Of a DNA stretch of 64,000 bases, positions 1 through 64,000 are shown in pieces (position 1 is the stretch's first letter; every line of letters begins with the position of its first letter). The translations under genes and the position numbers were made by a program. Source of the stretch: Vulcanimicrobiota bacterium (GTDB taxonomy: Bacteria > Vulcanimicrobiota > Vulcanimicrobiia > Vulcanimicrobiales > Vulcanimicrobiaceae). The stretch lies in assembly GCA_963795855.1 (NCBI GenBank), contig CAWCIZ010000002.1, positions 639,452-703,451 of the forward strand, read 5' to 3'. The notes beneath the pieces were generated by a model. The model saw only the letters and a program-made list of their open reading frames with translations, was not told the DNA's origin and did no database searches.

Positions 1-1196
1 GCGTCGAGCGCGCCGTCATCTACCTCGATCTCGATGAATTCAAATCCATCAACGACACGCTGGGGCATCTGGCGGGCGACGACGTGCTCAAAGAAGCAGC
101 GGCGCGGCTGCGCGCGATCGTCGACGAACGCTGCACGGTCGCACGCATGGCGGGCGATGAATTCGCAATTCTTTTCGTCGATGCGCGCCCCAGCCGCATC
201 GCGCAATTACTCGAGGTCATGCACGAGACGCTTCGGCATCCGTATCACATTGCCGGCCGCAGCATCGTCATGAGCGCGAGCATCGGGATCGCGCCGATCG
301 ACCGGCAATACGCGTCGATCGCGGAAGTGCTGCGCGACGCCGACACCGCAATGTACTTTGCCAAGAGCGAAGGCCGCGATCGCAGCGCGATCTTCACGCC
401 CAGCATGCACGAGGCGGCGTTGCGGCGCCTGTCGTTGCGCATGCACCTGCGCAGCGCCATCGACGAGCAGCAATTCGTCGTCCTCTACCAGCCGATCGTC
501 GCGCTGGAGGACCGCAGCATCAGAGGCGTCGAGGCGCTCTTGCGCTGGAACCATCCGGAGGAAGGCTACCTCGCGCCGGCGGCATTTCTTCCGCTTGCGG
601 AAGACATGGGCCTGATGGTGCCCGTAGGCCGCTTCGTGCTGGAAAGCGCATGCCGCGATCTCGCCGCGTGGCAGCGGTTATCGCCGGAGCGGCGCATAGC
701 GCTGAACGTCAACCTGTCCGTGCAAGAAGTGCTGCAACCGGATCTTCCCGAGTTTCTCGCGGCGCTCATGGAAAAGCATCGCGTCGATCCCGGCCAATTG
801 ACGCTCGAAATAACCGAAACGTCGATCTTGCAAAGTGAATCGCGTGCGGCGGGCGTGCTGGCGCGTCTGAAATCCATTGGCGTCGATCTGTGCATCGACG
901 ACTTCGGCACCGGCTATTCATCGCTGCGCTACATTCAGTCGCTTCCAATTGACGCATTCAAGATCGATCAGACGTTCATTGCCGGAATCGGGCGCCAAAA
1001 AAGCGCGCAGATCGTGGAGATGCTCGTGCGCTTGGGCGTTTCGTGCAATCTCCAAGTCACCGCGGAAGGCATCGAGACCGAAGAACAGGCCGCCCGGTTG
1101 CTCGCCCTAGGCTGCGAATTCGGGCAGGGCCTGCACTTCCATCCGCCCCTGGCGGCAGATAGTATGACTGGACTCCTCGAGGCCGGCACGCGTTAA
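1..1196 (+). CDS. GGDEF-EAL c-di-GMP signalling protein (5' end outside window)
   Basis: Frame is open from position 3 (YLDLDEFKSINDTLGH). Motifs RMAGDEF, VEALLRW, IDDFGTGYSSL, KIDQ, AEGIE. Confidence 0.95.
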   Translation, partial: VERAVIYLDLDEFKSINDTLGHLAGDDVLKEAAARLRAIVDERCTVARMAGDEFAILFVDARPSRIAQLLEVMHETLRHPYHIAGRSIVMSASIGIAPIDRQYASIAEVLRDADTAMYFAKSEGRDRSAIFTPSMHEAALRRLSLRMHLRSAIDEQQFVVLYQPIVALEDRSIRGVEALLRWNHPEEGYLAPAAFLPLAEDMGLMVPVGRFVLESACRDLAAWQRLSPERRIALNVNLSVQEVLQPDLPEFLAALMEKHRVDPGQLTLEITETSILQSESRAAGVLARLKSIGVDLCIDDFGTGYSSLRYIQSLPIDAFKIDQTFIAGIGRQKSAQIVEMLVRLGVSCNLQVTAEGIETEEQAARLLALGCEFGQGLHFHPPLAADSMTGLLEAGTR

Positions 1197-1223
1197 ATCG
1201 CTTCCTTCGTGGGTAGCATCCCC

Positions 1224-1406
1224 ATGATGGTTGTCGATACAGGCGTCGTGACGACGCGCTTGGGCGAGCCCCGCAGCACCGTGGAACGCGGCACGATCGA
1301 AGAGACGTGCACGTACGTCCGCCACTGGGCGTGGCCTTGCGGGTGCCAAGGCGAGATCATCGGCGGCACGCTCATCGAAATGAGCTGCTGCGAACTGCAC
1401 CGCTAG
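1224..1406 (+). CDS. Small Cys-rich hypothetical protein
   Basis: Fills the gap between the EAL gene and hpnG, with a 4-nt convergent stop overlap. Motifs WPCGC and CCELH. TAGCAT (-10-like) lies just before ATGATG. Confidence 0.5.
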   Translation: MMVVDTGVVTTRLGEPRSTVERGTIEETCTYVRHWAWPCGCQGEIIGGTLIEMSCCELHR

Positions 1407-1993
1407 ACTTTCGTTTTCAGCGTTGCCGCGGCTTTTGCCGCGATGCGCGCGGCGATTGCGGAGCATCGCGGTCCTTCACGCATGAGAAACGGCAGATCGC
1501 GCCACGCGCGCGGCTGCAGCAATGCGCGCGCAGGCCGCATCCAAGCCGCGGAAATTTCACGTTCGGGCGTATCGAGTATTACGCGAACGCAGGCGACGCG
1601 AGGAGCGCGAAGCAGCGCCGTTTCCATGTCTACGCCCGCATATCCGAGAGCCCCCAACCTTTGGCGTTCCACTCCGTATACGAGCGTTGCGCTCGTGTAG
1701 AGCGGATCGAGCAGCACGTCGTGACCTAATCCTCGGGCGGCTTGTTCGAGGGCATGCACGGCGGCAGCGTCGCACTCCACACGATGGCCGTCGGGGCCGC
1801 GAACTACCTGCGGAACGAGCACCGTACCGGTCGTTACTCCGGCTCGAACGCCGCCGGCAAGCCCGCAGCTAATCGCGAGATCTTCGAACGTTCGCCGGCG
1901 TGCCAGCGCCACGCCGCATTGGACGACGGAGATATCGGCGCCGGCGTACCGGCGAACGGCTCGTGCTTCCGTGCTTGTCGCGGCGACGATCGT
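1403..1993 (-). CDS. hpnG: Hopanoid-associated nucleoside phosphorylase-like protein
   Basis: Motifs ISCGLAGG and GVDMET, position in the hpn operon. The N-terminal IVAATSTEARAV lies upstream of the first GTG (1912), so the start is inferred at ACG 1993. Confidence 0.75.
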   Translation of the reverse strand, partial: TIVAATSTEARAVRRYAGADISVVQCGVALARRRTFEDLAISCGLAGGVRAGVTTGTVLVPQVVRGPDGHRVECDAAAVHALEQAARGLGHDVLLDPLYTSATLVYGVERQRLGALGYAGVDMETALLRAPRVACVRVILDTPEREISAAWMRPARALLQPRAWRDLPFLMREGPRCSAIAARIAAKAAATLKTKV

Positions 1994-2991
1994 TACGATG
2001 AGGCGTACCCGCGATCGCGATACCAGCGCACCGCGCGTTCCAGCGCAGCGAGTACGGGCCCGGGTTGGAATTGCAACTCGCGCCGCGCTTTAGCGCTGTC
2101 TGCGTACATGCGCACGCGCGACATCTTCACGCCTTCGACCGGAACGCGCGGCGTCGATCCGCGGCTCATGCGACACCGCGCCTCGTCGGCATAGGCGATC
2201 GCAAGTGCGAGGGCATCCGGCACACGCCAGCGCGGCACCGCCTTTCCGGTCACCTCCGAAAGCAATCGCCACACGTCGTCGAGCAGCAAATTTTCCGCGC
2301 CGAGAATGTAGCGTTCTCCCGGAGTCCCGGCGCGCAAGGCTGCAACGTGCGCGCGCGCGACGTCCTCGACCGGCACCAAATTCAAACCGCCGCGCGGCGG
2401 CTTTGCAAACATTTTCCCGCGCGCGAAATCGAGAATCATCCGTCCCGTTGGCGTGGGTTTCCAATCGCCCGGGCCGACCGGCGCCGTCGGCAGCAGCGCA
2501 ACGACCGGCACGCGGCCGGCGAAGGCCGCGCGTTCCTGATCCACTTTTGAATGATGGTATCCGGGCGAACGCCCTTCAGTCGCATAATCGTCTTCGGTGC
2601 GCGGACGTCCGTCCCGCGATGCGCCGAGCGTGGCGGAACTGGACGTCAACACGACGCGTTCCACGCCGGCGACGCGCGCCGCTTCCAGCAGCCCCGCCGT
2701 CCCGAGCACGTTCACCCGACGCACCATCGCCCGATCGGCCGGCGCAAATGAATACAGCGCCGCGCAGTGCACGACGTATCGGCATCCGTCCAGCGCGCGC
2801 GCCCACGCTCCGACCTGCTGCAGATCGCCGGTGACGTAGTCCACGCCGTCGGCCGCTTGTTTCGCGCGCACCAATGCGCGTACGTCATAACCGGCCGCAA
2901 TCAATTCGCGCAGAACGTGCGCGCCGACGAATCCGCTGCTTCCGGTCAGAAAGACTTTGTCAGCCACAATCACTCGCACGAGCGGCGGCAC
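1993..2991 (-). CDS. hpnA: Hopanoid-associated NAD-dependent epimerase/dehydratase
   Basis: TGSSGFVG Rossmann motif, YHHSK, PTAPVGPGDWKPTPTG. The true start may be GTG 2973 or 2967. Confidence 0.9.
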   Translation of the reverse strand: MPPLVRVIVADKVFLTGSSGFVGAHVLRELIAAGYDVRALVRAKQAADGVDYVTGDLQQVGAWARALDGCRYVVHCAALYSFAPADRAMVRRVNVLGTAGLLEAARVAGVERVVLTSSSATLGASRDGRPRTEDDYATEGRSPGYHHSKVDQERAAFAGRVPVVALLPTAPVGPGDWKPTPTGRMILDFARGKMFAKPPRGGLNLVPVEDVARAHVAALRAGTPGERYILGAENLLLDDVWRLLSEVTGKAVPRWRVPDALALAIAYADEARCRMSRGSTPRVPVEGVKMSRVRMYADSAKARRELQFQPGPVLAALERAVRWYRDRGYASS

Positions 2992-3134
2992 GGCATGTCA
3001 TTTTTGTCGCCAGTCGCCTTTCCGCATCCGTGCGGAAAGCGCTCCTTCGGCCTCTTCCCTGCTTCATAATGCTGTCCTAGCTTATGCAGCGAATTCACAC
3101 GCGCCCAAAATGACATGCCATGCCGCCGCTCATG
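2977..3134 (-). repeat. 28-bp inverted repeat enclosing about 100 nt with internal hairpins (RNA helix or MITE-like element)
   Basis: 2977-3004 pairs with 3107-3134. The two DNA mismatches are G-U pairs on the minus-strand mRNA. Inner 9-bp hairpin at 3018-3039. Confidence 0.85.
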
Positions 3135-3136
3135 GA

Positions 3137-4144
3137 TTAGTGCGCCAGTGCGGCCCGGATGCTTTCCTTTACCGATGCGGTCGTCTTTACGACCGCCGTC
3201 GGTTCGTACCCGCAATGCGCCATGCAGTTCGCGCACTTCGGATGTTTGCCGCGCCCGTACTTCTCCCAGTCCGTTTCCTCGATGAGTTCTTTGTACGTCT
3301 TGGCGTAGGCTTCATCCGACATCAGGTAACACGGGCGCTGCCACCCGAAGATCGAGTACGACGGAATGCCCCACGGCGTGCACTCCATGTCGACTTTGCC
3401 TTCGAGGAAGTCCAGAAAGAGCGGGCTGTGGTTGAGGCGCCACTTCTTGCGCTTGCCTCCGGCGAACGCTTCACGGAAGATCGAACGCGTGCGTTCGACG
3501 CCGAGGAAGTGTTCCTGATCCGGCGCCTTCTCGTACGCGTAACCGGGCGATATCTGCATCGAGTCGACTTCGAGTTCGTCGTTCAGATAATCCAGCACCG
3601 CCCGAATCGTCGTTGCATCGTCGGGATCGAAGAACGTCGTATTCGTCGAAACGCGGAAACCCTTCGCCTTGGCGACCTTGATCGCGCTCACGGCTTTGTC
3701 GAACGTGCCGTCGCGGCAAACCACTTGGTCGTGTCGCTCTTTGAGGCCGTCCAAGTGAATCATCCACGTAAAGAGCGGATTCGGTTTGAACTTGTCGATC
3801 TTCTTCTCGAGCAGCAGCGCGTTGGTACAAATGATGACCACTTTCTTGCGCGCGATCAACTCGTCGACCAACCGCGGCAGTTCCTCGTAAACCAGCGGCT
3901 CGCCGCCCGCGATCGATATGACGGGCGCGCCGCACTCCTCGATCGCCGCAACGCAGTCTTCGACCGTCAGCCGCTTGCGCAGGACGTCGTTCGGATACTG
4001 AATCTTGCCGCAGCCCGCACAGGCCAAGTTGCATTGAAACAGCGGCTCGAGCTCCATGACGAGCGGATACTTTTTCTCGCCCTTGAGTTTCTTGCCAAAG
4101 ATGTACTTGGCAATTTGCAGTTTTTGCGCGAAGGGTGTGCTCAT
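3137..4144 (-). CDS. hpnH: Adenosylhopane synthase, radical SAM enzyme
   Basis: YPLVMELEPLFQCNLACAGCGKI; C-terminal CTPWG, WQRPCYL and CANCMAHCGYE. Confidence 0.95.
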   Translation of the reverse strand: MSTPFAQKLQIAKYIFGKKLKGEKKYPLVMELEPLFQCNLACAGCGKIQYPNDVLRKRLTVEDCVAAIEECGAPVISIAGGEPLVYEELPRLVDELIARKKVVIICTNALLLEKKIDKFKPNPLFTWMIHLDGLKERHDQVVCRDGTFDKAVSAIKVAKAKGFRVSTNTTFFDPDDATTIRAVLDYLNDELEVDSMQISPGYAYEKAPDQEHFLGVERTRSIFREAFAGGKRKKWRLNHSPLFLDFLEGKVDMECTPWGIPSYSIFGWQRPCYLMSDEAYAKTYKELIEETDWEKYGRGKHPKCANCMAHCGYEPTAVVKTTASVKESIRAALAH

Positions 4145-4146
4145 TG

Positions 4147-6126
4147 TTACGCTGGTACCTGTTGCCTTTTGAGAGTCGTGCCGGCACTCGCCTTCTCTTT
4201 CGCGGCGCGGTCCATCGCCAGCGCCATCGTCGGAAAGAGATGCCGGTACATATGGTAGTTCAAATAAAAGTCTCTGGGGAACCCCGTACCCGTGAAATAC
4301 GGCTCGTCCCAGGTGCCGTCCGGGCGCTGCCGCCTACGGAGAAACTCCAAACCCCGCTGCGCCGCCTCATGCTGCGTCATTCCCGCCCATTGCAGCGTCA
4401 TCACGGCCCAAGCCGTCTGCGACGGCGTACTCGTGCCGATACCGGCGAACGACTCGTCCTCGTACGAGTAGCAGCTTTCGCCCCATCCGCCGTCCGCGTT
4501 CTGCTTGGATATCATCCACTCCGCCGCGCGCAGCACCATATCCGCACCTTCATGGAACTGCGCAAGGGCCGATACGACGCACCACGTGCCGTAAATGTGA
4601 TTGACACCCCAGCGCCCGAACCACGAGCCCGCCGGTTTCTGCGTGTCGCGCAGATAGCGGAGGGCGCTTGCGGCGTCGGGATCTCCGGTGTCGCGGCCGA
4701 GCATCGCAAGCATCTCGAGCACGTGCGCCGTGACGTCTTCGGTCGGCGGGTCGATCATCGCACCGAAGTCCGAGAACGGCATGCGATAAAGAATCTCGCT
4801 CGTGTTGTCGCGATCGAACGCGGCCCACGCGCCGTTGCTCGAGCGCATCGCGAGCGTCCACGTCACCGCGCGATCCACGGCTTCACGAACGCGCTCCGGG
4901 TCGCCGCCTTCGAGCAGCGAGCACACGATCACGGCGGTGTCGTCGATGTCGGGATAAACGTCGTTATCGAATTCGAACGCCCAGCCGCCATTGGGAACGC
5001 CTTTGCACCGCACTTGCCAGTCGCCCCACTGATCGCCTGAAATCTGTTCTTTCAGCATCCACTCGACCGCCCTGCGCATTGCCGGATGGTCGGCGCGCAG
5101 ACCGGCTTGGAACAACGCCCGAATCGCCCACGCGGTATCCCACACGGGCGACATGCAGGCTTGAAAACGCCAGCCGCTTTCGTCGGCGAACGCGAAACGC
5201 TCCATTCCCGCAAGGCCTTTTCGCATGACCGGACTATCGAGAGAATACCCTTCGAGATCGAGCGCGATCAGCGAATACACCCACGGCGGCTGAATGCCCC
5301 CCCAGCTGCCGTCGCACTCCTGACGCTCCACCACCCAGCGGATCATTCTTCTGCACGCCGCTTCGCGTCCGGGTTTGAACGGCGATCGCTCGTAGATCTT
5401 CAGCGCTTTGTCGACCCACCACAGCCAGCCGTGGCCCGGCACGTCGTGCATGCGCGCGTGCGTTCCGGGGTTGACGATTTCCTCAACGTCGACGCCCAGT
5501 TCACGGACGGGCCGTCGCGCGATCACGACGCAGAGCGGCCCGACGGTGCCGCGCGCCCAGCACGCGAAATCGTACAAATTGAACGGCATCCACGGCGGAA
5601 AATTCACGATCTCCGGCGGCATCGTCGGTACGCCGTCCCACGGGTACTTGCCGAACAGCGCCATCCAGATTTTTGTGAAGACGCGCGCGTCGGCGAGGCC
5701 GCCCAGTTTGCGTATCGTCGCGAGCGCACGGCGCATTTCATCGCGCGCTGCATCGACGCCGAGCACTTTCAACGCGACGTACGCTTCGATCGTCGTACTC
5801 AGATCCGCAGGGCCGTCATAGTACAGCGCCCACGATCCGTCCGCGCGCTGATGATGAAGGATGTGACGGATTGCGCCTTCACGAATCGGCTCGTGCGATA
5901 AACCGAGGAAACGCAGCAGCAGCACGTGCTCGGCCGTCATCGTGACGTTCGTCTCGAGTTCGTCGGTCCACCAACCGTCGGGATGCTGGCGATCCAGCAG
6001 CCAGCTAACGGCGCGATCTAAGTGCGTGCTGTTGTTAATCGTGCTCCCCCGACGAGAACTTGTGCTGCTTTCAAACCGCTGCGAACGGCCGACTCCATCG
6101 TATCCGGCCAACCGGTTGCCGTCCAT
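4147..6126 (-). CDS. shc: Squalene-hopene cyclase
   Basis: YPDIDDTA catalytic motif, QW repeats (QHPDGWW, QRADGSW, QNADGGW), FTGTGFPRDFYLNY. The true start is probably near 6039. Confidence 0.97.
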   Translation of the reverse strand: MDGNRLAGYDGVGRSQRFESSTSSRRGSTINNSTHLDRAVSWLLDRQHPDGWWTDELETNVTMTAEHVLLLRFLGLSHEPIREGAIRHILHHQRADGSWALYYDGPADLSTTIEAYVALKVLGVDAARDEMRRALATIRKLGGLADARVFTKIWMALFGKYPWDGVPTMPPEIVNFPPWMPFNLYDFACWARGTVGPLCVVIARRPVRELGVDVEEIVNPGTHARMHDVPGHGWLWWVDKALKIYERSPFKPGREAACRRMIRWVVERQECDGSWGGIQPPWVYSLIALDLEGYSLDSPVMRKGLAGMERFAFADESGWRFQACMSPVWDTAWAIRALFQAGLRADHPAMRRAVEWMLKEQISGDQWGDWQVRCKGVPNGGWAFEFDNDVYPDIDDTAVIVCSLLEGGDPERVREAVDRAVTWTLAMRSSNGAWAAFDRDNTSEILYRMPFSDFGAMIDPPTEDVTAHVLEMLAMLGRDTGDPDAASALRYLRDTQKPAGSWFGRWGVNHIYGTWCVVSALAQFHEGADMVLRAAEWMISKQNADGGWGESCYSYEDESFAGIGTSTPSQTAWAVMTLQWAGMTQHEAAQRGLEFLRRRQRPDGTWDEPYFTGTGFPRDFYLNYHMYRHLFPTMALAMDRAAKEKASAGTTLKRQQVPA

Positions 6127-7304
6127 GCGCCCGCAACGGCGAGATTCGCCAGCTTGGTTGCAGCGGCAGGACGCGCGGCACCGGGTTGCGCCAAGTACGT
6201 TCCTTCCGGATTACGGGTCGCCGCGCCTCGAACGAGCCGCGCGCCCGCGAGCGCGGGAAGCGCCGCTTGCAGTTCGCTCCACGCAATCGCGACCATGTCG
6301 GCGGAAGGCCGTCCGACGAGATCGTCCGCAGCGCTGATACTGCAACACAAATACCGCTCGCCCTTCTTGAACACCCATTGCACCGGCGAATCGAGGATGG
6401 CGGCAAACTCGAAATCGACGTCGCCGCCTTCGTACCACAAATGCACGTCCATAATCGCGAACGGCTCGTAGACGTCGAGCGGCGGCAATCCGAAGCGCGC
6501 CGGTTCGCCGAGCAGTTTCGCAAGCGCGCGCGGCGGTACTGCTAGAACGGCTGCGTCGAAACGCGATTCGCCCGCGGAGGTGCGCAGGACGATCTCGTCT
6601 GCATCGGCCTCGACGGCGAGCACCGCGCAAGAACGGTGCACGGAATCGAGGCGAGCAGCGGCGCCGTCCATGACGTTCGCGAGCGGCACCTTCGTGTACC
6701 CGAAACGCGCGGCGTTGCGGTCGTGCAAAAAAGCCGTGGAAATCACGAACGCCGCTTCGGCGGCGTTCATGCGGTCGAGCGGCGCGTTCAACGCCGGAAT
6801 CAGGAACGGCTCCCAAAAACTGCGGATGGTTCTCGGACTTTGGCCGTGCGCGCGCAGCCACTGCGCGAAGCTCGCGTCCTCACGCGCGCTGCGCGGCCGC
6901 AGGCGAAGCGAGAGCAGGGCACGCGCGATCTCCAGTTTTTCGCGCAGCGACAGATGTTTGTATCCGGCGAACGACGCGAGCAAATGAAACGGCGCGGGCA
7001 ATGCGGCGGCGCGCAAACCGCTGCGCGTTCCGCGTTTTGAATAGACGACGACGTTGAAGCGATCTTGCAGATGCAGGGCGTTTCCCATTCCGGCTCGCCG
7101 CACGAAGCGCACGAACTCCGTGCAGCATGCCAAATAGACGTGCTGCCCATTGTCGACGACGTGTCCGTCGACTTCGAAGGATGTGGCGCGGCCACCGAGC
7201 AGCCGGCTGCGCTCGAACAGCTCGACGCGCCAGCCCGCCTCCTTGAGTTCGATTGCGGCGGCAAGGCCGGCCAATCCGCCGCCCACGACTGCCGCAGCGG
7301 GCAC
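6018..7304 (-). CDS. hpnE: Hydroxysqualene dehydroxylase (FAD-dependent)
   Basis: VVGGGLAG, GGRATSF, DNGQH, GWPDTMESAV. GTG overlaps the hpnD stop (TAGTG). Confidence 0.92.
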   Translation of the reverse strand: MPAAAVVGGGLAGLAAAIELKEAGWRVELFERSRLLGGRATSFEVDGHVVDNGQHVYLACCTEFVRFVRRAGMGNALHLQDRFNVVVYSKRGTRSGLRAAALPAPFHLLASFAGYKHLSLREKLEIARALLSLRLRPRSAREDASFAQWLRAHGQSPRTIRSFWEPFLIPALNAPLDRMNAAEAAFVISTAFLHDRNAARFGYTKVPLANVMDGAAARLDSVHRSCAVLAVEADADEIVLRTSAGESRFDAAVLAVPPRALAKLLGEPARFGLPPLDVYEPFAIMDVHLWYEGGDVDFEFAAILDSPVQWVFKKGERYLCCSISAADDLVGRPSADMVAIAWSELQAALPALAGARLVRGAATRNPEGTYLAQPGAARPAAATKLANLAVAGAWTATGWPDTMESAVRSGLKAAQVLVGGARLTTART

Positions 7305-8224
7305 TATGCGTCGTCCGCGGGCTGCCGCATGCCGCTGGAGGGGCGCAGCCACGATCCCAACACGACTTGCAGTTTCTCGCCCTTCGAAAGCGCGGCACGC
7401 TCGCGCAGCGGAAGCTGCGGATCGCGCTCGATCTTGCGCAGCAAGCGTTCGTAGATTCCCGCCATGGTTTGCACGCATGCCGCCGGACGGCGCGGAATGT
7501 AGCGCAATACTTCGTATCCCGCTTGAAACAATTGCCTCGCGCGCTGCGTCTCGAATTCAATCAGCGCTTCCCAGCCCGCTCCCGGCTGCACGCGGAGCAT
7601 TTCTTCCTCGCCGATGCCGAACCGGCGCAAATCTTCCTCCGGCAAGTAGATGCGGCCCATCTCGGCGTCTTCGCGCACGTCGCGCAGGATGTTCGTCAGC
7701 TGCAGCGCCAGCCCCAGATCGTCCGCGCGAAGCAGCGCCACGTCCTCGGTAAATCCGAAGATGCGAACGCACATGCGGCCGACCACCGATGCGACCAGCC
7801 GGCAATACTCGCGCAAATCGTCCCACGTCGCATAGCGCGTGTGCGTGCAATCGCGCTCCACCCCGTCGATCAGCGCCTGCAGTTCGGCCTCCGGCACCGC
7901 GTACCGCTCCACGGCCTTGGAAAGCACCTGCATCACCGGGTCGTCGAACTCGCCGAGCATGCAGCGGCGTACGCGTTCGCGCTGCTCCGCCAAACGCTGC
8001 GGGATCGCTTCCGGCCGCGGCGCGCCGTCGACTTCGTCGTCAACCTGCCGCGCGAAATCGTACAGCGAGTAGATCGCCATGCGCTGATCGTGCGGAAGTG
8101 AAATGAAACCCCAATAAAAATTCTTGGCTTCACGCCGCGCCATCTGACGACAGAAGCGCTCCGCTTCTTGCTCGACGCTTCGCGGGCGGCGCATGTACCG
8201 AACCGCGTCAAGCGGTTTCAGCAT
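7304..8224 (-). CDS. hpnD: Presqualene diphosphate synthase
   Basis: NFYWGF, DDEVD, YCRLVASVVG, LQLTNILRDVREDA. SD GGAGGT before ATG 8224. Confidence 0.92.
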   Translation of the reverse strand: MLKPLDAVRYMRRPRSVEQEAERFCRQMARREAKNFYWGFISLPHDQRMAIYSLYDFARQVDDEVDGAPRPEAIPQRLAEQRERVRRCMLGEFDDPVMQVLSKAVERYAVPEAELQALIDGVERDCTHTRYATWDDLREYCRLVASVVGRMCVRIFGFTEDVALLRADDLGLALQLTNILRDVREDAEMGRIYLPEEDLRRFGIGEEEMLRVQPGAGWEALIEFETQRARQLFQAGYEVLRYIPRRPAACVQTMAGIYERLLRKIERDPQLPLRERAALSKGEKLQVVLGSWLRPSSGMRQPADDA

Positions 8225-9053
8225 TGCGCACCTCCGCACGGCTGCGAGCCGCTTCGATAAGCGCTCGTACGAGAATTCCCACCTTTGCCCGATTCGATAC
8301 CGACGGGCGGGTCACTTCCGTCGCATACCCCAATCGTTCGATGGCGTCGCAAATCGCGGTGCCGCCCAGACGATACAGCGCGAGTTGCAGTCGAAGCGAG
8401 CCGGGAGTCATCGATTCGAGCATTCTGCCCGATGCAAGCAGCGAACGCGCGCGCGCGACCAGCGCTTTAACGGCACCGCGTGTGCCGCCCGCGGTGAGAT
8501 CGTCTTCGAGCAAATAGGAGCGGCCGATCTTTCGATCGCGGCTCACGTCCTGAGCGTGATTCGCGAGTTGCAGTCCGATACAGACGTCGTCGGAAAGTTT
8601 TTCGGCGACGCTGCCGCGGATGCCGAAGAAACGCAGCACCACACGCCCGACCGGCGCGGCGGAAAGCATGCAGTAGGCTTCCAGTTCGGGCCACGTACGA
8701 TACGCGTGAACGCGCTGGTCCTGTTCGTTGGCCGCGATCAGATCGAGGAACGGCTGCTTGTCCAAGCGGTGCTGCGCGATTGTTTGCGCGAGGGCCACCA
8801 GCACGGGATGGACGGGCGGCGCGCCCGCAAACAGTGCTTCGGTCTCTTCGCGCCAGCGCGCCAATCGCAAAAGCGCCGCCTCGGCGGATCCGCTTTCGTC
8901 TCCCAAATCGTCGGTCGTGCGGCAGAACCCGTAGAACCGCATTAAATCGACGCGTATTGGTGCAGGAACGATCCTCGAGGCCACCGCGAAATTCTCATAG
9001 TGCCTGGTCGCCAGCATGCGGCAATAGGCGTCGGCGCTTTCAACTTCGGTCAC
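8208..9053 (-). CDS. hpnC: Hydroxysqualene synthase
   Basis: HYENFAVAS, DDLGDE, SAAPVGR, LQLANHAQDV. Confidence 0.92.
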   Translation of the reverse strand: MTEVESADAYCRMLATRHYENFAVASRIVPAPIRVDLMRFYGFCRTTDDLGDESGSAEAALLRLARWREETEALFAGAPPVHPVLVALAQTIAQHRLDKQPFLDLIAANEQDQRVHAYRTWPELEAYCMLSAAPVGRVVLRFFGIRGSVAEKLSDDVCIGLQLANHAQDVSRDRKIGRSYLLEDDLTAGGTRGAVKALVARARSLLASGRMLESMTPGSLRLQLALYRLGGTAICDAIERLGYATEVTRPSVSNRAKVGILVRALIEAARSRAEVRNAETA

Positions 9054-10089
9054 GGACTATGCGTTTCGTGGAGCGAAGCCGCGAGAGACTGGACTCTCCG
9101 AGTGCGAACATCGCTATTCGCAAGACTTCGATGAATTCGCGCGCGAGTTGCGACGCCGCTTCGTACCCGGCTGCCGCCGCGCGCAAGAACGGTCCTGCGA
9201 CGCCGACGATGTCGGCACCCAATGCAAGCGCTTTGACGGCGTCGATTCCGGTGCGAATGCCGCCGCTCGCGATGAGCAAGCCGTACGGTCCCATGCCGAC
9301 TGCACCGCGCAGACATTCCGCCGTCGGTATTCCCCATCCCCCAAAGGACGCTGCGATGTTCGCGCGCCACGGCTCCGCGATGCGATGGCGCTCGACTTCG
9401 CTCCAGGACGTTCCACCGGCGCCTGCGAGGTCGACAGCCGCTACGCCCGCTTCGAAGAGCGCGTGCACTTCATCGGGTGCGATGCCCCAGCCGACTTCTT
9501 TCACGACGACGGGTGCGTCGAGTTTCGAGCAAACCGCCGCAATCTTGTCAATCAGTCCGCGAAAGCACGTGTCGCCTTCGGGCTGCACCGCCTCCTGCAG
9601 CGCGTTCAAGTGCAGCACCAGCGCATCGGCATGCAGCATGTCGACGAGCCTCCGGCAGTGCTCGATGCCGTACCCCTTGTTCAATTGTACCGCGCCCAAG
9701 TTTGCCAGAAGCGCGACGTCGGGAGCGAGAGAACGCACGTCGAACGTGTCGAGCAGCTGCGGATCTTCGAGCAGCGCGCGTGCCGAGCCCAGACCCATGG
9801 CCAAACGATGCTCCTGCGCGGCTTGCGCGATCGCGCGATTTATCGCTCGCGCTTCCGGCGTTCCGCCCGTCATGCACGAAATCAGCAACGGCGCGCGCAG
9901 CGAACGTCCGAACAACGTGCACGACGTGTCTACGTCGTCGAGATCGATTTCAGGCAGCGCGCAATTGATCAGGCGGTACTCGTCGAAGCCGCTTTCGACC
10001 CCTTTGCCGGCTACGTCGCGTTCGAGATTGATGCGAAGGTGATCGGCTTTACGCGAAGTCGTGCCGCTATCGCGATCGAGTTGCGACGT
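9040..10089 (-). CDS. fni: Type 2 (FMN-dependent) isopentenyl-diphosphate delta-isomerase
   Basis: RKADHL, MTGG, ANLGAVQL, HLNALQEAVQPEGD, KEVGWG, GAGGTSW. Start inferred at ACG 10089 behind GAGGTG. Confidence 0.93.
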   Translation of the reverse strand, partial: TSQLDRDSGTTSRKADHLRINLERDVAGKGVESGFDEYRLINCALPEIDLDDVDTSCTLFGRSLRAPLLISCMTGGTPEARAINRAIAQAAQEHRLAMGLGSARALLEDPQLLDTFDVRSLAPDVALLANLGAVQLNKGYGIEHCRRLVDMLHADALVLHLNALQEAVQPEGDTCFRGLIDKIAAVCSKLDAPVVVKEVGWGIAPDEVHALFEAGVAAVDLAGAGGTSWSEVERHRIAEPWRANIAASFGGWGIPTAECLRGAVGMGPYGLLIASGGIRTGIDAVKALALGADIVGVAGPFLRAAAAGYEAASQLAREFIEVLRIAMFALGESSLSRLRSTKRIVRDRS

Positions 10090-11125
10090 AATAGGCCACC
10101 TCTTCGAAGGCTTCGCGCGCTTCTGCTCCGATACCGCTGCGTTCCACGACGCTTACCGCCTTCGCGGCATACCGTTCGGCCGTCACACGCGTAAGCTCAT
10201 CGCAGCCCACTTCATCCAGCAGAGCGCGCAGTTTCGGTTCCGGATCCTCCTGCCGCGCGCGGAAGATTTCGCGAAGCCGCCGCCGCTGCAGCGTCGACAT
10301 GACGCCCAGTCCCGCAACGACCGGATACGTCATTTTGAACCGGCCCGCGTCCCCGCTGCTCGATTTTCCCGTGATCGAGGGATTGCCGTACATTCCGAGC
10401 CAGTCGTCGCGGATTTGGAATGCCGTGCCGAGCAAACGGCCCGCGCGGCGAAAAAGCGCGGCCGATGCTTCGTCTGCACCGGCAAGCACCGCGCCGGACT
10501 CGACGCTGGCGCCGAGAAGTGCTCCCGTTTTGGCGGCGACCATGCGCAGGTACGCGCGCAGCGTCGTGTCGATCTGCCCTTCCAGTTCAAGATCCAGGCA
10601 TTGCCCTTCGATGACGATCAAACCGGCCGACGCAATCGCCGCAACGGCGCGCAGCGCACGCTCCGAATGCTTCGCGCCTTGCGCTACGGAGTAAAACGCG
10701 AGCGTCTGCATCGCATCGCCCGCGTTGATGGCTTGCGGGATTCCCCAAAGCGACCACACGGTTTCGCGCCCGTGACGCTTGCGATCGCCGTCCTGTATGT
10801 CGTCGTGCACGAGCGTGAAATTATGGAACCATTCGATCGCCGCAGCCGCCGGAAGCGCTTCCACCGCCTCGGATCCGAGCGCGGAGCAGGCCCACAAGCA
10901 CAAGCTCGGGCGAACCAGTTTGCCGGTTTTGACCGTAGTCGGGCGGCCGGCTTCGTCGGCCCAGCCCATGTGATAAGCCACCATCTTTCCCGAAAGCCGG
11001 GAAAACGGCAGCGTGCGCCCGCGCATGTATTCGGCGATGAGGGAACGATGGCGGCTGAGCAGCAGCGGCTCGACGTCCGCGTTGCCCGCCGCAGCATGCG
11101 CTCTCGGCTCGGGATGTGCCTGTAT
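10067..11125 (-). CDS. Polyprenyl (FPP/GGPP) diphosphate synthase
   Basis: GKLVRP, LVHDDIQDGDRKRHGR, GQCLD, KTGAL, FQIRDD. Start inferred at ATA 11125; first ATG is at 11026. Confidence 0.92.
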   Translation of the reverse strand: MQAHPEPRAHAAAGNADVEPLLLSRHRSLIAEYMRGRTLPFSRLSGKMVAYHMGWADEAGRPTTVKTGKLVRPSLCLWACSALGSEAVEALPAAAAIEWFHNFTLVHDDIQDGDRKRHGRETVWSLWGIPQAINAGDAMQTLAFYSVAQGAKHSERALRAVAAIASAGLIVIEGQCLDLELEGQIDTTLRAYLRMVAAKTGALLGASVESGAVLAGADEASAALFRRAGRLLGTAFQIRDDWLGMYGNPSITGKSSSGDAGRFKMTYPVVAGLGVMSTLQRRRLREIFRARQEDPEPKLRALLDEVGCDELTRVTAERYAAKAVSVVERSGIGAEAREAFEEVAYYVATRSR

Positions 11126-11290
11126 ATCCGGACTCCTCTATGGACGTCGGCTACTCGTAGTTCACTTTCCCACCCGGTTGCTTCACTACACGAAGCCGCC
11201 GAGACCAAAACGCTTGGCCGCCGGAGCGCGTCCGGCCTGCGAGCCGTGACCGAGGCCCGCGCAACCGCCGTGACGCATTAGTGCGCCAGC

Positions 11291-12151
11291 ATGCGCGAGC
11301 TCATCGTAACCGCCGACGATTTCGGTTTGGCCCTGCCCGTGAATGAGGCCGTCGAGCGCGGACATCGCGACGGCATTTTGTCCTCGGCGAGTCTAATGGT
11401 TGCGGCGCCGGCAACCGACGAGGCCGTAGAGCGCGCGCGGCGTCTGCCCAGCTTGCGCGTCGGCTTGCACGTGGTTCTGGTGAACGGACGCCCGGCGCTG
11501 CCGCCGGAGCGCGTGCCCGCACTGGTCGACGCCGAAGGCAAGTTCGAAACGAATCTCTTTCGAGCCGGCGTGCGGTACTTTCTCACTCCGGGCATTCGCA
11601 AACAGCTCGAAGCGGAGATTCGCGCGCAATTCGCCGCGTTCGCGGCAACCGGGTTGCCGCTCGATCACGTCAACGCGCAGAATCACTTTCACGTGCACCC
11701 GACCGTGCTCTCGCTGATCGTGAAAGTAGGCCGCGACTACGGAGCGCGGGCGATTCGCATTCCGCGGGAACCGTTCTGGCCGTCGTGGCGCGCGATGCAA
11801 AGCGATGCACCTGCGCGTTTTGCGAACGCCGCGTTTCTGCTCCCCTGGCTGCGTCTGATGCGCGCGCGCCTGCGGCGCGCCGGAATCGCGAGCAACGATT
11901 ACGTCTTCGGGATGAACGACACGGGACGCATGACGCCCGAACGCGTGCGCAAATTTCTCGCGCAGCTCCCGCCGGGCGTGTCCGAATTGTACGTGCATCC
12001 CGCGACGCAGCTCTGGCCCGGCGCGTTTCCGCCGACGTACGATTTCGCGGGCGAGTTTGCGTCGCTCGTCGATCCTCAGGTGATGTCGCAACTGCGGCGC
12101 TCGGACGTGCGCGCTACGAGCTTCACCGAATTGGCGGCGCATGCCCGGTAA
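11291..12151 (+). CDS. hpnK: Hopanoid-associated YdjC/ChbG-family deacetylase
   Basis: LIVTADDFGL, VGLHVVL, DHVNAQNHFHVHP, ELYVHP; next to hpnI. Confidence 0.88.
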   Translation: MRELIVTADDFGLALPVNEAVERGHRDGILSSASLMVAAPATDEAVERARRLPSLRVGLHVVLVNGRPALPPERVPALVDAEGKFETNLFRAGVRYFLTPGIRKQLEAEIRAQFAAFAATGLPLDHVNAQNHFHVHPTVLSLIVKVGRDYGARAIRIPREPFWPSWRAMQSDAPARFANAAFLLPWLRLMRARLRRAGIASNDYVFGMNDTGRMTPERVRKFLAQLPPGVSELYVHPATQLWPGAFPPTYDFAGEFASLVDPQVMSQLRRSDVRATSFTELAAHAR

Positions 12152-13310
12152 CGCGTTGAAGGCTCTCTCGTTCGCCGCTGCTGCCGGCACGTTCGCGGGG
12201 CTCGCGTACACCGCATTGGCTCTCGCGCGCGTCCGCGGCTTTCGCAATCTGCAGCGCAAACGGCGCGGCAGCTTGCCGACACCGCTCACGATGCTCAAAC
12301 CGCTGTGCGGGCTGGAACCGAATCTCTTCGAAAACCTCTGCTCGTTTTGCGATCAGGAGTACGGGCCGTATCAAGTCGTCTTCGGCGCGGCCGACCACGC
12401 CGATCCCGCGCTGGAGATCGCGCGCGCGGTTGCCGCGCGGTTTCCCGATCGCGACATTGAAATTCTCAGTGGCAATGCGCAGCCGGCCGGCAATCCGAAG
12501 ATCGGAAATCTGCTCGGCATGATCGGACGCGCGCGCAACCCGATTATCGTCATCGCGGACAGCGATATTTGCGTGGGGCGCGATTACGCGCAAGCGGTCG
12601 CGAGTTGCTTCGACGACCCGCATACGGGGGCAGCGACGTGCGCGTACGGCGGCACGCCGCGTGCTTCGTTCGCCTCGCGTCTGGGCGCACTGCACGTGAA
12701 CGATCACTTCTCTCCGTCGGTGCTCGTCGCGGCGGCGCTGGAACCGCTTACGTATTGTTTGGGCGCGACGATGGCCGTACGCGCCGGCGTGCTGAACGAA
12801 ATCGGCGGCCTTGCGGCTTTGGCCGACTGTTTGGCCGACGACTACGTCCTGGGCAAACTGGTTGCGGATCGCGGATATCGCGTAGCGCTGGTGCCGTACG
12901 CGGTGCAAACGAGCGTCTCCGACGATTCCCTGAGCGCGTTGTGGCGGCACGAATTGCGGTGGGCGCGCGCGATTCGCGGACAGCGGCCCGCCGGTTATGC
13001 CGGGTCGATCGTGACGTACGTTCTGCCGTTTGCGGCGACGTTCGCCTTGACGTCGCGCACCGCGCTTTCGAGCGTCGCACTCGTGCTCGCGGCGACGCTT
13101 CGGGTGTTGCTGCACCTCGAGGCGCGTGAGGCGTTTGCTCCGCGAACCCCGGCGGCGCCGTGGCTCATTCCGCTGCGGGAAGCGTTCGGGGTAGCGGTGT
13201 GGGCCGGGAGCTTCTGCGGCACTCGCGTAGAGTGGAAAAATGACCGGTATCACTTGACCGCGGGCGGTCGTATGGCAAGGGCCCAAGGGAAATGTAACGA
13301 TTGCGTATAG
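12141..13310 (+). CDS. hpnI: Bacteriohopanetetrol glucosamine glycosyltransferase (ceramide glucosyltransferase-like)
   Basis: LKPLCG, NPKIGNL, IADSD, LADDY, ELRWARAIR. Confidence 0.9.
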   Translation: MPGNALKALSFAAAAGTFAGLAYTALALARVRGFRNLQRKRRGSLPTPLTMLKPLCGLEPNLFENLCSFCDQEYGPYQVVFGAADHADPALEIARAVAARFPDRDIEILSGNAQPAGNPKIGNLLGMIGRARNPIIVIADSDICVGRDYAQAVASCFDDPHTGAATCAYGGTPRASFASRLGALHVNDHFSPSVLVAAALEPLTYCLGATMAVRAGVLNEIGGLAALADCLADDYVLGKLVADRGYRVALVPYAVQTSVSDDSLSALWRHELRWARAIRGQRPAGYAGSIVTYVLPFAATFALTSRTALSSVALVLAATLRVLLHLEAREAFAPRTPAAPWLIPLREAFGVAVWAGSFCGTRVEWKNDRYHLTAGGRMARAQGKCNDCV

Positions 13311-13399
13311 GCTTAGGGCGAAGGACCCAACGTCTGCGCAAGTCGTGCCGTCGGATTGTCGATATGAAACGTTGAATGGACGACATCAAAGGACGGAAC

Positions 13400-13564
13400 A
13401 TGAACGAACGCACGCTCGTAGCTCTCGATACCGACGACTCGTTTTTCAACGACTGGGTGCTGGATTTGTACAGCTTGGAGCGCTGCGCGTCCGATCGCTG
13501 GAACGACAAGATTTGGGCCGGCGTGCAGCCGACCTACGCGAGCATCTTGATTCGCGAAAACTAG
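13400..13564 (+). CDS. Small acidic hypothetical protein (54 aa)
   Basis: AAAGGA SD-like sequence before ATG 13400; followed by a terminator. Confidence 0.55.
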   Translation: MNERTLVALDTDDSFFNDWVLDLYSLERCASDRWNDKIWAGVQPTYASILIREN

Positions 13565-13585
13565 CGAACCGCGAGTTGCCTTAAA

Positions 13586-13618
13586 GAAAAAACGGCGCGA
13601 AGCACGCGCCGTTTTTTC
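13586..13618. terminator. Bidirectional intrinsic terminator
   Basis: AAAAAA-CGGCGCG-aagca-CGCGCCG-TTTTTT between convergent genes. Confidence 0.9.
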
Positions 13619-13633
13619 GTACCGGAGACTGCG

Positions 13634-15064
<1,431 letters not shown>

Positions 15065-15148
15065 GGCCCCGTTATCTTCGCCCGGGACGCGGTTTTCTGC
15101 CTGGATAAACGTCTGAACCGCCCGAAAAAGACGGCGGCGCCTGCCCGC

Positions 15149-15691
15149 TTACCGCCCTTTGAAAGCCGCCCGCCCGCTCGTTACACCGAGTTCTCGCGTC
15201 TCGAGCACCTCGAACACCGTCAGCGGAAAGCGCGGGTCGTAGTCGCGTTTGCTGCAGCGGCCGCAACTCATCGCCGCAGCCGGCAGGCGTTTGCGCAGCA
15301 GTTCCAGCGTGCATTTCTCGCAGCGCAGAATGTAGCGCTTGACGCTTTCGTTGTACGGCCGCACGCTGCCGAGATCGTGATAGATCGAGGTCATACCGCA
15401 GTCGCGCATCTTGCGCCGGAAATCGGTGCCGTGCCCCGTGTCGCCGTTGCGGTCGTACAGCCACGCGTGAATCATTTCGTGCAGAAGCGTTTCGCGCAGC
15501 GCTTCCCGGTTTGCGCGAAAGTGCTTGGGCGACAATTCGATGAGCAGCGGACGCTCGCTGTAGGTTATACGCCCGGCGGAATTCGAAAACCGCGCATTGT
15601 AGCGAATGCGGCACACCGGGACTTCCCCGTTGAAGTGGTAGTTGTTGAGTTCGGCAAAGAGCAGCTGGAGATCGGTTTCCGAAGGCAGCAC
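15149..15691 (-). CDS. SprT-family zinc metalloprotease with C-terminal zinc ribbon
   Basis: LLHEMIH, GHGTDF, CEKC and CGRC. Confidence 0.88.
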   Translation of the reverse strand: MLPSETDLQLLFAELNNYHFNGEVPVCRIRYNARFSNSAGRITYSERPLLIELSPKHFRANREALRETLLHEMIHAWLYDRNGDTGHGTDFRRKMRDCGMTSIYHDLGSVRPYNESVKRYILRCEKCTLELLRKRLPAAAMSCGRCSKRDYDPRFPLTVFEVLETRELGVTSGRAAFKGR

Positions 15692-15726
15692 GAAGAGTTT
15701 GTTCGGCGCGCGTCCAAACGATTCTT

Positions 15727-16156
15727 GTGGCTCGGACTACGCAGCGCGGCTTACCGCCGCGCGTTTACATTCCCGTGATGGTCGTCGTCGCCGCCGCCTT
15801 CTTGGCGGCGATGGGATATCTTCTGCACACGGCCTTTTCCACGGGAGGGTCGGTGTTCGGAGCGGCGACGGGCTCGGGCAACCGAGCCGCGACCGCGACG
15901 GCGGCGCCCCCCGCGGTAAACGTCGAAGGCGGCGGACCGCCGGCGGCCGTACGCACGCAGGCTCGCGGATCTGCGCGCGCGCATCGCGCGCAACCCGAAA
16001 GACGACGTCGCCCTCACGCAGCTCGGCGACATGTATTTGGCGGTAGGAAAATACGAGGACGCCATGCCGTTTTACAAACGCGCGCTCGCAGTCAATCCGG
16101 GCAACGTCGCAGCAAAAGAAGGCTTGAGTGAAGCGGAAAGCGAGAGCAAACAGTAG
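15727..16156 (+). CDS. Membrane-anchored TPR protein (one frameshift near 15960)
   Basis: N-terminal hydrophobic helix. After the shift: ALTQLGDMYLAVGKYEDAMPFYKRALAVNPGN, a TPR repeat. Confidence 0.75.
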
Positions 16157-16990
16157 TGCGACTCTACATATCGTGTGACATGGAAGGCACAGCAGGCGTC
16201 TGCAGTCTGGATGCAGTGCGATCCTTCCAACCGGCACGAATATCCGATCTATCGCCGCTACATGTCGCAAGAGGTACGCGCGGCAATCGACGGCGCGCGC
16301 GATGCCGGAGCCGCCGACGTGCTCGTCAACGATTCGCACTGGGACATGCGCAATCTGCTATGGGACGAACTGCCGCCCGACGTTCGCGTCGTTTCCGGCG
16401 GACGTAAGCCGTTTTCCATGGCCGAACGGCTCGGCCCCGGGTTCGACGGCGCGTTTTTTACCGGGTATCACGCGCGTGTCGGCGCCGCCAATGGTGTGCT
16501 CGCACATACGTACACCGCAGACAGTCTCTACAACGTGCGGATGAACGGCGAACTTTGCAGTGAGGCGTTGCTCAATGCGGCCATGGCGGGACAGTATGGC
16601 ATCCCGCTTCTTCTCGTCAGCGGCGATCGCGTGGTCGTCGATCACGTCAAAGCGTATATGCCGTGGGTCGAAGGCGTCGTCGTCAAGGAAGGCATCGGTC
16701 ACTATGCGGCCGATTCGCTGACGCCGGCAGCTGCGCGATCCGCGCTGCGCGAAGGCGCGGCGCGGGCCGTCCGCAATGCAAAAAATGCCAAGCCTTTCGT
16801 CTTCGATCCGCCGATTACGATGGAAATCGAGACCACGCGCGTCGAGCAGGCGGACTTCATCGAACTGATGCCCGGCTTCGAACGCACCGACGGCCGGACC
16901 GTACGCTTCACGCACAGCGACTATCGGCAAGTTTTCCGCGCATTCGTCTGCGCATTCCGGCTGGGCGGGGCTGCGAGTGCCGTCGCCTAA
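16156..16990 (+). CDS. M55-family (DppA-like) D-aminopeptidase, copy 1 (frameshift near 16208)
   Basis: ISCDMEGTAG, VNDSH, FTGYH, LAHTY, SGD; split over two frames. Confidence 0.88.
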
Positions 16991-17042
16991 CCCGGCGCGC
17001 CCTCGGGGAATGCACGCGCTTGGAGCGGAGCGCCTTTAAAAA

Positions 17043-17879
17043 ATGAACCTCTATATTTCGTGCGACATGGAAGGCACCGCCGGCGTCTGCAGCTGGGAGC
17101 AGGTCGACGCGCGCAACTACAAGCCCGATTATTTCATCTACCGCAAGTACATGACGGCGGAAGTCTGCGCCGCAATCGCGGGCGCGCGCGATGCCGGTGC
17201 GAGCGGCATACTCGTCAACGACTCGCACGGCCCGATGCGCAATCTGCTTCTCGACGACTTACCGGAAGACGTTCGCGTCGTTTTCGGAAACCGCAAGCCG
17301 TTTTCTATGGTGCAGAACGTCGACGGCGGATTCGGCGGCGTCTTCTTCACCGGCTATCACGGCGGAATCGGCGAGGCGAATGCGACGCTGTGCCACACGT
17401 ATACGCCGTCCGTCGTTTACGAGGTGCGCATGAACGGGATCCGCTGCAGCGAAGCGACGCTCAACGCTGCGTTTGCCGGTCACTTCGGCGTTCCCGTGCT
17501 GCTGATCAGCGGCGATCGCGTCACGGTGGAAACCGCGAAAGAGCAGATGCCGTGGATAGCGGGCGTGATTGTGAAAGAAAGCATTGGCAACTACGCTGCC
17601 GATTCGATTTCGCCGCAAGCCGCCGCACTCGCGATTCGCGCCGCAGCGGCGGATGCGGTCAAAAACGCATCACGCGCCAAGCCCTACCGTTTCGAGCCGC
17701 CGGTAACGATGGAGATCGATCTCGCGCGGGTCGAGCAGGCCGACTACGTCGCGCTCATTCCGGGGTTCGAGCGCAGCGGCCCGCGGCAGGTGCGGTTTAC
17801 GCACGGCGACTACCCGACCGTTTTTCGAGCGTTCGTCGCCGCGTTTCGGTTAGGAGCGGTCGCGGACCAGCCCGCCTAA
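17043..17879 (+). CDS. M55-family (DppA-like) D-aminopeptidase, copy 2
   Basis: ISCDMEGTAG, VNDSHGPMRN, GYH, CHTY. Confidence 0.92.
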   Translation: MNLYISCDMEGTAGVCSWEQVDARNYKPDYFIYRKYMTAEVCAAIAGARDAGASGILVNDSHGPMRNLLLDDLPEDVRVVFGNRKPFSMVQNVDGGFGGVFFTGYHGGIGEANATLCHTYTPSVVYEVRMNGIRCSEATLNAAFAGHFGVPVLLISGDRVTVETAKEQMPWIAGVIVKESIGNYAADSISPQAAALAIRAAAADAVKNASRAKPYRFEPPVTMEIDLARVEQADYVALIPGFERSGPRQVRFTHGDYPTVFRAFVAAFRLGAVADQPA

Positions 17880-17895
17880 TTCGCGCCGAGCGCTT

Positions 17896-18249
17896 TCAAG
17901 ACGCGCGTTTTTCACGCGTCGCCATCGCGCCGCCGACGAATGCGCCCGCGCCCGCGAGCAACGCCGCCGCGTACGGATACCACGGCGGAATGCCCGGAAC
18001 CGGCGGCCGCTTCGAAAACGCGGCGGCAAGCATCGTGACGCAAATCACGACGACGCCCAGCACCGCCGCATGCAGAACGGGCCGCACGACGGCGATGCGC
18101 GCGGTAATCACTCCGGCGATGACGCCTGAAACGAACGTGACGAATTCCCCGCCGACGATCCCGCGAAAGATCAGGGCGCCGATCAGCTCGACGGCAAGCA
18201 GCGAGAGATATCCCAGCAAAACCGCCAGGACGGTACGACCGGGTTTCAA
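17896..18249 (-). CDS. Small four-helix membrane protein
   Basis: Hydrophobic helices; co-oriented 6 nt after the upstream gene. Confidence 0.7.
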   Translation of the reverse strand: MKPGRTVLAVLLGYLSLLAVELIGALIFRGIVGGEFVTFVSGVIAGVITARIAVVRPVLHAAVLGVVVICVTMLAAAFSKRPPVPGIPPWYPYAAALLAGAGAFVGGAMATREKRAS

Positions 18250-18255
18250 CCGAGG

Positions 18256-19653
18256 TCAGCCTGCGACCGCAGCCGGACGTCCGAGCGCGATCGCGATGTC
18301 GGTCAGTTCGTCCTCGCCGATGGAGAGACCGCGCATCGCCATTTCGTACGCGTCTATCGCTTCTTCACTCTTGCTGCTCGCGGCGCGTTCCTCACGGATG
18401 CGCTTGACTTCGTCCGTGACGCGGTGCGCGAGTGCGGGCGTAAGTTCGACGCCGCTCCGCGCGAGCTGCTCCTCGTGCTTGCGCAGCGTATCCTCGACGA
18501 GCGCCACACCCGAGTGCTTGCCGAACACCCACGTCGTTTCGGCGCCGACCAGCTGCGCCGGCACGGCTTCGTACATGCGGTGATCCACGAGCATCGCGTG
18601 GGTGTGGATTCCGGATTCGTGCGCGAAGACTTTGCTGCCGACTATCGGCTCGTGCTGCTGCATCGGCACGCCGCTTACGCGCTCCATGAACCGCGCGAGC
18701 TCGCGCAACTTGCCGTATTTGAAACCCGGAATTTCAATGCCGTACAGCACGTTCAGCGCGGTGACGAATTCGTGCAGTTTGACGTTCCCGGCGCGCTCTC
18801 CGTAGCCGTTCGCCGTCACGGAAACGACTTTGAAACCGCACGATACCGCGGTGATGGCGTTGATCGTTCCCAGGCCGTAGTCGTTGTGCAGATGACAGAC
18901 CATCGGCAAACCTTTGGGCATCGCATTCACGATACGCGTGCAGTACCAACGGGCGGCTTCCGGGGTCATGCATCCCACCGTGTCGGGCCACGCCGGCCGC
19001 GTGCCGCCCGCAGCCAAACCGGCCTTGAAATACTCGATGAAGTAATCCACGTCGCCGCGGCTGCCGTCTTCCGCGCCGAACTCGACCCGCGTAACGCCCT
19101 TGCCGCGCGCGTACCTGATGGCGTCGCACTGCATCTTGACGTTCGCGTTCCGGTAGAATTCGAGCGGCAAATCGAGCCACTCCGCCTCGTCCCTGCCTTC
19201 CAATTTCAGCAGCGTCTTGCCGATCTTGTACTTCAAGTGCAGGTCGCTTCCGCTCGTAAAGATGAAGAACGTCACCTCGGAAGCATCCACGTCGATCTCT
19301 TGCAAGGTGCGTATTGTGACGTCGATGTCGTGCGGATTGCAGCGGCACATGACGACGATCTCCACGTCACCGATCTCGCCCCGCCGCTTGGCTTCCATCA
19401 CCATCTGCAGCGTTTTGCAGTCGCCGGGGCTCGCCGCCGGAAAGCCGACGCTCATGATGTGCACGCCGATGTCCGCAAGCCGCTTCGCGATCTCGTATTT
19501 TTGTTCCGGCGTAAAGCAGATGCCCGGCATTTGCTCGCCGTCGCGAAGCGTTTCGTCGTAGATTCGGATCTGGGCAGCATCCGGGAAACGCAAGTGCTTG
19601 GTGAACTCGCGCGGATTACGAATAAGCCGATCGATCGGTTCCCGGAATTCCAT
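18256..19653 (-). CDS. DRE-TIM metallolyase (homocitrate/isopropylmalate synthase-like)
   Basis: DETLRDGEQ, HLHNDYG, GYGERAGN, HESGIH, FGKHSG. Confidence 0.88.
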   Translation of the reverse strand: MEFREPIDRLIRNPREFTKHLRFPDAAQIRIYDETLRDGEQMPGICFTPEQKYEIAKRLADIGVHIMSVGFPAASPGDCKTLQMVMEAKRRGEIGDVEIVVMCRCNPHDIDVTIRTLQEIDVDASEVTFFIFTSGSDLHLKYKIGKTLLKLEGRDEAEWLDLPLEFYRNANVKMQCDAIRYARGKGVTRVEFGAEDGSRGDVDYFIEYFKAGLAAGGTRPAWPDTVGCMTPEAARWYCTRIVNAMPKGLPMVCHLHNDYGLGTINAITAVSCGFKVVSVTANGYGERAGNVKLHEFVTALNVLYGIEIPGFKYGKLRELARFMERVSGVPMQQHEPIVGSKVFAHESGIHTHAMLVDHRMYEAVPAQLVGAETTWVFGKHSGVALVEDTLRKHEEQLARSGVELTPALAHRVTDEVKRIREERAASSKSEEAIDAYEMAMRGLSIGEDELTDIAIALGRPAAVAG

Positions 19654-19657
19654 GGCC

Positions 19658-20980
19658 CTACTTTAACACGACCTCGTCGCGCGGCACTAGGCCCGCATCG
19701 ATTGCGGCGCTCGATTGCGCGCGGCGGGTGTACACGCGCAGTTCCGAAATGTCGCGCGGAAAGACGAGCTCGAGCGTCCAGTCGAACGCGACGCGCAGTT
19801 TGCGGTCCAATCCGGGCAAACGCGAAAGGTAATACGAGCGCCAGAGAAACCACGCAAAAAATCCGGTGAGAACGCGGTTTCCCGGAAGCTGCGCGACGGC
19901 TTTGCGGGCGCCGAGCGAAGCCATCATGCCCAGTGCGTTATAGCGGAAATTCTTCGTCGGCTGCCCGCGCAGAGCCGCGATGATATTGTCGGCAAGCACC
20001 GGACCTTCGCGAATGGCGTGCTGCGCGGTCGGCGGATAGAATCCACCTTCGCCGTTCGGAATGGCGGCGCAATCTCCCAAAGCCCAGACCCCTCGAAATC
20101 CGGAGACGCGCATGTCCGGACCTGCGGCTATCGTGCCGTGCTTTCCGTGCGGCAAATCGCCGCGCACCGCGAGCGGACGCGGCCGCACGCCCGCACTCCA
20201 GATGATCGTCCGCGTCTCGATGCGCTGACCGCTCGCCAGTTCCAAGCCGTCGTCGTCGGCGGATTTCACGCCGTCGCCGGTGATCACACGCACGCCTCGC
20301 TTGCGAAGATCGCGCTCCGAATAGGAGCCCATGCGTGCGGGCAGTCCGGGAAGCAGCGTTTTTCCGCCTTCGATCAGCACGATCCGAACGTCGTTCTTTT
20401 TCACGTGCGGATAGAAGCGTCCGACGCTGCGGAACAGTTCGACCATCTCGCCGGCGGCTTCGACGCCGGTGAATCCGCCCCCGACCACGACGAGCGTGAG
20501 CAGACGCTGCCGTTCCGAATCGTCCGGCGTCGTGTCCGCCAACTCGAGCAGCCAAATGAAGCGATTGCGCAGGATGCCGGCGTCTTCGAGCGTTTTCAGC
20601 GCGAAAACGCGCTCCGCCACGCCCGGAAGACCGAACGTGGAGGTGGCCGCGCCGATCGCGATGACCACGTGATCGTATGGAAGCTCCTCGCTCATCCCGG
20701 TCAGCGTGTGCGTGTACGTTACGGTGCGCGATTCGACGTCGAGCGCCGTCACGTCGGCGAGAATGAAACGCGTTTTGCGAAGTTGCGAGCGAATTGGCGT
20801 AACGATGTGCCGCACGTCCAGCGCGCCCGAACTGACTTCAGGCAGCATCGGCGTAAAAAGCGAGAAGTTTTCGCGGCTGATGAGCACGAGTTCCGCTTCG
20901 CCCGCGCGCAAGCGTTTTTCGAGCCGCTGCGCCGCTGCGATCGCGGCGAAGCCGCCACCCAGGATCACGATGCGCTTCAC
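19658..20980 (-). CDS. ndh: Type II NADH dehydrogenase family flavoprotein
   Basis: ILGGGFAA, FTPMLPEV, VVGGGFTGVE, LGDCA, PPTAQHA. Confidence 0.88.
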   Translation of the reverse strand: MKRIVILGGGFAAIAAAQRLEKRLRAGEAELVLISRENFSLFTPMLPEVSSGALDVRHIVTPIRSQLRKTRFILADVTALDVESRTVTYTHTLTGMSEELPYDHVVIAIGAATSTFGLPGVAERVFALKTLEDAGILRNRFIWLLELADTTPDDSERQRLLTLVVVGGGFTGVEAAGEMVELFRSVGRFYPHVKKNDVRIVLIEGGKTLLPGLPARMGSYSERDLRKRGVRVITGDGVKSADDDGLELASGQRIETRTIIWSAGVRPRPLAVRGDLPHGKHGTIAAGPDMRVSGFRGVWALGDCAAIPNGEGGFYPPTAQHAIREGPVLADNIIAALRGQPTKNFRYNALGMMASLGARKAVAQLPGNRVLTGFFAWFLWRSYYLSRLPGLDRKLRVAFDWTLELVFPRDISELRVYTRRAQSSAAIDAGLVPRDEVVLK

Positions 20981-21045
20981 GCCCGCGCCGTTCGCTCACT
21001 CGGCCAGGCATGCCTTGGACGGTGCGAGCGGGAAAGAAAGCAAGC

Positions 21046-21927
21046 GTGAAAGACCCGAAAAGCGGCTGGGCGGAGCGGCCGGAAAACCGGCGTTTCGACG
21101 TACAGGAAGGCGACTATCTGCCGCCCGACGCGCAGCGCGCTCAATCCGAAAAGAGCCGCGCTGCAAAAGGTTTGGGAACCGCCGCGGTCGGCATCGCGGT
21201 TCTGCTCGCGAAATTCAAAGCGCTGTTTTTCGTGCTGCTGAATCTCAAATGGGCGGTCGTTCTGCTCAAGGCGCTCACCTTCGGCGGATCGTTCTTCGTC
21301 TCGCTGTTCTTTTACGCGCTCTTCATGGGTTGGAAGTTCGCCCTGGTGTTCGTGCTGATGATCCTCGCCCACGAGATGGGTCACTACGTCACGATCCGCA
21401 ATTACGGACTGCCCGCACGTCTGCCGATGTTCGTGCCGTTCTTCGGCGCGTATACGATGGGCGGCGCTCCCGCCGATCTGGAACACGACGCGTACATCGC
21501 ATTGGCGGGACCGCTCACCGGGCTCGGTGTTTCTGCAGCCTGCTTCGCGCTCGGCTATCAAACGCACAATCCTTTTTGGTACATGGCCGCGTACGTCGGC
21601 GCGATGATCAATTTGTTCAACATGATTCCCGCGCTTCCGTTCGACGGGGGCCGCGTTGCAGGCGCGGTTTCGCCCTCGCTTTGGATCGGCGGTTTCATCA
21701 TCTTCGTGGGTGCGTCTCTCGCGCTGCACATCGCGATTTTCTTCATCGTCATCTTCGGCTTGATGGCGCTTCCCGGCGTCTTTGCCGCGCTGCGCGGATA
21801 CGTCGACCCGCGGTATGCGACGATGACGACTGCCGGAAAGTTCCGCGTAGGCGCGTGGTACTTGCTTACGATGTTCGCGCTCTTCTACCTGATGTCGGTC
21901 TCGCACGTAGCGGTGCCGGGCCGGTGA
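21046..21927 (+). CDS. Site-2 protease (M50)
   Basis: HEMGH, IALAGP, NLFNMIPALPFDGG. Start could be GTG 21046 or ATG 21010. Confidence 0.9.
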   Translation: MKDPKSGWAERPENRRFDVQEGDYLPPDAQRAQSEKSRAAKGLGTAAVGIAVLLAKFKALFFVLLNLKWAVVLLKALTFGGSFFVSLFFYALFMGWKFALVFVLMILAHEMGHYVTIRNYGLPARLPMFVPFFGAYTMGGAPADLEHDAYIALAGPLTGLGVSAACFALGYQTHNPFWYMAAYVGAMINLFNMIPALPFDGGRVAGAVSPSLWIGGFIIFVGASLALHIAIFFIVIFGLMALPGVFAALRGYVDPRYATMTTAGKFRVGAWYLLTMFALFYLMSVSHVAVPGR

Positions 21928-22493
21928 GTGAAAAACCGCCGCCGGATTTCGCTATGCTTCGCGCCGTCGATATTCTGGCGCACCTGCACGAACGCCGCCG
22001 CAACTCGCCCAATACGCCTCCGGCGCCCATCGAACGTCCCGTCCTGCTGCAAAGCGAACGTCTGACGTTCGCAATAGGCCAAACGCGACGCGTGGACGTC
22101 GAGCGCGATCTCGGCATCGCGTTCAGCTATCCGGCGCGCGGTTGGCATACGTATGCGACCAGCGAATCCGGGCGCCGGTGTCTGCTCAGCGTGTTTTACA
22201 AGAACGGCGTTCTGCTTGCAGGGGAAGTCTACGTGCCGCGCGGTCCGCACGCACCGAACTTGGAATCACGCGACTTCGGCGGCTTTCGCCTCGAACCGGG
22301 AAGCGTTTGCATCGGCATGCCCGCTAACGCCGTGCCGGAACCGTTCGCGCCGGCTGTCGGCGGCCCGGGAACGGTCGTGTACGATCGCTCGTTCGAGGCA
22401 CGTTTTCCGGGCGGCGTCGCGTACGCGATGGCATCGAAAGGCGTGGTCGAACGCATGACGTTGTACGCGCAGATCGATCGTAGCGACGCGTAG
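21924..22493 (+). CDS. Hypothetical protein
   Basis: GTGA overlap with the upstream stop; next gene starts 1 nt after its stop. Confidence 0.7.
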   Translation: MSEKPPPDFAMLRAVDILAHLHERRRNSPNTPPAPIERPVLLQSERLTFAIGQTRRVDVERDLGIAFSYPARGWHTYATSESGRRCLLSVFYKNGVLLAGEVYVPRGPHAPNLESRDFGGFRLEPGSVCIGMPANAVPEPFAPAVGGPGTVVYDRSFEARFPGGVAYAMASKGVVERMTLYAQIDRSDA

Positions 22494-22494
22494 G

Positions 22495-23889
22495 ATGCGC
22501 GCGTGGCTGCTGGGCGGGGCTTGCATTGCCGTCGCCGTTGCATTGCTTTTCGCGCGTCCGCACCCGACGCCCGGTCCACCCATGCGCGACTTCGAGGCGT
22601 ACTACGCAGCGGGAGCTTCGTGGAACGCAGGCGCCGACGCGTATTCGCAAAGCATTTGGAACGCGGAGATGCGTTTGACCGGCGTGAACGCCGGCCGCTA
22701 CGAAGCGCTGCCGTTCGTCGGCCCGCCCGCTCTGCTCCCGGTCTTCGGCGCTCTCGCGCGTCTGCCGTTCGACGCCGCCGGCGACGTTTGGCGCGCACTG
22801 CTTCTTCTCTGCGTCGCGCTGCTCGTGTGGTCGACGGCGCGTTTGCTCCACCCGCGCGTTACCGCACGCTCACTGCTGGCGATGCTCGTCGCGGCGCTTG
22901 GATTCGGTCCCCTGACCAGCGCACTCGCGCTGGGGCAGCTCGCGCTTCCGGCGTTTGCATGTGCGGTGCTCGGTCTCGGTGGGAACGTCGCCGCACTGTT
23001 CGCGTGGACGCAGCCGAACGTCGCGCTCACGCTTCTCGCGCAGATTGCGAACCGCCGCGGCGCGGCAACATTCGCTGCAACACTTGCTATTTTTGTTGCC
23101 GCGTGCGCCGCCGTAGCGGGCATTCACGGTTTGGAGCACTACGCCGCCGTTCTGCAACGCCATTCCGCCGCCGAAGCACTGTCGGCAATTCAGATTACGC
23201 CTGCGGCGATTGCGTACGGTTTGGGCGCCTCGGCCCGCATTGCTTGGGCCTTCGGCATAACCGTGAGCATTGCCGCGGCATGTGCGTGGGTCGTCCTCAT
23301 GCAGCGGGCGCGCGATGCCACTACGCGCTTCTGCGCAACGTGCGCTCTGCTGCCGCTTGTGATGCCCTTTTTCCACGAGCACGATCTGATCGTTACTTTC
23401 GTACCGTGCGTGCTTTACGCGGCGCGAGTTTCCGACGAACTGTGGCCGCTCGCGGCCTTCGGCGCGCTATTCGCTGCAACCGATTGGCTCGGCTTGGCGC
23501 AGCGTCCCGACGGCACGTTGCAAACGCTGCTGCTGATCGGGGCGCTCGGCGGCGCGCTCGTTGCTTTACGAACGCAGCCACGCGCGCGAGCGCTTGCGGT
23601 TCCCGCAGCGGCCCTTGCGTTCATCGGCGTCGCGGCCGCGTTCGCGCACGCGCATCCCGCTCCCGTCTGGCCCGACGCTATGAAGACGCTGCCGAACACC
23701 ATCCGCGCGGTCGACGTTGCGCGCGCGTGGGGCATCGAACAGCACGCGACCGGACTGTTCACGCGTGATGCGGTTTGGGCGGTCCTGCGCGCGCTTTCGC
23801 TCGCCGGTTGCGTTCTCACCGCGACCGCGATCGCGCTTAGTTCGAGATATCCTGCGGGTTCCAGAAATCCATCACGGGTCCCGGCCTGA
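22495..23889 (+). CDS. GT87-like (GT-C fold) polytopic membrane glycosyltransferase
   Basis: RDFEAYY, PFVGPP, LALGQ, FFHEHD; many TM helices. Confidence 0.75.
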   Translation: MRAWLLGGACIAVAVALLFARPHPTPGPPMRDFEAYYAAGASWNAGADAYSQSIWNAEMRLTGVNAGRYEALPFVGPPALLPVFGALARLPFDAAGDVWRALLLLCVALLVWSTARLLHPRVTARSLLAMLVAALGFGPLTSALALGQLALPAFACAVLGLGGNVAALFAWTQPNVALTLLAQIANRRGAATFAATLAIFVAACAAVAGIHGLEHYAAVLQRHSAAEALSAIQITPAAIAYGLGASARIAWAFGITVSIAAACAWVVLMQRARDATTRFCATCALLPLVMPFFHEHDLIVTFVPCVLYAARVSDELWPLAAFGALFAATDWLGLAQRPDGTLQTLLLIGALGGALVALRTQPRARALAVPAAALAFIGVAAAFAHAHPAPVWPDAMKTLPNTIRAVDVARAWGIEQHATGLFTRDAVWAVLRALSLAGCVLTATAIALSSRYPAGSRNPSRVPA

Positions 23890-25462
23890 TGTTGCGAAAA
23901 TCGTCGTCGTACGTCATGTGCTCCGTGCGTTGGCTGAGCACGACGAACGGCACGTCGCGCGCCACGTCCTCCTGCACGCGCACGTAGTCGCGTCTTCGAA
24001 CCGAGCGGTCGTAGTTCACGAGCGCATCCTCAAGCGCCGCATCCACGCGCGGGTTGCAGTAGCCCATGTAGTTTTGACCCTTCGGAGAGATGCGGCTGCA
24101 CGCGATCAGGTTCGTAAGATCCGGATCCGGAGGCAGACTCCACGCGTACGATGCGATGTCGTAGTGGCGCGTCGCCACGATGCCTCCGGCGGCGTAGGAC
24201 GCAAACAGTTTGTCCGTCGGATACCGGAAGTATTCCAGGCCGACGCCGATCTGCTTGAACCACTGCTGGATCAGAAGCACCGTTGAATCGAGTCCCGGAT
24301 TGCCGGTGTTCCCCGCAAACGAAAAACGCAGCGTCCGGCCGTCCTTATGCCGTAGACCGTCCGCGCCGGTCACCCAGCCGTCCCGTTCCAGCTGTTGAGC
24401 CGCTTCATGCAGATCGAACGGGTAGCACTGCGCGTACGCATCGTACGCCCAATTGAGATGCGAAATCGGCGTGCAAGCCAGATAGCCGCTGTGATGCGAA
24501 ATTTTTGACCACAGGGTGCGCACGTCGATAGCGCGCGCGAGCGCTTGGCGTACTTGCAAATCCGCGAGATTAGGGCTCGTTACGTTGAAATCGATGTGCC
24601 CGTACGCCGTGGTATCGAAGGAGATCGACCTCGTGTTCGGCACCTTTTCGACTTGCTCGTACGTGTTGGTCGGAACGCGCACAAACGCGTCGATTTCGTG
24701 CGTTTGCAGCGCGGTAAGCATCGTGTTGGCGTCGGGAATCACTTTGAACACCACGCGTTTCAATTTCGGCGCGCCGCCCCACCAATGGGGAAACGCTTCC
24801 ATGACGACTTCACTTCCGCGCACCCATTTCACGTAGCGGAACGGACCCAAGCCGACCGGCAAACCGTTATAGGGCGAATGGTTGACGTCTTGCCCCGCCA
24901 GAATGTGCTCGGGCAGAATAGCGGGATTGTCGACGGGCGTAAAATACCGGTTGATGAACGCGGCGTAGGGGCGTTTGAGCCGGAAGATCGCCGTGTAACG
25001 ATCGGGGGTCTCCACGCGATCGATCAAATCCCACCCGTCACGCGTGAGCACGTTGGTCTTCGGGTCGAGAATCGTCTTGACCGTAAAAGCGACGTCGGCG
25101 GAGGTGAACGGCTTACCGTCGTGCCAGAGCACGCCTCGCCGCAATTTGAACGTTATCGATTTTCCGTCGCGCGAAATGAGACCGTTCGCCCTCGTCGGCA
25201 ATTCGACGCAAAGCGAAGGTACCGGCCGCGCCTTGTCGTCGAAGACGAAGAAATATCCCATCGTGAACGACGACAGATCGTTGACGAGCGTTTCCGTGGA
25301 GAGCAGCGGATTGAGATTGTCGATGTCTTCGCCGTCCGCCCAGCGAAACGTCCCGGGAATCGTCCAGGAGTGCCGGTTTCCCCGCGGGGCGCCTCCGCCG
25401 CCGGAGCACGCGGGCAGCGCGCACCCGAGAATCGCGGCCAAGGCGCACAGCGCTTTCTTCAC
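23837..25462 (-). CDS. Peptide ABC transporter substrate-binding lipoprotein (family 5), copy 1
   Basis: Lipobox LPAC, LRRGVLWHDGKPFTSADV, PVGLGPF. Confidence 0.93.
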   Translation of the reverse strand: MKKALCALAAILGCALPACSGGGGAPRGNRHSWTIPGTFRWADGEDIDNLNPLLSTETLVNDLSSFTMGYFFVFDDKARPVPSLCVELPTRANGLISRDGKSITFKLRRGVLWHDGKPFTSADVAFTVKTILDPKTNVLTRDGWDLIDRVETPDRYTAIFRLKRPYAAFINRYFTPVDNPAILPEHILAGQDVNHSPYNGLPVGLGPFRYVKWVRGSEVVMEAFPHWWGGAPKLKRVVFKVIPDANTMLTALQTHEIDAFVRVPTNTYEQVEKVPNTRSISFDTTAYGHIDFNVTSPNLADLQVRQALARAIDVRTLWSKISHHSGYLACTPISHLNWAYDAYAQCYPFDLHEAAQQLERDGWVTGADGLRHKDGRTLRFSFAGNTGNPGLDSTVLLIQQWFKQIGVGLEYFRYPTDKLFASYAAGGIVATRHYDIASYAWSLPPDPDLTNLIACSRISPKGQNYMGYCNPRVDAALEDALVNYDRSVRRRDYVRVQEDVARDVPFVVLSQRTEHMTYDDDFRNIRPGPVMDFWNPQDISN

Positions 25463-25469
25463 CGGACGG

Positions 25470-27167
25470 TCAAATGTCCACGTTCATCATGTTGTCGAAC
25501 GGGGTGACGCCGTTGGGATGAAAATTCTCCAGATCTCGATTGAAGACGAACAGGTCTTCGCGACCATTGGTCACGATCGTGGGCACGTCTTTGACGATGC
25601 GTTGGAAAAGCACCGCATCGTCTTTATTTCGCTGCGCCTGATTGTAGTGCGTATAGAGATCGTGCATCGCTTTATCCGCAACGGGATCGCACCAGTGCAG
25701 CACGTTCTGCCCGTTCGGCGGCATTTCATCGCACGCGTAGAGCGTCGAAAGATCGCCCGTGGCTCCTACGCCCCACGCAAAGTAAATAGCATCCCAGTTG
25801 CCGCGCAGCAGCACGCCGTGGTCGGCGTATGACGCGAAGATCAAGGCCGAGAGGTAATGCTTCACGACGATCTCCGCGCCGATCTGCTTCCACCAGGTAC
25901 GAATCATTTCGATTTGCTGGTCCGCGCCGGGGTTACCGCTATTGGTAATGAACTCGAGTGAAAGGCGGACGCCGTTTTTCGAACGGATACCGTCCGCGCC
26001 GCGCTTCCAGCCCGCCGCATCGAGGGTTTGATTCGCCTTGGCCAGGTCGAACGGTACGAGCGGCAAGTTCGGATCCCAGAACGGGGCGGTTCTCGGCGCA
26101 GGCTGCTCCTGAAGCAGACCGATGCCATGCGAGATTTTGCGAATCAGCGTGGCGCGATCGGTCGCGTACCGCAAGGCAATGCGAACGGCCGGATCCTTGA
26201 GGACCGGGCGCGTCAGATTGAAGTCGATGTGATTGAACAGATAACCCGGTTGACGAATGTAGGCGAACTGGCCCATGTTTTGCATCTTCGTCGCAAACGA
26301 GCTCGCAGGTACCGGGTACCAAAGATCGAGTTCCTTCGCCTGCATCTCCGTAAGCACCGTGTTCGTGTCCGGGATGATCTCGAAGTCGATTTCCTTGAGC
26401 TTCGGCATGCCGCGGAAATACAGCGGGTTCGCCACCATCACGACGCGCTGCCCGCGGTCCCACTCTTTGTATTTGAACGGCCCGATCCCGACCGGCAGCG
26501 CATTATACGGAACGTTGTTGATGTTCGGATACTTCGCCAGCAAATGCTTCGGCATCAAACACGGGTTTGCGCCTGCCGTCGAGAAAAAGGTTTCGACGAA
26601 GGGCGAGTACGGCTTGGTCAAATGAAGAACGACGGTGTATTTGTCCGGTTCGTCGATCTTCGCGATGTGGTCCCAGCCGCTGCGGCTTACGATGTTGTTC
26701 GCCGGGTTGAGCACCGCGTGGAACGACCATACCACGTCGTCCGCATCGAACGGCACGCCGTCGGACCATTTCACGCCTTTGCGGATGTGATACGTGATCG
26801 TCAACCCGTCCGCACTTACCCCGCCGTTTTCCTTCGTCGGCACCTCCGTAGCGAGTTCGCCGTACGCGTTGTTGTGCGCGTCCCACTTTATCAGCCACGC
26901 CATCGTCATCGACGCCATGTAGTCCAGCGTGCCCTGCTGGATGAGGGTCGGGTTGAGCGAGCTGACGTCCTCGGCCGTCGCGTAACGGAGCACGTGCGGG
27001 CGCGTCCACGAGTTGACCCGTTGCGCGGAAACCGGCGCGGCAGGCGCACCCGGCGATTCGTTCAGCAGGCCGCCTGATACGCCGGGGCCGCCGCTCTTAC
27101 TGCAGCCTGCGGCCAAAGCGGCGGAGAGCAGCAGGATGCACAGACGCGCGACGGTGTTCTTCTTCAT
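25470..27167 (-). CDS. Peptide ABC substrate-binding lipoprotein, copy 2
   Basis: ATG 27167 in a TAATG overlap; lipobox LAAGC; KWSDGVPFDADDV; PVGIGPF. Confidence 0.93.
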   Translation of the reverse strand: MKKNTVARLCILLLSAALAAGCSKSGGPGVSGGLLNESPGAPAAPVSAQRVNSWTRPHVLRYATAEDVSSLNPTLIQQGTLDYMASMTMAWLIKWDAHNNAYGELATEVPTKENGGVSADGLTITYHIRKGVKWSDGVPFDADDVVWSFHAVLNPANNIVSRSGWDHIAKIDEPDKYTVVLHLTKPYSPFVETFFSTAGANPCLMPKHLLAKYPNINNVPYNALPVGIGPFKYKEWDRGQRVVMVANPLYFRGMPKLKEIDFEIIPDTNTVLTEMQAKELDLWYPVPASSFATKMQNMGQFAYIRQPGYLFNHIDFNLTRPVLKDPAVRIALRYATDRATLIRKISHGIGLLQEQPAPRTAPFWDPNLPLVPFDLAKANQTLDAAGWKRGADGIRSKNGVRLSLEFITNSGNPGADQQIEMIRTWWKQIGAEIVVKHYLSALIFASYADHGVLLRGNWDAIYFAWGVGATGDLSTLYACDEMPPNGQNVLHWCDPVADKAMHDLYTHYNQAQRNKDDAVLFQRIVKDVPTIVTNGREDLFVFNRDLENFHPNGVTPFDNMMNVDI

Positions 27168-28871
27168 TAAATATCCACGTCCATGAAGTTGTCGAACGGC
27201 GAAAGCGCGCCCGGGCTGAAGTTTTTGACGTCCTTGTTGTACACCCAAAGCGCCGCGGTACCCATGAGTACGACCGTCGGAACGTCCTTGGCAAGTCTGC
27301 GTCATGACGACGCGATCGTCTTGGTTGCGCTGCGCTTGATCGTAATGCCCGTACAGCGCCTGCATGGATTTCTCCGCCGCCGCGTTACACCAGAAGATGC
27401 TGTTCTGCCCGCTCGGCGGGAACTCATCGCATCCGTAGATCGGCGAGAAGTCACCCGTCGCGCCGAGCCCCCAAGCGTAGTAGGCGACGTCGTATTTTCC
27501 GCGATAGAGAATGCCGCCGTCTTGATATTGCGCGAAAAGCAGCGTGTTCTGGTAGTGGCTCACCGTGAGTTTCACGCCGAGTCTGCGACCACGTCTGCCG
27601 CAGCTGCTCGATGAGCTGATCGTTGATGACGGTGCCCGACGCGGTAGCGAAGTTCAGATCGAGGCGGACGCCGTTTTTCGCGCGCACGCCGTCGGGCCCG
27701 GGCTTCCAGCCGGCCCGATCGAGCAGTTGATTGGCTTTCGCAATGTCGAACGGAACCATCTTGATGTCCGGATCCCAGTAAGCGGAGACTTTGGGAGCCG
27801 GCTCTTCCTGCAGCAAACCGACGCCGTGATAAAGCTTGGCGAGAATCGTCGGCCTGTCCATGGCGTAGCGTAACGCCTGCCGGACCGCCGGATCTTTGAG
27901 TTCTCGCTGCGCAGGTTGAAGTCTACGTGCCGGAAGTAAAAACTCGGTTGCGCCCACGTGACGAACGAGCGAAGCGCCGTGAATTGGCCGAGCATGTTCT
28001 GCGGCGCCTGATAGAACATGTCGAGCGACTTCGCTTGCATTTCGGTCAGAACGGTGTTCGCGTTGGTGATGATCTCGTAGTCGATCTCTTTGAGCTTCGG
28101 CGTTCCGCGGAAATAGTAAGGATTCGCGACCAACACGACGCGCGACCCCCGCTGCCATTCTTTCACCATGAACGGTCCGATGCCGACGGGTTTGGAGTTA
28201 TAGTCGACGTTGTTCAGATTCGCGTACTTGGCGAGAAGATGCGCGGGAAGGAGCGACGGGTTCGCGCCCGCAGTGCTGAAAAACGTTTCGACGAAAGGCG
28301 AATACGGTTTGCTGAGATGTAAGACCACCGTATAGTTGTCCGGCTCGTCCATCTTGACGATGCGATCGAACCCCGACCGGCTCGTGACGTTATTCGCGGG
28401 ATTCAGGACCGCATTGAAGCTGAAGATGACGTCGTCGGCGTTGAACGGCGCACCGTCCGACCATTTCACGCCGTGCCGCATGTGATAGGTGATCGTCAGT
28501 CCGTCCTTGCTGACGCCGCCGTTCTGCTGCGAGGGAATTTCCGTAATCAGTTCCGGAATCGGTTTGCCTTGCTTGTCCCAGCGAATCAGATAGCCCATCG
28601 TGAGCGGCGCGATGATCAGCGAAACGGGCGTGTCGGTCGTCAGCAGCGGATTGAGGCTTTCGACGTCCTCCTCGGCGGTAACGCGCAGCGTGTGCGGAAC
28701 GGTCCATGAGTTCTGCTCTGCGCTCGAAGTGTTTACCGGCGGCGCGTTCGAGACGACGTTCGACGAAGTGGTGGTGGTGGTCTGCGTCGTCGACGTCTGC
28801 GTGCCGCCTTGTTTGCTGCACCCGGCGAAGATGAAAGCTGAGCTCAAACCGATTGCGAGCAGTCTTTTCAT
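27167..28871 (-). CDS. Peptide ABC substrate-binding lipoprotein, copy 3 (frameshifts near 27300, 27580, 27900)
   Basis: Lipobox FAGC; KWSDGAPFNADDV; fragments in three frames collinear with copy 2, ending MDVDI. Confidence 0.88.
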
Positions 28872-28872
28872 G

Positions 28873-30537
28873 TTATATCGAATACTCCCACGGGTTCCAA
28901 AACGCAGAGATGACAGGCGAAGGCGCGAAGCCTTTGAGGTCGGTGTTGTACAGGTACGGTTCCTTCCAGAAGAACAGCACGATCGTAGGCACATCCTTGG
29001 CCATCTGCTGCTGAACGATCTCGTAGTCGTGCTTGCGCCGGTTTCGGTCGAGCGTATTCATCGCGTCGTTCATTGCCGCGGTCGCCGCCGGATTGTTCCA
29101 GAACAGCGCATTTTGACCGTGAGGCGCGAAATTCTCGCCGGAGTAGATCGCGCTGTCATCGGGATCCGCCGCAGCATTCCAACTGTAAAGCGCCGCATCG
29201 TAGTGCCCGCCCTGCAGCGTCCCGGTCGTTCCGTTCTGGAACATCAACGCGGTGGGGACGTTCTTGACGATCGCTTCAGCACCGATTTCGTGCCATTGGC
29301 GCTGCAGCAGCGTTTGGATCTGTCGCGCGTAGTTGCTCTCCGCGGCGCTCGTCAGATCGAAAGAGAGCTTCTGCCCGTTCTTCACTCGAATTCCGTCCGC
29401 GCCGCGCTTCCAACCGTCGGCTTCGAGGATCTGCTGCGCTTTCGCGGGATCGAACGGATGATGTTCTATCGCATCGGTATGCGCCCAAGAAAGTTCCGGC
29501 GATTGATCCGTCTCGGACGCAACCGCCGCACCGTGCATTACTTTGTCGACGATCTCCTGACGGTTCGTCGCATACGCGAGCGCCAGCCGAACGTTGCGAT
29601 CCGAAAGGAGCGGACGCCGAAGATTGAAGTCGATATGCGTGTAAATATAGGCGTCGACCAGCACCATCTTCAGGCCGGACGTTTGCGTCACGATTTGCTG
29701 GTAGCGCGGCAGGCTCAAACCTGTTCCGCGCGCCAGCATGTCGATGTCGTGCGTTTGCAGCGCGGTCCCGATCGTATTCTCGTCCGGCATGATCTTGAAC
29801 ACGACTTCGTTGAGCTTCGGCTTCCCGGCCCAGAAATAACGGCTCGCCTCCATCCGTACTTCGCTGCCGCGCTGCCACTGAATGACCTTGAACGGTCCGC
29901 TGCCGATGGGCAGTGAATTGTAGGGCGCGTTGTTCAACGAGCCTTTGTCGTCGTTGTATTTCGCCAGGAGATGCGCCGGCAGAATGACCGCGTTCCCGTT
30001 TACTCCCCAGAGTTGCTGCAAGTACGGGGCGTACATCTTCTTCATGTGCACGACCGCGACGCGCGGATTGCTGCAGTCGATGTCTTTGATATCTTTGTAG
30101 CCGTCGGTGGTGACGACGTTGTTGTGCGGGTTCATCACGGCTTGCCACGTGAACTTGAGATCCGCGCACGTGACGGGCTGACCGTCCTGCCAGCGCAAAT
30201 TCGGCCGCAGTTTGTACTTGAGCGTCAAGCCGTCTTTGCTGACGTCGCCGTTCGCAACCGTGGGAACCTCGCTCACCGCGTCGGGAACGGGCTGCGCTTT
30301 GTCGTTGTACCGCACCGCGTACGAGTAAATGAACATCGACAGGTCGCCCGTAACAGCGGACGCGTTGAGCAATGGATTGAGCGAAGACGGTGAAGCGTTT
30401 TCCGCATATCGCAGGACGCCGGGCTGCGTCCAGGAGTTCCGGGCGCCGATCGCGCCGCCGCCCGCGCTCTGTTTCGTGCACGAAGCCAAGAAGAGGGCTG
30501 CGGCGAGCGCCGCCGCGCATTGGTGCGACAGTTTCAG
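28873..30537 (-). CDS. Peptide ABC substrate-binding lipoprotein, copy 4
   Basis: Lipobox LASC; WQDGQPVTCADL; PIGSGPF. Start inferred at CTG 30537; alternative ATG 30591. Confidence 0.92.
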   Translation of the reverse strand: MKLSHQCAAALAAALFLASCTKQSAGGGAIGARNSWTQPGVLRYAENASPSSLNPLLNASAVTGDLSMFIYSYAVRYNDKAQPVPDAVSEVPTVANGDVSKDGLTLKYKLRPNLRWQDGQPVTCADLKFTWQAVMNPHNNVVTTDGYKDIKDIDCSNPRVAVVHMKKMYAPYLQQLWGVNGNAVILPAHLLAKYNDDKGSLNNAPYNSLPIGSGPFKVIQWQRGSEVRMEASRYFWAGKPKLNEVVFKIMPDENTIGTALQTHDIDMLARGTGLSLPRYQQIVTQTSGLKMVLVDAYIYTHIDFNLRRPLLSDRNVRLALAYATNRQEIVDKVMHGAAVASETDQSPELSWAHTDAIEHHPFDPAKAQQILEADGWKRGADGIRVKNGQKLSFDLTSAAESNYARQIQTLLQRQWHEIGAEAIVKNVPTALMFQNGTTGTLQGGHYDAALYSWNAAADPDDSAIYSGENFAPHGQNALFWNNPAATAAMNDAMNTLDRNRRKHDYEIVQQQMAKDVPTIVLFFWKEPYLYNTDLKGFAPSPVISAFWNPWEYSI

Positions 30538-30604
30538 TCTGCGTCTCCTCTCGCGGTTGCTTCCCGGCGCTATTAGCAGCCTGGGCAGCATACCCTGCGA
30601 GCGG

Positions 30605-31983
30605 TTACGGAGTGATGCCGATCGCGTTCTCGCCGAGGGCGTAGACGTAGGTCTGTTCGGCTTGCCGCAGCGCGTAAACTGCGTTGAGCTCGTCCGTCTG
30701 CGCCTGTGTGAGGCCGACCTGCGCGTTGAGCAAGAGCGGCAGCGTGGTCACGCCGGCCCGATACTGCGCCTGCGTTGCTTTGAGGATCTCTTGCCCTTTG
30801 GTGAGTTCGGCTTGCGCCTGCGCCACGGCACCCTGCGCGGTGACGAGCCCGACGAGGGCTTGCCGAACGTTCAATTCCACGCCCAAGCGCGTCTGGTCGA
30901 GTTGCGACTGCGCCAGCACGAGTTGATCTGCGGCCTGCTCCGTTTGCGCGCGCGTTATGCCCTGGTCGAAGATCGGAATGCTGAGCGTTGCGCCGACGTT
31001 GCTGCTGGGACGAAAATCCGTACCGGTGACGGTCGTGGAGTTCGTGCCGTAACCGCCGGTGGCGCTGAGCGAAGGCAGCAGATTCGAGCGCTGCACCTGT
31101 ACGTTATATTTCGCTGCGAGCACCGTGCTTTGTGCAGCCAGATAATCCGGCCGCAGCAAGAACGCGCGCGCGACCGCTTGATCGTACGCCAGCACCGGGA
31201 CGAGCGGACTGAGCGAATTGTCTTGTGCGGAGTTGGTGGGCGCGACGGCAATGTCCGCGTCCAATCCGAGTGTGTTCGCAAACGAGGCCAGCGCCGTCGC
31301 TTCCTGCCCCTGCGCCCGCACGAGAGCGACTCGCGCTTGAGCCGTCGGCAGTCTGTGCCGTGGCAAGATCTACGCGCGACGCCGTTCCCGCGCGCAGCTG
31401 CGCCTGCACGAGTGCTTCCTGGACTTCGTTTTGATGCACGACTTGCGCTGCGAGTCCGGTCGCGGCGTGCGCCTGCAGCGCCGTGTAGTACGCCTGTCCG
31501 ACGTTGAATGAAAGCGTCTCCAGATCGCGTTCGTACGTTTGCGTTCCCGCAACTGCGTTGGCGCGCGCCTGATGCAGTCTGCGCGATGAATTTGCCGCCG
31601 TCGTAAATCAACTGGCGCACCGTGGCGTTCAGCCCTTTGCTGGTGCTGCTCCCGAAACTGCGGCCCGCGAACGTGCTTTGGTTGCTGTGCGTGACGGTAG
31701 CGCTCGCGCTGACGTTGGGAAAGATCGCGGTCTTGGCCAAGTTCACGGGTATCTGCGTCAACTGCTGGTTCGCTCGCGCGGCTGCGAGCACCGGCGACTT
31801 TGCGACGGCGATGTCGAGCGCTTGCTGCAGCGTGACCTGCTGCGGCACGCCCGGCTGCGTACGCGTTTGCACTGCACTTGCGGGGAGTTGCGGTACGGCC
31901 GTCGTCGTTTGCGCGGCTGCGGGCACGGCAGTGCCTCCGGCGATGGCGAGCGCCGCGATGAGGGCAAGGGTACGCAGCTTCAT
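30605..31983 (-). CDS. TolC-family outer-membrane efflux protein (frameshifts near 31350, 31570)
   Basis: Signal peptide; VTLQQALDIA...SP; RQLIYDGG; SIPIFDQG; QYRAGVTT. Confidence 0.88.
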
Positions 31984-33234
31984 CTACTGCTGCCCGCCTT
32001 TTCGGCTGCCTGCGACGGCGACCAAACTTCCGTTCTGAAGTGCGTCGGGGCGCGTCGTGATGACGAGCGTTCCCGGTCGAACGCGCGGACTGCTCACCTC
32101 GCTGAGCGTGTCGGTTTGCAAGCCGACTTGCACGGGCACTTCGACGGCTTTGTTATCGCTGCCGACGATGAACACATTCGAACCCTGATCCGTTTGCGCG
32201 ACGGCTTGACGCGGCACGACGATGGCGTTGCGATGGTTCGCCTTTTGAATCGTCACGCTTACCAGCATGCCGCCGCGCAGGGCCGCATCGGGATTCGGCT
32301 GCTGAACGCGCGCTTGATACGAAAGCGTTCCTTGCGTCGGCACGGCGTTCACCGTGGAAATCGTCCCGCGGAAGGGACGCGATCCGAGCTGAGACGCGGT
32401 GAACGACACCGGCGTACCGGCATGCACGTACGCGAGATCGTCGTCGGGTACGTTCACGTTCACCCACACGGTGTTCGACTCTCGAAACTCTCAGCACGGC
32501 GGTACCGGGCTGCGCCATCGCGCCCGGATCGATCAGCCGCGCCGTCACGACGCCGTCAAACGGCGCGTACAGCGACGTTTGCGCGATTTGCGTGCGCAGC
32601 ACGTTTGCCTGCGCTTGCGCCGCGTGCACGGCTTCACGCGCAGCCGCAGCGTTCGAACTTTGCACGCCCGTGGTTCCCTGATTCGCAATCGCGGTTTGAT
32701 ATTGCGATTGCGCGGCGACGTATTGCGAGCGAGCCTGCTCGAGCGCGATTGCGAGACGTATCCTTGTTTGAACAGCTGCTGGTTTTGATTGTACGTCAGT
32801 TGCGCGTTCGCGAGCGCGGCCTTCGCCGACTGCGACGGCTTGCGAGGTCTGCTGCTGCGTAATCGGGACGTTCAGCGCCGAAGACTGCGCCTGCGCAGAC
32901 GCTTGAGCGATCTGCGCTTCGCACTTGCGCGAGTTGCGCGCGAAGCGTCGAATCGTCGATCTTCGCGAGCAGCTCGCCCGCGCTCACGCGATCGCCTTGG
33001 TTGACGTAGATCGCTTGCAATCGGTCCGGACTGCTGAAAAGAAAGCGTCGAATCTTCGAGCGGCGCAACTTGCCCGTCCAGCGTCAGATAGGTGGCGATG
33101 TCGCGGCGCTGCGCTTGCGCGGCCTCAACGTCCAATGCCACCGGCCCGCGCTGCTGCGTCTGCTTCGCGCATCCGCCAAGAGCCAGGCTCCGCCGCGAGC
33201 ATAGCCGCGAGCTGCCCAAGCGATGATACTGCAT
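31984..33234 (-). CDS. Efflux periplasmic adaptor (membrane fusion protein), multiple frameshifts
   Basis: SD AAGGAG before ATG 33234; VNQGDRVSAGELLAKID; LYAPFDGVV; VPVQVG. Confidence 0.85.
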
Positions 33235-33403
33235 TCTGCTCCTTCTCATCAGAAAAAAGACTTCTCTGCGTACGTACATACGTGCCGACGGCCGCTTTTG
33301 ATTCACCTTACTAAGCGAACCTTAAAAACCCCACTGACAGCGTTGCCGGCTCCTTCCGGAGCGCGGGGGAGCGTGGCGCCCGGTGTTGTATTGTCACCGG
33401 GCC

Positions 33404-33801
33404 ATGCGTGCGAAACTCGATATCGGGCGTACCTTCAGCCGGCAGACCCGCGTCGAAGAGTGGATGACCGCCGAAAAGGCCGGTAACAAGGGCGTGGACG
33501 TCCTTTCCACGCCAATGCTCGTGCAACTCATCGAGGATGCCGCCATCGCGTGCGTCGCGCCCGCTGCTGGAGGACGGCCAACTCACGCTGGGCACCCACG
33601 TCGACCTGGAGCACCACAAGCCGGTCCCGGTCGGCTTCATCGTGCGGACGGAAGTCGAAGTCGTGCTGGTGGACGGCCCGCGCGATCAGTTTTGCCGTAC
33701 AGGTCTTCGACGAACAAGAAGCCGTCGCGGAAGGAACGCACGAGCGCTACATCATGGACCGCGCAAAATTTCTCGCAAAGCTTGAAGAGAAGCTCGCTTA
33801 A
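33404..33801 (+). CDS. FlK-like hotdog-fold thioesterase (frameshifted)
   Basis: VLSTPMLVQLIEDAA, TLGTHVDLEHHKPVPVG, AEGTHERYI across frames. Confidence 0.82.
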
Positions 33802-33977
33802 CGCTACCTTTATAGACGAACGGGAGCGGCCGCCTGCACTATGCTGCAGGGGGGGCAACCCGGTTCCCGAAGGATTAACTCTGCTTGCTTAGGGGTATTT
33901 GCCGACGTGACGCCTGGTTTGTCGCAGGCCGTAGCGCCCCGGTAAGCCAAGGATTCATTCTCAGCTAGGAGGATAAC

Positions 33978-35531
33978 TTGAAACGACTGAGCACCGGAGT
34001 CCTCGCCGTGCTGTTAACAGCCGGCCTTGGACTTAGCGCGGTGGCAGCTCCGTCGCAGCCTGCATCGCATGGCAACATTGGACCCAACGCGATAGCACAG
34101 GCGACGGCGGCCCCGTCTCCGGCAGCAAGCGCTCCGGCGTCGCCCGCAGCATCGATGCACCCGCAGGCTCTCCTGCACCGCAGGATCGCTGCGCCCGCAG
34201 GCTCTGCTGCGCCGGCGGCAACGCCGATGGCGTCACCTGCCCCGGCGGCACCGGCGCCGCAACACGCCGCCGGCGAACTTCGGTTCCCCGCCGTCCGGAC
34301 AAATCCCGATCCTCTTCAACGATCACCACGTCTATGCCAAGCCCGACGAACTCAAGCAAGGCCGCGTCCTTGCCGCGCTCGTCCGCGGCGGCACCATCCT
34401 GATTCCGCTGCGCTCGATGTTCGAACAGATGGGCGCGACGGTATCGTACGATCCCGGCCAGCAAAACGGTCGACGTCACCAAGCCGGGCGCGGACGTCAA
34501 AGTGACGGTCGGTAAGCCCGAAGTCGTCATCAACGGCGAAACGCGTCCGCTCGACGTGCCGCCGGAGATGTATCAGGGCCACGTCGTCGTGCCGGTCCGC
34601 GTCATTTCCGAAGGCATGGGCGCCTACGTGCAGTGGGTTCCGGATCGCCGCATCGTCGTCGTGCGTTATCTGCCGCCGACCCCGCCGCCGCCGCCGCCGC
34701 CGCCGGCAGCCTCGCCGCCGGCACCGCCGACCCCGGCTCCGACCCCCGTTCCGACCCCGGTCGTGACGGCGTTCATCGCCGGCGACTGCATCATCTCGCC
34801 GAAGGTCTACAACGAGTTCAGCCCGGGCAACACCGGAACGAACACGAACGGACGGCTTCTCGTACCGCATCCACGGCGCGTGGGAGTTCGACATCGTCGG
34901 CCTGCCGTGGATGATCGAAGGCGACTACCGTCAGTTCAACTACCCGCACAACCAGGCGTACGGTCGACGACGTGCCGGACCAACGCAGGCGCGCATCTGC
35001 GACGGCCTGAACGGCGGTCACGCATCCGATCCGGGCGACCCGGGCTGCGTAACCGCGATCGGCGGACAGTTCTCAGACGTTCGTTCCGGCGTTCACGGTT
35101 CGCGACTACGATCGTCGATGCGCGCCTGGGTCTCGAAGGTTCTGGATCCGACAGCATCTACATCGGCGTCGGCTACATGTGGCGTTCGGGCAACTACGGC
35201 TATCCGCGTCTGAACAACGTCGGCTCGGCGTTGAGAAGACTGCCCGATCTGGATCAGAACGGCTTCACGTGGTACGGCAGCGCGTACTACTACCCGAACG
35301 TCAAGGGCACGTGCACGGGCTGCTCGACGCTCGGATGCACGACGCCGTACCGCTAACACGCTGTCGTACAACATCTTGCAAGTACGACATCGGCGGCGCG
35401 TTCACGTTCGGCTCCGAACGTACCGGTCTACTTGGAGTTCGGCTTCCTGGGCGACAAGGGCGTGGGCAAGACGAACGCCCGTCGACTTCTCGCACAACGG
35501 TCCGTACGTCGGACTGGGCCTCAAGTTCTAG
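33978..35531 (+). CDS. Secreted protein: copper-amine-oxidase-N-like domain, Pro-rich linker, C-terminal beta-barrel (frameshifted)
   Basis: SD AGGAGG before TTG; signal peptide; ILIPLRSMFEQMGATVSYD and VVPVRVISEGMGAYVQW; aromatic alternating strands ending YVGLGLKF-stop. Confidence 0.78.
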
Positions 35532-35551
35532 TCTCGTAAGAGTCTCGAACG

Positions 35552-35587
35552 AAAAGAGCCTCGCATGCGCGAGGCTCTTTTTTTTTA
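35552..35587 (+). terminator. Intrinsic terminator
   Basis: AAAAGAGCCTCGC-atgc-GCGAGGCTC followed by a long T tract. Confidence 0.92.
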
Positions 35588-35819
35588 GCTGTCTCGTGCG
35601 CAATTGCCGCGGTGAGCTCGAGACAGCGTGAGCGCCCTGTCGGAACGGAACGCCGGCCGCTGGATGCGGCTCACGCTCGCGCGGCGCATTGATGCGTTCG
35701 GCGCGTGGCGAAGATCACCGCTCGCGCAAGCGCGCAATCCGTGAGCGCTTGGGATGCGACGGATGCGTCTTTGACGGGAAATGTCCCGCCGCTTCGCCAC
35801 GATGGTGAGCGGCCGCGCA

Positions 35820-36700
35820 TCACCTCGGCGTAGGCGAAGCAGTCGCGCTGGGCAGCGGCGAGGGCGTCGGCGATGACGACGTCGACGGCGAGGGCGATGC
35901 AGACGGCGATGCGGATCCCGACGACGTCGGTGTGGGGAGCGGGAGCGGCGAGAGCGAGCCCGTCGGGACCGGCGAAGGCGTGGGCGACGGCGTCAAGCAC
36001 GGTACCGGAAGAATTTCGTCTTCGGCTGACCCGGCGCCGGCGTCGGAGTGGGGCTCGGGGTTGGACTAGGCGTGGGGCTCGCCGACGGCGAGGCGCTGGG
36101 CTTACCCGACGGATCCGGCGATGCAGCCAGTGCGAGCGTCTCGCATGCGACCGGCGTCGCGAAGTAGTGCTCGGTAAAACCGATCGCGAGATCTTTCTTC
36201 AGGGCCTTGCCGAAGAAACTCGCCGGCCACTTCTTGATGACGATATGCGCGTAATCCCACGCTTTCTCTTGGTACGTCTGAACCCACACTTTGCGGTACA
36301 TCTGAAACGCGAGAAAGTACGACGCGCGAGCTGCGGATCGTTCGGATATTTTTTCGCCCACGCGGTCAGCGCGTCATCCGCAAAAGATACGGCAGAGAGA
36401 TCTTCGGATCGGTCGTATACGATCGCCGGCCCGAATGAGGTCGTCGCGAAACGTGTTGTTGATGCCGAGATAACTCATCTTCATGCGGCCGAAGTACTCG
36501 TCGCCCGGCGCGGACACTCTTCATCATTTCGTTGACGTGCTGCTGCCATTTCGAAAGCTGCGGGGCGCTTAGTTTTCGAACTCGCCGCTGTTTTGCCGGC
36601 TTTGCTGCCGGGCGCGACGGCGACCGGAGCAGCCGCAACCGAGCCTGCGAATACCAAGGCAACGGCCGGCGGCAGATAAGGACAAGAACGCGCGTTTCAA
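35820..36700 (-). CDS. Secreted hypothetical protein with Pro/Ser/Thr-rich tail (frameshifted)
   Basis: Signal-like N-terminus; DEYFGRMKMSYLGINN; PSPTP repeats. Confidence 0.65.
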
Positions 36701-36767
36701 CAACAACCCTTTCTCTGGCGGAAGCGAATCCTTTTACCAGGAACGTTCTTCACGCCTGCGCGTTCGC

Positions 36768-37274
36768 TTACTTCAAGTCTCTGTAATCCAACTTGCGGCG
36801 CAGCGTCGCGCGCGCCTGCGCGCCATACGGCGGTATCCGCGTAACGTGCAAGAAGCCATTGAACGCGCGAGTTGCGTCGTCGTGTCCGTGCGGGGTAGGA
36901 CGCTGCGCGTAAAGCGACGTGAGATCGAAGACGCTTTTCGCGAGCCACGGGTCGGCGGGATATTTGTGCTCCCAATCGTGCAGCGCGTCTTCGACGAAGG
37001 CGGCGGCGCCGAGCACGTCGTCACCCTTGTCCGGCGCGTATTGGAGCGCGGAGCGAGAGTCGCGCAACTGATTTCGGATTCCGAGAATGCTCATCTTCAG
37101 ACGGCCGAAATATTCGTCGGCAGGCGCGACGCGTAAAACGGCATGCCGCTTGGCAATCGCGTGATGATGTTTGACCGCTGCTCGAGATGCGGTTGGCCGC
37201 AGCCGTCGAGACAGCCGGATGACAAGCCGACCGCGAGAACGATAAAGATAACGGCGGATGTGCGCACAGCGCAC
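36768..37274 (-). CDS. Secreted hypothetical protein, paralog of the downstream gene (frameshifted)
   Basis: SD AAGGAG before GTG; APADEYFGRLKMSILGIRN; DWEHKYPADPWL. Confidence 0.7.
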   Translation of the reverse strand: MRCAHIRRYLYRSRGRLVIRLSRRLRPTASRAAVKHHHAIAKRHAVLRVAPADEYFGRLKMSILGIRNQLRDSRSALQYAPDKGDDVLGAAAFVEDALHDWEHKYPADPWLAKSVFDLTSLYAQRPTPHGHDDATRAFNGFLHVTRIPPYGAQARATLRRKLDYRDLK

Positions 37275-37400
37275 CGCTCCTTTCCCTCCCCTACGTTAAG
37301 TTTCGACCAGCTTGCTCGCTCCAGTTTAGCTGCTTGCTCTGCCGCAAAGCGGGGCGGCGGGGGCGAAAGGATGCGGGCGCGCCGCGAGCACCTGTCCAGC

Positions 37401-38696
37401 ATGGCCCGCACCCTCGCGTCGCCGCAGTTCAGCTGCGCGGCGCACGATCGCGCGTCATTTCATGCCGCGTGGCCGCGGATTAGCGCAGCGCGTCGAGGCC
37501 GCCGCAGCCGACGGTGCGCGACTGATCGTTCTGCCGGAAGGCGACGCTGCCGGCCTACGTGCTCGGGCTACGAGCGCGTTCGACGAGGCCGAAATCCAGC
37601 GGCGCGATCGTGCAATGCCGAGCGCTCGCGCGATGCGAGCGGCATCGTGCTGGTCATCGGCGCGGCGCAGCCGCGAGGGCGAGCGCATGTTCAACAGCGC
37701 CATGCGTCATCGATGCGGATGGGAGCATCGCGGGCGCGGCCGACAAGCATTTCTTATGGCACTTCGATCGCCAATGGTTCGCGCCCGGCGAACGCATCGA
37801 ACCGATACGCACCAGCGTCGGCGCGCTCGGCGTGCTGGTCTGCGCGGACGGCCGCATTCCGCACGATTGCAAGTACGCTGGTGGATCGCGGGTGCAGAGA
37901 TCCTGGTGATGCCGACCGCCTGGGTGACGAGCGGCCGCGATCCCGAGAATCTCGAAAACGTGCAGGCCGATCTGCTCGCGCGCGTGCGCGCGCGCGAAAA
38001 TCGCGTACCGTTCGTCGCGGCGAACAAATGCGGCGTCGAACTGGGTTGCGTAGCGTATTGCGGCAAGAGTCAGATCGTCGCCGCGACGGTACGATCGGCG
38101 GCGCTCGCGTCCGAAGATGCGGCACGAAACGATCGTCGCGGAAGTTGAGATCGGATCCGACGCCGAGCGCCGCCGCGGTTCATCGCTGCGGTTCCTGCGC
38201 CGCATTCCGGCGAACGCGCCCTGCACCGCATTGCGATAGCGGCGTCGACTTCGGCGATGAACCGCTGCTGAAGAACGATTGCGCATACTCGAAGCGCAAT
38301 TGTTGGAAGCCGGAGTCGACTATCCTCGCACGCGCGATCCAGCATGGCGATGGCGTTCGTCGACGACAATCGTTCTGGATCCGGCGGCGCTTGGCCGGCA
38401 TACCGAATCGCCGGGCGTGCGACGTGTGGTGTGGAACACGTCGTACGAACCGCATTGGCAGGTCCGATTTGCACGCGCGCGCGCGCTTGGAATTGCGCAT
38501 GTACGTCGTCGTCATCGAAGCGCGCGCGAACGCGCCTTCGCGGTCGATCCCGACGGCGCGGTCATATGCGGCACGTTCGGCGACTACGACGTCGCGAGTT
38601 TCACGTACGATCCCGCACGCACCGGCAAACCGTCGTTGCGCCGGGGACGGACGTGCTCGAGCCGGCCTGGAGCGTGCCGCGGCGCATGCGCGCTAA
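37401..38696 (+). CDS. Carbon-nitrogen hydrolase (nitrilase superfamily), heavily frameshifted
   Basis: Triad fragments LIVLPEG, ADKHFLWHFD, LVCADGR; RARENRVPFVAANK; YCGKSQI. Confidence 0.8.
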   Translation: MARTLASPQFSCAAHDRASFHAAWPRISAARRGRRSRRCATDRSAGRRRCRPTCSGYERVRRGRNPAARSCNAERSRDASGIVLVIGAAQPRGRAHVQQRHASSMRMGASRARPTSISYGTSIANGSRPANASNRYAPASARSACWSARTAAFRTIASTLVDRGCRDPGDADRLGDERPRSRESRKRAGRSARARARARKSRTVRRGEQMRRRTGLRSVLRQESDRRRDGTIGGARVRRCGTKRSSRKLRSDPTPSAAAVHRCGSCAAFRRTRPAPHCDSGVDFGDEPLLKNDCAYSKRNCWKPESTILARAIQHGDGVRRRQSFWIRRRLAGIPNRRACDVWCGTRRTNRIGRSDLHARARLELRMYVVVIEARANAPSRSIPTARSYAARSATTTSRVSRTIPHAPANRRCAGDGRARAGLERAAAHAR

Positions 38697-39936
38697 GAAC
38701 GCATTTGCAATCGCCGCCGCACTCGCGCTGCTGCGGAACGGCGCCGCGCGATCGCCTACACCGCTTCACCGGATCGTTCAAGATCTGACGTGGACGCCGG
38801 GCCGTATGTCGCCGGCAGCCGCGTGCAACGTCGCGTCTTCGGGCGTAGCCGGGACCGTTCGCGTTCTCGCTGCTGGCCCCGGGCGAATCGAAGGCGAACA
38901 GTTCGTCGTTCCGGTCGTCGTTCGCAAGAAACCGGCGTCACGCTCATCGGCAGCGCGCACGGCGCCGTCGCGCTCGCAAACGGTCGACGATCGTTCCGGC
39001 GCCGGCCGCACGCACGCCGCTGATTGCCGTTGCGTCGTACGAGACGGCATCGCGCTGCACGAGCAGCGAACGTTTCGTTCTGCTCGGCTACTCTCGATAT
39101 CGGCGGCGCGCCGGGAGACGTGGCGTTTGCGGAGCCGCGGCGACATTTTTGCCCCCGACACCGACGGCGACGCGCTTCGGCCGTTACTCGCGAACCCCTG
39201 GGATGCTGCGCATCGTTCCGGCGTGGCCGCAAGGCAACGAGGTCGCGGTCGACCGCACGATCGGCGAACGTATTCGTCAGCGATCGCGACGCGGGCGGCC
39301 GGCGCGCTTACCGCGTGATTACGCCCGGCGGGCGGATCACCGCTCGTTAAAACCGGCAATACCGCCGAAGGCTTGACCATCGATCCGCGGCGCGGCCTGG
39401 TGTACGTCGGAAACGTGAACGACAACAGCGTTGCGGTCGTCGACGCACGCACGATGCGCTTGGTCGCAAAACTTCCGAGCGTGGATCGCACGTTCGGTAT
39501 CGCGCTCGATCGCGCGCAAGCAGCGTCTGTACGTCGTTTCCAATTCAAGCCCGGGGATGAACCCGCAGCGGCGGATTACGTTGCGGCGATCGACTTGCAG
39601 TTCGCACGGCCGCGCATCGTCAAGCGCAGCGCCAGATATTTCACGTTTCCGCTCGGCGCGGCGGTAGACGAGCGGCGCGCGCCGGCTGTTCGTGACGGAC
39701 GAAGCTGCGCAACGTCGGTGTACGTGCTGAACGCGAAGACGCTGCGCGCCGCTGCGACGCGCCGCTCGATACGTGCGGCACGCCGTGGCGGCCGCCGATC
39801 GCAGCGGGCGGCTGTTCGTTCCGTGCGCCCGATTCGGACAAAGTCGACGTGTTCGATCTTCGCGACGCTGCGCCGCGTCCGCGGCGCGCCGTTCGCAACG
39901 GGAGGTTTTCCGCTGAGCGTCGCGCTTTGGCCGTAG
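38686..39936 (+). CDS. YncE/YVTN-like beta-propeller protein, heavily frameshifted
   Basis: GLTIDPRRGLVYVGNVNDNSVAVVDA, RTFGIALD, TGGFPLSVA. Confidence 0.68.
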
Positions 39937-42046
39937 GCGCCGTTCTGCTCGCGGCGAGCCTGCTGCCGCTCGCTCCGCAGCCCGCCGCGCCGTTTCCGAA
40001 AATCCTTACGGACGCCCCGTGATTTCACGACGTCGCGCCGGGCGTCGCGTACGGCGATTACAGATGCTGACGCGGACGGGCCGCTTTCGGTTCACGTCAT
40101 CGCCGTCGATCTGCACGACCCGACGGTTCGCTCGGCACGGCGCTCGCGCAAGACCGGCTCGTCTCGCCGCGGCGAAACCGTTTCGTCGATGGCGCAGCGC
40201 GACCGGAGCCGTCGCGGCATCAACGGCGACTACTTCGACATCAATCAAACGAATCAGCCGCTGAACATCCTGGTTCCGAACGGTGAACTCATCGCGCGTG
40301 CCGATGCAGCGCTGGGCGCTCGCATTCGCCAAGAACAAGGTGCCGCAATTCGCGGAGTTTACGGTTCAGGCGAGTCGCGGCAGTTACCCGGCGGAACGCT
40401 GCCGCTCAAGACGATGAACGATTGGCCGCCACCGGGCGGCGGGGCCGTGTTTATTACACCGGAATACGGAGCGCTGCGCGCCGTAGACAACGTCACGGAA
40501 TATGCGCTCAATCCGAACAACGGCACGCCGCCGTTCGCAACATACCGCGTCGACGCCGTCGCCGACAACACGCGCTGTGCAAGCCGCCGGGATATTATCT
40601 CGCGATCGGACACGCAGGCATACGGCACGGTACCACTGCCGAAGCCGGGCGATGCGATTACCGTCGGCGAGACGCGACTCCGCCGCTCGATGGGCTGACG
40701 TCCGCGATCGGCGGCGGTCCGCTGCTCGTGAAAGACGGCGCGTGGTATGCGGATCCGGACGGTCCGAATCGCGGCGAATTTGCTACGCACATGCCCGCTA
40801 CGGCAGCCGGAGTTACGCGCGACGGGACGCTGCTGCTCTTCGAAATCGACGGCCGGCAGCCGGCACTTTCCATCGGCGTGCTGCAGCCGCAGCTCGCCTC
40901 GCTCATGATCGCGTTCGGCGTGCAAACCGGCATGCAATTCGACGGCGGCGGAAGCTCGACGATCGTCGCGCGGCTCCCGGGCGACGCGAACGCCGCGGTG
41001 CAGAATTCTCCGTCCGACGGCATCGAGCGGCGCGTCGGCGACGCGCTGCTCGTCTACAGCGATGCCCGTACGGGGCTGCATCGAAACTCTATCGCATCGC
41101 CGCAGACCGTGCGCGCGTTTCCCGGCGCGCGCGTTCCGCTTCGCATCGCCGTCACCGATGCTTCCGGGCATGCGATAAAGACGTGCTCGTGCGACATGCA
41201 TTTCCGCGTCGTTCCCAGCAACGCCGGGCGATCAGCGGCAGCGCTTTCATTGCCGGAACCCGGCCCGAGGACGCAACGATTTCCGTACGGAGCGGCTCGC
41301 TGCACATGGCCGTTCCGGTCCGCGTCACGACAGCAGTTGCGCGCGCGCAAGTTCTCCCGCTGCAGCCGGTGCTGCAGGCGCATGAAACCGTCGCATTTGC
41401 AAGCGCGCGCGTACGACGCGCACGGGTATCCGATCGCGCTTCCGGATCGCGCTTCCGTGGCAAGCGCGCGACGGGTCTATCGACGATCGCGGCAATCTTC
41501 GCGCCGGCGATCGCAACGTCGACGTAAGCCTGCGACTCGGCGAGCGAGACGATCCGCCAAACGGTCATCGTCGGCGAACACGCGCAGGCCGTCGCATTTC
41601 GACGGCGCGATATTTTCTACGGCCCCGCGCGGCGGCGCGGGCGGCATCGCACTTGCATCGCCGTGCGCGCAGTGCATCACGCTGAAGCTACGATTTCACG
41701 GGCGACGAACGCGCCGCGTACATCGACGACACGATCGCGCTTCCGCAGCGCGCGCTCGGCGTTGGCGCGGACGTGTTCGGCGACGGCAACGGCGAAGTAC
41801 TTCGTCTCGCAGTCGACAATGCGATCAACGAGCGCTTCCTCTACACGATGGCAACCGTCAATTGGCGCGGCTGGCGGCGCGTCGAGTTTCGTTTTCCCGC
41901 TGGGCTACCTCAGCCGATCACGCTCAAGTCGGTATACGTCATCAATCGCGTCGGCCCGATGCAGCCGGTAACGTCCGCCGGCGCCATATCGCGTGAGGAA
42001 TCTGCGTAGTGCTGCTGGCAGGCAGGGCGCCGAACCCTCCTCAATA
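39927..42046 (+). CDS. Phosphodiester glycosidase (NAGPA/DUF2233) family secreted protein, heavily frameshifted
   Basis: GINGDYFD, AIGGGPLLV, IDGRQ, QFDGGGSST, SPSDG; C-terminal VNWRGWR module. Confidence 0.78.
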
Positions 42047-42054
42047 GCGCAGCC

Positions 42055-43521
42055 ATGAGTTTTGAGTCTCTCGGCGGCACGCGCGCTCGACACCGCCGCG
42101 AAGCGCGGGGCGCCGCGTACGCCGACGTGCGGTTCGAAGATCGTCCGCAGCGGAACGCATCGAGGTGCGCAACGGCGTCGTCGCGACGCTTTCCGATGCG
42201 ACCAGCCGCGGATACGGCATTCGCGCGCTGGTTGACGGCGCATGGGGGTTTGCAGCGAGTTCGGATCTTTCAGCGATGCCGGACTCGACCGCGCGGCCGC
42301 CCGCGCCGTCGAAATTGCAAAGCGCTGGCGCCTCGATCGCGCGGCAGCCGTGTCGGCGAGCCGCCGGCGCGCGTACGTCGACTCGTTCAAAACCGCCATG
42401 CAGCGCGATCCGCACGACGTTCCGCTCGGCGAGCGCGTCGAACTGCTGCTCGCCGCGGAAAAAGCGCTTCACGTGTCGCCGCAGAATAACGCGTCGGCCG
42501 CGCGTGGATGGATCTGTGGCGCACGGACAAACACTTCTACAGCACGATCGGCTCCAAGATCGAGCAGAACGATCCGTCAAACCGGCAGCGGCATGCGAAG
42601 CTCATGGCCGTCGGCGAAGGCGACGTGCAAACGCCGGACGTTTCCCGGCGACATCGGCCTATACAAATCCGGCGGCTGGGAAATCATCGAACAGGCGCGT
42701 CTGCGCGAAAACGCGCCGCGCATCGCCGAAGAAGCCGTCGCGCTGCTCACCGCGCCGCAATGTCCGAGCGGCACGATTCGACGTCATCCTGGGCGGATCG
42801 CAAGTCTCGCTGCAAATGCACGAATCCTGCGGCCATCCGGCCGAACTCGATCGCGTCATGGGCTGGGAAGCGAATTTCTCCGGCGTGAGTTTTCTGGAAC
42901 TATCGCAGCTCGGACAAACTGAAATACGGTTCTGACATCGTCACGATCGTCATCGACAACACGATCCCCCAAGGCATGGCAACGGCCGGCTACGACGACG
43001 AAGGCACGAAGAGCAGCGTTTCCGACATCATTCGCGACGGAGTGCTCGTCGGATACGAAATGAGCAACGACACCGCCCGGCGCATCGGCCGCGAGAGCAA
43101 TGCGTGCGTGCGCGCGCAAAGTTGGGAATTCGTTCCGATGATCCGCATGTGCAACCTGAATCTTCTTCCCGGCGACGTGCCGTTCGAGAATCTCTTCGAC
43201 GACGTCAAAGACGGCATCTACATGGAGAGCAACCGCTCGTGGTCGATCGACGACCACCGTCTCAACTTCCAGTTCGGCTGCGAAATCGGTTGGGAAGTCA
43301 AGAACGGCAAGCGCGGTCGCATGCTGAAAAATCCGACGTATGCCGGCATGACGCCGCAGTTCTGGAATTCGTGCGACGCGATCGCCGACGAACGTTCGTG
43401 GGTGGCCTGGGGCACGCCGAACTGCGGCAAGGGCGAACCGATGCAAACCGGCCGAACCGCGCAGTGCGCGTCGCCCGCGCGGTTCCGCGGCGTGCAAGTG
43501 GGAGTCGGATACCGTGGATAG
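42055..43521 (+). CDS. tldD: TldD-family metalloprotease (frameshifted)
   Basis: YADVR, GYGIRAL..GAWGFA, HESCGHPAELDR, YDDEGT, IRMCNL, CGKGEP. Confidence 0.88.
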
Positions 43522-44863
43522 CGGCGAACGCGAAGCGGTCGCGCAACGCGTGCTCGGTATTTTCGAGAGCCGACGAAACCGAAATCATCGTCGCAAGCGC
43601 GTCCGACGAACTCACGCGCTTCACGCACAATATGGTTCACCAAAACGTCGGCGCGGTCGACGTCTCCGTTCGGGTTCGCGCGATTATCGGACAGACGCAC
43701 CGGCGTCGCAACGCACGAACATTTGAGCGACGACTCGCTTCGCGGCGCCGTGTCGCGCGCGATCGAGATCGCGACGCTCGCGCCGGAGGATCCGGCTTGC
43801 CCGCGATGTCCGCGGGCCGCTTCCGCCGAGTCGCCGGAAGGCGCATACGTGAAGCAAACCGCGCAAGCGACGCCGCAGATTGCGCGCGCGCATGTGCGAC
43901 GAAATCTTCCGCATCGCGCAAGATCGCGGGTATTGGTGCGCGGGATACGTCACGACCGAGCACCGGCGGCATTACCGTTTTGAATTCAAGCGGCGCGCGC
44001 GCGTCGTTCGACGGCACCGACAGCGGCGTGAACGTGAAGATGAACGCAGCCGACTCGAGCGGCTTCGCGCGAAGGCTATGACAACGACGTCGCCGCGCTG
44101 GACGCGCATGCGATCGGCGAGCGCTCCGCGCGCAAAGCACAGAGATTCGGCGCATCCGCAAACCGTCGAACCCGGACAGTGGACCGTCATTCTGGAACCG
44201 GCCGCCTTCGGCGAACTCTTCTCGTATCTCGTCGATCATTTTTCCGCGCAGTCTTACGAAGAAGGCTCGTCGTTCCTCGAGCGATGGGCTCGGGACAGAC
44301 AGTACCTCGGCGAGAACGTGACGATCGGCGACGATTACGCGCACCCGCTCAATCCGGGCATGCCGTTCGATTATGAAGGGCAGCCGACGTCAGCGCATTG
44401 TCGCTCGTCGAAGACGGCGTCGCGCGAGAACATCGTCACCGACAGCGTACTACGCCAGCGAAACTCGGAGCGGGAAAACACCGGCCACGCGCTGCCCGCT
44501 CCGAATGCATACGGCCCGCAGGCGCTGCACACGTGGTCATCGCTCCGGGAAGCAAGCCGCTTCAACGAACTCATCTCCGAAACCAAGCGCGGGCTGCTGG
44601 TCACGCGTTTCTGGTACATTCGCACCGTCGATCAAAAAAGGCGATCGTCACCGGAATGACGCGCGACGGCACTTTCCTTATCGAAAACGGCGACCGTGAC
44701 GAGCGGCGTGCGCAACATGCGCTTCAACCAAAGCATCATCGAAGCGCTGCGGCAGCTGCGAGTTCTCAAACGCTCTGCACCGCACCGGCGGCTATTCGTA
44801 TCATTGGTCGTGCCCGCGGCGAAGATCGACGGATTCGCCTTCTCCAGCGGCACGGAGTTTTAG
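43514..44863 (+). CDS. TldE/PmbA-family partner subunit (frameshifted)
   Basis: LTRFTHNMVHQN, VILEPAA, PFDYEG, GLLVTRFWYIR, TGMTRDG; directly after tldD. Confidence 0.82.
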
Positions 44864-45740
44864 CGAAAACGCGATGCCCGCGATCGCTATCGCGGAGCCC
44901 AAAATGAGAATCGGCAGGTAAGGCGCAGACGCTACGACGAGGGCCGGATACGTTTGAACCGCGGCGCTCAACCGCAGATCCCCCAATCGCCTTTTGCACG
45001 TCCGGCGGCGTTATTCCGATGCCGCCCGGCAGCAGCGCGATCGTGCGTGTCGGCGACCGCAAAAAGAACTGCGGGCTTGCCGACGATCGGCGGATCCGTG
45101 TGCAGTTGCGCTGCCTGCTGCGCGGAAAACAGCACCGCCTTGACGTTGCGCTGCGATCGCCGGAACGGAAAACGAATCGAATCGGACGTTCATTCCGGCG
45201 ATGACGGTCTGCTGTTGCATCAGCAGGACCGGTGAAAGAAACGACGCGTTCGTCGGCTGCGTAACCGTCAAGTGGTTTCCGCGCGCATCGGCCGCGTCGA
45301 CGTTCAAAACCGTGCGCGGCCGTTGCCAGAAAATGAAGCCGCCCGTATAGCGGCGGCCGCCGTCCACCCAAGCGGACGAGCGCCCTCGCTGGAATGACGC
45401 GGTTTGCCCTTGGATCGGAAAAACGATCGTTGCGCGCCGCGTCCGCATCGCGCACGCTCGTACCGGGTGCGCCGATCACGGTATGCGTATCGGGGCCCAT
45501 CAGCCCGCTTGCGACGCCCGCGAAAACGAGGATCGCCGCGCCGAACGCGGCAGCGGCGATTGCCGGGAACGCGCGCGAATTGGTCCTGCGGAATCGCGGC
45601 AAATAAGACGCACCCCAAACGAAGAGCGCGACGTTCAGCGCGTTATACCATCCATAGTGATAGACGGCTGCTCCAGGAAACGCGTCCTGAGCAAGCACCA
45701 TTGCCGTCGCGCACGCAAGCAGCACCCAAAATGCCGGCAC
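44801..45740 (-). CDS. Membrane protein, possibly ResB-like cytochrome c biogenesis related (frameshifted)
   Basis: N-terminal TM helices, soluble domain, C-terminal TM; follows a TlpA/ResA-like gene. Family assignment is weak. Confidence 0.5.
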
Positions 45741-45742
45741 CG

Positions 45743-46273
45743 CTATCTGCCGAGCAGCGGCGTGACGGCGGCTACCATCTGCGGATACGACAGCGCGCCG
45801 TCGAACCCGCGAACGACGACGCCTTGCGAGCTCACGACGATCGTCGTCGGCAATCCGAACGCTGCGTACACGCGTCCGTATTGCTGCCTGCGATCGAGCA
45901 GGATCGGATAGTGTATGCCGAGCGATTGCGCGAAGGCGCCGACGCGCTCGGCGGACTCCCCTTGATCAACGCCGAGCACGACGAGGTTACGAACCTTGTA
46001 TGTCTGGTACAGGCGCTGCAGATCCGGCATTTCGGCGCGGCAAGGCGGGCACCACGACGCCCACAGATTCATGACGACGACGCGGCCGCGATATGCGCCG
46101 AGCGCGGAGGTACTGCCATTGAGCGCGGGCACCGGAAAACTCGGAGCTGGCGCTCCTTGGAGCGCTGCGGGGCCGGAGCCTTGCGGCGAGCCGCCGCGAA
46201 AATACACGCCCAGCACGACGGCGACGATGACCGCTCCGGCAATCCAGTACAGCCAGTTCGCGCTCTGCCTCAT
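45743..46273 (-). CDS. TlpA/ResA-like thiol-disulfide oxidoreductase
   Basis: N-terminal anchor; NLWASWCPPCRAEMP; GLPTT. Confidence 0.92.
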   Translation of the reverse strand: MRQSANWLYWIAGAVIVAVVLGVYFRGGSPQGSGPAALQGAPAPSFPVPALNGSTSALGAYRGRVVVMNLWASWCPPCRAEMPDLQRLYQTYKVRNLVVLGVDQGESAERVGAFAQSLGIHYPILLDRRQQYGRVYAAFGLPTTIVVSSQGVVVRGFDGALSYPQMVAAVTPLLGR

Positions 46274-46309
46274 CGCTCTACCTTGGCACAGGCATCGGCG
46301 CGGCCGCTA

Positions 46310-46592
46310 CTACCAATCGCCCATTCTATCCGGATCGACTTCACCTTCGAATGCGACCATCCCGGGCGGCATGATCGCCGCACTGACCCGAACGCCGTCG
46401 AAAGAGGAGCTCGCGGCGGTGCGCGTCGCCGGCCCTCGCGAACAACTGACAATAGCGGTCCAGAACGTCGGGACTGCATAGGACGAGCGTCGGATGCACT
46501 TGATACATCTGCTGAAAGCTGCGAAACGCGCGCTCGAAATCCGCCGAGCTGAAATGCCGGCCCACCAATATTTCTCGCCGCACGTGCTCCAG
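46310..46592 (-). CDS. Small hypothetical protein (about 93 aa, one frameshift near 46400)
   Basis: AAGGAGG, 8 nt, then CTG; EHVRREILVGRHF...AFEGEVDPDRMGDW. Confidence 0.65.
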
Positions 46593-46614
46593 GGGTGCTT
46601 CCTCCTTCAGACGA

Positions 46615-47484
46615 ATGCGCGATGCCGTGCCGGCACGCCTATTGGACGGTCGCGCAGTCGCAGCCGAACTGCGCTCCGAACTGCTCGCTCGCAGTATTGC
46701 GCTTCGCGATGAAGGGATCCATCCCCGGCTCGTCATCACCTTGGTCGGCGAAAACGAATCGTCGCTCGCGTACGTGCGAAACTTGGTGAAGACCGGCGAA
46801 CGCGTCGGCATCGCCGTCCATGTCGACGAATTGCCGGAAACGGCGACCGCGTCGTCAATTCGAGAACGCTTGAAACGGCTGCGCGATGACGCGAGCGTGC
46901 ACGGCGTGATGCTGCAGCAACCGCTTCCACCGCATCTTTCCATCCGCACCATCGCGGACGCGATTCCGCGTCATAAGGACGTCGATGGAACGCACCCGAC
47001 CAATCAGGGTCATCTGGCGTTCGGGAGCGGTGCGGAATTCGTACCGGCGACGCCCGCCGCAGTGATGCTGCTGCTCGAACGCAGTCCGCATTGGCCGCTC
47101 GCCGGAAAAAGGGCGGTGATGATCGGCCGCTCGGTGGTCGTGGGCGCTCCCGTCGCAATGCTGATGCTCACGCAAGACGCAACCGTTACCGTGCTGCACA
47201 AGGAATCGGCCAGTCTTCAGCCCTTCGTACGCATGGCGGACGTCGTCGTCGTTGCAACGGGCGTTCCCGGACTGCTCGGCGGCGCGGATATCGCTGCCGG
47301 CGCGACCGTAATCGACGTCGGCACGACGGTTGTCGACGGCGCGCTAAAAGGCGACGTCGATTTCGAATCGGCCGTTCAGGTCGCGGGCGCGATCACGCCC
47401 GTGCCGGGCGGCGTAGGACCCGTAACCAACGTCGCGTTGCTGCGAAACGTGATCAAAGCCGCGACGAATCTCACCCTATCCTGA
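46615..47484 (+). CDS. folD: Methylenetetrahydrofolate dehydrogenase/cyclohydrolase
   Basis: LLDG, QQPLP, KDVDG, PATP, IGRS, IDVG, ITPVPGGVGPVT. Confidence 0.95.
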   Translation: MRDAVPARLLDGRAVAAELRSELLARSIALRDEGIHPRLVITLVGENESSLAYVRNLVKTGERVGIAVHVDELPETATASSIRERLKRLRDDASVHGVMLQQPLPPHLSIRTIADAIPRHKDVDGTHPTNQGHLAFGSGAEFVPATPAAVMLLLERSPHWPLAGKRAVMIGRSVVVGAPVAMLMLTQDATVTVLHKESASLQPFVRMADVVVVATGVPGLLGGADIAAGATVIDVGTTVVDGALKGDVDFESAVQVAGAITPVPGGVGPVTNVALLRNVIKAATNLTLS

Positions 47485-47959
47485 TCCCGAAGTCGTGGAA
47501 CTCGCCGTTGTAGTAGCCCAGCGGCGAACCCGGCCGCGCTTTCACGGAAAGCACGCGTCCGATGAAGATGCTGTGCGAACCGGCATGGTGCTCCTGCGCA
47601 ACCTCGCAATCCAAATGCGCGACGCTGCCGCGCAGCACGGCCGCTCCCGTTACGTCGACGTCGTACTCGACTCCCTCGAATTGGCGCTCGCGAAGCTTTC
47701 CCGCGAACCGTTCGGCGAGATCGCGTTGATCGCCGGCGAGGATATTCACGCAAAACACTTTCGAAGTCGAAATGTACAGATAACTGCGCGCCTCGCGGTT
47801 GATGCAGATGAGGATGAGCGGCGGATCCACCGAAACGCTGGCGAACGCACTGACCGTCACGCCGCGCGGTTCCTTTTCGCGCATGCTGGTCACCACGGTA
47901 ACGCCCGTCGGGAAGTGACGCATCACCGCCTTGAAGTCGGCGGGTGAAGGGCCGTTCAC
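47471..47959 (-). CDS. Flavin reductase-like protein
   Basis: FPTGVTVVT, SVSVDPPL, FCVNIL, AGSHSIFIG, PLGYYNG. Confidence 0.92.
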   Translation of the reverse strand: MNGPSPADFKAVMRHFPTGVTVVTSMREKEPRGVTVSAFASVSVDPPLILICINREARSYLYISTSKVFCVNILAGDQRDLAERFAGKLRERQFEGVEYDVDVTGAAVLRGSVAHLDCEVAQEHHAGSHSIFIGRVLSVKARPGSPLGYYNGEFHDFGIRIG

Positions 47960-48543
47960 CGCTTTCGCGCGCCCAGCCCCAGGCCGCTTCCGAGCGGGAG
48001 AATGGTGGCGTCGAGATCGGGGTGGCGCAAAAACGCGCGATTGAACCGATCGGTTCGATCGTTTTGCAGCAGGCCGTTGAAAATGATGAGCCCCGAGAGC
48101 TTCAGCAGCGGAATGCAGTGCTCCATGTACGCTTCATAGTCGGTTTTGGGCGCGTCGACGAATACGATGTCCATATTGCGCTGCGGAAACACGCCGAGCA
48201 CTTCGAGCGCCGGCTGATTGACGATTTCGATGTAATCCGCTTCACCGGCCCGGCGAAAATATCCGAGCGCGACTTCAGTGCGTTCGACGTCGGGATCGAA
48301 GGTCCAAATCTTGCCCATCGGCGGCTGAGACAACGCCATCCACAACGTAGCGTAACCGTACGCGGTTCCGATTTCGAGAATGCGGTTTGCCTGCATTGCG
48401 TGCACGATCGTCGAGAGCAGTCGTCCGACCGCGCGGGAAACGCGCGAGATTTCTTCTTTGCGCCCGAACTGCTCGAGTTCGAGCAGCAGCGGATGAGGCT
48501 CCGGATGCGCCGCCTCCAAATAGCGGGGGACGTCGTCGTACAT
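47956..48543 (-). CDS. O-methyltransferase (class I SAM-dependent)
   Basis: ILEIGTAYGYA, DIVFVDA. Confidence 0.88.
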   Translation of the reverse strand: MYDDVPRYLEAAHPEPHPLLLELEQFGRKEEISRVSRAVGRLLSTIVHAMQANRILEIGTAYGYATLWMALSQPPMGKIWTFDPDVERTEVALGYFRRAGEADYIEIVNQPALEVLGVFPQRNMDIVFVDAPKTDYEAYMEHCIPLLKLSGLIIFNGLLQNDRTDRFNRAFLRHPDLDATILPLGSGLGLGARKR

Positions 48544-48559
48544 CGGCGTTCCTGTTTGT

Positions 48560-49021
48560 TTACAGACCGACGATTCCTTGATGCGAGTAGCCGAACGCCA
48601 TGAAGAACAGCAGCGGCACGGAAAGTATCGTATTCACACGCGCCCAAGCGAGTGCGGATGAAACGTTCGTCGTGCGCATCGGTCCTAGCGTAACGGCGAG
48701 CATGATGGTGCCGATCCACGCGCCGATGCCGATCGGTGCATACATCCCGCGAAGCAGAAATGCGTCCACGAAGCCGTCGTGACCCGGTATCGACAGCGTG
48801 CTCAGCAAGCCGCATCCGAGCAGCCACGCAACCGTCGCCGAAACGCGCAGCATGTGACCGAGGCGCGTCGCGATGAAATTGTCCAAGATCGCGGTGCTTC
48901 CGCTGGCTGCGGCGGCGAGCCGGGCGCGCGCGTACACGAAATCGGCGTAGTACTGCAGACCCAGCCATGCGATGGCGGCGAGGTCGTGAAACCAGCGCAA
49001 CAGCGCCGCCGGCCAATCCAT
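48560..49021 (-). CDS. Four-helix membrane protein, PuuD/Urate_ox_N-like
   Basis: LRWFH..AAIAWLG..YY, IGIGAWIGTIM, ARVNTILSVPLLFFM. Confidence 0.7.
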   Translation of the reverse strand: MDWPAALLRWFHDLAAIAWLGLQYYADFVYARARLAAAASGSTAILDNFIATRLGHMLRVSATVAWLLGCGLLSTLSIPGHDGFVDAFLLRGMYAPIGIGAWIGTIMLAVTLGPMRTTNVSSALAWARVNTILSVPLLFFMAFGYSHQGIVGL

Positions 49022-49022
49022 G

Positions 49023-49130
49023 CTAGGCGATCCCGTGCGGGATGAGGCGCGAGGCCAGCAGGTACAGCGCCACCGTAAGCGCCACGCCCGCGGCGAGGGC
49101 GGTCCAAGGTGAAATCAGTCCATGCTTCAT
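49023..49130 (-). CDS. 35-aa single-TM small protein
   Basis: GAGGGG SD; MKHGLISPWTALAAGVALTVALYLLA; stop 1 nt before the next ATG. Confidence 0.65.
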   Translation of the reverse strand: MKHGLISPWTALAAGVALTVALYLLASRLIPHGIA

Positions 49131-49197
49131 AGCAACCTTCCCCTCGCACGCTTTTGCGGCAGGCGCGATTCCCCCTCCGGCTGAATGGCCGCATCCC

Positions 49198-49911
49198 ATG
49201 TCTGCGCGACTGCGGCTGTTCCCGCTCAACGCGGTGCTCTTTCCGGGCGCAGTGCTCAGCCTGCACGTGTTCGAACCGCGCTATAAACAGATGATCGGCG
49301 AATGTCTCGAATCAGGTGAGGGGTTCGGCGTCGTGCTCATTCGCGAGGGGAAGGAGGCCGGCGATCCTAGCGTCGAGCCGCATCAGGTGGGGTGCATCGC
49401 CGAGATCGTCGACATCACCCGGCTCCCGTTCGGGCGTTTTTACCTCTCGACGATCGGGCGCAGGCGCTTTCGCATCCGCAACGTCGTCACGCGCGATCCC
49501 TATCTCACGGTAGACATCGACATGCTGCCCGACCCGCCCGACAACCAGTCGGAACTGGCGTCGCTGGAAGTGCGCGTCCGCGAAACGTTTCTTCAATACC
49601 TCGAGCTGCTCGCCGAGTTCACCGGCGAAATGCCGAACGTCGATTTACCGACGGAACCGAAGGGCGTCTCGTACGCGATCGCCGATGCGCTTCAGGTCGC
49701 CGACGCCGTCAAACAGCGCCTGCTCGAAGTCGAAAGCACGAAAGCGCGCCTGACGATGGAACTCCGTTTCCTGCGCCGCGTCCTTCCGCAAATGCGCAAA
49801 TTGATCGAGCGGCGGGCGGCGGAACTGCAAGCCAAATCCGAACGCGGGGAAGACGAACCTCACCGCACCGAGCAGTCGAAATACTTCGGCAAGTATTTCA
49901 GCATGAACTAG
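49198..49911 (+). CDS. LON substrate-binding domain protein (no ATPase/protease)
   Basis: LFPLNAVLFPG, LHVFEPRY, FGVVLI, GRRRFRI, KQRLLE. Confidence 0.9.
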   Translation: MSARLRLFPLNAVLFPGAVLSLHVFEPRYKQMIGECLESGEGFGVVLIREGKEAGDPSVEPHQVGCIAEIVDITRLPFGRFYLSTIGRRRFRIRNVVTRDPYLTVDIDMLPDPPDNQSELASLEVRVRETFLQYLELLAEFTGEMPNVDLPTEPKGVSYAIADALQVADAVKQRLLEVESTKARLTMELRFLRRVLPQMRKLIERRAAELQAKSERGEDEPHRTEQSKYFGKYFSMN

Positions 49912-49942
49912 GATACGCGAGTGTACGAGGCGTGCAGGCGCC

Positions 49943-50016
49943 GGATGCTCCGCCCGCAAGATGCTCGAAAACCGCCATGGAGGGCGGTTTTTGAACATCT
50001 TCCGGCCGGAGCACCC
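49943..50016. terminator. Long imperfect palindrome with a bidirectional terminator-like core
   Basis: TGCTCCG/CGGAGCA, AAGATG/CATCTT, AAAACCGCC/GGCGGTTTT between convergent genes. Confidence 0.7.
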
Positions 50017-50039
50017 GCCCGCTCATCCCTTATTTAGAC

Positions 50040-50582
50040 CTAACGCGGTAAGAACTGCTCGGGATCGACCGGCGTGTCGTTGACGCGAACTTCGAAGTGC
50101 AGATGCGGGCCGGTGGAGCGGCCCGTCGAACCGACGGCACCAATCGTTTCGCCTGGCGCGACGGCGTCGCCGACGCGCGCGAAAATCTGCGAGCAGTGCG
50201 CGTAGCGCGTCGTGACGCCGTTGCCGTTGTCGACGACGATCAGGTTGCCGTACCCGGCGTCGGGTCCGGCTGAGATGACGCGGCCGGCCGCGGCAGCTGC
50301 GATCGGCGCGCCTTCGTCGGCGGCGATATCGAGCCCGGGATGAAAGTCGTCGCCCGCGCCCAGCGGATTCTTGCGCTCGCCGAACGGCGAGGTGATGGTG
50401 CCTGCAACGGGCCACTCCATCGGCGCCGCACCGGCGGGCGGCGTTGCGGCCGATTGCGGTGTAAAGACGCCGTTGACCAGCGCTGCGAAGGCGGCTCCGG
50501 CGACGGGCGGTGCAACGACGGAACCGCCCGTAATCTGAGCGATCCGCGCCTGCACTTGGGCGAGGTCGAGTTGAATGTCCAC
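50040..50582 (-). CDS. M23-family peptidoglycan metallopeptidase
   Basis: HPGLD, YGN, YAH, STGPHLHFE; GAGGAG before GTG 50582. Confidence 0.92.
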   Translation of the reverse strand: MDIQLDLAQVQARIAQITGGSVVAPPVAGAAFAALVNGVFTPQSAATPPAGAAPMEWPVAGTITSPFGERKNPLGAGDDFHPGLDIAADEGAPIAAAAAGRVISAGPDAGYGNLIVVDNGNGVTTRYAHCSQIFARVGDAVAPGETIGAVGSTGRSTGPHLHFEVRVNDTPVDPEQFLPR

Positions 50583-50633
50583 CTCTCCTCGGTATCGGCA
50601 GGCGCCGCCGCAAGTTCCAGCATAGGGAGGCGG

Positions 50634-51269
50634 GTGATCATCGAGACGTTCGCGGTCGGGCCGCTGGGCTGCAACTGCACCATTCTTTCCGATTCCCGTT
50701 CCGGCGAGGCGGTCGTGGTCGACGGAGGCGACGGCGTCGAGGAAGTGCTGCGCCGATTGCAATCGGGCAATTTGCGCGCACGGTATTTACTGCACACGCA
50801 CGCGCACATCGATCACATCGGCGACGTCGGCACGTTGCGCGAACGCGCGGGCGGCCAGGCCTTACTCCATCCGGCAGATCTGCCGCTCTATCGCGCGCTG
50901 GAATTGCAAGCACAGTGGATCGGTTCCGCCCAGACTCCGCGAATCGTCGATCTGGACGGCGACTTGCGCGACGGCGACGCGATTACGCTCGGCGATGCGC
51001 GCATCGATGTACTCCACACGCCGGGCCATACGCCGGGCAGCGTCTGCTTTGCGATCCGAAACGAAAGCGAAGCCACCATACTTTCCGGCGACACGCTGTT
51101 CGCCGGATCGATCGGTCGATGGGACTTGGGTGGAACGTCGATGGAGGACATCGTCGCAAGCATTCACGCCAAGTTGCTCGACTACGACGATTCGACCGCG
51201 GTCATTCCGGGACACGGCCCATTCACCACCATCGGAATCGAACGAAACTCGAATCCGTATCTGCAGTAG
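50634..51269 (+). CDS. MBL-fold metallo-hydrolase (glyoxalase II-like)
   Basis: HTHAHIDH, HTPGH, SGDTLF, PGHG. Confidence 0.92.
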   Translation: MIIETFAVGPLGCNCTILSDSRSGEAVVVDGGDGVEEVLRRLQSGNLRARYLLHTHAHIDHIGDVGTLRERAGGQALLHPADLPLYRALELQAQWIGSAQTPRIVDLDGDLRDGDAITLGDARIDVLHTPGHTPGSVCFAIRNESEATILSGDTLFAGSIGRWDLGGTSMEDIVASIHAKLLDYDDSTAVIPGHGPFTTIGIERNSNPYLQ

Positions 51270-51270
51270 C

Positions 51271-51825
51271 ATGGCGTACCGGCCGAAGTTCTTCGCGGGG
51301 ATCGAATTGGACGAACGGGTGCGCGCGCAATGCGCGGCAGTTTCGGAAAGACTCACCGCGCACGGATTCGACGCGCGTTTCGAAGCGGCCGAGAAGCTGC
51401 ACATCACGCTTGCGTTTCTGGGATGGGTCGATGTCGAACAGACCTTGCCGATTCGCAGCGCGCTCGAGCGCGCCGCCGGCGCCGCGGCGCCGTTCACGCT
51501 CACGCTCGACAAAATCGGCGCATTTCCAAACGAACGACGGCCTCGCATCGTATGGATCGGATCGCGCGATCAAGGGGCGCCGTTTCGGCGTGCCGCGCGT
51601 GCCGCGCGCGCATCGTTCGAACTGCTCGGTTTCACGTTCGACAAGGATGCGGTCGCGCACGTGACGATCGCGCGGGTGAAGGGCGGTAACGCGCACCTGC
51701 CGGTGCTCGACGTCGCGCCGATGCATCTGCACGTCACGGGTATCGCGCTCTTCGAATCGCTGCCGGCGGGGCGAACGACACGGTACGAGGTGCGCCATCG
51801 CGCAGCGCTGAATCCGAATGCATGA
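51271..51825 (+). CDS. thpR: RNA 2',3'-cyclic phosphodiesterase (2H family)
   Basis: HITLAFLG and HVTIAR motifs; FPNERRPRIVW. Confidence 0.88.
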   Translation: MAYRPKFFAGIELDERVRAQCAAVSERLTAHGFDARFEAAEKLHITLAFLGWVDVEQTLPIRSALERAAGAAAPFTLTLDKIGAFPNERRPRIVWIGSRDQGAPFRRAARAARASFELLGFTFDKDAVAHVTIARVKGGNAHLPVLDVAPMHLHVTGIALFESLPAGRTTRYEVRHRAALNPNA

Positions 51826-52715
51826 ACCGGGTGTTTATCGCTGTCCTGATAACGGCGGGATTTTTCTTATACGCGCATCGACCGGCCTCGGCGATGGTGG
51901 AATTCTGCCCCGCAACGCTCGCGTACGCGCGCGTCGGCCCGGACTCACAATCGCATAACCCGGGTCAACTCTACGGGTTCGACCTCACGGCATTAAGCCC
52001 GCGGACCATCTCTTCGGCGCGGCTTGCGTTCGATACGAGCGGCGGATGGTATACCGTCGACCTTCCTCCGATGACGCTCGCTGAAAAAGACCGGCACCTT
52101 TCGGCGTCCTGGGTTTCCTTCACGCACCGCGACTTCGTTACGCCGGTCTCGTACGTGCGATTTCCGCAACCGGTGACGATCGCGCACGCTTGGGTGTCTC
52201 AAGCTGCGGCCCAAAATGACGGCGGCTTCGGATGGCAGGCTTTAGGCAGCGTTTTGTGCGACCCGCCCGCCGCGGATTCGCCGGCGCAAGCGAAGCTGTC
52301 CGACCAGCGGCAATGGAACAGTCCGTACAAGCTCGATCCGAAGGACGACGATCGCCTGTCCTCGCCGCCGCCCAAATCCGCATTTCTTTTCGCCGCGACC
52401 GCGGTCAAGGCGCTGGAAACGACGGATTGCGCAGAGCCCTTCCGTCAAGCCGAAGCGAAACACATAGCGCAGCCCACGTTTCCTGAGAGCATGCGGTATG
52501 CGGCGGCGACTCGATCGACGACGTCCGTCGAAGTGGCCATCGAAGCGAACGGAACCCTGCAGGATGCGTGGGTGTGGGGACCGTCGGGCGCGCAGGCGTT
52601 CGACGATGAGAGTTTGCGCGCTGCACGCGAGTCAACGTACACGGGCGCACGAGCCTATTGCCGCGCCGTGCCCGGACGATACTTTTTTCGGGTGACGTTC
52701 GCGCCGAACGGCTAG
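51822..52715 (+). CDS. Secreted protein with C-terminal TonB-C-like domain
   Basis: Signal peptide; PTFPE..., VEVAIEANG, PSGAQAFDDESLRAA, YFFRVTF. Confidence 0.65.
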   Translation: MNRVFIAVLITAGFFLYAHRPASAMVEFCPATLAYARVGPDSQSHNPGQLYGFDLTALSPRTISSARLAFDTSGGWYTVDLPPMTLAEKDRHLSASWVSFTHRDFVTPVSYVRFPQPVTIAHAWVSQAAAQNDGGFGWQALGSVLCDPPAADSPAQAKLSDQRQWNSPYKLDPKDDDRLSSPPPKSAFLFAATAVKALETTDCAEPFRQAEAKHIAQPTFPESMRYAAATRSTTSVEVAIEANGTLQDAWVWGPSGAQAFDDESLRAARESTYTGARAYCRAVPGRYFFRVTFAPNG

Positions 52716-53206
52716 TGCAGCCGGATCAGCAGCTTTCCGTCTTCGGTTTGCGGTTGCGCCGCTTCTGAATTTGACGCGGCAGGTTCGGCCGCGCGTTCCG
52801 GCGCCGGCATCGCGGCATAGTCGGGAATCGCACCGGCGGCAACCTTGCTCTTGTAATCGTCGAGCGCTACGTGCAGCGCTTCGAGCGCGCGCTGGGGATA
52901 ATCTTTCTTCTTTTCGGGATACCCGCCGAGCTGCGCTTCGATGTCTTTTTCAGACAACGCGGCGGCCTGTTCGACGCTCTTTCCCTTTGCCAAATCGACC
53001 ACGAGGCTGCAGGTCGCGGTACCGAATCCACAACCGGTCGTAAAGTACGAAATGTCTTCGATGACCGCGCCCGGTCCAATCTTCAAGAAGAAGTTGTACA
53101 TGTCGCCGCACGAATCGCTGAAGTACTCGCCGCTCGCCGTGGCGTCATCCATCGTTCGAAATCCGGCGCGCTCTTCGACCAGCCGCTGAAACTTCGGGAA
53201 ATCCAT
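52712..53206 (-). CDS. IscU/NifU-N-like scaffold-fold protein
   Basis: SCGD, IEDISY.TTGCG, LAKGKSVEQA; the third canonical Cys is absent. Confidence 0.8.
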   Translation of the reverse strand: MDFPKFQRLVEERAGFRTMDDATASGEYFSDSCGDMYNFFLKIGPGAVIEDISYFTTGCGFGTATCSLVVDLAKGKSVEQAAALSEKDIEAQLGGYPEKKKDYPQRALEALHVALDDYKSKVAAGAIPDYAAMPAPERAAEPAASNSEAAQPQTEDGKLLIRLH

Positions 53207-53233
53207 TCTTTACGGGCGCTCCGTTCTCAATTA

Positions 53234-53863
53234 TCAGTTCGCTTTCACTTCGAACCGGCATTGACTGCCGCCGGTTGCGAGCGATTCGGTTTGCACGTGC
53301 TGTCCGCCGATCGTTTCGTCCAAGACGTGATGGATGACCGAGCAGACTTCCGGATGGTCTTTCACGACCTCCGAATACGGACAGTTGTGCTCGTGCAGCG
53401 CGTAGCCGCCGTCGATTAAACTGTACTCCGCGACGACACCGGCCTCGCGAAGCACCTGCGCGAGCTGCGCGACCTTCCCCTGCGTATCCGGCGCGGTAAT
53501 CCGGGTCTTCGCTTTGGCGACCGTACGCTTGGCAATCCCATCGAACACTTGCGCCACGCCCGGCTCGCCGAACTGCTCCTTGATCTCACGCAGCACGGCG
53601 CCAAGCATCTTGTCGTAATGCTGCGGAAACAGCTTCTCGGCTTCCGCGGTCAGCGAAAATTCGTACGTCGGCTTCGTGCGCCCGCGGCGCACGGATTTCT
53701 CCACGACCAAGCCGTCCCTCTCAAGCACGACGAGCTGTTGCCGGATGGCATTGGGCGAGAGATTGAACTGCCCGGCAAGATCGATAGCGGACGCCGACTT
53801 ACGGCGGCGCAGTTCTTCGACGATGCGTCCTCGGGTGCTCTGGAAAAAACGGTCTGCTTGCAT
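53234..53863 (-). CDS. SufR-like HTH transcriptional regulator
   Basis: N-terminal wHTH (AIRQQLVVLERDGLV, GRTKP), FPQHY, EHNCPY..C..C; divergent from suf. Confidence 0.82.
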   Translation of the reverse strand: MQADRFFQSTRGRIVEELRRRKSASAIDLAGQFNLSPNAIRQQLVVLERDGLVVEKSVRRGRTKPTYEFSLTAEAEKLFPQHYDKMLGAVLREIKEQFGEPGVAQVFDGIAKRTVAKAKTRITAPDTQGKVAQLAQVLREAGVVAEYSLIDGGYALHEHNCPYSEVVKDHPEVCSVIHHVLDETIGGQHVQTESLATGGSQCRFEVKAN

Positions 53864-53875
53864 GTCCTACGGGAG

Positions 53876-53941
53876 ATGCTAACACGAAATGGGAAGATAG
53901 TCCAGGTTTTCCTTGACTTTCATTACGACCCCGCGTAGCAT
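53876..53941. promoter_or_regulatory. Back-to-back sigma70-type promoters with a central palindrome
   Basis: Plus strand: TTGACT(53913)-17-TAGCAT(53936). Minus strand: TGGACT(53904)-17-TAGCAT(53881). AGTCCAGG-TTTT-CCTTGACT at 53899-53918. Confidence 0.8.
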
Positions 53942-53994
53942 TACAAACGGACCCACAGGGTCTACCACCGTCTCAAGACAGGAGCACTCCAAGC

Positions 53995-54765
53995 GTGTCC
54001 GATCGGGGCCTTCGCATCAACGACCTGCGCGTCAACGTCGCCGGCGCTCACATCCTCAAGGGCATCGACCTCGAGGTAGAGCCGGGCCGCGTGCACGCGC
54101 TCATGGGTCCCAACGGAAGCGGGAAATCCACGCTTGCGCTCTCCCTCACCGGCCATCCGAACTACGAAATCGTATCGGGCAGTGCGACGCTCGACGGTGA
54201 AGATGTGCTCGGGATGGCTGCCGACAAGCGGGCCAAAGCCGGCTTGTTTCTTTCGTTTCAATACCCGGCCGCAATTCCGGGCGTGAAAGTCGCTAACTTT
54301 TTGTACGCGGCGCGGCAAGCAGTGCGTCCCGGCAGCCTGACTCCGGCGCAATTCCGCGCAATGCTGATGGAAAAAGCGGAACTGCTCGACATGGATCCGA
54401 GCTTCTTCGGGCGCTATTTGAACGACGGCTTCTCGGGCGGCGAAAAGAAACGGCTCGAAATGCTGCAGCTCGCAATGCTCGCGCCGAAGTACGCCATTCT
54501 CGACGAAACCGATTCGGGTCTCGACGTCGACGCGCTTCGGGCGGTCGGCGAATCGGTGAACGCGCTTCGCAAGAGCGACGAAGGAAAGGACGCGGGCTTC
54601 CTGATCATCACGCACTATCCGCGCATTCTGCAGCACGTCACCGCCGACGTCGTTCACGTGATGATGGACGGGCGTATCGTAAAGGAAGGCGATGCGTCGC
54701 TCGCGCTTCGCATCGAGCGCGAAGGCTACGATATCATCCGCGAGGAGATCGGGCAAATTGCCTAG
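53995..54765 (+). CDS. sufC: Fe-S assembly ATPase
   Basis: MGPNGSGKST, FQYP, NDGFSGGEKKR, LDETDSGLD, ITHY. Confidence 0.97.
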   Translation: MSDRGLRINDLRVNVAGAHILKGIDLEVEPGRVHALMGPNGSGKSTLALSLTGHPNYEIVSGSATLDGEDVLGMAADKRAKAGLFLSFQYPAAIPGVKVANFLYAARQAVRPGSLTPAQFRAMLMEKAELLDMDPSFFGRYLNDGFSGGEKKRLEMLQLAMLAPKYAILDETDSGLDVDALRAVGESVNALRKSDEGKDAGFLIITHYPRILQHVTADVVHVMMDGRIVKEGDASLALRIEREGYDIIREEIGQIA

Positions 54766-55957
54766 CGCCGTCGCAACACTTGGTATTCCGGCGAATCTGG
54801 AACAGGCTATCGCGCATACCGATGCGTCCGTGCTGTCCCATGACGAGCGCCGCGAGCTGCTTGCGCGTTCGTTCGAATTGCGTTCCGGCCGTGAAAAGCC
54901 CGGCCGTTTCTGGAAAATCGATCTCGAAGCACTCGACTACAATTCGCTCGAGGTTCCCGCATTCGCCCCGCCGAGCATTTCCGCGCCGGAAGCCCGGCGC
55001 GTCGTCGCCTGCGACTTGCGGACGGCACTGCGCAGTCACCGGGACCTCTACGATCGCACATGCGGCACCGCACTAGATCCGCGCTCCGGTAAATTCGCCG
55101 CGCTCGCTGCGGCGCTGCGCAATACCGGCGCGTTCGTGTTCGTCCCGGCGGACGCGTCGGTCGACGGAGAAATCGAGATTGCGTACGATGCGCGCGCCGG
55201 TGCCTTGTTTCCGTACACGCTCGTCGTAGTCGAACGCGGCGCGCAGTGCACTATCGTCGAGCGCCTGACCGGTGCGCCGGACGCATTCGTCTGCGGCATC
55301 ACCGAAATCGTCACTGCGGAAAACGCGAACGTCACGTATGCCGTCGACCAGCAAGTGCCTCCGGGCGGCCGCGTACTGTTTACACGCTCCGCGAAACCGG
55401 GAAAAGACGCACGCGTGAACTGGGCGGTAGCGGAGTTGGGCGGCTCGTTGTCCGTCACGTCCGTCGACGTAAGCGTGGATCAGCCCGGCGTGCAGGCGGA
55501 TCTCGCAGGCATGTTCTTCCCGCGCGACGATCAGCACGTCGACCTGATTACCAATGTCGATCACAACGTCGGCAACTCGCGCTCCGAAACGATCGTGAAG
55601 TCGGCCGCAACGGGTCGGGGGCAGGCGCGCTACCTTGGGAATATCCGCATTGCCGCGCACGCGCAAGGGACCGACTCCGCGCTGCGTGACGACGCGCTCC
55701 TGCTCTCGAAGAAGTCGCACATCGACTCCGTCCCGGCGCTCGAAATCGCCGCGAACGACGTCAAGGCGTACCACGGCGCTACGGTCGGCGCGATCGACGA
55801 GGAGCAGATTTTCTACATGACGAGCCGCGGCATCGACCGCGAGTCGGCGGAAAAGATGATCGCGATCGGATTTTTCGAACCCGCGGTAGCGCGCTTTCCG
55901 ACTGAAGCGCTGCGCGAGCGCCTGCGAACCGCGCTGGAGGCCAAAGTCCGCGCATGA
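54758..55957 (+). CDS. sufD: Fe-S assembly protein SufD
   Basis: PALEIAANDVKAYHGATVG, FYMTSRGI; TTG 54758 behind GAGGAG. Confidence 0.88.
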   Translation: MPSAVATLGIPANLEQAIAHTDASVLSHDERRELLARSFELRSGREKPGRFWKIDLEALDYNSLEVPAFAPPSISAPEARRVVACDLRTALRSHRDLYDRTCGTALDPRSGKFAALAAALRNTGAFVFVPADASVDGEIEIAYDARAGALFPYTLVVVERGAQCTIVERLTGAPDAFVCGITEIVTAENANVTYAVDQQVPPGGRVLFTRSAKPGKDARVNWAVAELGGSLSVTSVDVSVDQPGVQADLAGMFFPRDDQHVDLITNVDHNVGNSRSETIVKSAATGRGQARYLGNIRIAAHAQGTDSALRDDALLLSKKSHIDSVPALEIAANDVKAYHGATVGAIDEEQIFYMTSRGIDRESAEKMIAIGFFEPAVARFPTEALRERLRTALEAKVRA

Positions 55958-57198
55958 TCCGTACCATCGATTCGAAACTCGACCAAATCATCGCCGATTT
56001 TCCGATCTTGCGCGAGCGCACGAGCCGCGGAAAGCGCCTCGTTTTTCTCGACTCCGCCGCTACCTCGCAAAAGCCGCAGTGCGTCATAGACGCGTTGGTA
56101 GACTACTACTCGCACTACAACGCGAACATTCATCGCGGCGTCTATGAGATCGCCGCCAGAGCCACGGATGCGTTTGAAGCAGCTCGCGGCAAAGTCGCGG
56201 GTTTTCTTAACGCGTCGCCTGAAGAGATCGTGTGGACGCGGAACACGACCGAATGCATCAATCTCGTTTCATACACGTGGGGTCTGGCGAACGTTCGCGC
56301 GGGCGACGTCATCCTGACGACGCAGATCGAGCACCATTCGAACTTGGTCCCGTGGCAACTGCTGGCCGAAAAGACCGGCGCAGAACTGCGCTTCATTCCG
56401 GTCGACGGCAGAGGGCTTCACGTCCTGGACGACCTCGAAGACTTGCTCAAAGGCTGCAAGCTCCTTGCGCTCTCCCATGTGAGCAACACGCTGGGAACGA
56501 TTGCGCCGCTCGAGTTCATCATTCGCAAGGCGCATGCAGCCGGAGCGGTCGTGCTGGCCGACGGCGCACAAGCGGCGCCGAATATGCCCGTCGACGTGCG
56601 TGCGCTGGACGTCGACTTCTACGCGCTCAGCGCGCATAAAATGTGCGGACCCACCGGCATCGGCGTGCTGTACGCAAAGCGGGCGCTGCTGGAAGCGATG
56701 CCGCCGTTCCTAACCGGCGGCGACATGATCCGCAAAGTGGAATACGCCACGTCGACGTTCAACGATCTGCCGTGGAAGTTCGAGGCCGGAACGAGCAACA
56801 TCGCCGATGCGATCGCCTTCGGCGTCGCCATCGACTACTTGAGCGGCGTCGGAATGGATTGGGTGCGCGAGCACGAGCATAGCCTCATGCGTTACGCCTT
56901 CGAGCGCCTGGAGGAATTGAAGGCGCGCGGTTTGGACGTGTACGGCCCGCAGGACGCGGATAAAGTGGGGGACGTCATCTCCTTCAATTTGGGAGACATC
57001 CATCCGCACGATCTCGCCTCGCTGCTCGACACGGAAGGCGTTTGCGTGCGAGCCGGACATCACTGCACGATGCCGCTGATGGAAAAGATGGGCTGGCCCG
57101 CCACGACGCGCGCGTCCTTCTACATCTACAACACCGAGCGGGACGTCGATGCGCTCGTAAATGGCCTGCACAAGGCGGCGGACGTCTTCAAACTCTAA
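55954..57198 (+). CDS. sufS: Cysteine desulfurase
   Basis: LDSAATSQKP, EHHSN, SAHKMCGPTG, RAGHHC. Confidence 0.97.
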   Translation: MIRTIDSKLDQIIADFPILRERTSRGKRLVFLDSAATSQKPQCVIDALVDYYSHYNANIHRGVYEIAARATDAFEAARGKVAGFLNASPEEIVWTRNTTECINLVSYTWGLANVRAGDVILTTQIEHHSNLVPWQLLAEKTGAELRFIPVDGRGLHVLDDLEDLLKGCKLLALSHVSNTLGTIAPLEFIIRKAHAAGAVVLADGAQAAPNMPVDVRALDVDFYALSAHKMCGPTGIGVLYAKRALLEAMPPFLTGGDMIRKVEYATSTFNDLPWKFEAGTSNIADAIAFGVAIDYLSGVGMDWVREHEHSLMRYAFERLEELKARGLDVYGPQDADKVGDVISFNLGDIHPHDLASLLDTEGVCVRAGHHCTMPLMEKMGWPATTRASFYIYNTERDVDALVNGLHKAADVFKL

Positions 57199-57218
57199 GG
57201 AAGCGCTTTTCGGCACGC

Positions 57219-57611
57219 ATGGACGATTTTTATAAAGACTTCATTCTGGACCACTACCGTAATCCGCGCAATTTCGGACGGCTGGAAAAACCCGACGCCG
57301 CCGCCGAGGACATGAACCCGCTCTGCGGCGATCAGATCCGCGTCGAATTGCAAGTCGACGAGCAGGGCAACGTAAGCGACGTGCGCTTCTCCGGAAGAGG
57401 ATGCGCCATCAGTCAGGCGTCGATGTCGATGCTCTCGGAATCGGTCAAAGGTAAGCCGCTCAAGGAAGTGGCGACGATGCCGAAAGAAACGGTGCTCGAG
57501 AACGTCGGAATCGGCATCAGCGCGACGCGCATGAAGTGCGCCATGCTCGGACTCAAAGTCCTCAAAAGCGCCGCAATCGGCGAGTTGGCGGGCTGGCCGG
57601 ACGAGTCGTAA
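57219..57611 (+). CDS. sufU: SUF-system U-type protein
   Basis: ILDHYRNPRN, NPLCGD, GRGCAISQAS, RMKCA. Confidence 0.92.
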   Translation: MDDFYKDFILDHYRNPRNFGRLEKPDAAAEDMNPLCGDQIRVELQVDEQGNVSDVRFSGRGCAISQASMSMLSESVKGKPLKEVATMPKETVLENVGIGISATRMKCAMLGLKVLKSAAIGELAGWPDES

Positions 57612-58370
57612 TTACGGCTTGATCGCCGTCTTTTCCAAAATCCGGTCGGACGCTACCGTAAACGTTTCGTAGTATTCACCCTGTGCCGTGTGCATGTCGA
57701 CGGAAACTTTGTAGCTTCCGTCGCCGTTGCGCGTCGACGTCACGCTGTTGATGCGCGTCGAAGCATCGATGAACGATTCATCGGGCACGCCGTTGCCCAA
57801 ATACGCCGATGCCGCACCGGGATCGCCGCGCCGCAATGCATCGATGTAAGCTCGAACTACGCCGGATGCCGGCGTTTCGTGCGCGGACGCGGGCGCCGGC
57901 GCGGCCGTTGCGACCGGTGCAGCGGATGCAGCGGGAGTGGATGCAGCCGGCACGGGGGTTGGTCTAGCGGGAGCTGCCGCAGCGGTAGATGCGGCAGCCG
58001 GCGCCGCGGTTTCGACCGGCGCGGTCGTGACTTTCACCGTGGCGGTCGCAGCGGGCGTCGCCTGCGGAGTCGGTTTCGGCGACGCGGTTGGGGTCGGCGA
58101 CGGGGCCGGGCTTGCAGTCGCCTCCGCGGCCGGCGACGCCGAAGAAACCGGCGTAACGATTGGAACGGGCGTCGGCGCTTGCGCGACCTTTTCGTTTTTC
58201 GCCGGGCCGTTGAAAACGCGCGCCAGCGCTTGTCCCAGGAACCATCCGCCGAGAATCACGACCAGCGCCGCAAAGATCGTGATGACCCACGGGTTTACGC
58301 CATTCGGTCTGCTTCTGCGCGGCGTTCCCTTGTTGCTGAGCCGGCGGCGGCGACGGAAGTCGTCGCTCAT
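57612..58370 (-). CDS. Membrane-anchored Pro/Ala-rich protein
   Basis: Basic N-terminus, one TM, low-complexity stalk, small C-terminal domain. Confidence 0.75.
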   Translation of the reverse strand: MSDDFRRRRRLSNKGTPRRSRPNGVNPWVITIFAALVVILGGWFLGQALARVFNGPAKNEKVAQAPTPVPIVTPVSSASPAAEATASPAPSPTPTASPKPTPQATPAATATVKVTTAPVETAAPAAASTAAAAPARPTPVPAASTPAASAAPVATAAPAPASAHETPASGVVRAYIDALRRGDPGAASAYLGNGVPDESFIDASTRINSVTSTRNGDGSYKVSVDMHTAQGEYYETFTVASDRILEKTAIKP

Positions 58371-58762
58371 CGCTCGAGGAGTTTCTGTTCGATGCCGCCG
58401 GTTATCTCGCGCGGAAGTTGTGCGAGCAGCGCAGGCTCGCGTTCAACGAGTCCGATCGCCGCTTCTTTCAGCAGCCCGGGATTGGCGCGGGCGTATTCCA
58501 AAAGTTTCCCCACCGCCGTCGCGTCGTGGCGGGAGATCGCCTCGATCGTCGTTCCCGCACCTTCGGCGGCGTCTTCCGACGATTCGCCGCGCTGACGAAA
58601 AGCGTCGAACACCGCTTCAACCAGCAGCGTTCGTCCGGAAGATGACATCGTACGCTCGCTTTGCTCGATCGCCGACGCCAATTCGCGCTCGTCCATTTTG
58701 CTGATGAACTTCTCCGCGGCGTCGATGACCTCGACCCAAGCGTAATTGCCGAAAACCGACAT
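58367..58762 (-). CDS. Hypothetical helical protein
   Basis: ATGA overlap with the downstream gene; start uncertain. Confidence 0.65.
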   Translation of the reverse strand: MSVFGNYAWVEVIDAAEKFISKMDERELASAIEQSERTMSSSGRTLLVEAVFDAFRQRGESSEDAAEGAGTTIEAISRHDATAVGKLLEYARANPGLLKEAAIGLVEREPALLAQLPREITGGIEQKLLER

Positions 58763-58822
58763 CGAGCAAATCGTTACTCCCTGACGGCAGGCGGCTCCTC
58801 GAATCTGGGCAAAAGTTACGGT

Positions 58823-59143
58823 ATGATCCGCGTCCGCGTCCCCCTGGATCTTCATGCGGTCGCCTGCAGCGACTCCGGCGCGTTTGCATTGGCGACGCCG
58901 CTGCGCGTGCGCGATCTTCTTTCCCTCGCCGTGCGCGAAGCCATCGGGAGCCGAGCGCCGGCGGACGCGTTCGCACGCAGTTTGCGCGCGACGCTCGCAG
59001 GTCTTTCGACGGGCCGCTTCACGCTGGACATCGACGGACGACACTTCAGCGACGCGGAAGCCGTCGTCGTCTGCCGGGACACCGCGGACATCCGCTTCTT
59101 CATTCCGGCTCGTCGCCCGGTACCGCAGACTGAACTGGCCTGA
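58823..59143 (+). CDS. Hypothetical protein
   Basis: Fills the gap; coupled to the downstream membrane gene. Confidence 0.55.
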   Translation: MIRVRVPLDLHAVACSDSGAFALATPLRVRDLLSLAVREAIGSRAPADAFARSLRATLAGLSTGRFTLDIDGRHFSDAEAVVVCRDTADIRFFIPARRPVPQTELA

Positions 59144-59144
59144 T

Positions 59145-59864
59145 CTGAACGAACGCCCCGACGACGATCGCCCTTCGTACCGCCCGCTCGCGCTCGTGAC
59201 TGCGCGTTTGCTCGCGAGGCGATGGGCGCTGTATCTGCTTACGTGCGCGGGCGTCTTCACACTGCAAGCGCTGTTCTACACGCTTTCGCACGTCAGGATG
59301 GCCGATTTTTACGCCAATTTGATCGGGCCGCCGCTCGTCATCGTCGTCGTGACGGTATTCGTGGGCGCGGACGCAACGAATACGATGACCGTCGCCCAAC
59401 GCTGGGAGCGCGTGCTCGAGCGCGGCTGGGCGATCATCATATTCGACGTCGCGCTTTCGCTCGTGCAGACCGGCGGACTGCAAACGATGATGTCGGGCGG
59501 CGCGAATCTGGGCGACGTGATCATGGGTTTCCTGACGCTGCTGCTGGCAGCCATGCTCGTCTACGCGGAGCCATTCATCGCCCTCGAAAACGATACGCAA
59601 AGCCTTACGCTTCTGCCGTTTGCGATACTGCGCAGCATGATGCTTGCCTGGGTGAATCTGTCGCGGGTGTTTTCGCTGTTCGCGGTGCAAATCGCGGCGG
59701 TTATCGCATCCCTGTTCGTCCATCAAGCCGTGCAGACGATGGGGTGGAACGCGACGCTGTGGGCCGACCTTCCGTTTTGGACGCTGGTAGCAGCGCCTCT
59801 GGCCGCGCTGTACACGCTCGCGTATCTCGACACTGTTGCGCAAGAGCGCAATTCCGCAGCCTGA
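59145..59864 (+). CDS. Polytopic membrane protein
   Basis: About six hydrophobic helices; start is CTG 59145 or GTG 59196. Confidence 0.72.
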   Translation: MNERPDDDRPSYRPLALVTARLLARRWALYLLTCAGVFTLQALFYTLSHVRMADFYANLIGPPLVIVVVTVFVGADATNTMTVAQRWERVLERGWAIIIFDVALSLVQTGGLQTMMSGGANLGDVIMGFLTLLLAAMLVYAEPFIALENDTQSLTLLPFAILRSMMLAWVNLSRVFSLFAVQIAAVIASLFVHQAVQTMGWNATLWADLPFWTLVAAPLAALYTLAYLDTVAQERNSAA

Positions 59865-59868
59865 GCGG

Positions 59869-61185
59869 CTACGGACGCGTCATCGACATTGCCTCGAGAA
59901 TAGGAGGCAACCGCCCTTGCCGGCCGAGCATCATTTGCGCGAAGAGCGCGTTCGGCCATGCGAAATCGTCGCGCGTGTACGACTCGGGCCAGTCGGCGTT
60001 GAACGACTCGTGCAAGCGGTGGTCGCCGTCGTCCGAGGCTGCGAGGTATCCCATAACGCGGTCAATCTCGCTCTGATCCGTTGAGGTCAGCGCCTGCACG
60101 ACGAGCGCGAGCGGCCACACGTACCCGTGCGGCGTGTGCGGGCTGCCGACGCCGGCGGCATATTTTCCCTGAAAGTAGTACGGGTCGCGCGGCGAGAGAA
60201 TGAACCGGCGCGTCGCCTGATACACGACGTCGCGCACGCCGACGTATCCGAAGTACGGAATCGACAGCAATGACGGAATGTTCGCGTCGTCCATCAAGTT
60301 CGCGTGCCCGTATCCGTCCACTTCATACGCATAGATGCGCCCCACGCCCGGCAAATTCACCAGACCGTAGCGCTCGATGGCGCGCTGAATCTGAACGGAT
60401 AGTCCCCATGCGTTTTCCGCGGTGCGATTGTCGTGATAGACGTTCTTCTCGATCTCCGTCAGGTCGCGCAGCACGACGACCCCGAACATGTTGTCCGGAA
60501 TGTTGAAGTGATACCGCGCGGCGTCGTCGGATGGACGGAACCCCGTCCAAACGAGTCCCGTGTAGGCCGTCGGGGTGCCGCGTCCGCCGTTTGCCAGTTC
60601 CGGGTGGCGGTAGTGCGAGTGCTGGGTATGCCGCTGTTCCGTGCGAAGCGTTGCGAGAACGGCTCCGAACTCGCGCTGAACGGTCGGCGTGAAGATGCTG
60701 CGATCGCCGGTGCCCTTCCAATACAGATAGGCGAACCAAACGGGATACAGCAGCGAGTCCATTTCGAACTTATGCTCGGCGACGTGGTAGTCGTCGGTGA
60801 ACGCGTTGGCGTACGGGTCGCTGAGTATGTACCGCGCTTGACGGGCGACGGTTCCGCGCAGCATCGAGCGCACATACGGATCCGTAAGTCCCTGCCCGAT
60901 GTACGGCGTCATGGTCGCGCTGGAGTCGCGCAGCCACTCCATATTGATATCGCCGGTGGAAACGAACGTCGTGCCGTCCGGCTCGAGAATGGCGTGACGG
61001 CTGTACGCTTCGTCGTAGGCGCGCTGATAGATCTTTTGCAGCGTTACCGCAACCGTTGCCGGATGGTTCGCCGTTGGGGGCGTTTGAGCGGCGGCAGCAG
61101 GGATTGAAAACGACGCGCAAGCCGTCGCGAGCACCATTCCCGTGACGATGCGAGCGCGTCTCATACCCGCGGCCATCCCCATCAA
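59869..61185 (-). CDS. Glycoside hydrolase family 125 (exo-alpha-1,6-mannosidase-like) with signal peptide
   Basis: TGDI..WLRDS, DPYANAF, FRPSDD, YAYEVDG, MDDANIPSLL, GSPHTP, FAWPNALF. Confidence 0.92.
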   Translation of the reverse strand: MMGMAAGMRRARIVTGMVLATACASFSIPAAAAQTPPTANHPATVAVTLQKIYQRAYDEAYSRHAILEPDGTTFVSTGDINMEWLRDSSATMTPYIGQGLTDPYVRSMLRGTVARQARYILSDPYANAFTDDYHVAEHKFEMDSLLYPVWFAYLYWKGTGDRSIFTPTVQREFGAVLATLRTEQRHTQHSHYRHPELANGGRGTPTAYTGLVWTGFRPSDDAARYHFNIPDNMFGVVVLRDLTEIEKNVYHDNRTAENAWGLSVQIQRAIERYGLVNLPGVGRIYAYEVDGYGHANLMDDANIPSLLSIPYFGYVGVRDVVYQATRRFILSPRDPYYFQGKYAAGVGSPHTPHGYVWPLALVVQALTSTDQSEIDRVMGYLAASDDGDHRLHESFNADWPESYTRDDFAWPNALFAQMMLGRQGRLPPILEAMSMTRP

Positions 61186-61342
61186 CGCTTCTCCATAACT
61201 CTACTGTAACGTTATCGGCAAGTCACCGTTCGAATAAACCGTAAAAAAACATTCGAACAGACGTTTCGCGAAAACGCATTTCCGGCGATAATAAAAGATA
61301 CGACGACCCGCTGAGAAACCACCTAGAAAGAGAGCGACCACC

Positions 61343-62110
61343 ATCCGACAACGCGTCAAGATCGTAGGCCTCGGCCTGGCAACGGCGCTGATGCTCGGAA
61401 TGCCGGCCAAGGCCGACCAGGCCTATGCGGTCAGCGGAAACGATCGGTACCAGATCGGTCAAACCGATCTGCAGACAAGCATTGCTTACAGCGGCACCCA
61501 GCGGCTGAGCATCACCCAGGACGGCGCCAAACGGCGCTTCACCGCCCAGGCCACGTACACGCGATCGGACTCGGCGGGCAAGGTGCCGGCGCAAGCGTCC
61601 TTCGTCCAAGAAATGTCGCCTGAGGGCGAGCTGAAAGACCGGATGGATTTGGACCCCGACTATTTGACGGTTCTGAATCAGCCATTCGCGGTCGAACTCG
61701 ACATCGCGACGCTGCAGGATCTGCAGCACCTTCGCGGGCGCGTACCCTTCTCGTTCCCCGCCCCGATGACCGGGGGTACGCTCGCGGGCTACTTGCAGCG
61801 CGGCGGCATGGGCCGGCTCGGAGGACGCCCCGTGTTGAGCGTCGCGTTCGACGCGAATGGGCCGATGGCCGGACCGCTGCCCGATCATTCGCAGATGTCG
61901 ATCACCGGTACGATGCGAATGCGCGGCACGGCATATTACGCGGTGCGCGGCGAGCCGCTGCTGCTCGCGCTCGACGAGACGCTCAGCATATCGGGCACGT
62001 TGCGCGACGGGGAGCACACCTCGCCGGTGAAGATCGTGTACCAGCGATCGATAAAGGCTTCCGGCGGCGGACAGACGTCGGAGACCGCCTCTGCTTCTCC
62101 GCACGCCTGA
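61343..62110 (+). CDS. Secreted beta-rich hypothetical protein
   Basis: Signal peptide is complete only from ATC 61343; first ATG is 61391. Confidence 0.72.
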   Translation: MRQRVKIVGLGLATALMLGMPAKADQAYAVSGNDRYQIGQTDLQTSIAYSGTQRLSITQDGAKRRFTAQATYTRSDSAGKVPAQASFVQEMSPEGELKDRMDLDPDYLTVLNQPFAVELDIATLQDLQHLRGRVPFSFPAPMTGGTLAGYLQRGGMGRLGGRPVLSVAFDANGPMAGPLPDHSQMSITGTMRMRGTAYYAVRGEPLLLALDETLSISGTLRDGEHTSPVKIVYQRSIKASGGGQTSETASASPHA

Positions 62111-62114
62111 GCAT

Positions 62115-62507
62115 CTATACCGCTGCGAGCAATTCCACCGTCATCGGATGCGTAAACGGCGTCTCCGTCAGGAACACCAGCGGCGTGAACGCAAGATGAT
62201 TTTGATGGCAGTCGATCAGCATCTCGATGCCGCGTTTGACGCTGCCGGTTTCTTCAACGTACTTGCTCAGTTTTTTTGTGAAATACCCGCGCGGATCGCG
62301 CAGCACTTTTGCGTAGTACGGATCCTCGGTAAGGCCTTTTGAACCGATGCCGTCTTTGGGCACGAGCCACACGAACCACGGATCTTCCCCGTGACGGTAA
62401 CCGATGAGCAGGAGCGGTATCGCTCGCGATGAGTCCAAATTCGGAAGGAAACTGCACATCGTGTACGCGTCGAAGGAAACTTCCCGTGGTTCGATACCAT
62501 GCTCCAT
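62115..62507 (-). CDS. Hypothetical protein (130 aa)
   Basis: GAGGT, 6 nt, then ATG 62507; globular-looking sequence. Confidence 0.7.
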   Translation of the reverse strand: MEHGIEPREVSFDAYTMCSFLPNLDSSRAIPLLLIGYRHGEDPWFVWLVPKDGIGSKGLTEDPYYAKVLRDPRGYFTKKLSKYVEETGSVKRGIEMLIDCHQNHLAFTPLVFLTETPFTHPMTVELLAAV

Positions 62508-62529
62508 ACCGTTACCTCGATTCATTGAT

Positions 62530-62567
62530 AACAAAAAGCCGCTCGGCGCGGCTGCGCCGAACGGCTT
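62530..62567 (-). terminator. Intrinsic terminator lying just upstream of the 62507 start
   Basis: 14-bp stem (one G-U on the minus strand), AGCC loop, UUUUUGUU tail. Confidence 0.8.
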
Positions 62568-62737
62568 GCGTGAACTTTTGAACGCTTGAGGCGTCATGTC
62601 GATGGCTTCCCCGAAACCCGCGGCGGGTCCTCGGGTAAGGGAGGCCAGAAGCATGTGTGAAACTTTGAATCGCGGGGCGGTGTTGGGACACGTGTATGAG
62701 CGTGCTTGCGGCACCACTCCTGACGAGGGAGTATATC

Positions 62738-63359
62738 GTGCCAACGTCGGCACCTAAGAAGCCCGCCGACGGACCGGGGCGCCCCGGAATCGAACGGTTC
62801 GACAAAATCGTGGACGAGTTTCAACGCCGTCTCTACGGTTTCGCCTTGCGTATGACGGGCAACCGGGAGGACGCCGAGGAGATCGTCCAGGATGCGTTCG
62901 TGCGCGCCTACCGTGCCCTCGGCAAAATGTCCGACGAGCAACGGGCGGAGCTTCGGCTCCAGCCCTGGCTGTATACGATTACGCTCAACGTGACGCGCAA
63001 TCGCTTGCGCAGTAAGCGGCCGACGAACGTGGCTTTGGACGCCTTGGCGGATGCCGACGCACTGCTCCGCGGCAGCGCGGTTCGCGAGTCCCCTCCGCAG
63101 CCGGAGAAAATCGTCGAGCAGAAGGCCGATATGGCGCTCGTCGAGCGCGCACTGTTACAACTTCCCATGCATTTGCGCGCTGCCGCTACGCTGCGCTTCA
63201 TCGAAGGGCGCAGTCATCCGGAGATCGCCGAGATTCTCGACCAGCCGATCGGGACCGTGAAGTCGCACGTGCATCGCGCCGTGCGAATTCTTCGGCGCAT
63301 TCTGGGTCCGCAAATAGGAAAAATCGTTCCCGAAGGAGCACATTCATGCGTTGTCGTGA
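62738..63359 (+). CDS. ECF RNA polymerase sigma factor (missing from ORF track; likely indel near its stop)
   Basis: GAGGGAG before GTG; LYGFALRMTGNREDAEEIVQDAFVRAY, WLYTITLN, EIAEILDQPIGTVKSHVHRA. Confidence 0.92.
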
Positions 63360-64000
63360 AGTCGAGGCGCTGTGGGATGAAATTCGCGACTGCACGTCGA
63401 CGCTGCGCGAAGCCGTCCATGCGCATCTGCACGAATGTCCGCCGTGCCAAGACTTGTACGAACAATATGAAGGCGTGGCATACTGCCTCTCGAGCCTGCC
63501 CCCGCCCGAACCATCGTGCGATTTGGCGAAAAAAATCGTGCAGCACATCGCGGCGCTCGCTATCGCGCGGCGCCCATCGCGCTTACGAGCATCGAAACGC
63601 CGATCGGACGCGTGTACGTCGGATTCAAAGAGACGCGCATCGCGTTCATCGGTCTGGATCGCGGCGAGCCGGCGGAGTCCGTGCGCCAATACATCGAACA
63701 CCGCCTGCATCGTCCCGTCCGGCCGGGGAAGCGCCGCCGTGGCTGAAAAACTCTTCGACGACTTCTTCAAGACCTGGCACGTGGACGAAAGCGTCGTCGA
63801 CATCAGCGACCTCACGCCGTTCGAGCAAGCCGCGCTCAAAGCCGCGGCGCAAATCCCGCCGGGCGAAGTGCGCAGCTACGCGTGGGTCGCGCAAACGATC
63901 GGACGTCCGAAAGCGGCCGAGCAGTCGGACAAGTGATGGCGCGCAATCCGCTTCCGCTTTTCTTTCCGTGCCATCGCGTGGTCGATTCGAGCGGAGATTT
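63346..64000 (+). CDS. zf-HC2 (ZAS) anti-sigma domain fused to methylated-DNA-protein-cysteine methyltransferase (frameshifted, 3' end outside window)
   Basis: MRC...[23 protein letters not shown]...[26 protein letters not shown]. Confidence 0.88.

Follow-up and report, generated by a model that had tools for sequence, protein, structure and literature searches.

A few percent of ordinary genes of uncultured Vulcanimicrobiota, several of them in the hopanoid operon, probably start with near-cognate codons behind strong ribosome-binding sites

The genome studied here belongs to the Vulcanimicrobiota (Eremiobacterota), family Vulcanimicrobiaceae/Baltobacteraceae, whose members are uncultured bacteria of soil. 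A few percent of the ordinary genes of this family probably open with ATT, ATA, ATC or CTG combined with a strong ribosome-binding site. Within the window, i.e. the whole 64,000-nucleotide stretch of DNA that was analysed, a near-cognate start was required in seven of about 50 genes (~13 %). When orthologues were aligned, the near-cognate codon was found to be retained or exchanged at the identical position among relatives. Judged from these alignments the near-cognate starts are genuine rather than base errors, because relatives sequenced with short or with long reads have an identical or a different near-cognate codon at the site. Gene finders shorten the proteins concerned, since codons that are normally rejected serve as starts. 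At least 11 genes, drawn from a small sample, have cross-genome support, and our literature search found no printed account of such starts in Eremiobacterota.

A sequence-only reading of the window had proposed five to seven non-canonical starts in about 55 genes and relaxed start-codon selection in the lineage. All the triplets and Shine-Dalgarno (SD)-like motifs which it cited were found where it had placed them, in frame with long open reading frames. Its observation was confirmed in part: two codons, those of fni and hpnG, had been misassigned, and the rate in the window overstates that of the genome, for which we infer a near-cognate share of roughly 2-4 %. Relaxation in the lineage was borne out in part: near-cognate starts are conserved across the family and order and occur outside the window too, but ribosomal-protein genes are canonical and the fidelity factors are all present.

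Near-cognate starts are used by four of the nine genes of the hopanoid (membrane-lipid) operon, all on the minus strand; the cyclase gene and the first two genes are among these four. The first gene encodes a polyprenyl (GGPP/FPP-type) synthase (10067..11125; PF00348) and starts at ATA 11125-11123, as had been proposed, with ATA in 10 and ATT in one of the 11 close genomes. An in-frame stop lies four codons 5′ of this ATA and the nearest ATG 33 codons 3′ of it. NCBIfam prenyl synthase matches begin at residue 16-23, and the public model is a shortened form of 319 aa compared to the 352 residues found here. The SD of this gene, AGAGGAG (11133..11139), pairs with the genome's own 16S tail at -8.4 kcal/mol. 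The second gene, fni, encodes type 2 IPP isomerase (9040..10092; TIGR02151); there is a 26-nt overlap between its start and the stop of the prenyl synthase, and its SD, GAGGTG (10097..10102, -10.5 kcal/mol), lies inside the prenyl synthase coding tail. There is no canonical start for fni: the first TTG is 59 codons in, past the conserved RKxxH motif (residues 14-18), which aligns to PDB 1vcf/2zru. The earlier claim that a non-canonical start is needed was thus correct, but the codon is ATT 10092-10090, just upstream of the suggested ACG 10089. The ATT is invariant in 11/11 genomes, and ACG was rejected on conservation, as the genome G008 has ACA there. The ATT is made of the Tyr codon TAT, though 68 % of Tyr codons are TAC.

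Canonical starts were found for hpnC (8208..9053, GTG), hpnD (7304..8224, ATG), hpnE (6018..7304, GTG), hpnH (3137..4144, ATG) and hpnA (1993..2967, GTG). The squalene-hopene cyclase gene shc (4147..6039; TIGR01507, PF13249 from residue 8) starts at ATT 6039-6037 after GGGGGAG. It had been listed among the weaker cases, yet all eight genus genomes have a near-cognate codon at this position (ATT 4, ATC 3, ATA 1), whereas the 10 other scored genomes have ATG, GTG or TTG, mostly GTG or TTG in other genera. The first ATG downstream would cost 33 residues. The last of the four, an hpnG-like phosphorylase gene (1403..1999; TIGR03468 below cut-off), has no ATG, GTG or TTG between the stop upstream of it and codon 27, and its start region is overlapped by the TAA of hpnA. 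A non-canonical start is indeed required, but the ACG 1993 put forward earlier is a conserved Thr codon (ACA or ACC in 5 of the 16 relatives read) and is disfavoured. Most likely the start is ATC 1999, with a 7-nt overlap with the hpnA stop; ACG 1993, or a CTG further upstream, may be alternatives.

Elsewhere in the window, the gene of a peptide ABC-transporter substrate-binding lipoprotein, sbp (28873..30537, minus strand; PF00496), starts at CTG 30537 after AGAGGAG, in agreement with the earlier reading. Among seven genus genomes the codon is CTG in three, ATG in three and GTG in one; CTG is accompanied by an SD (the host genome G000, G005 and G001), and ATG or GTG is without one (G002, G003, G004 and G007). 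In-frame ATG or TTG codons exist 18-29 codons upstream of shc and sbp in G000; for sbp an ATG lies 18 codons upstream in both G000 and G005. A conserved hypothetical protein (46341..46592, minus strand), which has a frameshift after about codon 64 in the G000 assembly, starts at CTG 46592 after AAGGAGG, and this CTG also stood (CTG 18, GTG 2, ATG 2 among 22 genomes). The GTG three codons downstream is GTA, GTT or GTC in 10 of these 22 genomes. On the plus strand, a secreted hypothetical protein (61343..62110) starts at ATC after AAAGAGAG, a weak SD; this proposed start was likewise recovered, with ATC in 10, ATT in two, ATG in nine and GTG in one of 22 genomes, the offsets being judged by eye. 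Its public model begins at ATG 61391 and has 239 instead of 255 residues, most of the signal peptide being gone. For a membrane protein (59130..59864, plus strand) the start candidates are CTG 59130, CTG 59145 and a GTG 17 codons down. CTG 59145 has no SD and is CTC in G005, and CTG 59130, upstream of it, is kept in 3/3 genus genomes.

Beyond the window, CTG or ATC starts are likewise used by oppB, tig, lepB and rsmE. The CTG of oppB was found in 4/4 further genomes of the genus, 10/13 other family genomes and 5/5 sister-family genomes. The trigger factor gene tig starts with CTG in G000, and in 19 distinct close metagenome loci with CTG (7), ATG (9), TTG (2) or GTG (1). The aligned first codon of lepB is CTG, ATC or GTG across genomes and that of rsmE CTG or ATG. 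The near-cognate CTG stays constant although the synonymous CTC is equally common (35 % each). The start of infC is ATA, in frame, in 80/80 relatives, so the ATCA found instead in G000 is probably an assembly error of 1 nt. In G000, and seen in this one genome, an IF1 paralogue has ATC behind AAAGGAG as its sole start option. As a common trait of all gene classes near-cognate starts were not seen: the ribosomal-protein operon is canonical, with a canonical start in 1379 of 1424 ribosomal-protein gene-genome pairs, the remainder being mostly search-window artefacts.

The near-cognate codon appears to be compensated by the SD. In seven genes (prenyl synthase, fni, shc, the 46592 and 61343 genes, oppB and tig) there is no usable canonical codon, and the start, at the N-terminal boundary of the protein, is one base from ATG. 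When SD strength was taken as the mean duplex energy per gene, the SD was stronger in near-cognate copies than in ATG, GTG or TTG copies of the same gene in 6/7 of the genes compared, although comparisons across genomes are not independent because the genomes are related. The means in near-cognate and canonical copies, respectively, were -9.4 and -6.0 for shc, -10.2 and -6.9 for the 46592 gene, -9.8 and -5.4 for fni, -8.9 and +1.3 for sbp, and -10.6 and -2.6 for oppB. For tig, CTG copies had -7.3 to -8.3 and ATG copies mostly weaker than -2. Compensation was absent in the 61343 gene (-5.0 and -5.8). Most canonical starts of this genome are SD-weak, with a median of -4.1 compared to -7.3 in Sinorhizobium. 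Leaderless mRNA was considered as the cause of SD-poor starts and set aside, the TANNNT signal being slight.

We favour, with some confidence, an order-wide tolerated near-cognate initiation which is compensated by the SD or by translational coupling, giving two interchangeable start designs. About 2-4 % of genes, and a larger share of those in the hopanoid operon, would start at CTG, ATT, ATC or ATA via the normal initiator tRNA. One design, the usual state here, would combine a canonical codon with SD pairing that is slight or absent; in the other a strong SD would hold the near-cognate codon in the P site. Re-initiation at an overlapping stop may be another route to a near-cognate codon for hpnG, lepB and rsmE, which have no SD and whose start abuts a stop. 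Both designs would yield acceptable output and genes would switch between them during evolution, the most highly expressed genes, those of ribosomal proteins, retaining canonical starts. Conservation, codon swaps, SD co-variation and machinery that looks intact were observed. Actual initiation at these codons, its efficiency and its genome-wide share are inferred from them. SD-aided non-canonical starts in S. aureus give about 10 % of AUG output, according to the available part of PMC13009471.

Frameshifts are numerous in the G000 assembly and affect infC, infA, rpsD and the 46592 gene among others, and an artefact of an indel-rich long-read assembly had to be considered. It is extremely improbable, as the same codons occur in fragmented, independently assembled relatives, swapping among start-type codons, and conservation refutes it for 7/8 cases. 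An ordinary background of ~1 % hidden near-cognate starts in many bacteria, of which the window is a chance peak, is unlikely. In D. deserti, where 341 N-termini were determined, proteomics reports at least four genes of this kind (PMC2830850, in the portion available), and several of our rate tests overlap their decoys. With one feature included, the pair mixture model gave 6.1 % (decoys 1.1-1.6 %); when that feature was left out it gave 3.9 % (decoys 0.6-3.9 %), and the model is not robust. Conserved-SD counts outside the window, a weak test, were 4 (decoys 0-6) and 9 (decoys 1-7). Three single-genome rate surveys were flat or noisy, an unconstrained EM on 61 codons in G000 reached no usable answer, and protein-level pairs with G005 and G012 had their signal buried by frameshifts and ORFs extending into upstream genes. 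No excess emerged from an SD-anchored tally with internal SDs as control (69, with 80 expected), a control that is biased by coding codon usage. The SD-anchored survey proposed earlier did, in a frame-controlled form which was the fourth design tried, give an excess over the frame-shifted control in G000: 31 in-frame near-cognate codons were behind strong SDs compared to 16.4 expected (Poisson p about 0.001; 29 and p 0.003 minus the window genes), with 154 canonical. It gave none in Sinorhizobium (5 compared to about 3.3; canonical 121), where the control lineage was a single chromid pair, and in G012 the direction was opposite (3 compared to 5.5). A review of 184 genes in the Sinorhizobium pairs found zero near-cognate starts, named cases number two in E. 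coli and four in S. aureus in the parts of the literature available, and the number of genes supported across genomes here also speaks against a mere background.

It is equally doubtful that near-cognate starts are a translational throttle, selected for low levels of the hopanoid/isoprenoid enzymes and of some further proteins, or that the genes form a regulon linked to IF3 level or growth rate as for infC. The share of near-cognate starts in the hopanoid operon, the prevalence of GTG and TTG for shc in other genera, the infC and IF1 paralogue starts, and one S. aureus near-cognate start that reacts to growth medium (PMC13009471, available part) would be in line with it. However, the IF3-responsive regulon suggested by the sequence-only reading is unsupported because the functions are mixed (trigger factor, peptide permease, signal peptidase, hypothetical proteins) and because sbp switches between CTG with SD and ATG without SD within a single genus. 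Strong SDs act against a pure throttle, and seven more distant relatives have ATG for fni.

A trans-acting change that loosens start checking, either in helix 44 at the IF3 C-domain dock/bridge B3 or in a C-terminal extension of 30-70 residues on the IF3 of the family, is highly doubtful. The 16S helix 44 of the family has C1414-G1486, C1415-G1485, U1416·G1484 and A1482 in 47/47 family genomes with assembled 16S and in 0/20 others, and the other order has C1416 together with an ATG for oppB in 8/8 genomes. That an abundant protein such as trigger factor begins at CTG is also in its favour. The variant is, however, a single correlation in a single lineage, the CTG-using sister family, with no assembled 16S, lies outside the comparison, and C1414 is frequent elsewhere in the phylum and common in Bacillota. 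The inspection of infC/IF3, the initiator tRNA and the 16S 3′ end that had been advised earlier showed IF3, this tRNA and the anti-SD to look normal. IF3, the determinants of tRNA-fMet, the methylases of the decoding site and the S9 tail were searched for loss or damage, and none was found: the IF3 Tyr70/Tyr75 equivalents, the 790 loop, 1338-1339, the anti-SD and tRNA-fMet (C1·A72, three G-C pairs) are normal, and the S9 tail SKR, bS21 and RsmA/B/D/E/H/I are normal or present. A literature search on U1414C and A1413C found no paper. The IF3-CTD contacts 1485-1487 (PMC5037330), and in the available part of PMC3082907 E. coli helix-44/bridge mutants, among them C1484G, show more CUG initiation. 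Compared to E. coli, the family has other bases at 1414-1416/1484-1486, but its natural helix 44, known from sequence, remains paired, with a wobble in place of the mismatch of the E. coli mutant. The family-specific U1416·G1484 pair and the IF3 tail may be regarded as leads only.

Bacterial near-cognate starts are usually regarded as one-off exceptions, and a free-living order would here have dozens. Deinococcus, as far as the available text of PMC2830850 goes, has non-canonical starts in dnaA (ATC), rpsL (CTG), Deide_03051 and infC (ATA), which resemble ours in being ATC, CTG or ATA starts of housekeeping genes, conserved family-wide and mis-annotated. Those are four genes, two with peptide evidence, compared to probably dozens predicted here by sequence comparison, and the rapid flips of design and the cluster in one pathway are unlike Deinococcus. 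In S. aureus (infC, cvfC1, ccpN and citZ; PMC13009471, in part) the near-cognate start is similarly coupled to a strong or extended SD, with reduced output, but that genome is SD-rich with four sites genome-wide, whereas here most canonical starts are SD-poor and, of the near-cognate codons, CTG is used most often. The AUU starts of E. coli infC and pcnB are, in the accessible part of PMC2830850, isolated autoregulatory or growth-rate switches; infC is non-canonical here too, with ATA.

Orthologues with ATG without SD and CTG with SD form natural matched pairs for weighing SD strength against start checking by IF3 and helix 44. The shortening takes conserved motifs and signal peptides out of the public models, which would harm cloning, proteomics and work on the hopanoid pathway, which in this case concerns an abundant soil group. 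It is conceivable, but we think improbable, that helix 44 or IF3 of the Vulcanimicrobiales is tuned in a lineage-specific way such that CTG and ATN starts are sufficiently efficient for abundant proteins such as trigger factor. In that case 5 % or more of the genes of the order would follow a natural two-mode initiation code, in which ATG goes without an SD and a near-cognate codon with one, and hopanoid synthesis would be its most concentrated target.

Because the assembly of the genome holding the window (G000; 3.06 Mb in 6 contigs, 62 % GC, 86 % complete) is rich in frameshifts, the possibility of artefact had to be ruled out before anything else. The window is the final 64 kb of contig C2, and the closest named relatives of the G000 IF3 are Vulcanimicrobiota (Eremiobacterota) of the Baltobacteraceae/Vulcanimicrobiaceae. 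The window is rich in indels at about 31000-45000, where genes are fragmented, and the assemblies of the relatives G005 and G012 also contain many frameshifts. All eight triplets proposed as starts in the sequence-only reading were found in place, each in frame with a long ORF. Four of them lie within a single minus-strand hopanoid operon with the order polyprenyl synthase, fni, hpnC, hpnD, hpnE, shc, hpnH, hpnA, hpnG, and with hpnK-hpnI divergent. Use of the first ATG, GTG or TTG would remove 33 residues from the prenyl synthase, 33 from Shc, 27 from HpnG, 16 in the case of the two signal peptides, and 59 from Fni, among them the RKxxH motif, which aligns with solved IDI-2 structures. Public collections hold shortened models (319 and 239 residues) for two of the four proteins queried, and the exact sequences of the other two were absent from them.

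The start codons were compared across related genomes. Matches to fni were found in 23 of 41 genomes, and in all 11 closest copies an ATT precedes the proposed ACG (10089) behind a GAGGTG-type Shine-Dalgarno (SD) site. Since this ATT is kept in 11/11 whereas the ACG varies (ACA in one), the start is placed at ATT 10092 and not at the ACG. The ATT is formed out of a Tyr TAT codon of the overlapping gene, although TAC makes up 68 % of Tyr codons. Seven more distant copies begin at ATG, a count which leaves five matched copies unscored. The ACG proposed for hpnG (1993; matches in 19/41 genomes) was likewise not upheld: it is a Thr codon, replaced by ACA or ACC in five of the 16 relatives read, most of which have ATG, GTG or TTG 2-9 codons upstream, where G000 has ATC (1999). 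In the 11 genomes closest for fni the prenyl synthase starts with ATA (10) or ATT (1), and one of them also carries an ATG within the SD. For shc (24/41 genomes), ATT, ATC or ATA occurs in 8/8 genus copies and GTG, TTG or ATG at the same place in the 10 others scored, distant or truncated copies being left out. The hypothetical gene at 46592 (22 matches) starts with CTG in 18, GTG in 2 and ATG in 2, and the GTG three codons downstream is not conserved. For the hypothetical gene at 61343 (22 scored) ATC or ATT was found in 12 and ATG or GTG in 10. The unpublished genome G014 contributes one ATG row each to the fni and 61343 counts, and no conclusion hangs on it. In seven genus genomes the peptide-binding lipoprotein gene sbp (28873..30537, minus strand) has CTG after AGAGGAG in three and ATG or GTG without SD in four. 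Four such family-5 genes stand in tandem at 23837-30537 (minus strand), and about 20 paralogues occur across G000. Leaving out CTG 59145, 7 of about 50 window genes require a near-cognate start (CTG, ATT, ATC or ATA). Judged by these comparisons, the near-cognate starts are real and conserved.

Near-cognate starts were also found beyond the window. The gene oppB was matched in 38/41 genomes, and the 30 starts fetched were CTG (19), ATG (9) and TTG (2): CTG in 4/4 genus, 10/13 other family and 5/5 sister-family genomes, ATG in 8/8 of the other order. CTG occurs additionally in G000, G005 and G012. The trigger factor gene tig (PF05697) has CTG after AGGAG in G000. Among its 80 metagenome matches, the 24 closest comprise 19 distinct loci, 7 of which have CTG. 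In several relatives (L413-L436) tig lies about 10 bases after a tRNA gene, with an ATG start and no SD. The lepB start beside the upstream stop is CTG, ATC or GTG (8 genomes), and in G000 and G002 rsmE has a CTG that overlaps the stop of dnaJ, the same codon being ATG in G051 and G073. Cases in one to three genomes only concern genes which, from reading their sequences, we take to be citrate synthase (CTG), an IF1 paralogue (ATC), murJ (ATT), a sigma factor (ATC) and ymdB (ATA). The IF1 paralogue, found in G000 (C2:537154, minus strand) and extended at its N terminus, has ATC behind AAAGGAG as its sole plausible start; the operon IF1 is canonical. Ribosomal-protein operon genes had canonical starts in 1379 of 1424 gene-genome pairs (61 genomes, phylum-wide), and the remaining 45 were mostly N-terminal extensions outside the search range, rplO and infA resolving to ATG. 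In this operon (G000 C2 79000-100500) the uL15 and IF1 of the class have long N-terminal extensions rich in Lys/Ala or Arg, and rpsM is separated from rpsK in the alpha operon by unrelated genes.

The SD is stronger in near-cognate than in canonical copies of shc, the 46592 gene, fni, sbp, oppB and tig, a pattern rather than a test because gene copies are related; near-cognate copies of the 61343 gene had no stronger SD than canonical ones. Near-cognate starts without SD (hpnG, lepB, rsmE) sit at an upstream stop codon, a position suggestive of re-initiation. Near-cognate initiation compensated by SD or coupling is the most likely mechanism. The test for a lineage that has lost start-codon fidelity globally gave a negative result. 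The starts operate like those non-canonical ones that an SD assists in S. aureus, given in PMC13009471 as four sites with about 10 % of AUG output, and like the family-wide ATC/CTG starts of Deinococcus in PMC2830850, whose supplement lists 49 further candidate peptides relevant to baseline frequency. PMC4611024, PMC11445065, PMC13515050, PMC11005335 and 10.64898/2026.09.08.748864 were also consulted. Searches for Eremiobacterota start codons, phylum-wide non-canonical starts and Vulcanimicrobium hopanoids returned nothing on topic in a coverage outside which most subscription journals fall. SDs are scarce at the canonical starts of this genus, which had no 4-base SD match in 101/179 cases in G002 and 115/169 in G000, compared to 45/172 in Sinorhizobium. 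A box resembling TANNNT lies 6-9 bases ahead of several canonical starts in G002 and G000, where those without SD exceed half, and leaderless mRNAs may be common in these genomes.

The initiation machinery looks intact. Inspection of infC, initiator tRNA and the 16S 3' end, as the sequence-only reading suggested, showed IF3 in 61/61 genomes, with equivalents of Tyr70/Tyr75, and a normal tRNA-fMet and CCUCC tail in G000. RsmI, RsmH, RsmE, KsgA, RsmD, RsmB and uS9 were each present in 5/5 genomes tested and bS21 in 61/61. The infC start is ATA in 80/80 relatives; G000 (C3 about 583200; L026 1995-2015) reads ATCA GCT against their ATA GCN, a 1-nt insertion that is probably an assembly error. The remaining differences, offered as leads, are an IF3 C-terminal tail in the class and a variant of 16S helix 44 (1409-CGUCACCUG) with the pairs C1414-G1486, C1415-G1485 and U1416·G1484. 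The variant occurs in 47/71 family genomes, which is every one with a 16S match, and in 0/20 other genomes with a match; one row of the other order is the unpublished G036, on which no conclusion hangs. The family-wide variant, located at C2 about 67340-67450 (minus strand) in G000, has A1482 besides U1416·G1484 at bridge B3. The IF3 docking site is 1485-1487 (PMC5037330). C1484G makes E. coli initiate more at CUG (PMC3082907), but the mutant helix is mispaired whereas the family's natural helix 44 is paired.

In a comparison of G002 (short-read) with G000, 18 of 143 non-window genes reviewed had no shared canonical start, 3-5 of which were judged near-cognate. In a three-way G000 comparison of 178 genes, 45 remained; most of these were frameshifts and 3-5 were near-cognate, and 184 genes of Sinorhizobium meliloti/medicae (63 % GC) left 12, with no convincing near-cognate start. 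A frame-controlled count over the 2149 gene calls of G000 found 31 near-cognate codons in frame after strong SDs, where decoy codons would give 16.4 (p about 0.001); canonical codons numbered 154. In-frame and out-of-frame counts were 6 vs 2 in G002 and 10 vs 2.5 in G005; G012 gave 3 vs 5.5 and Sinorhizobium 5 vs 4.5, the last against 121 canonical. Of the 7 window cases this screen recovered just 2; other, earlier survey designs were flat or unstable. We tentatively estimate that near-cognate starts would serve 2-4 % of genes genome-wide. Such starts extend to more taxa than the window, but at a lower rate per gene than the window implies, because the hopanoid operon makes the window a peak.

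A BCP-type peroxiredoxin gene in G002 (L335 about 22170, plus strand) and its G000 orthologue on C4 carry TGA in frame where the active site lies, in a TPG-TGA-T context common to G000, G002 and G005. As the genome carries tRNA-Sec, the protein is probably a selenoprotein.
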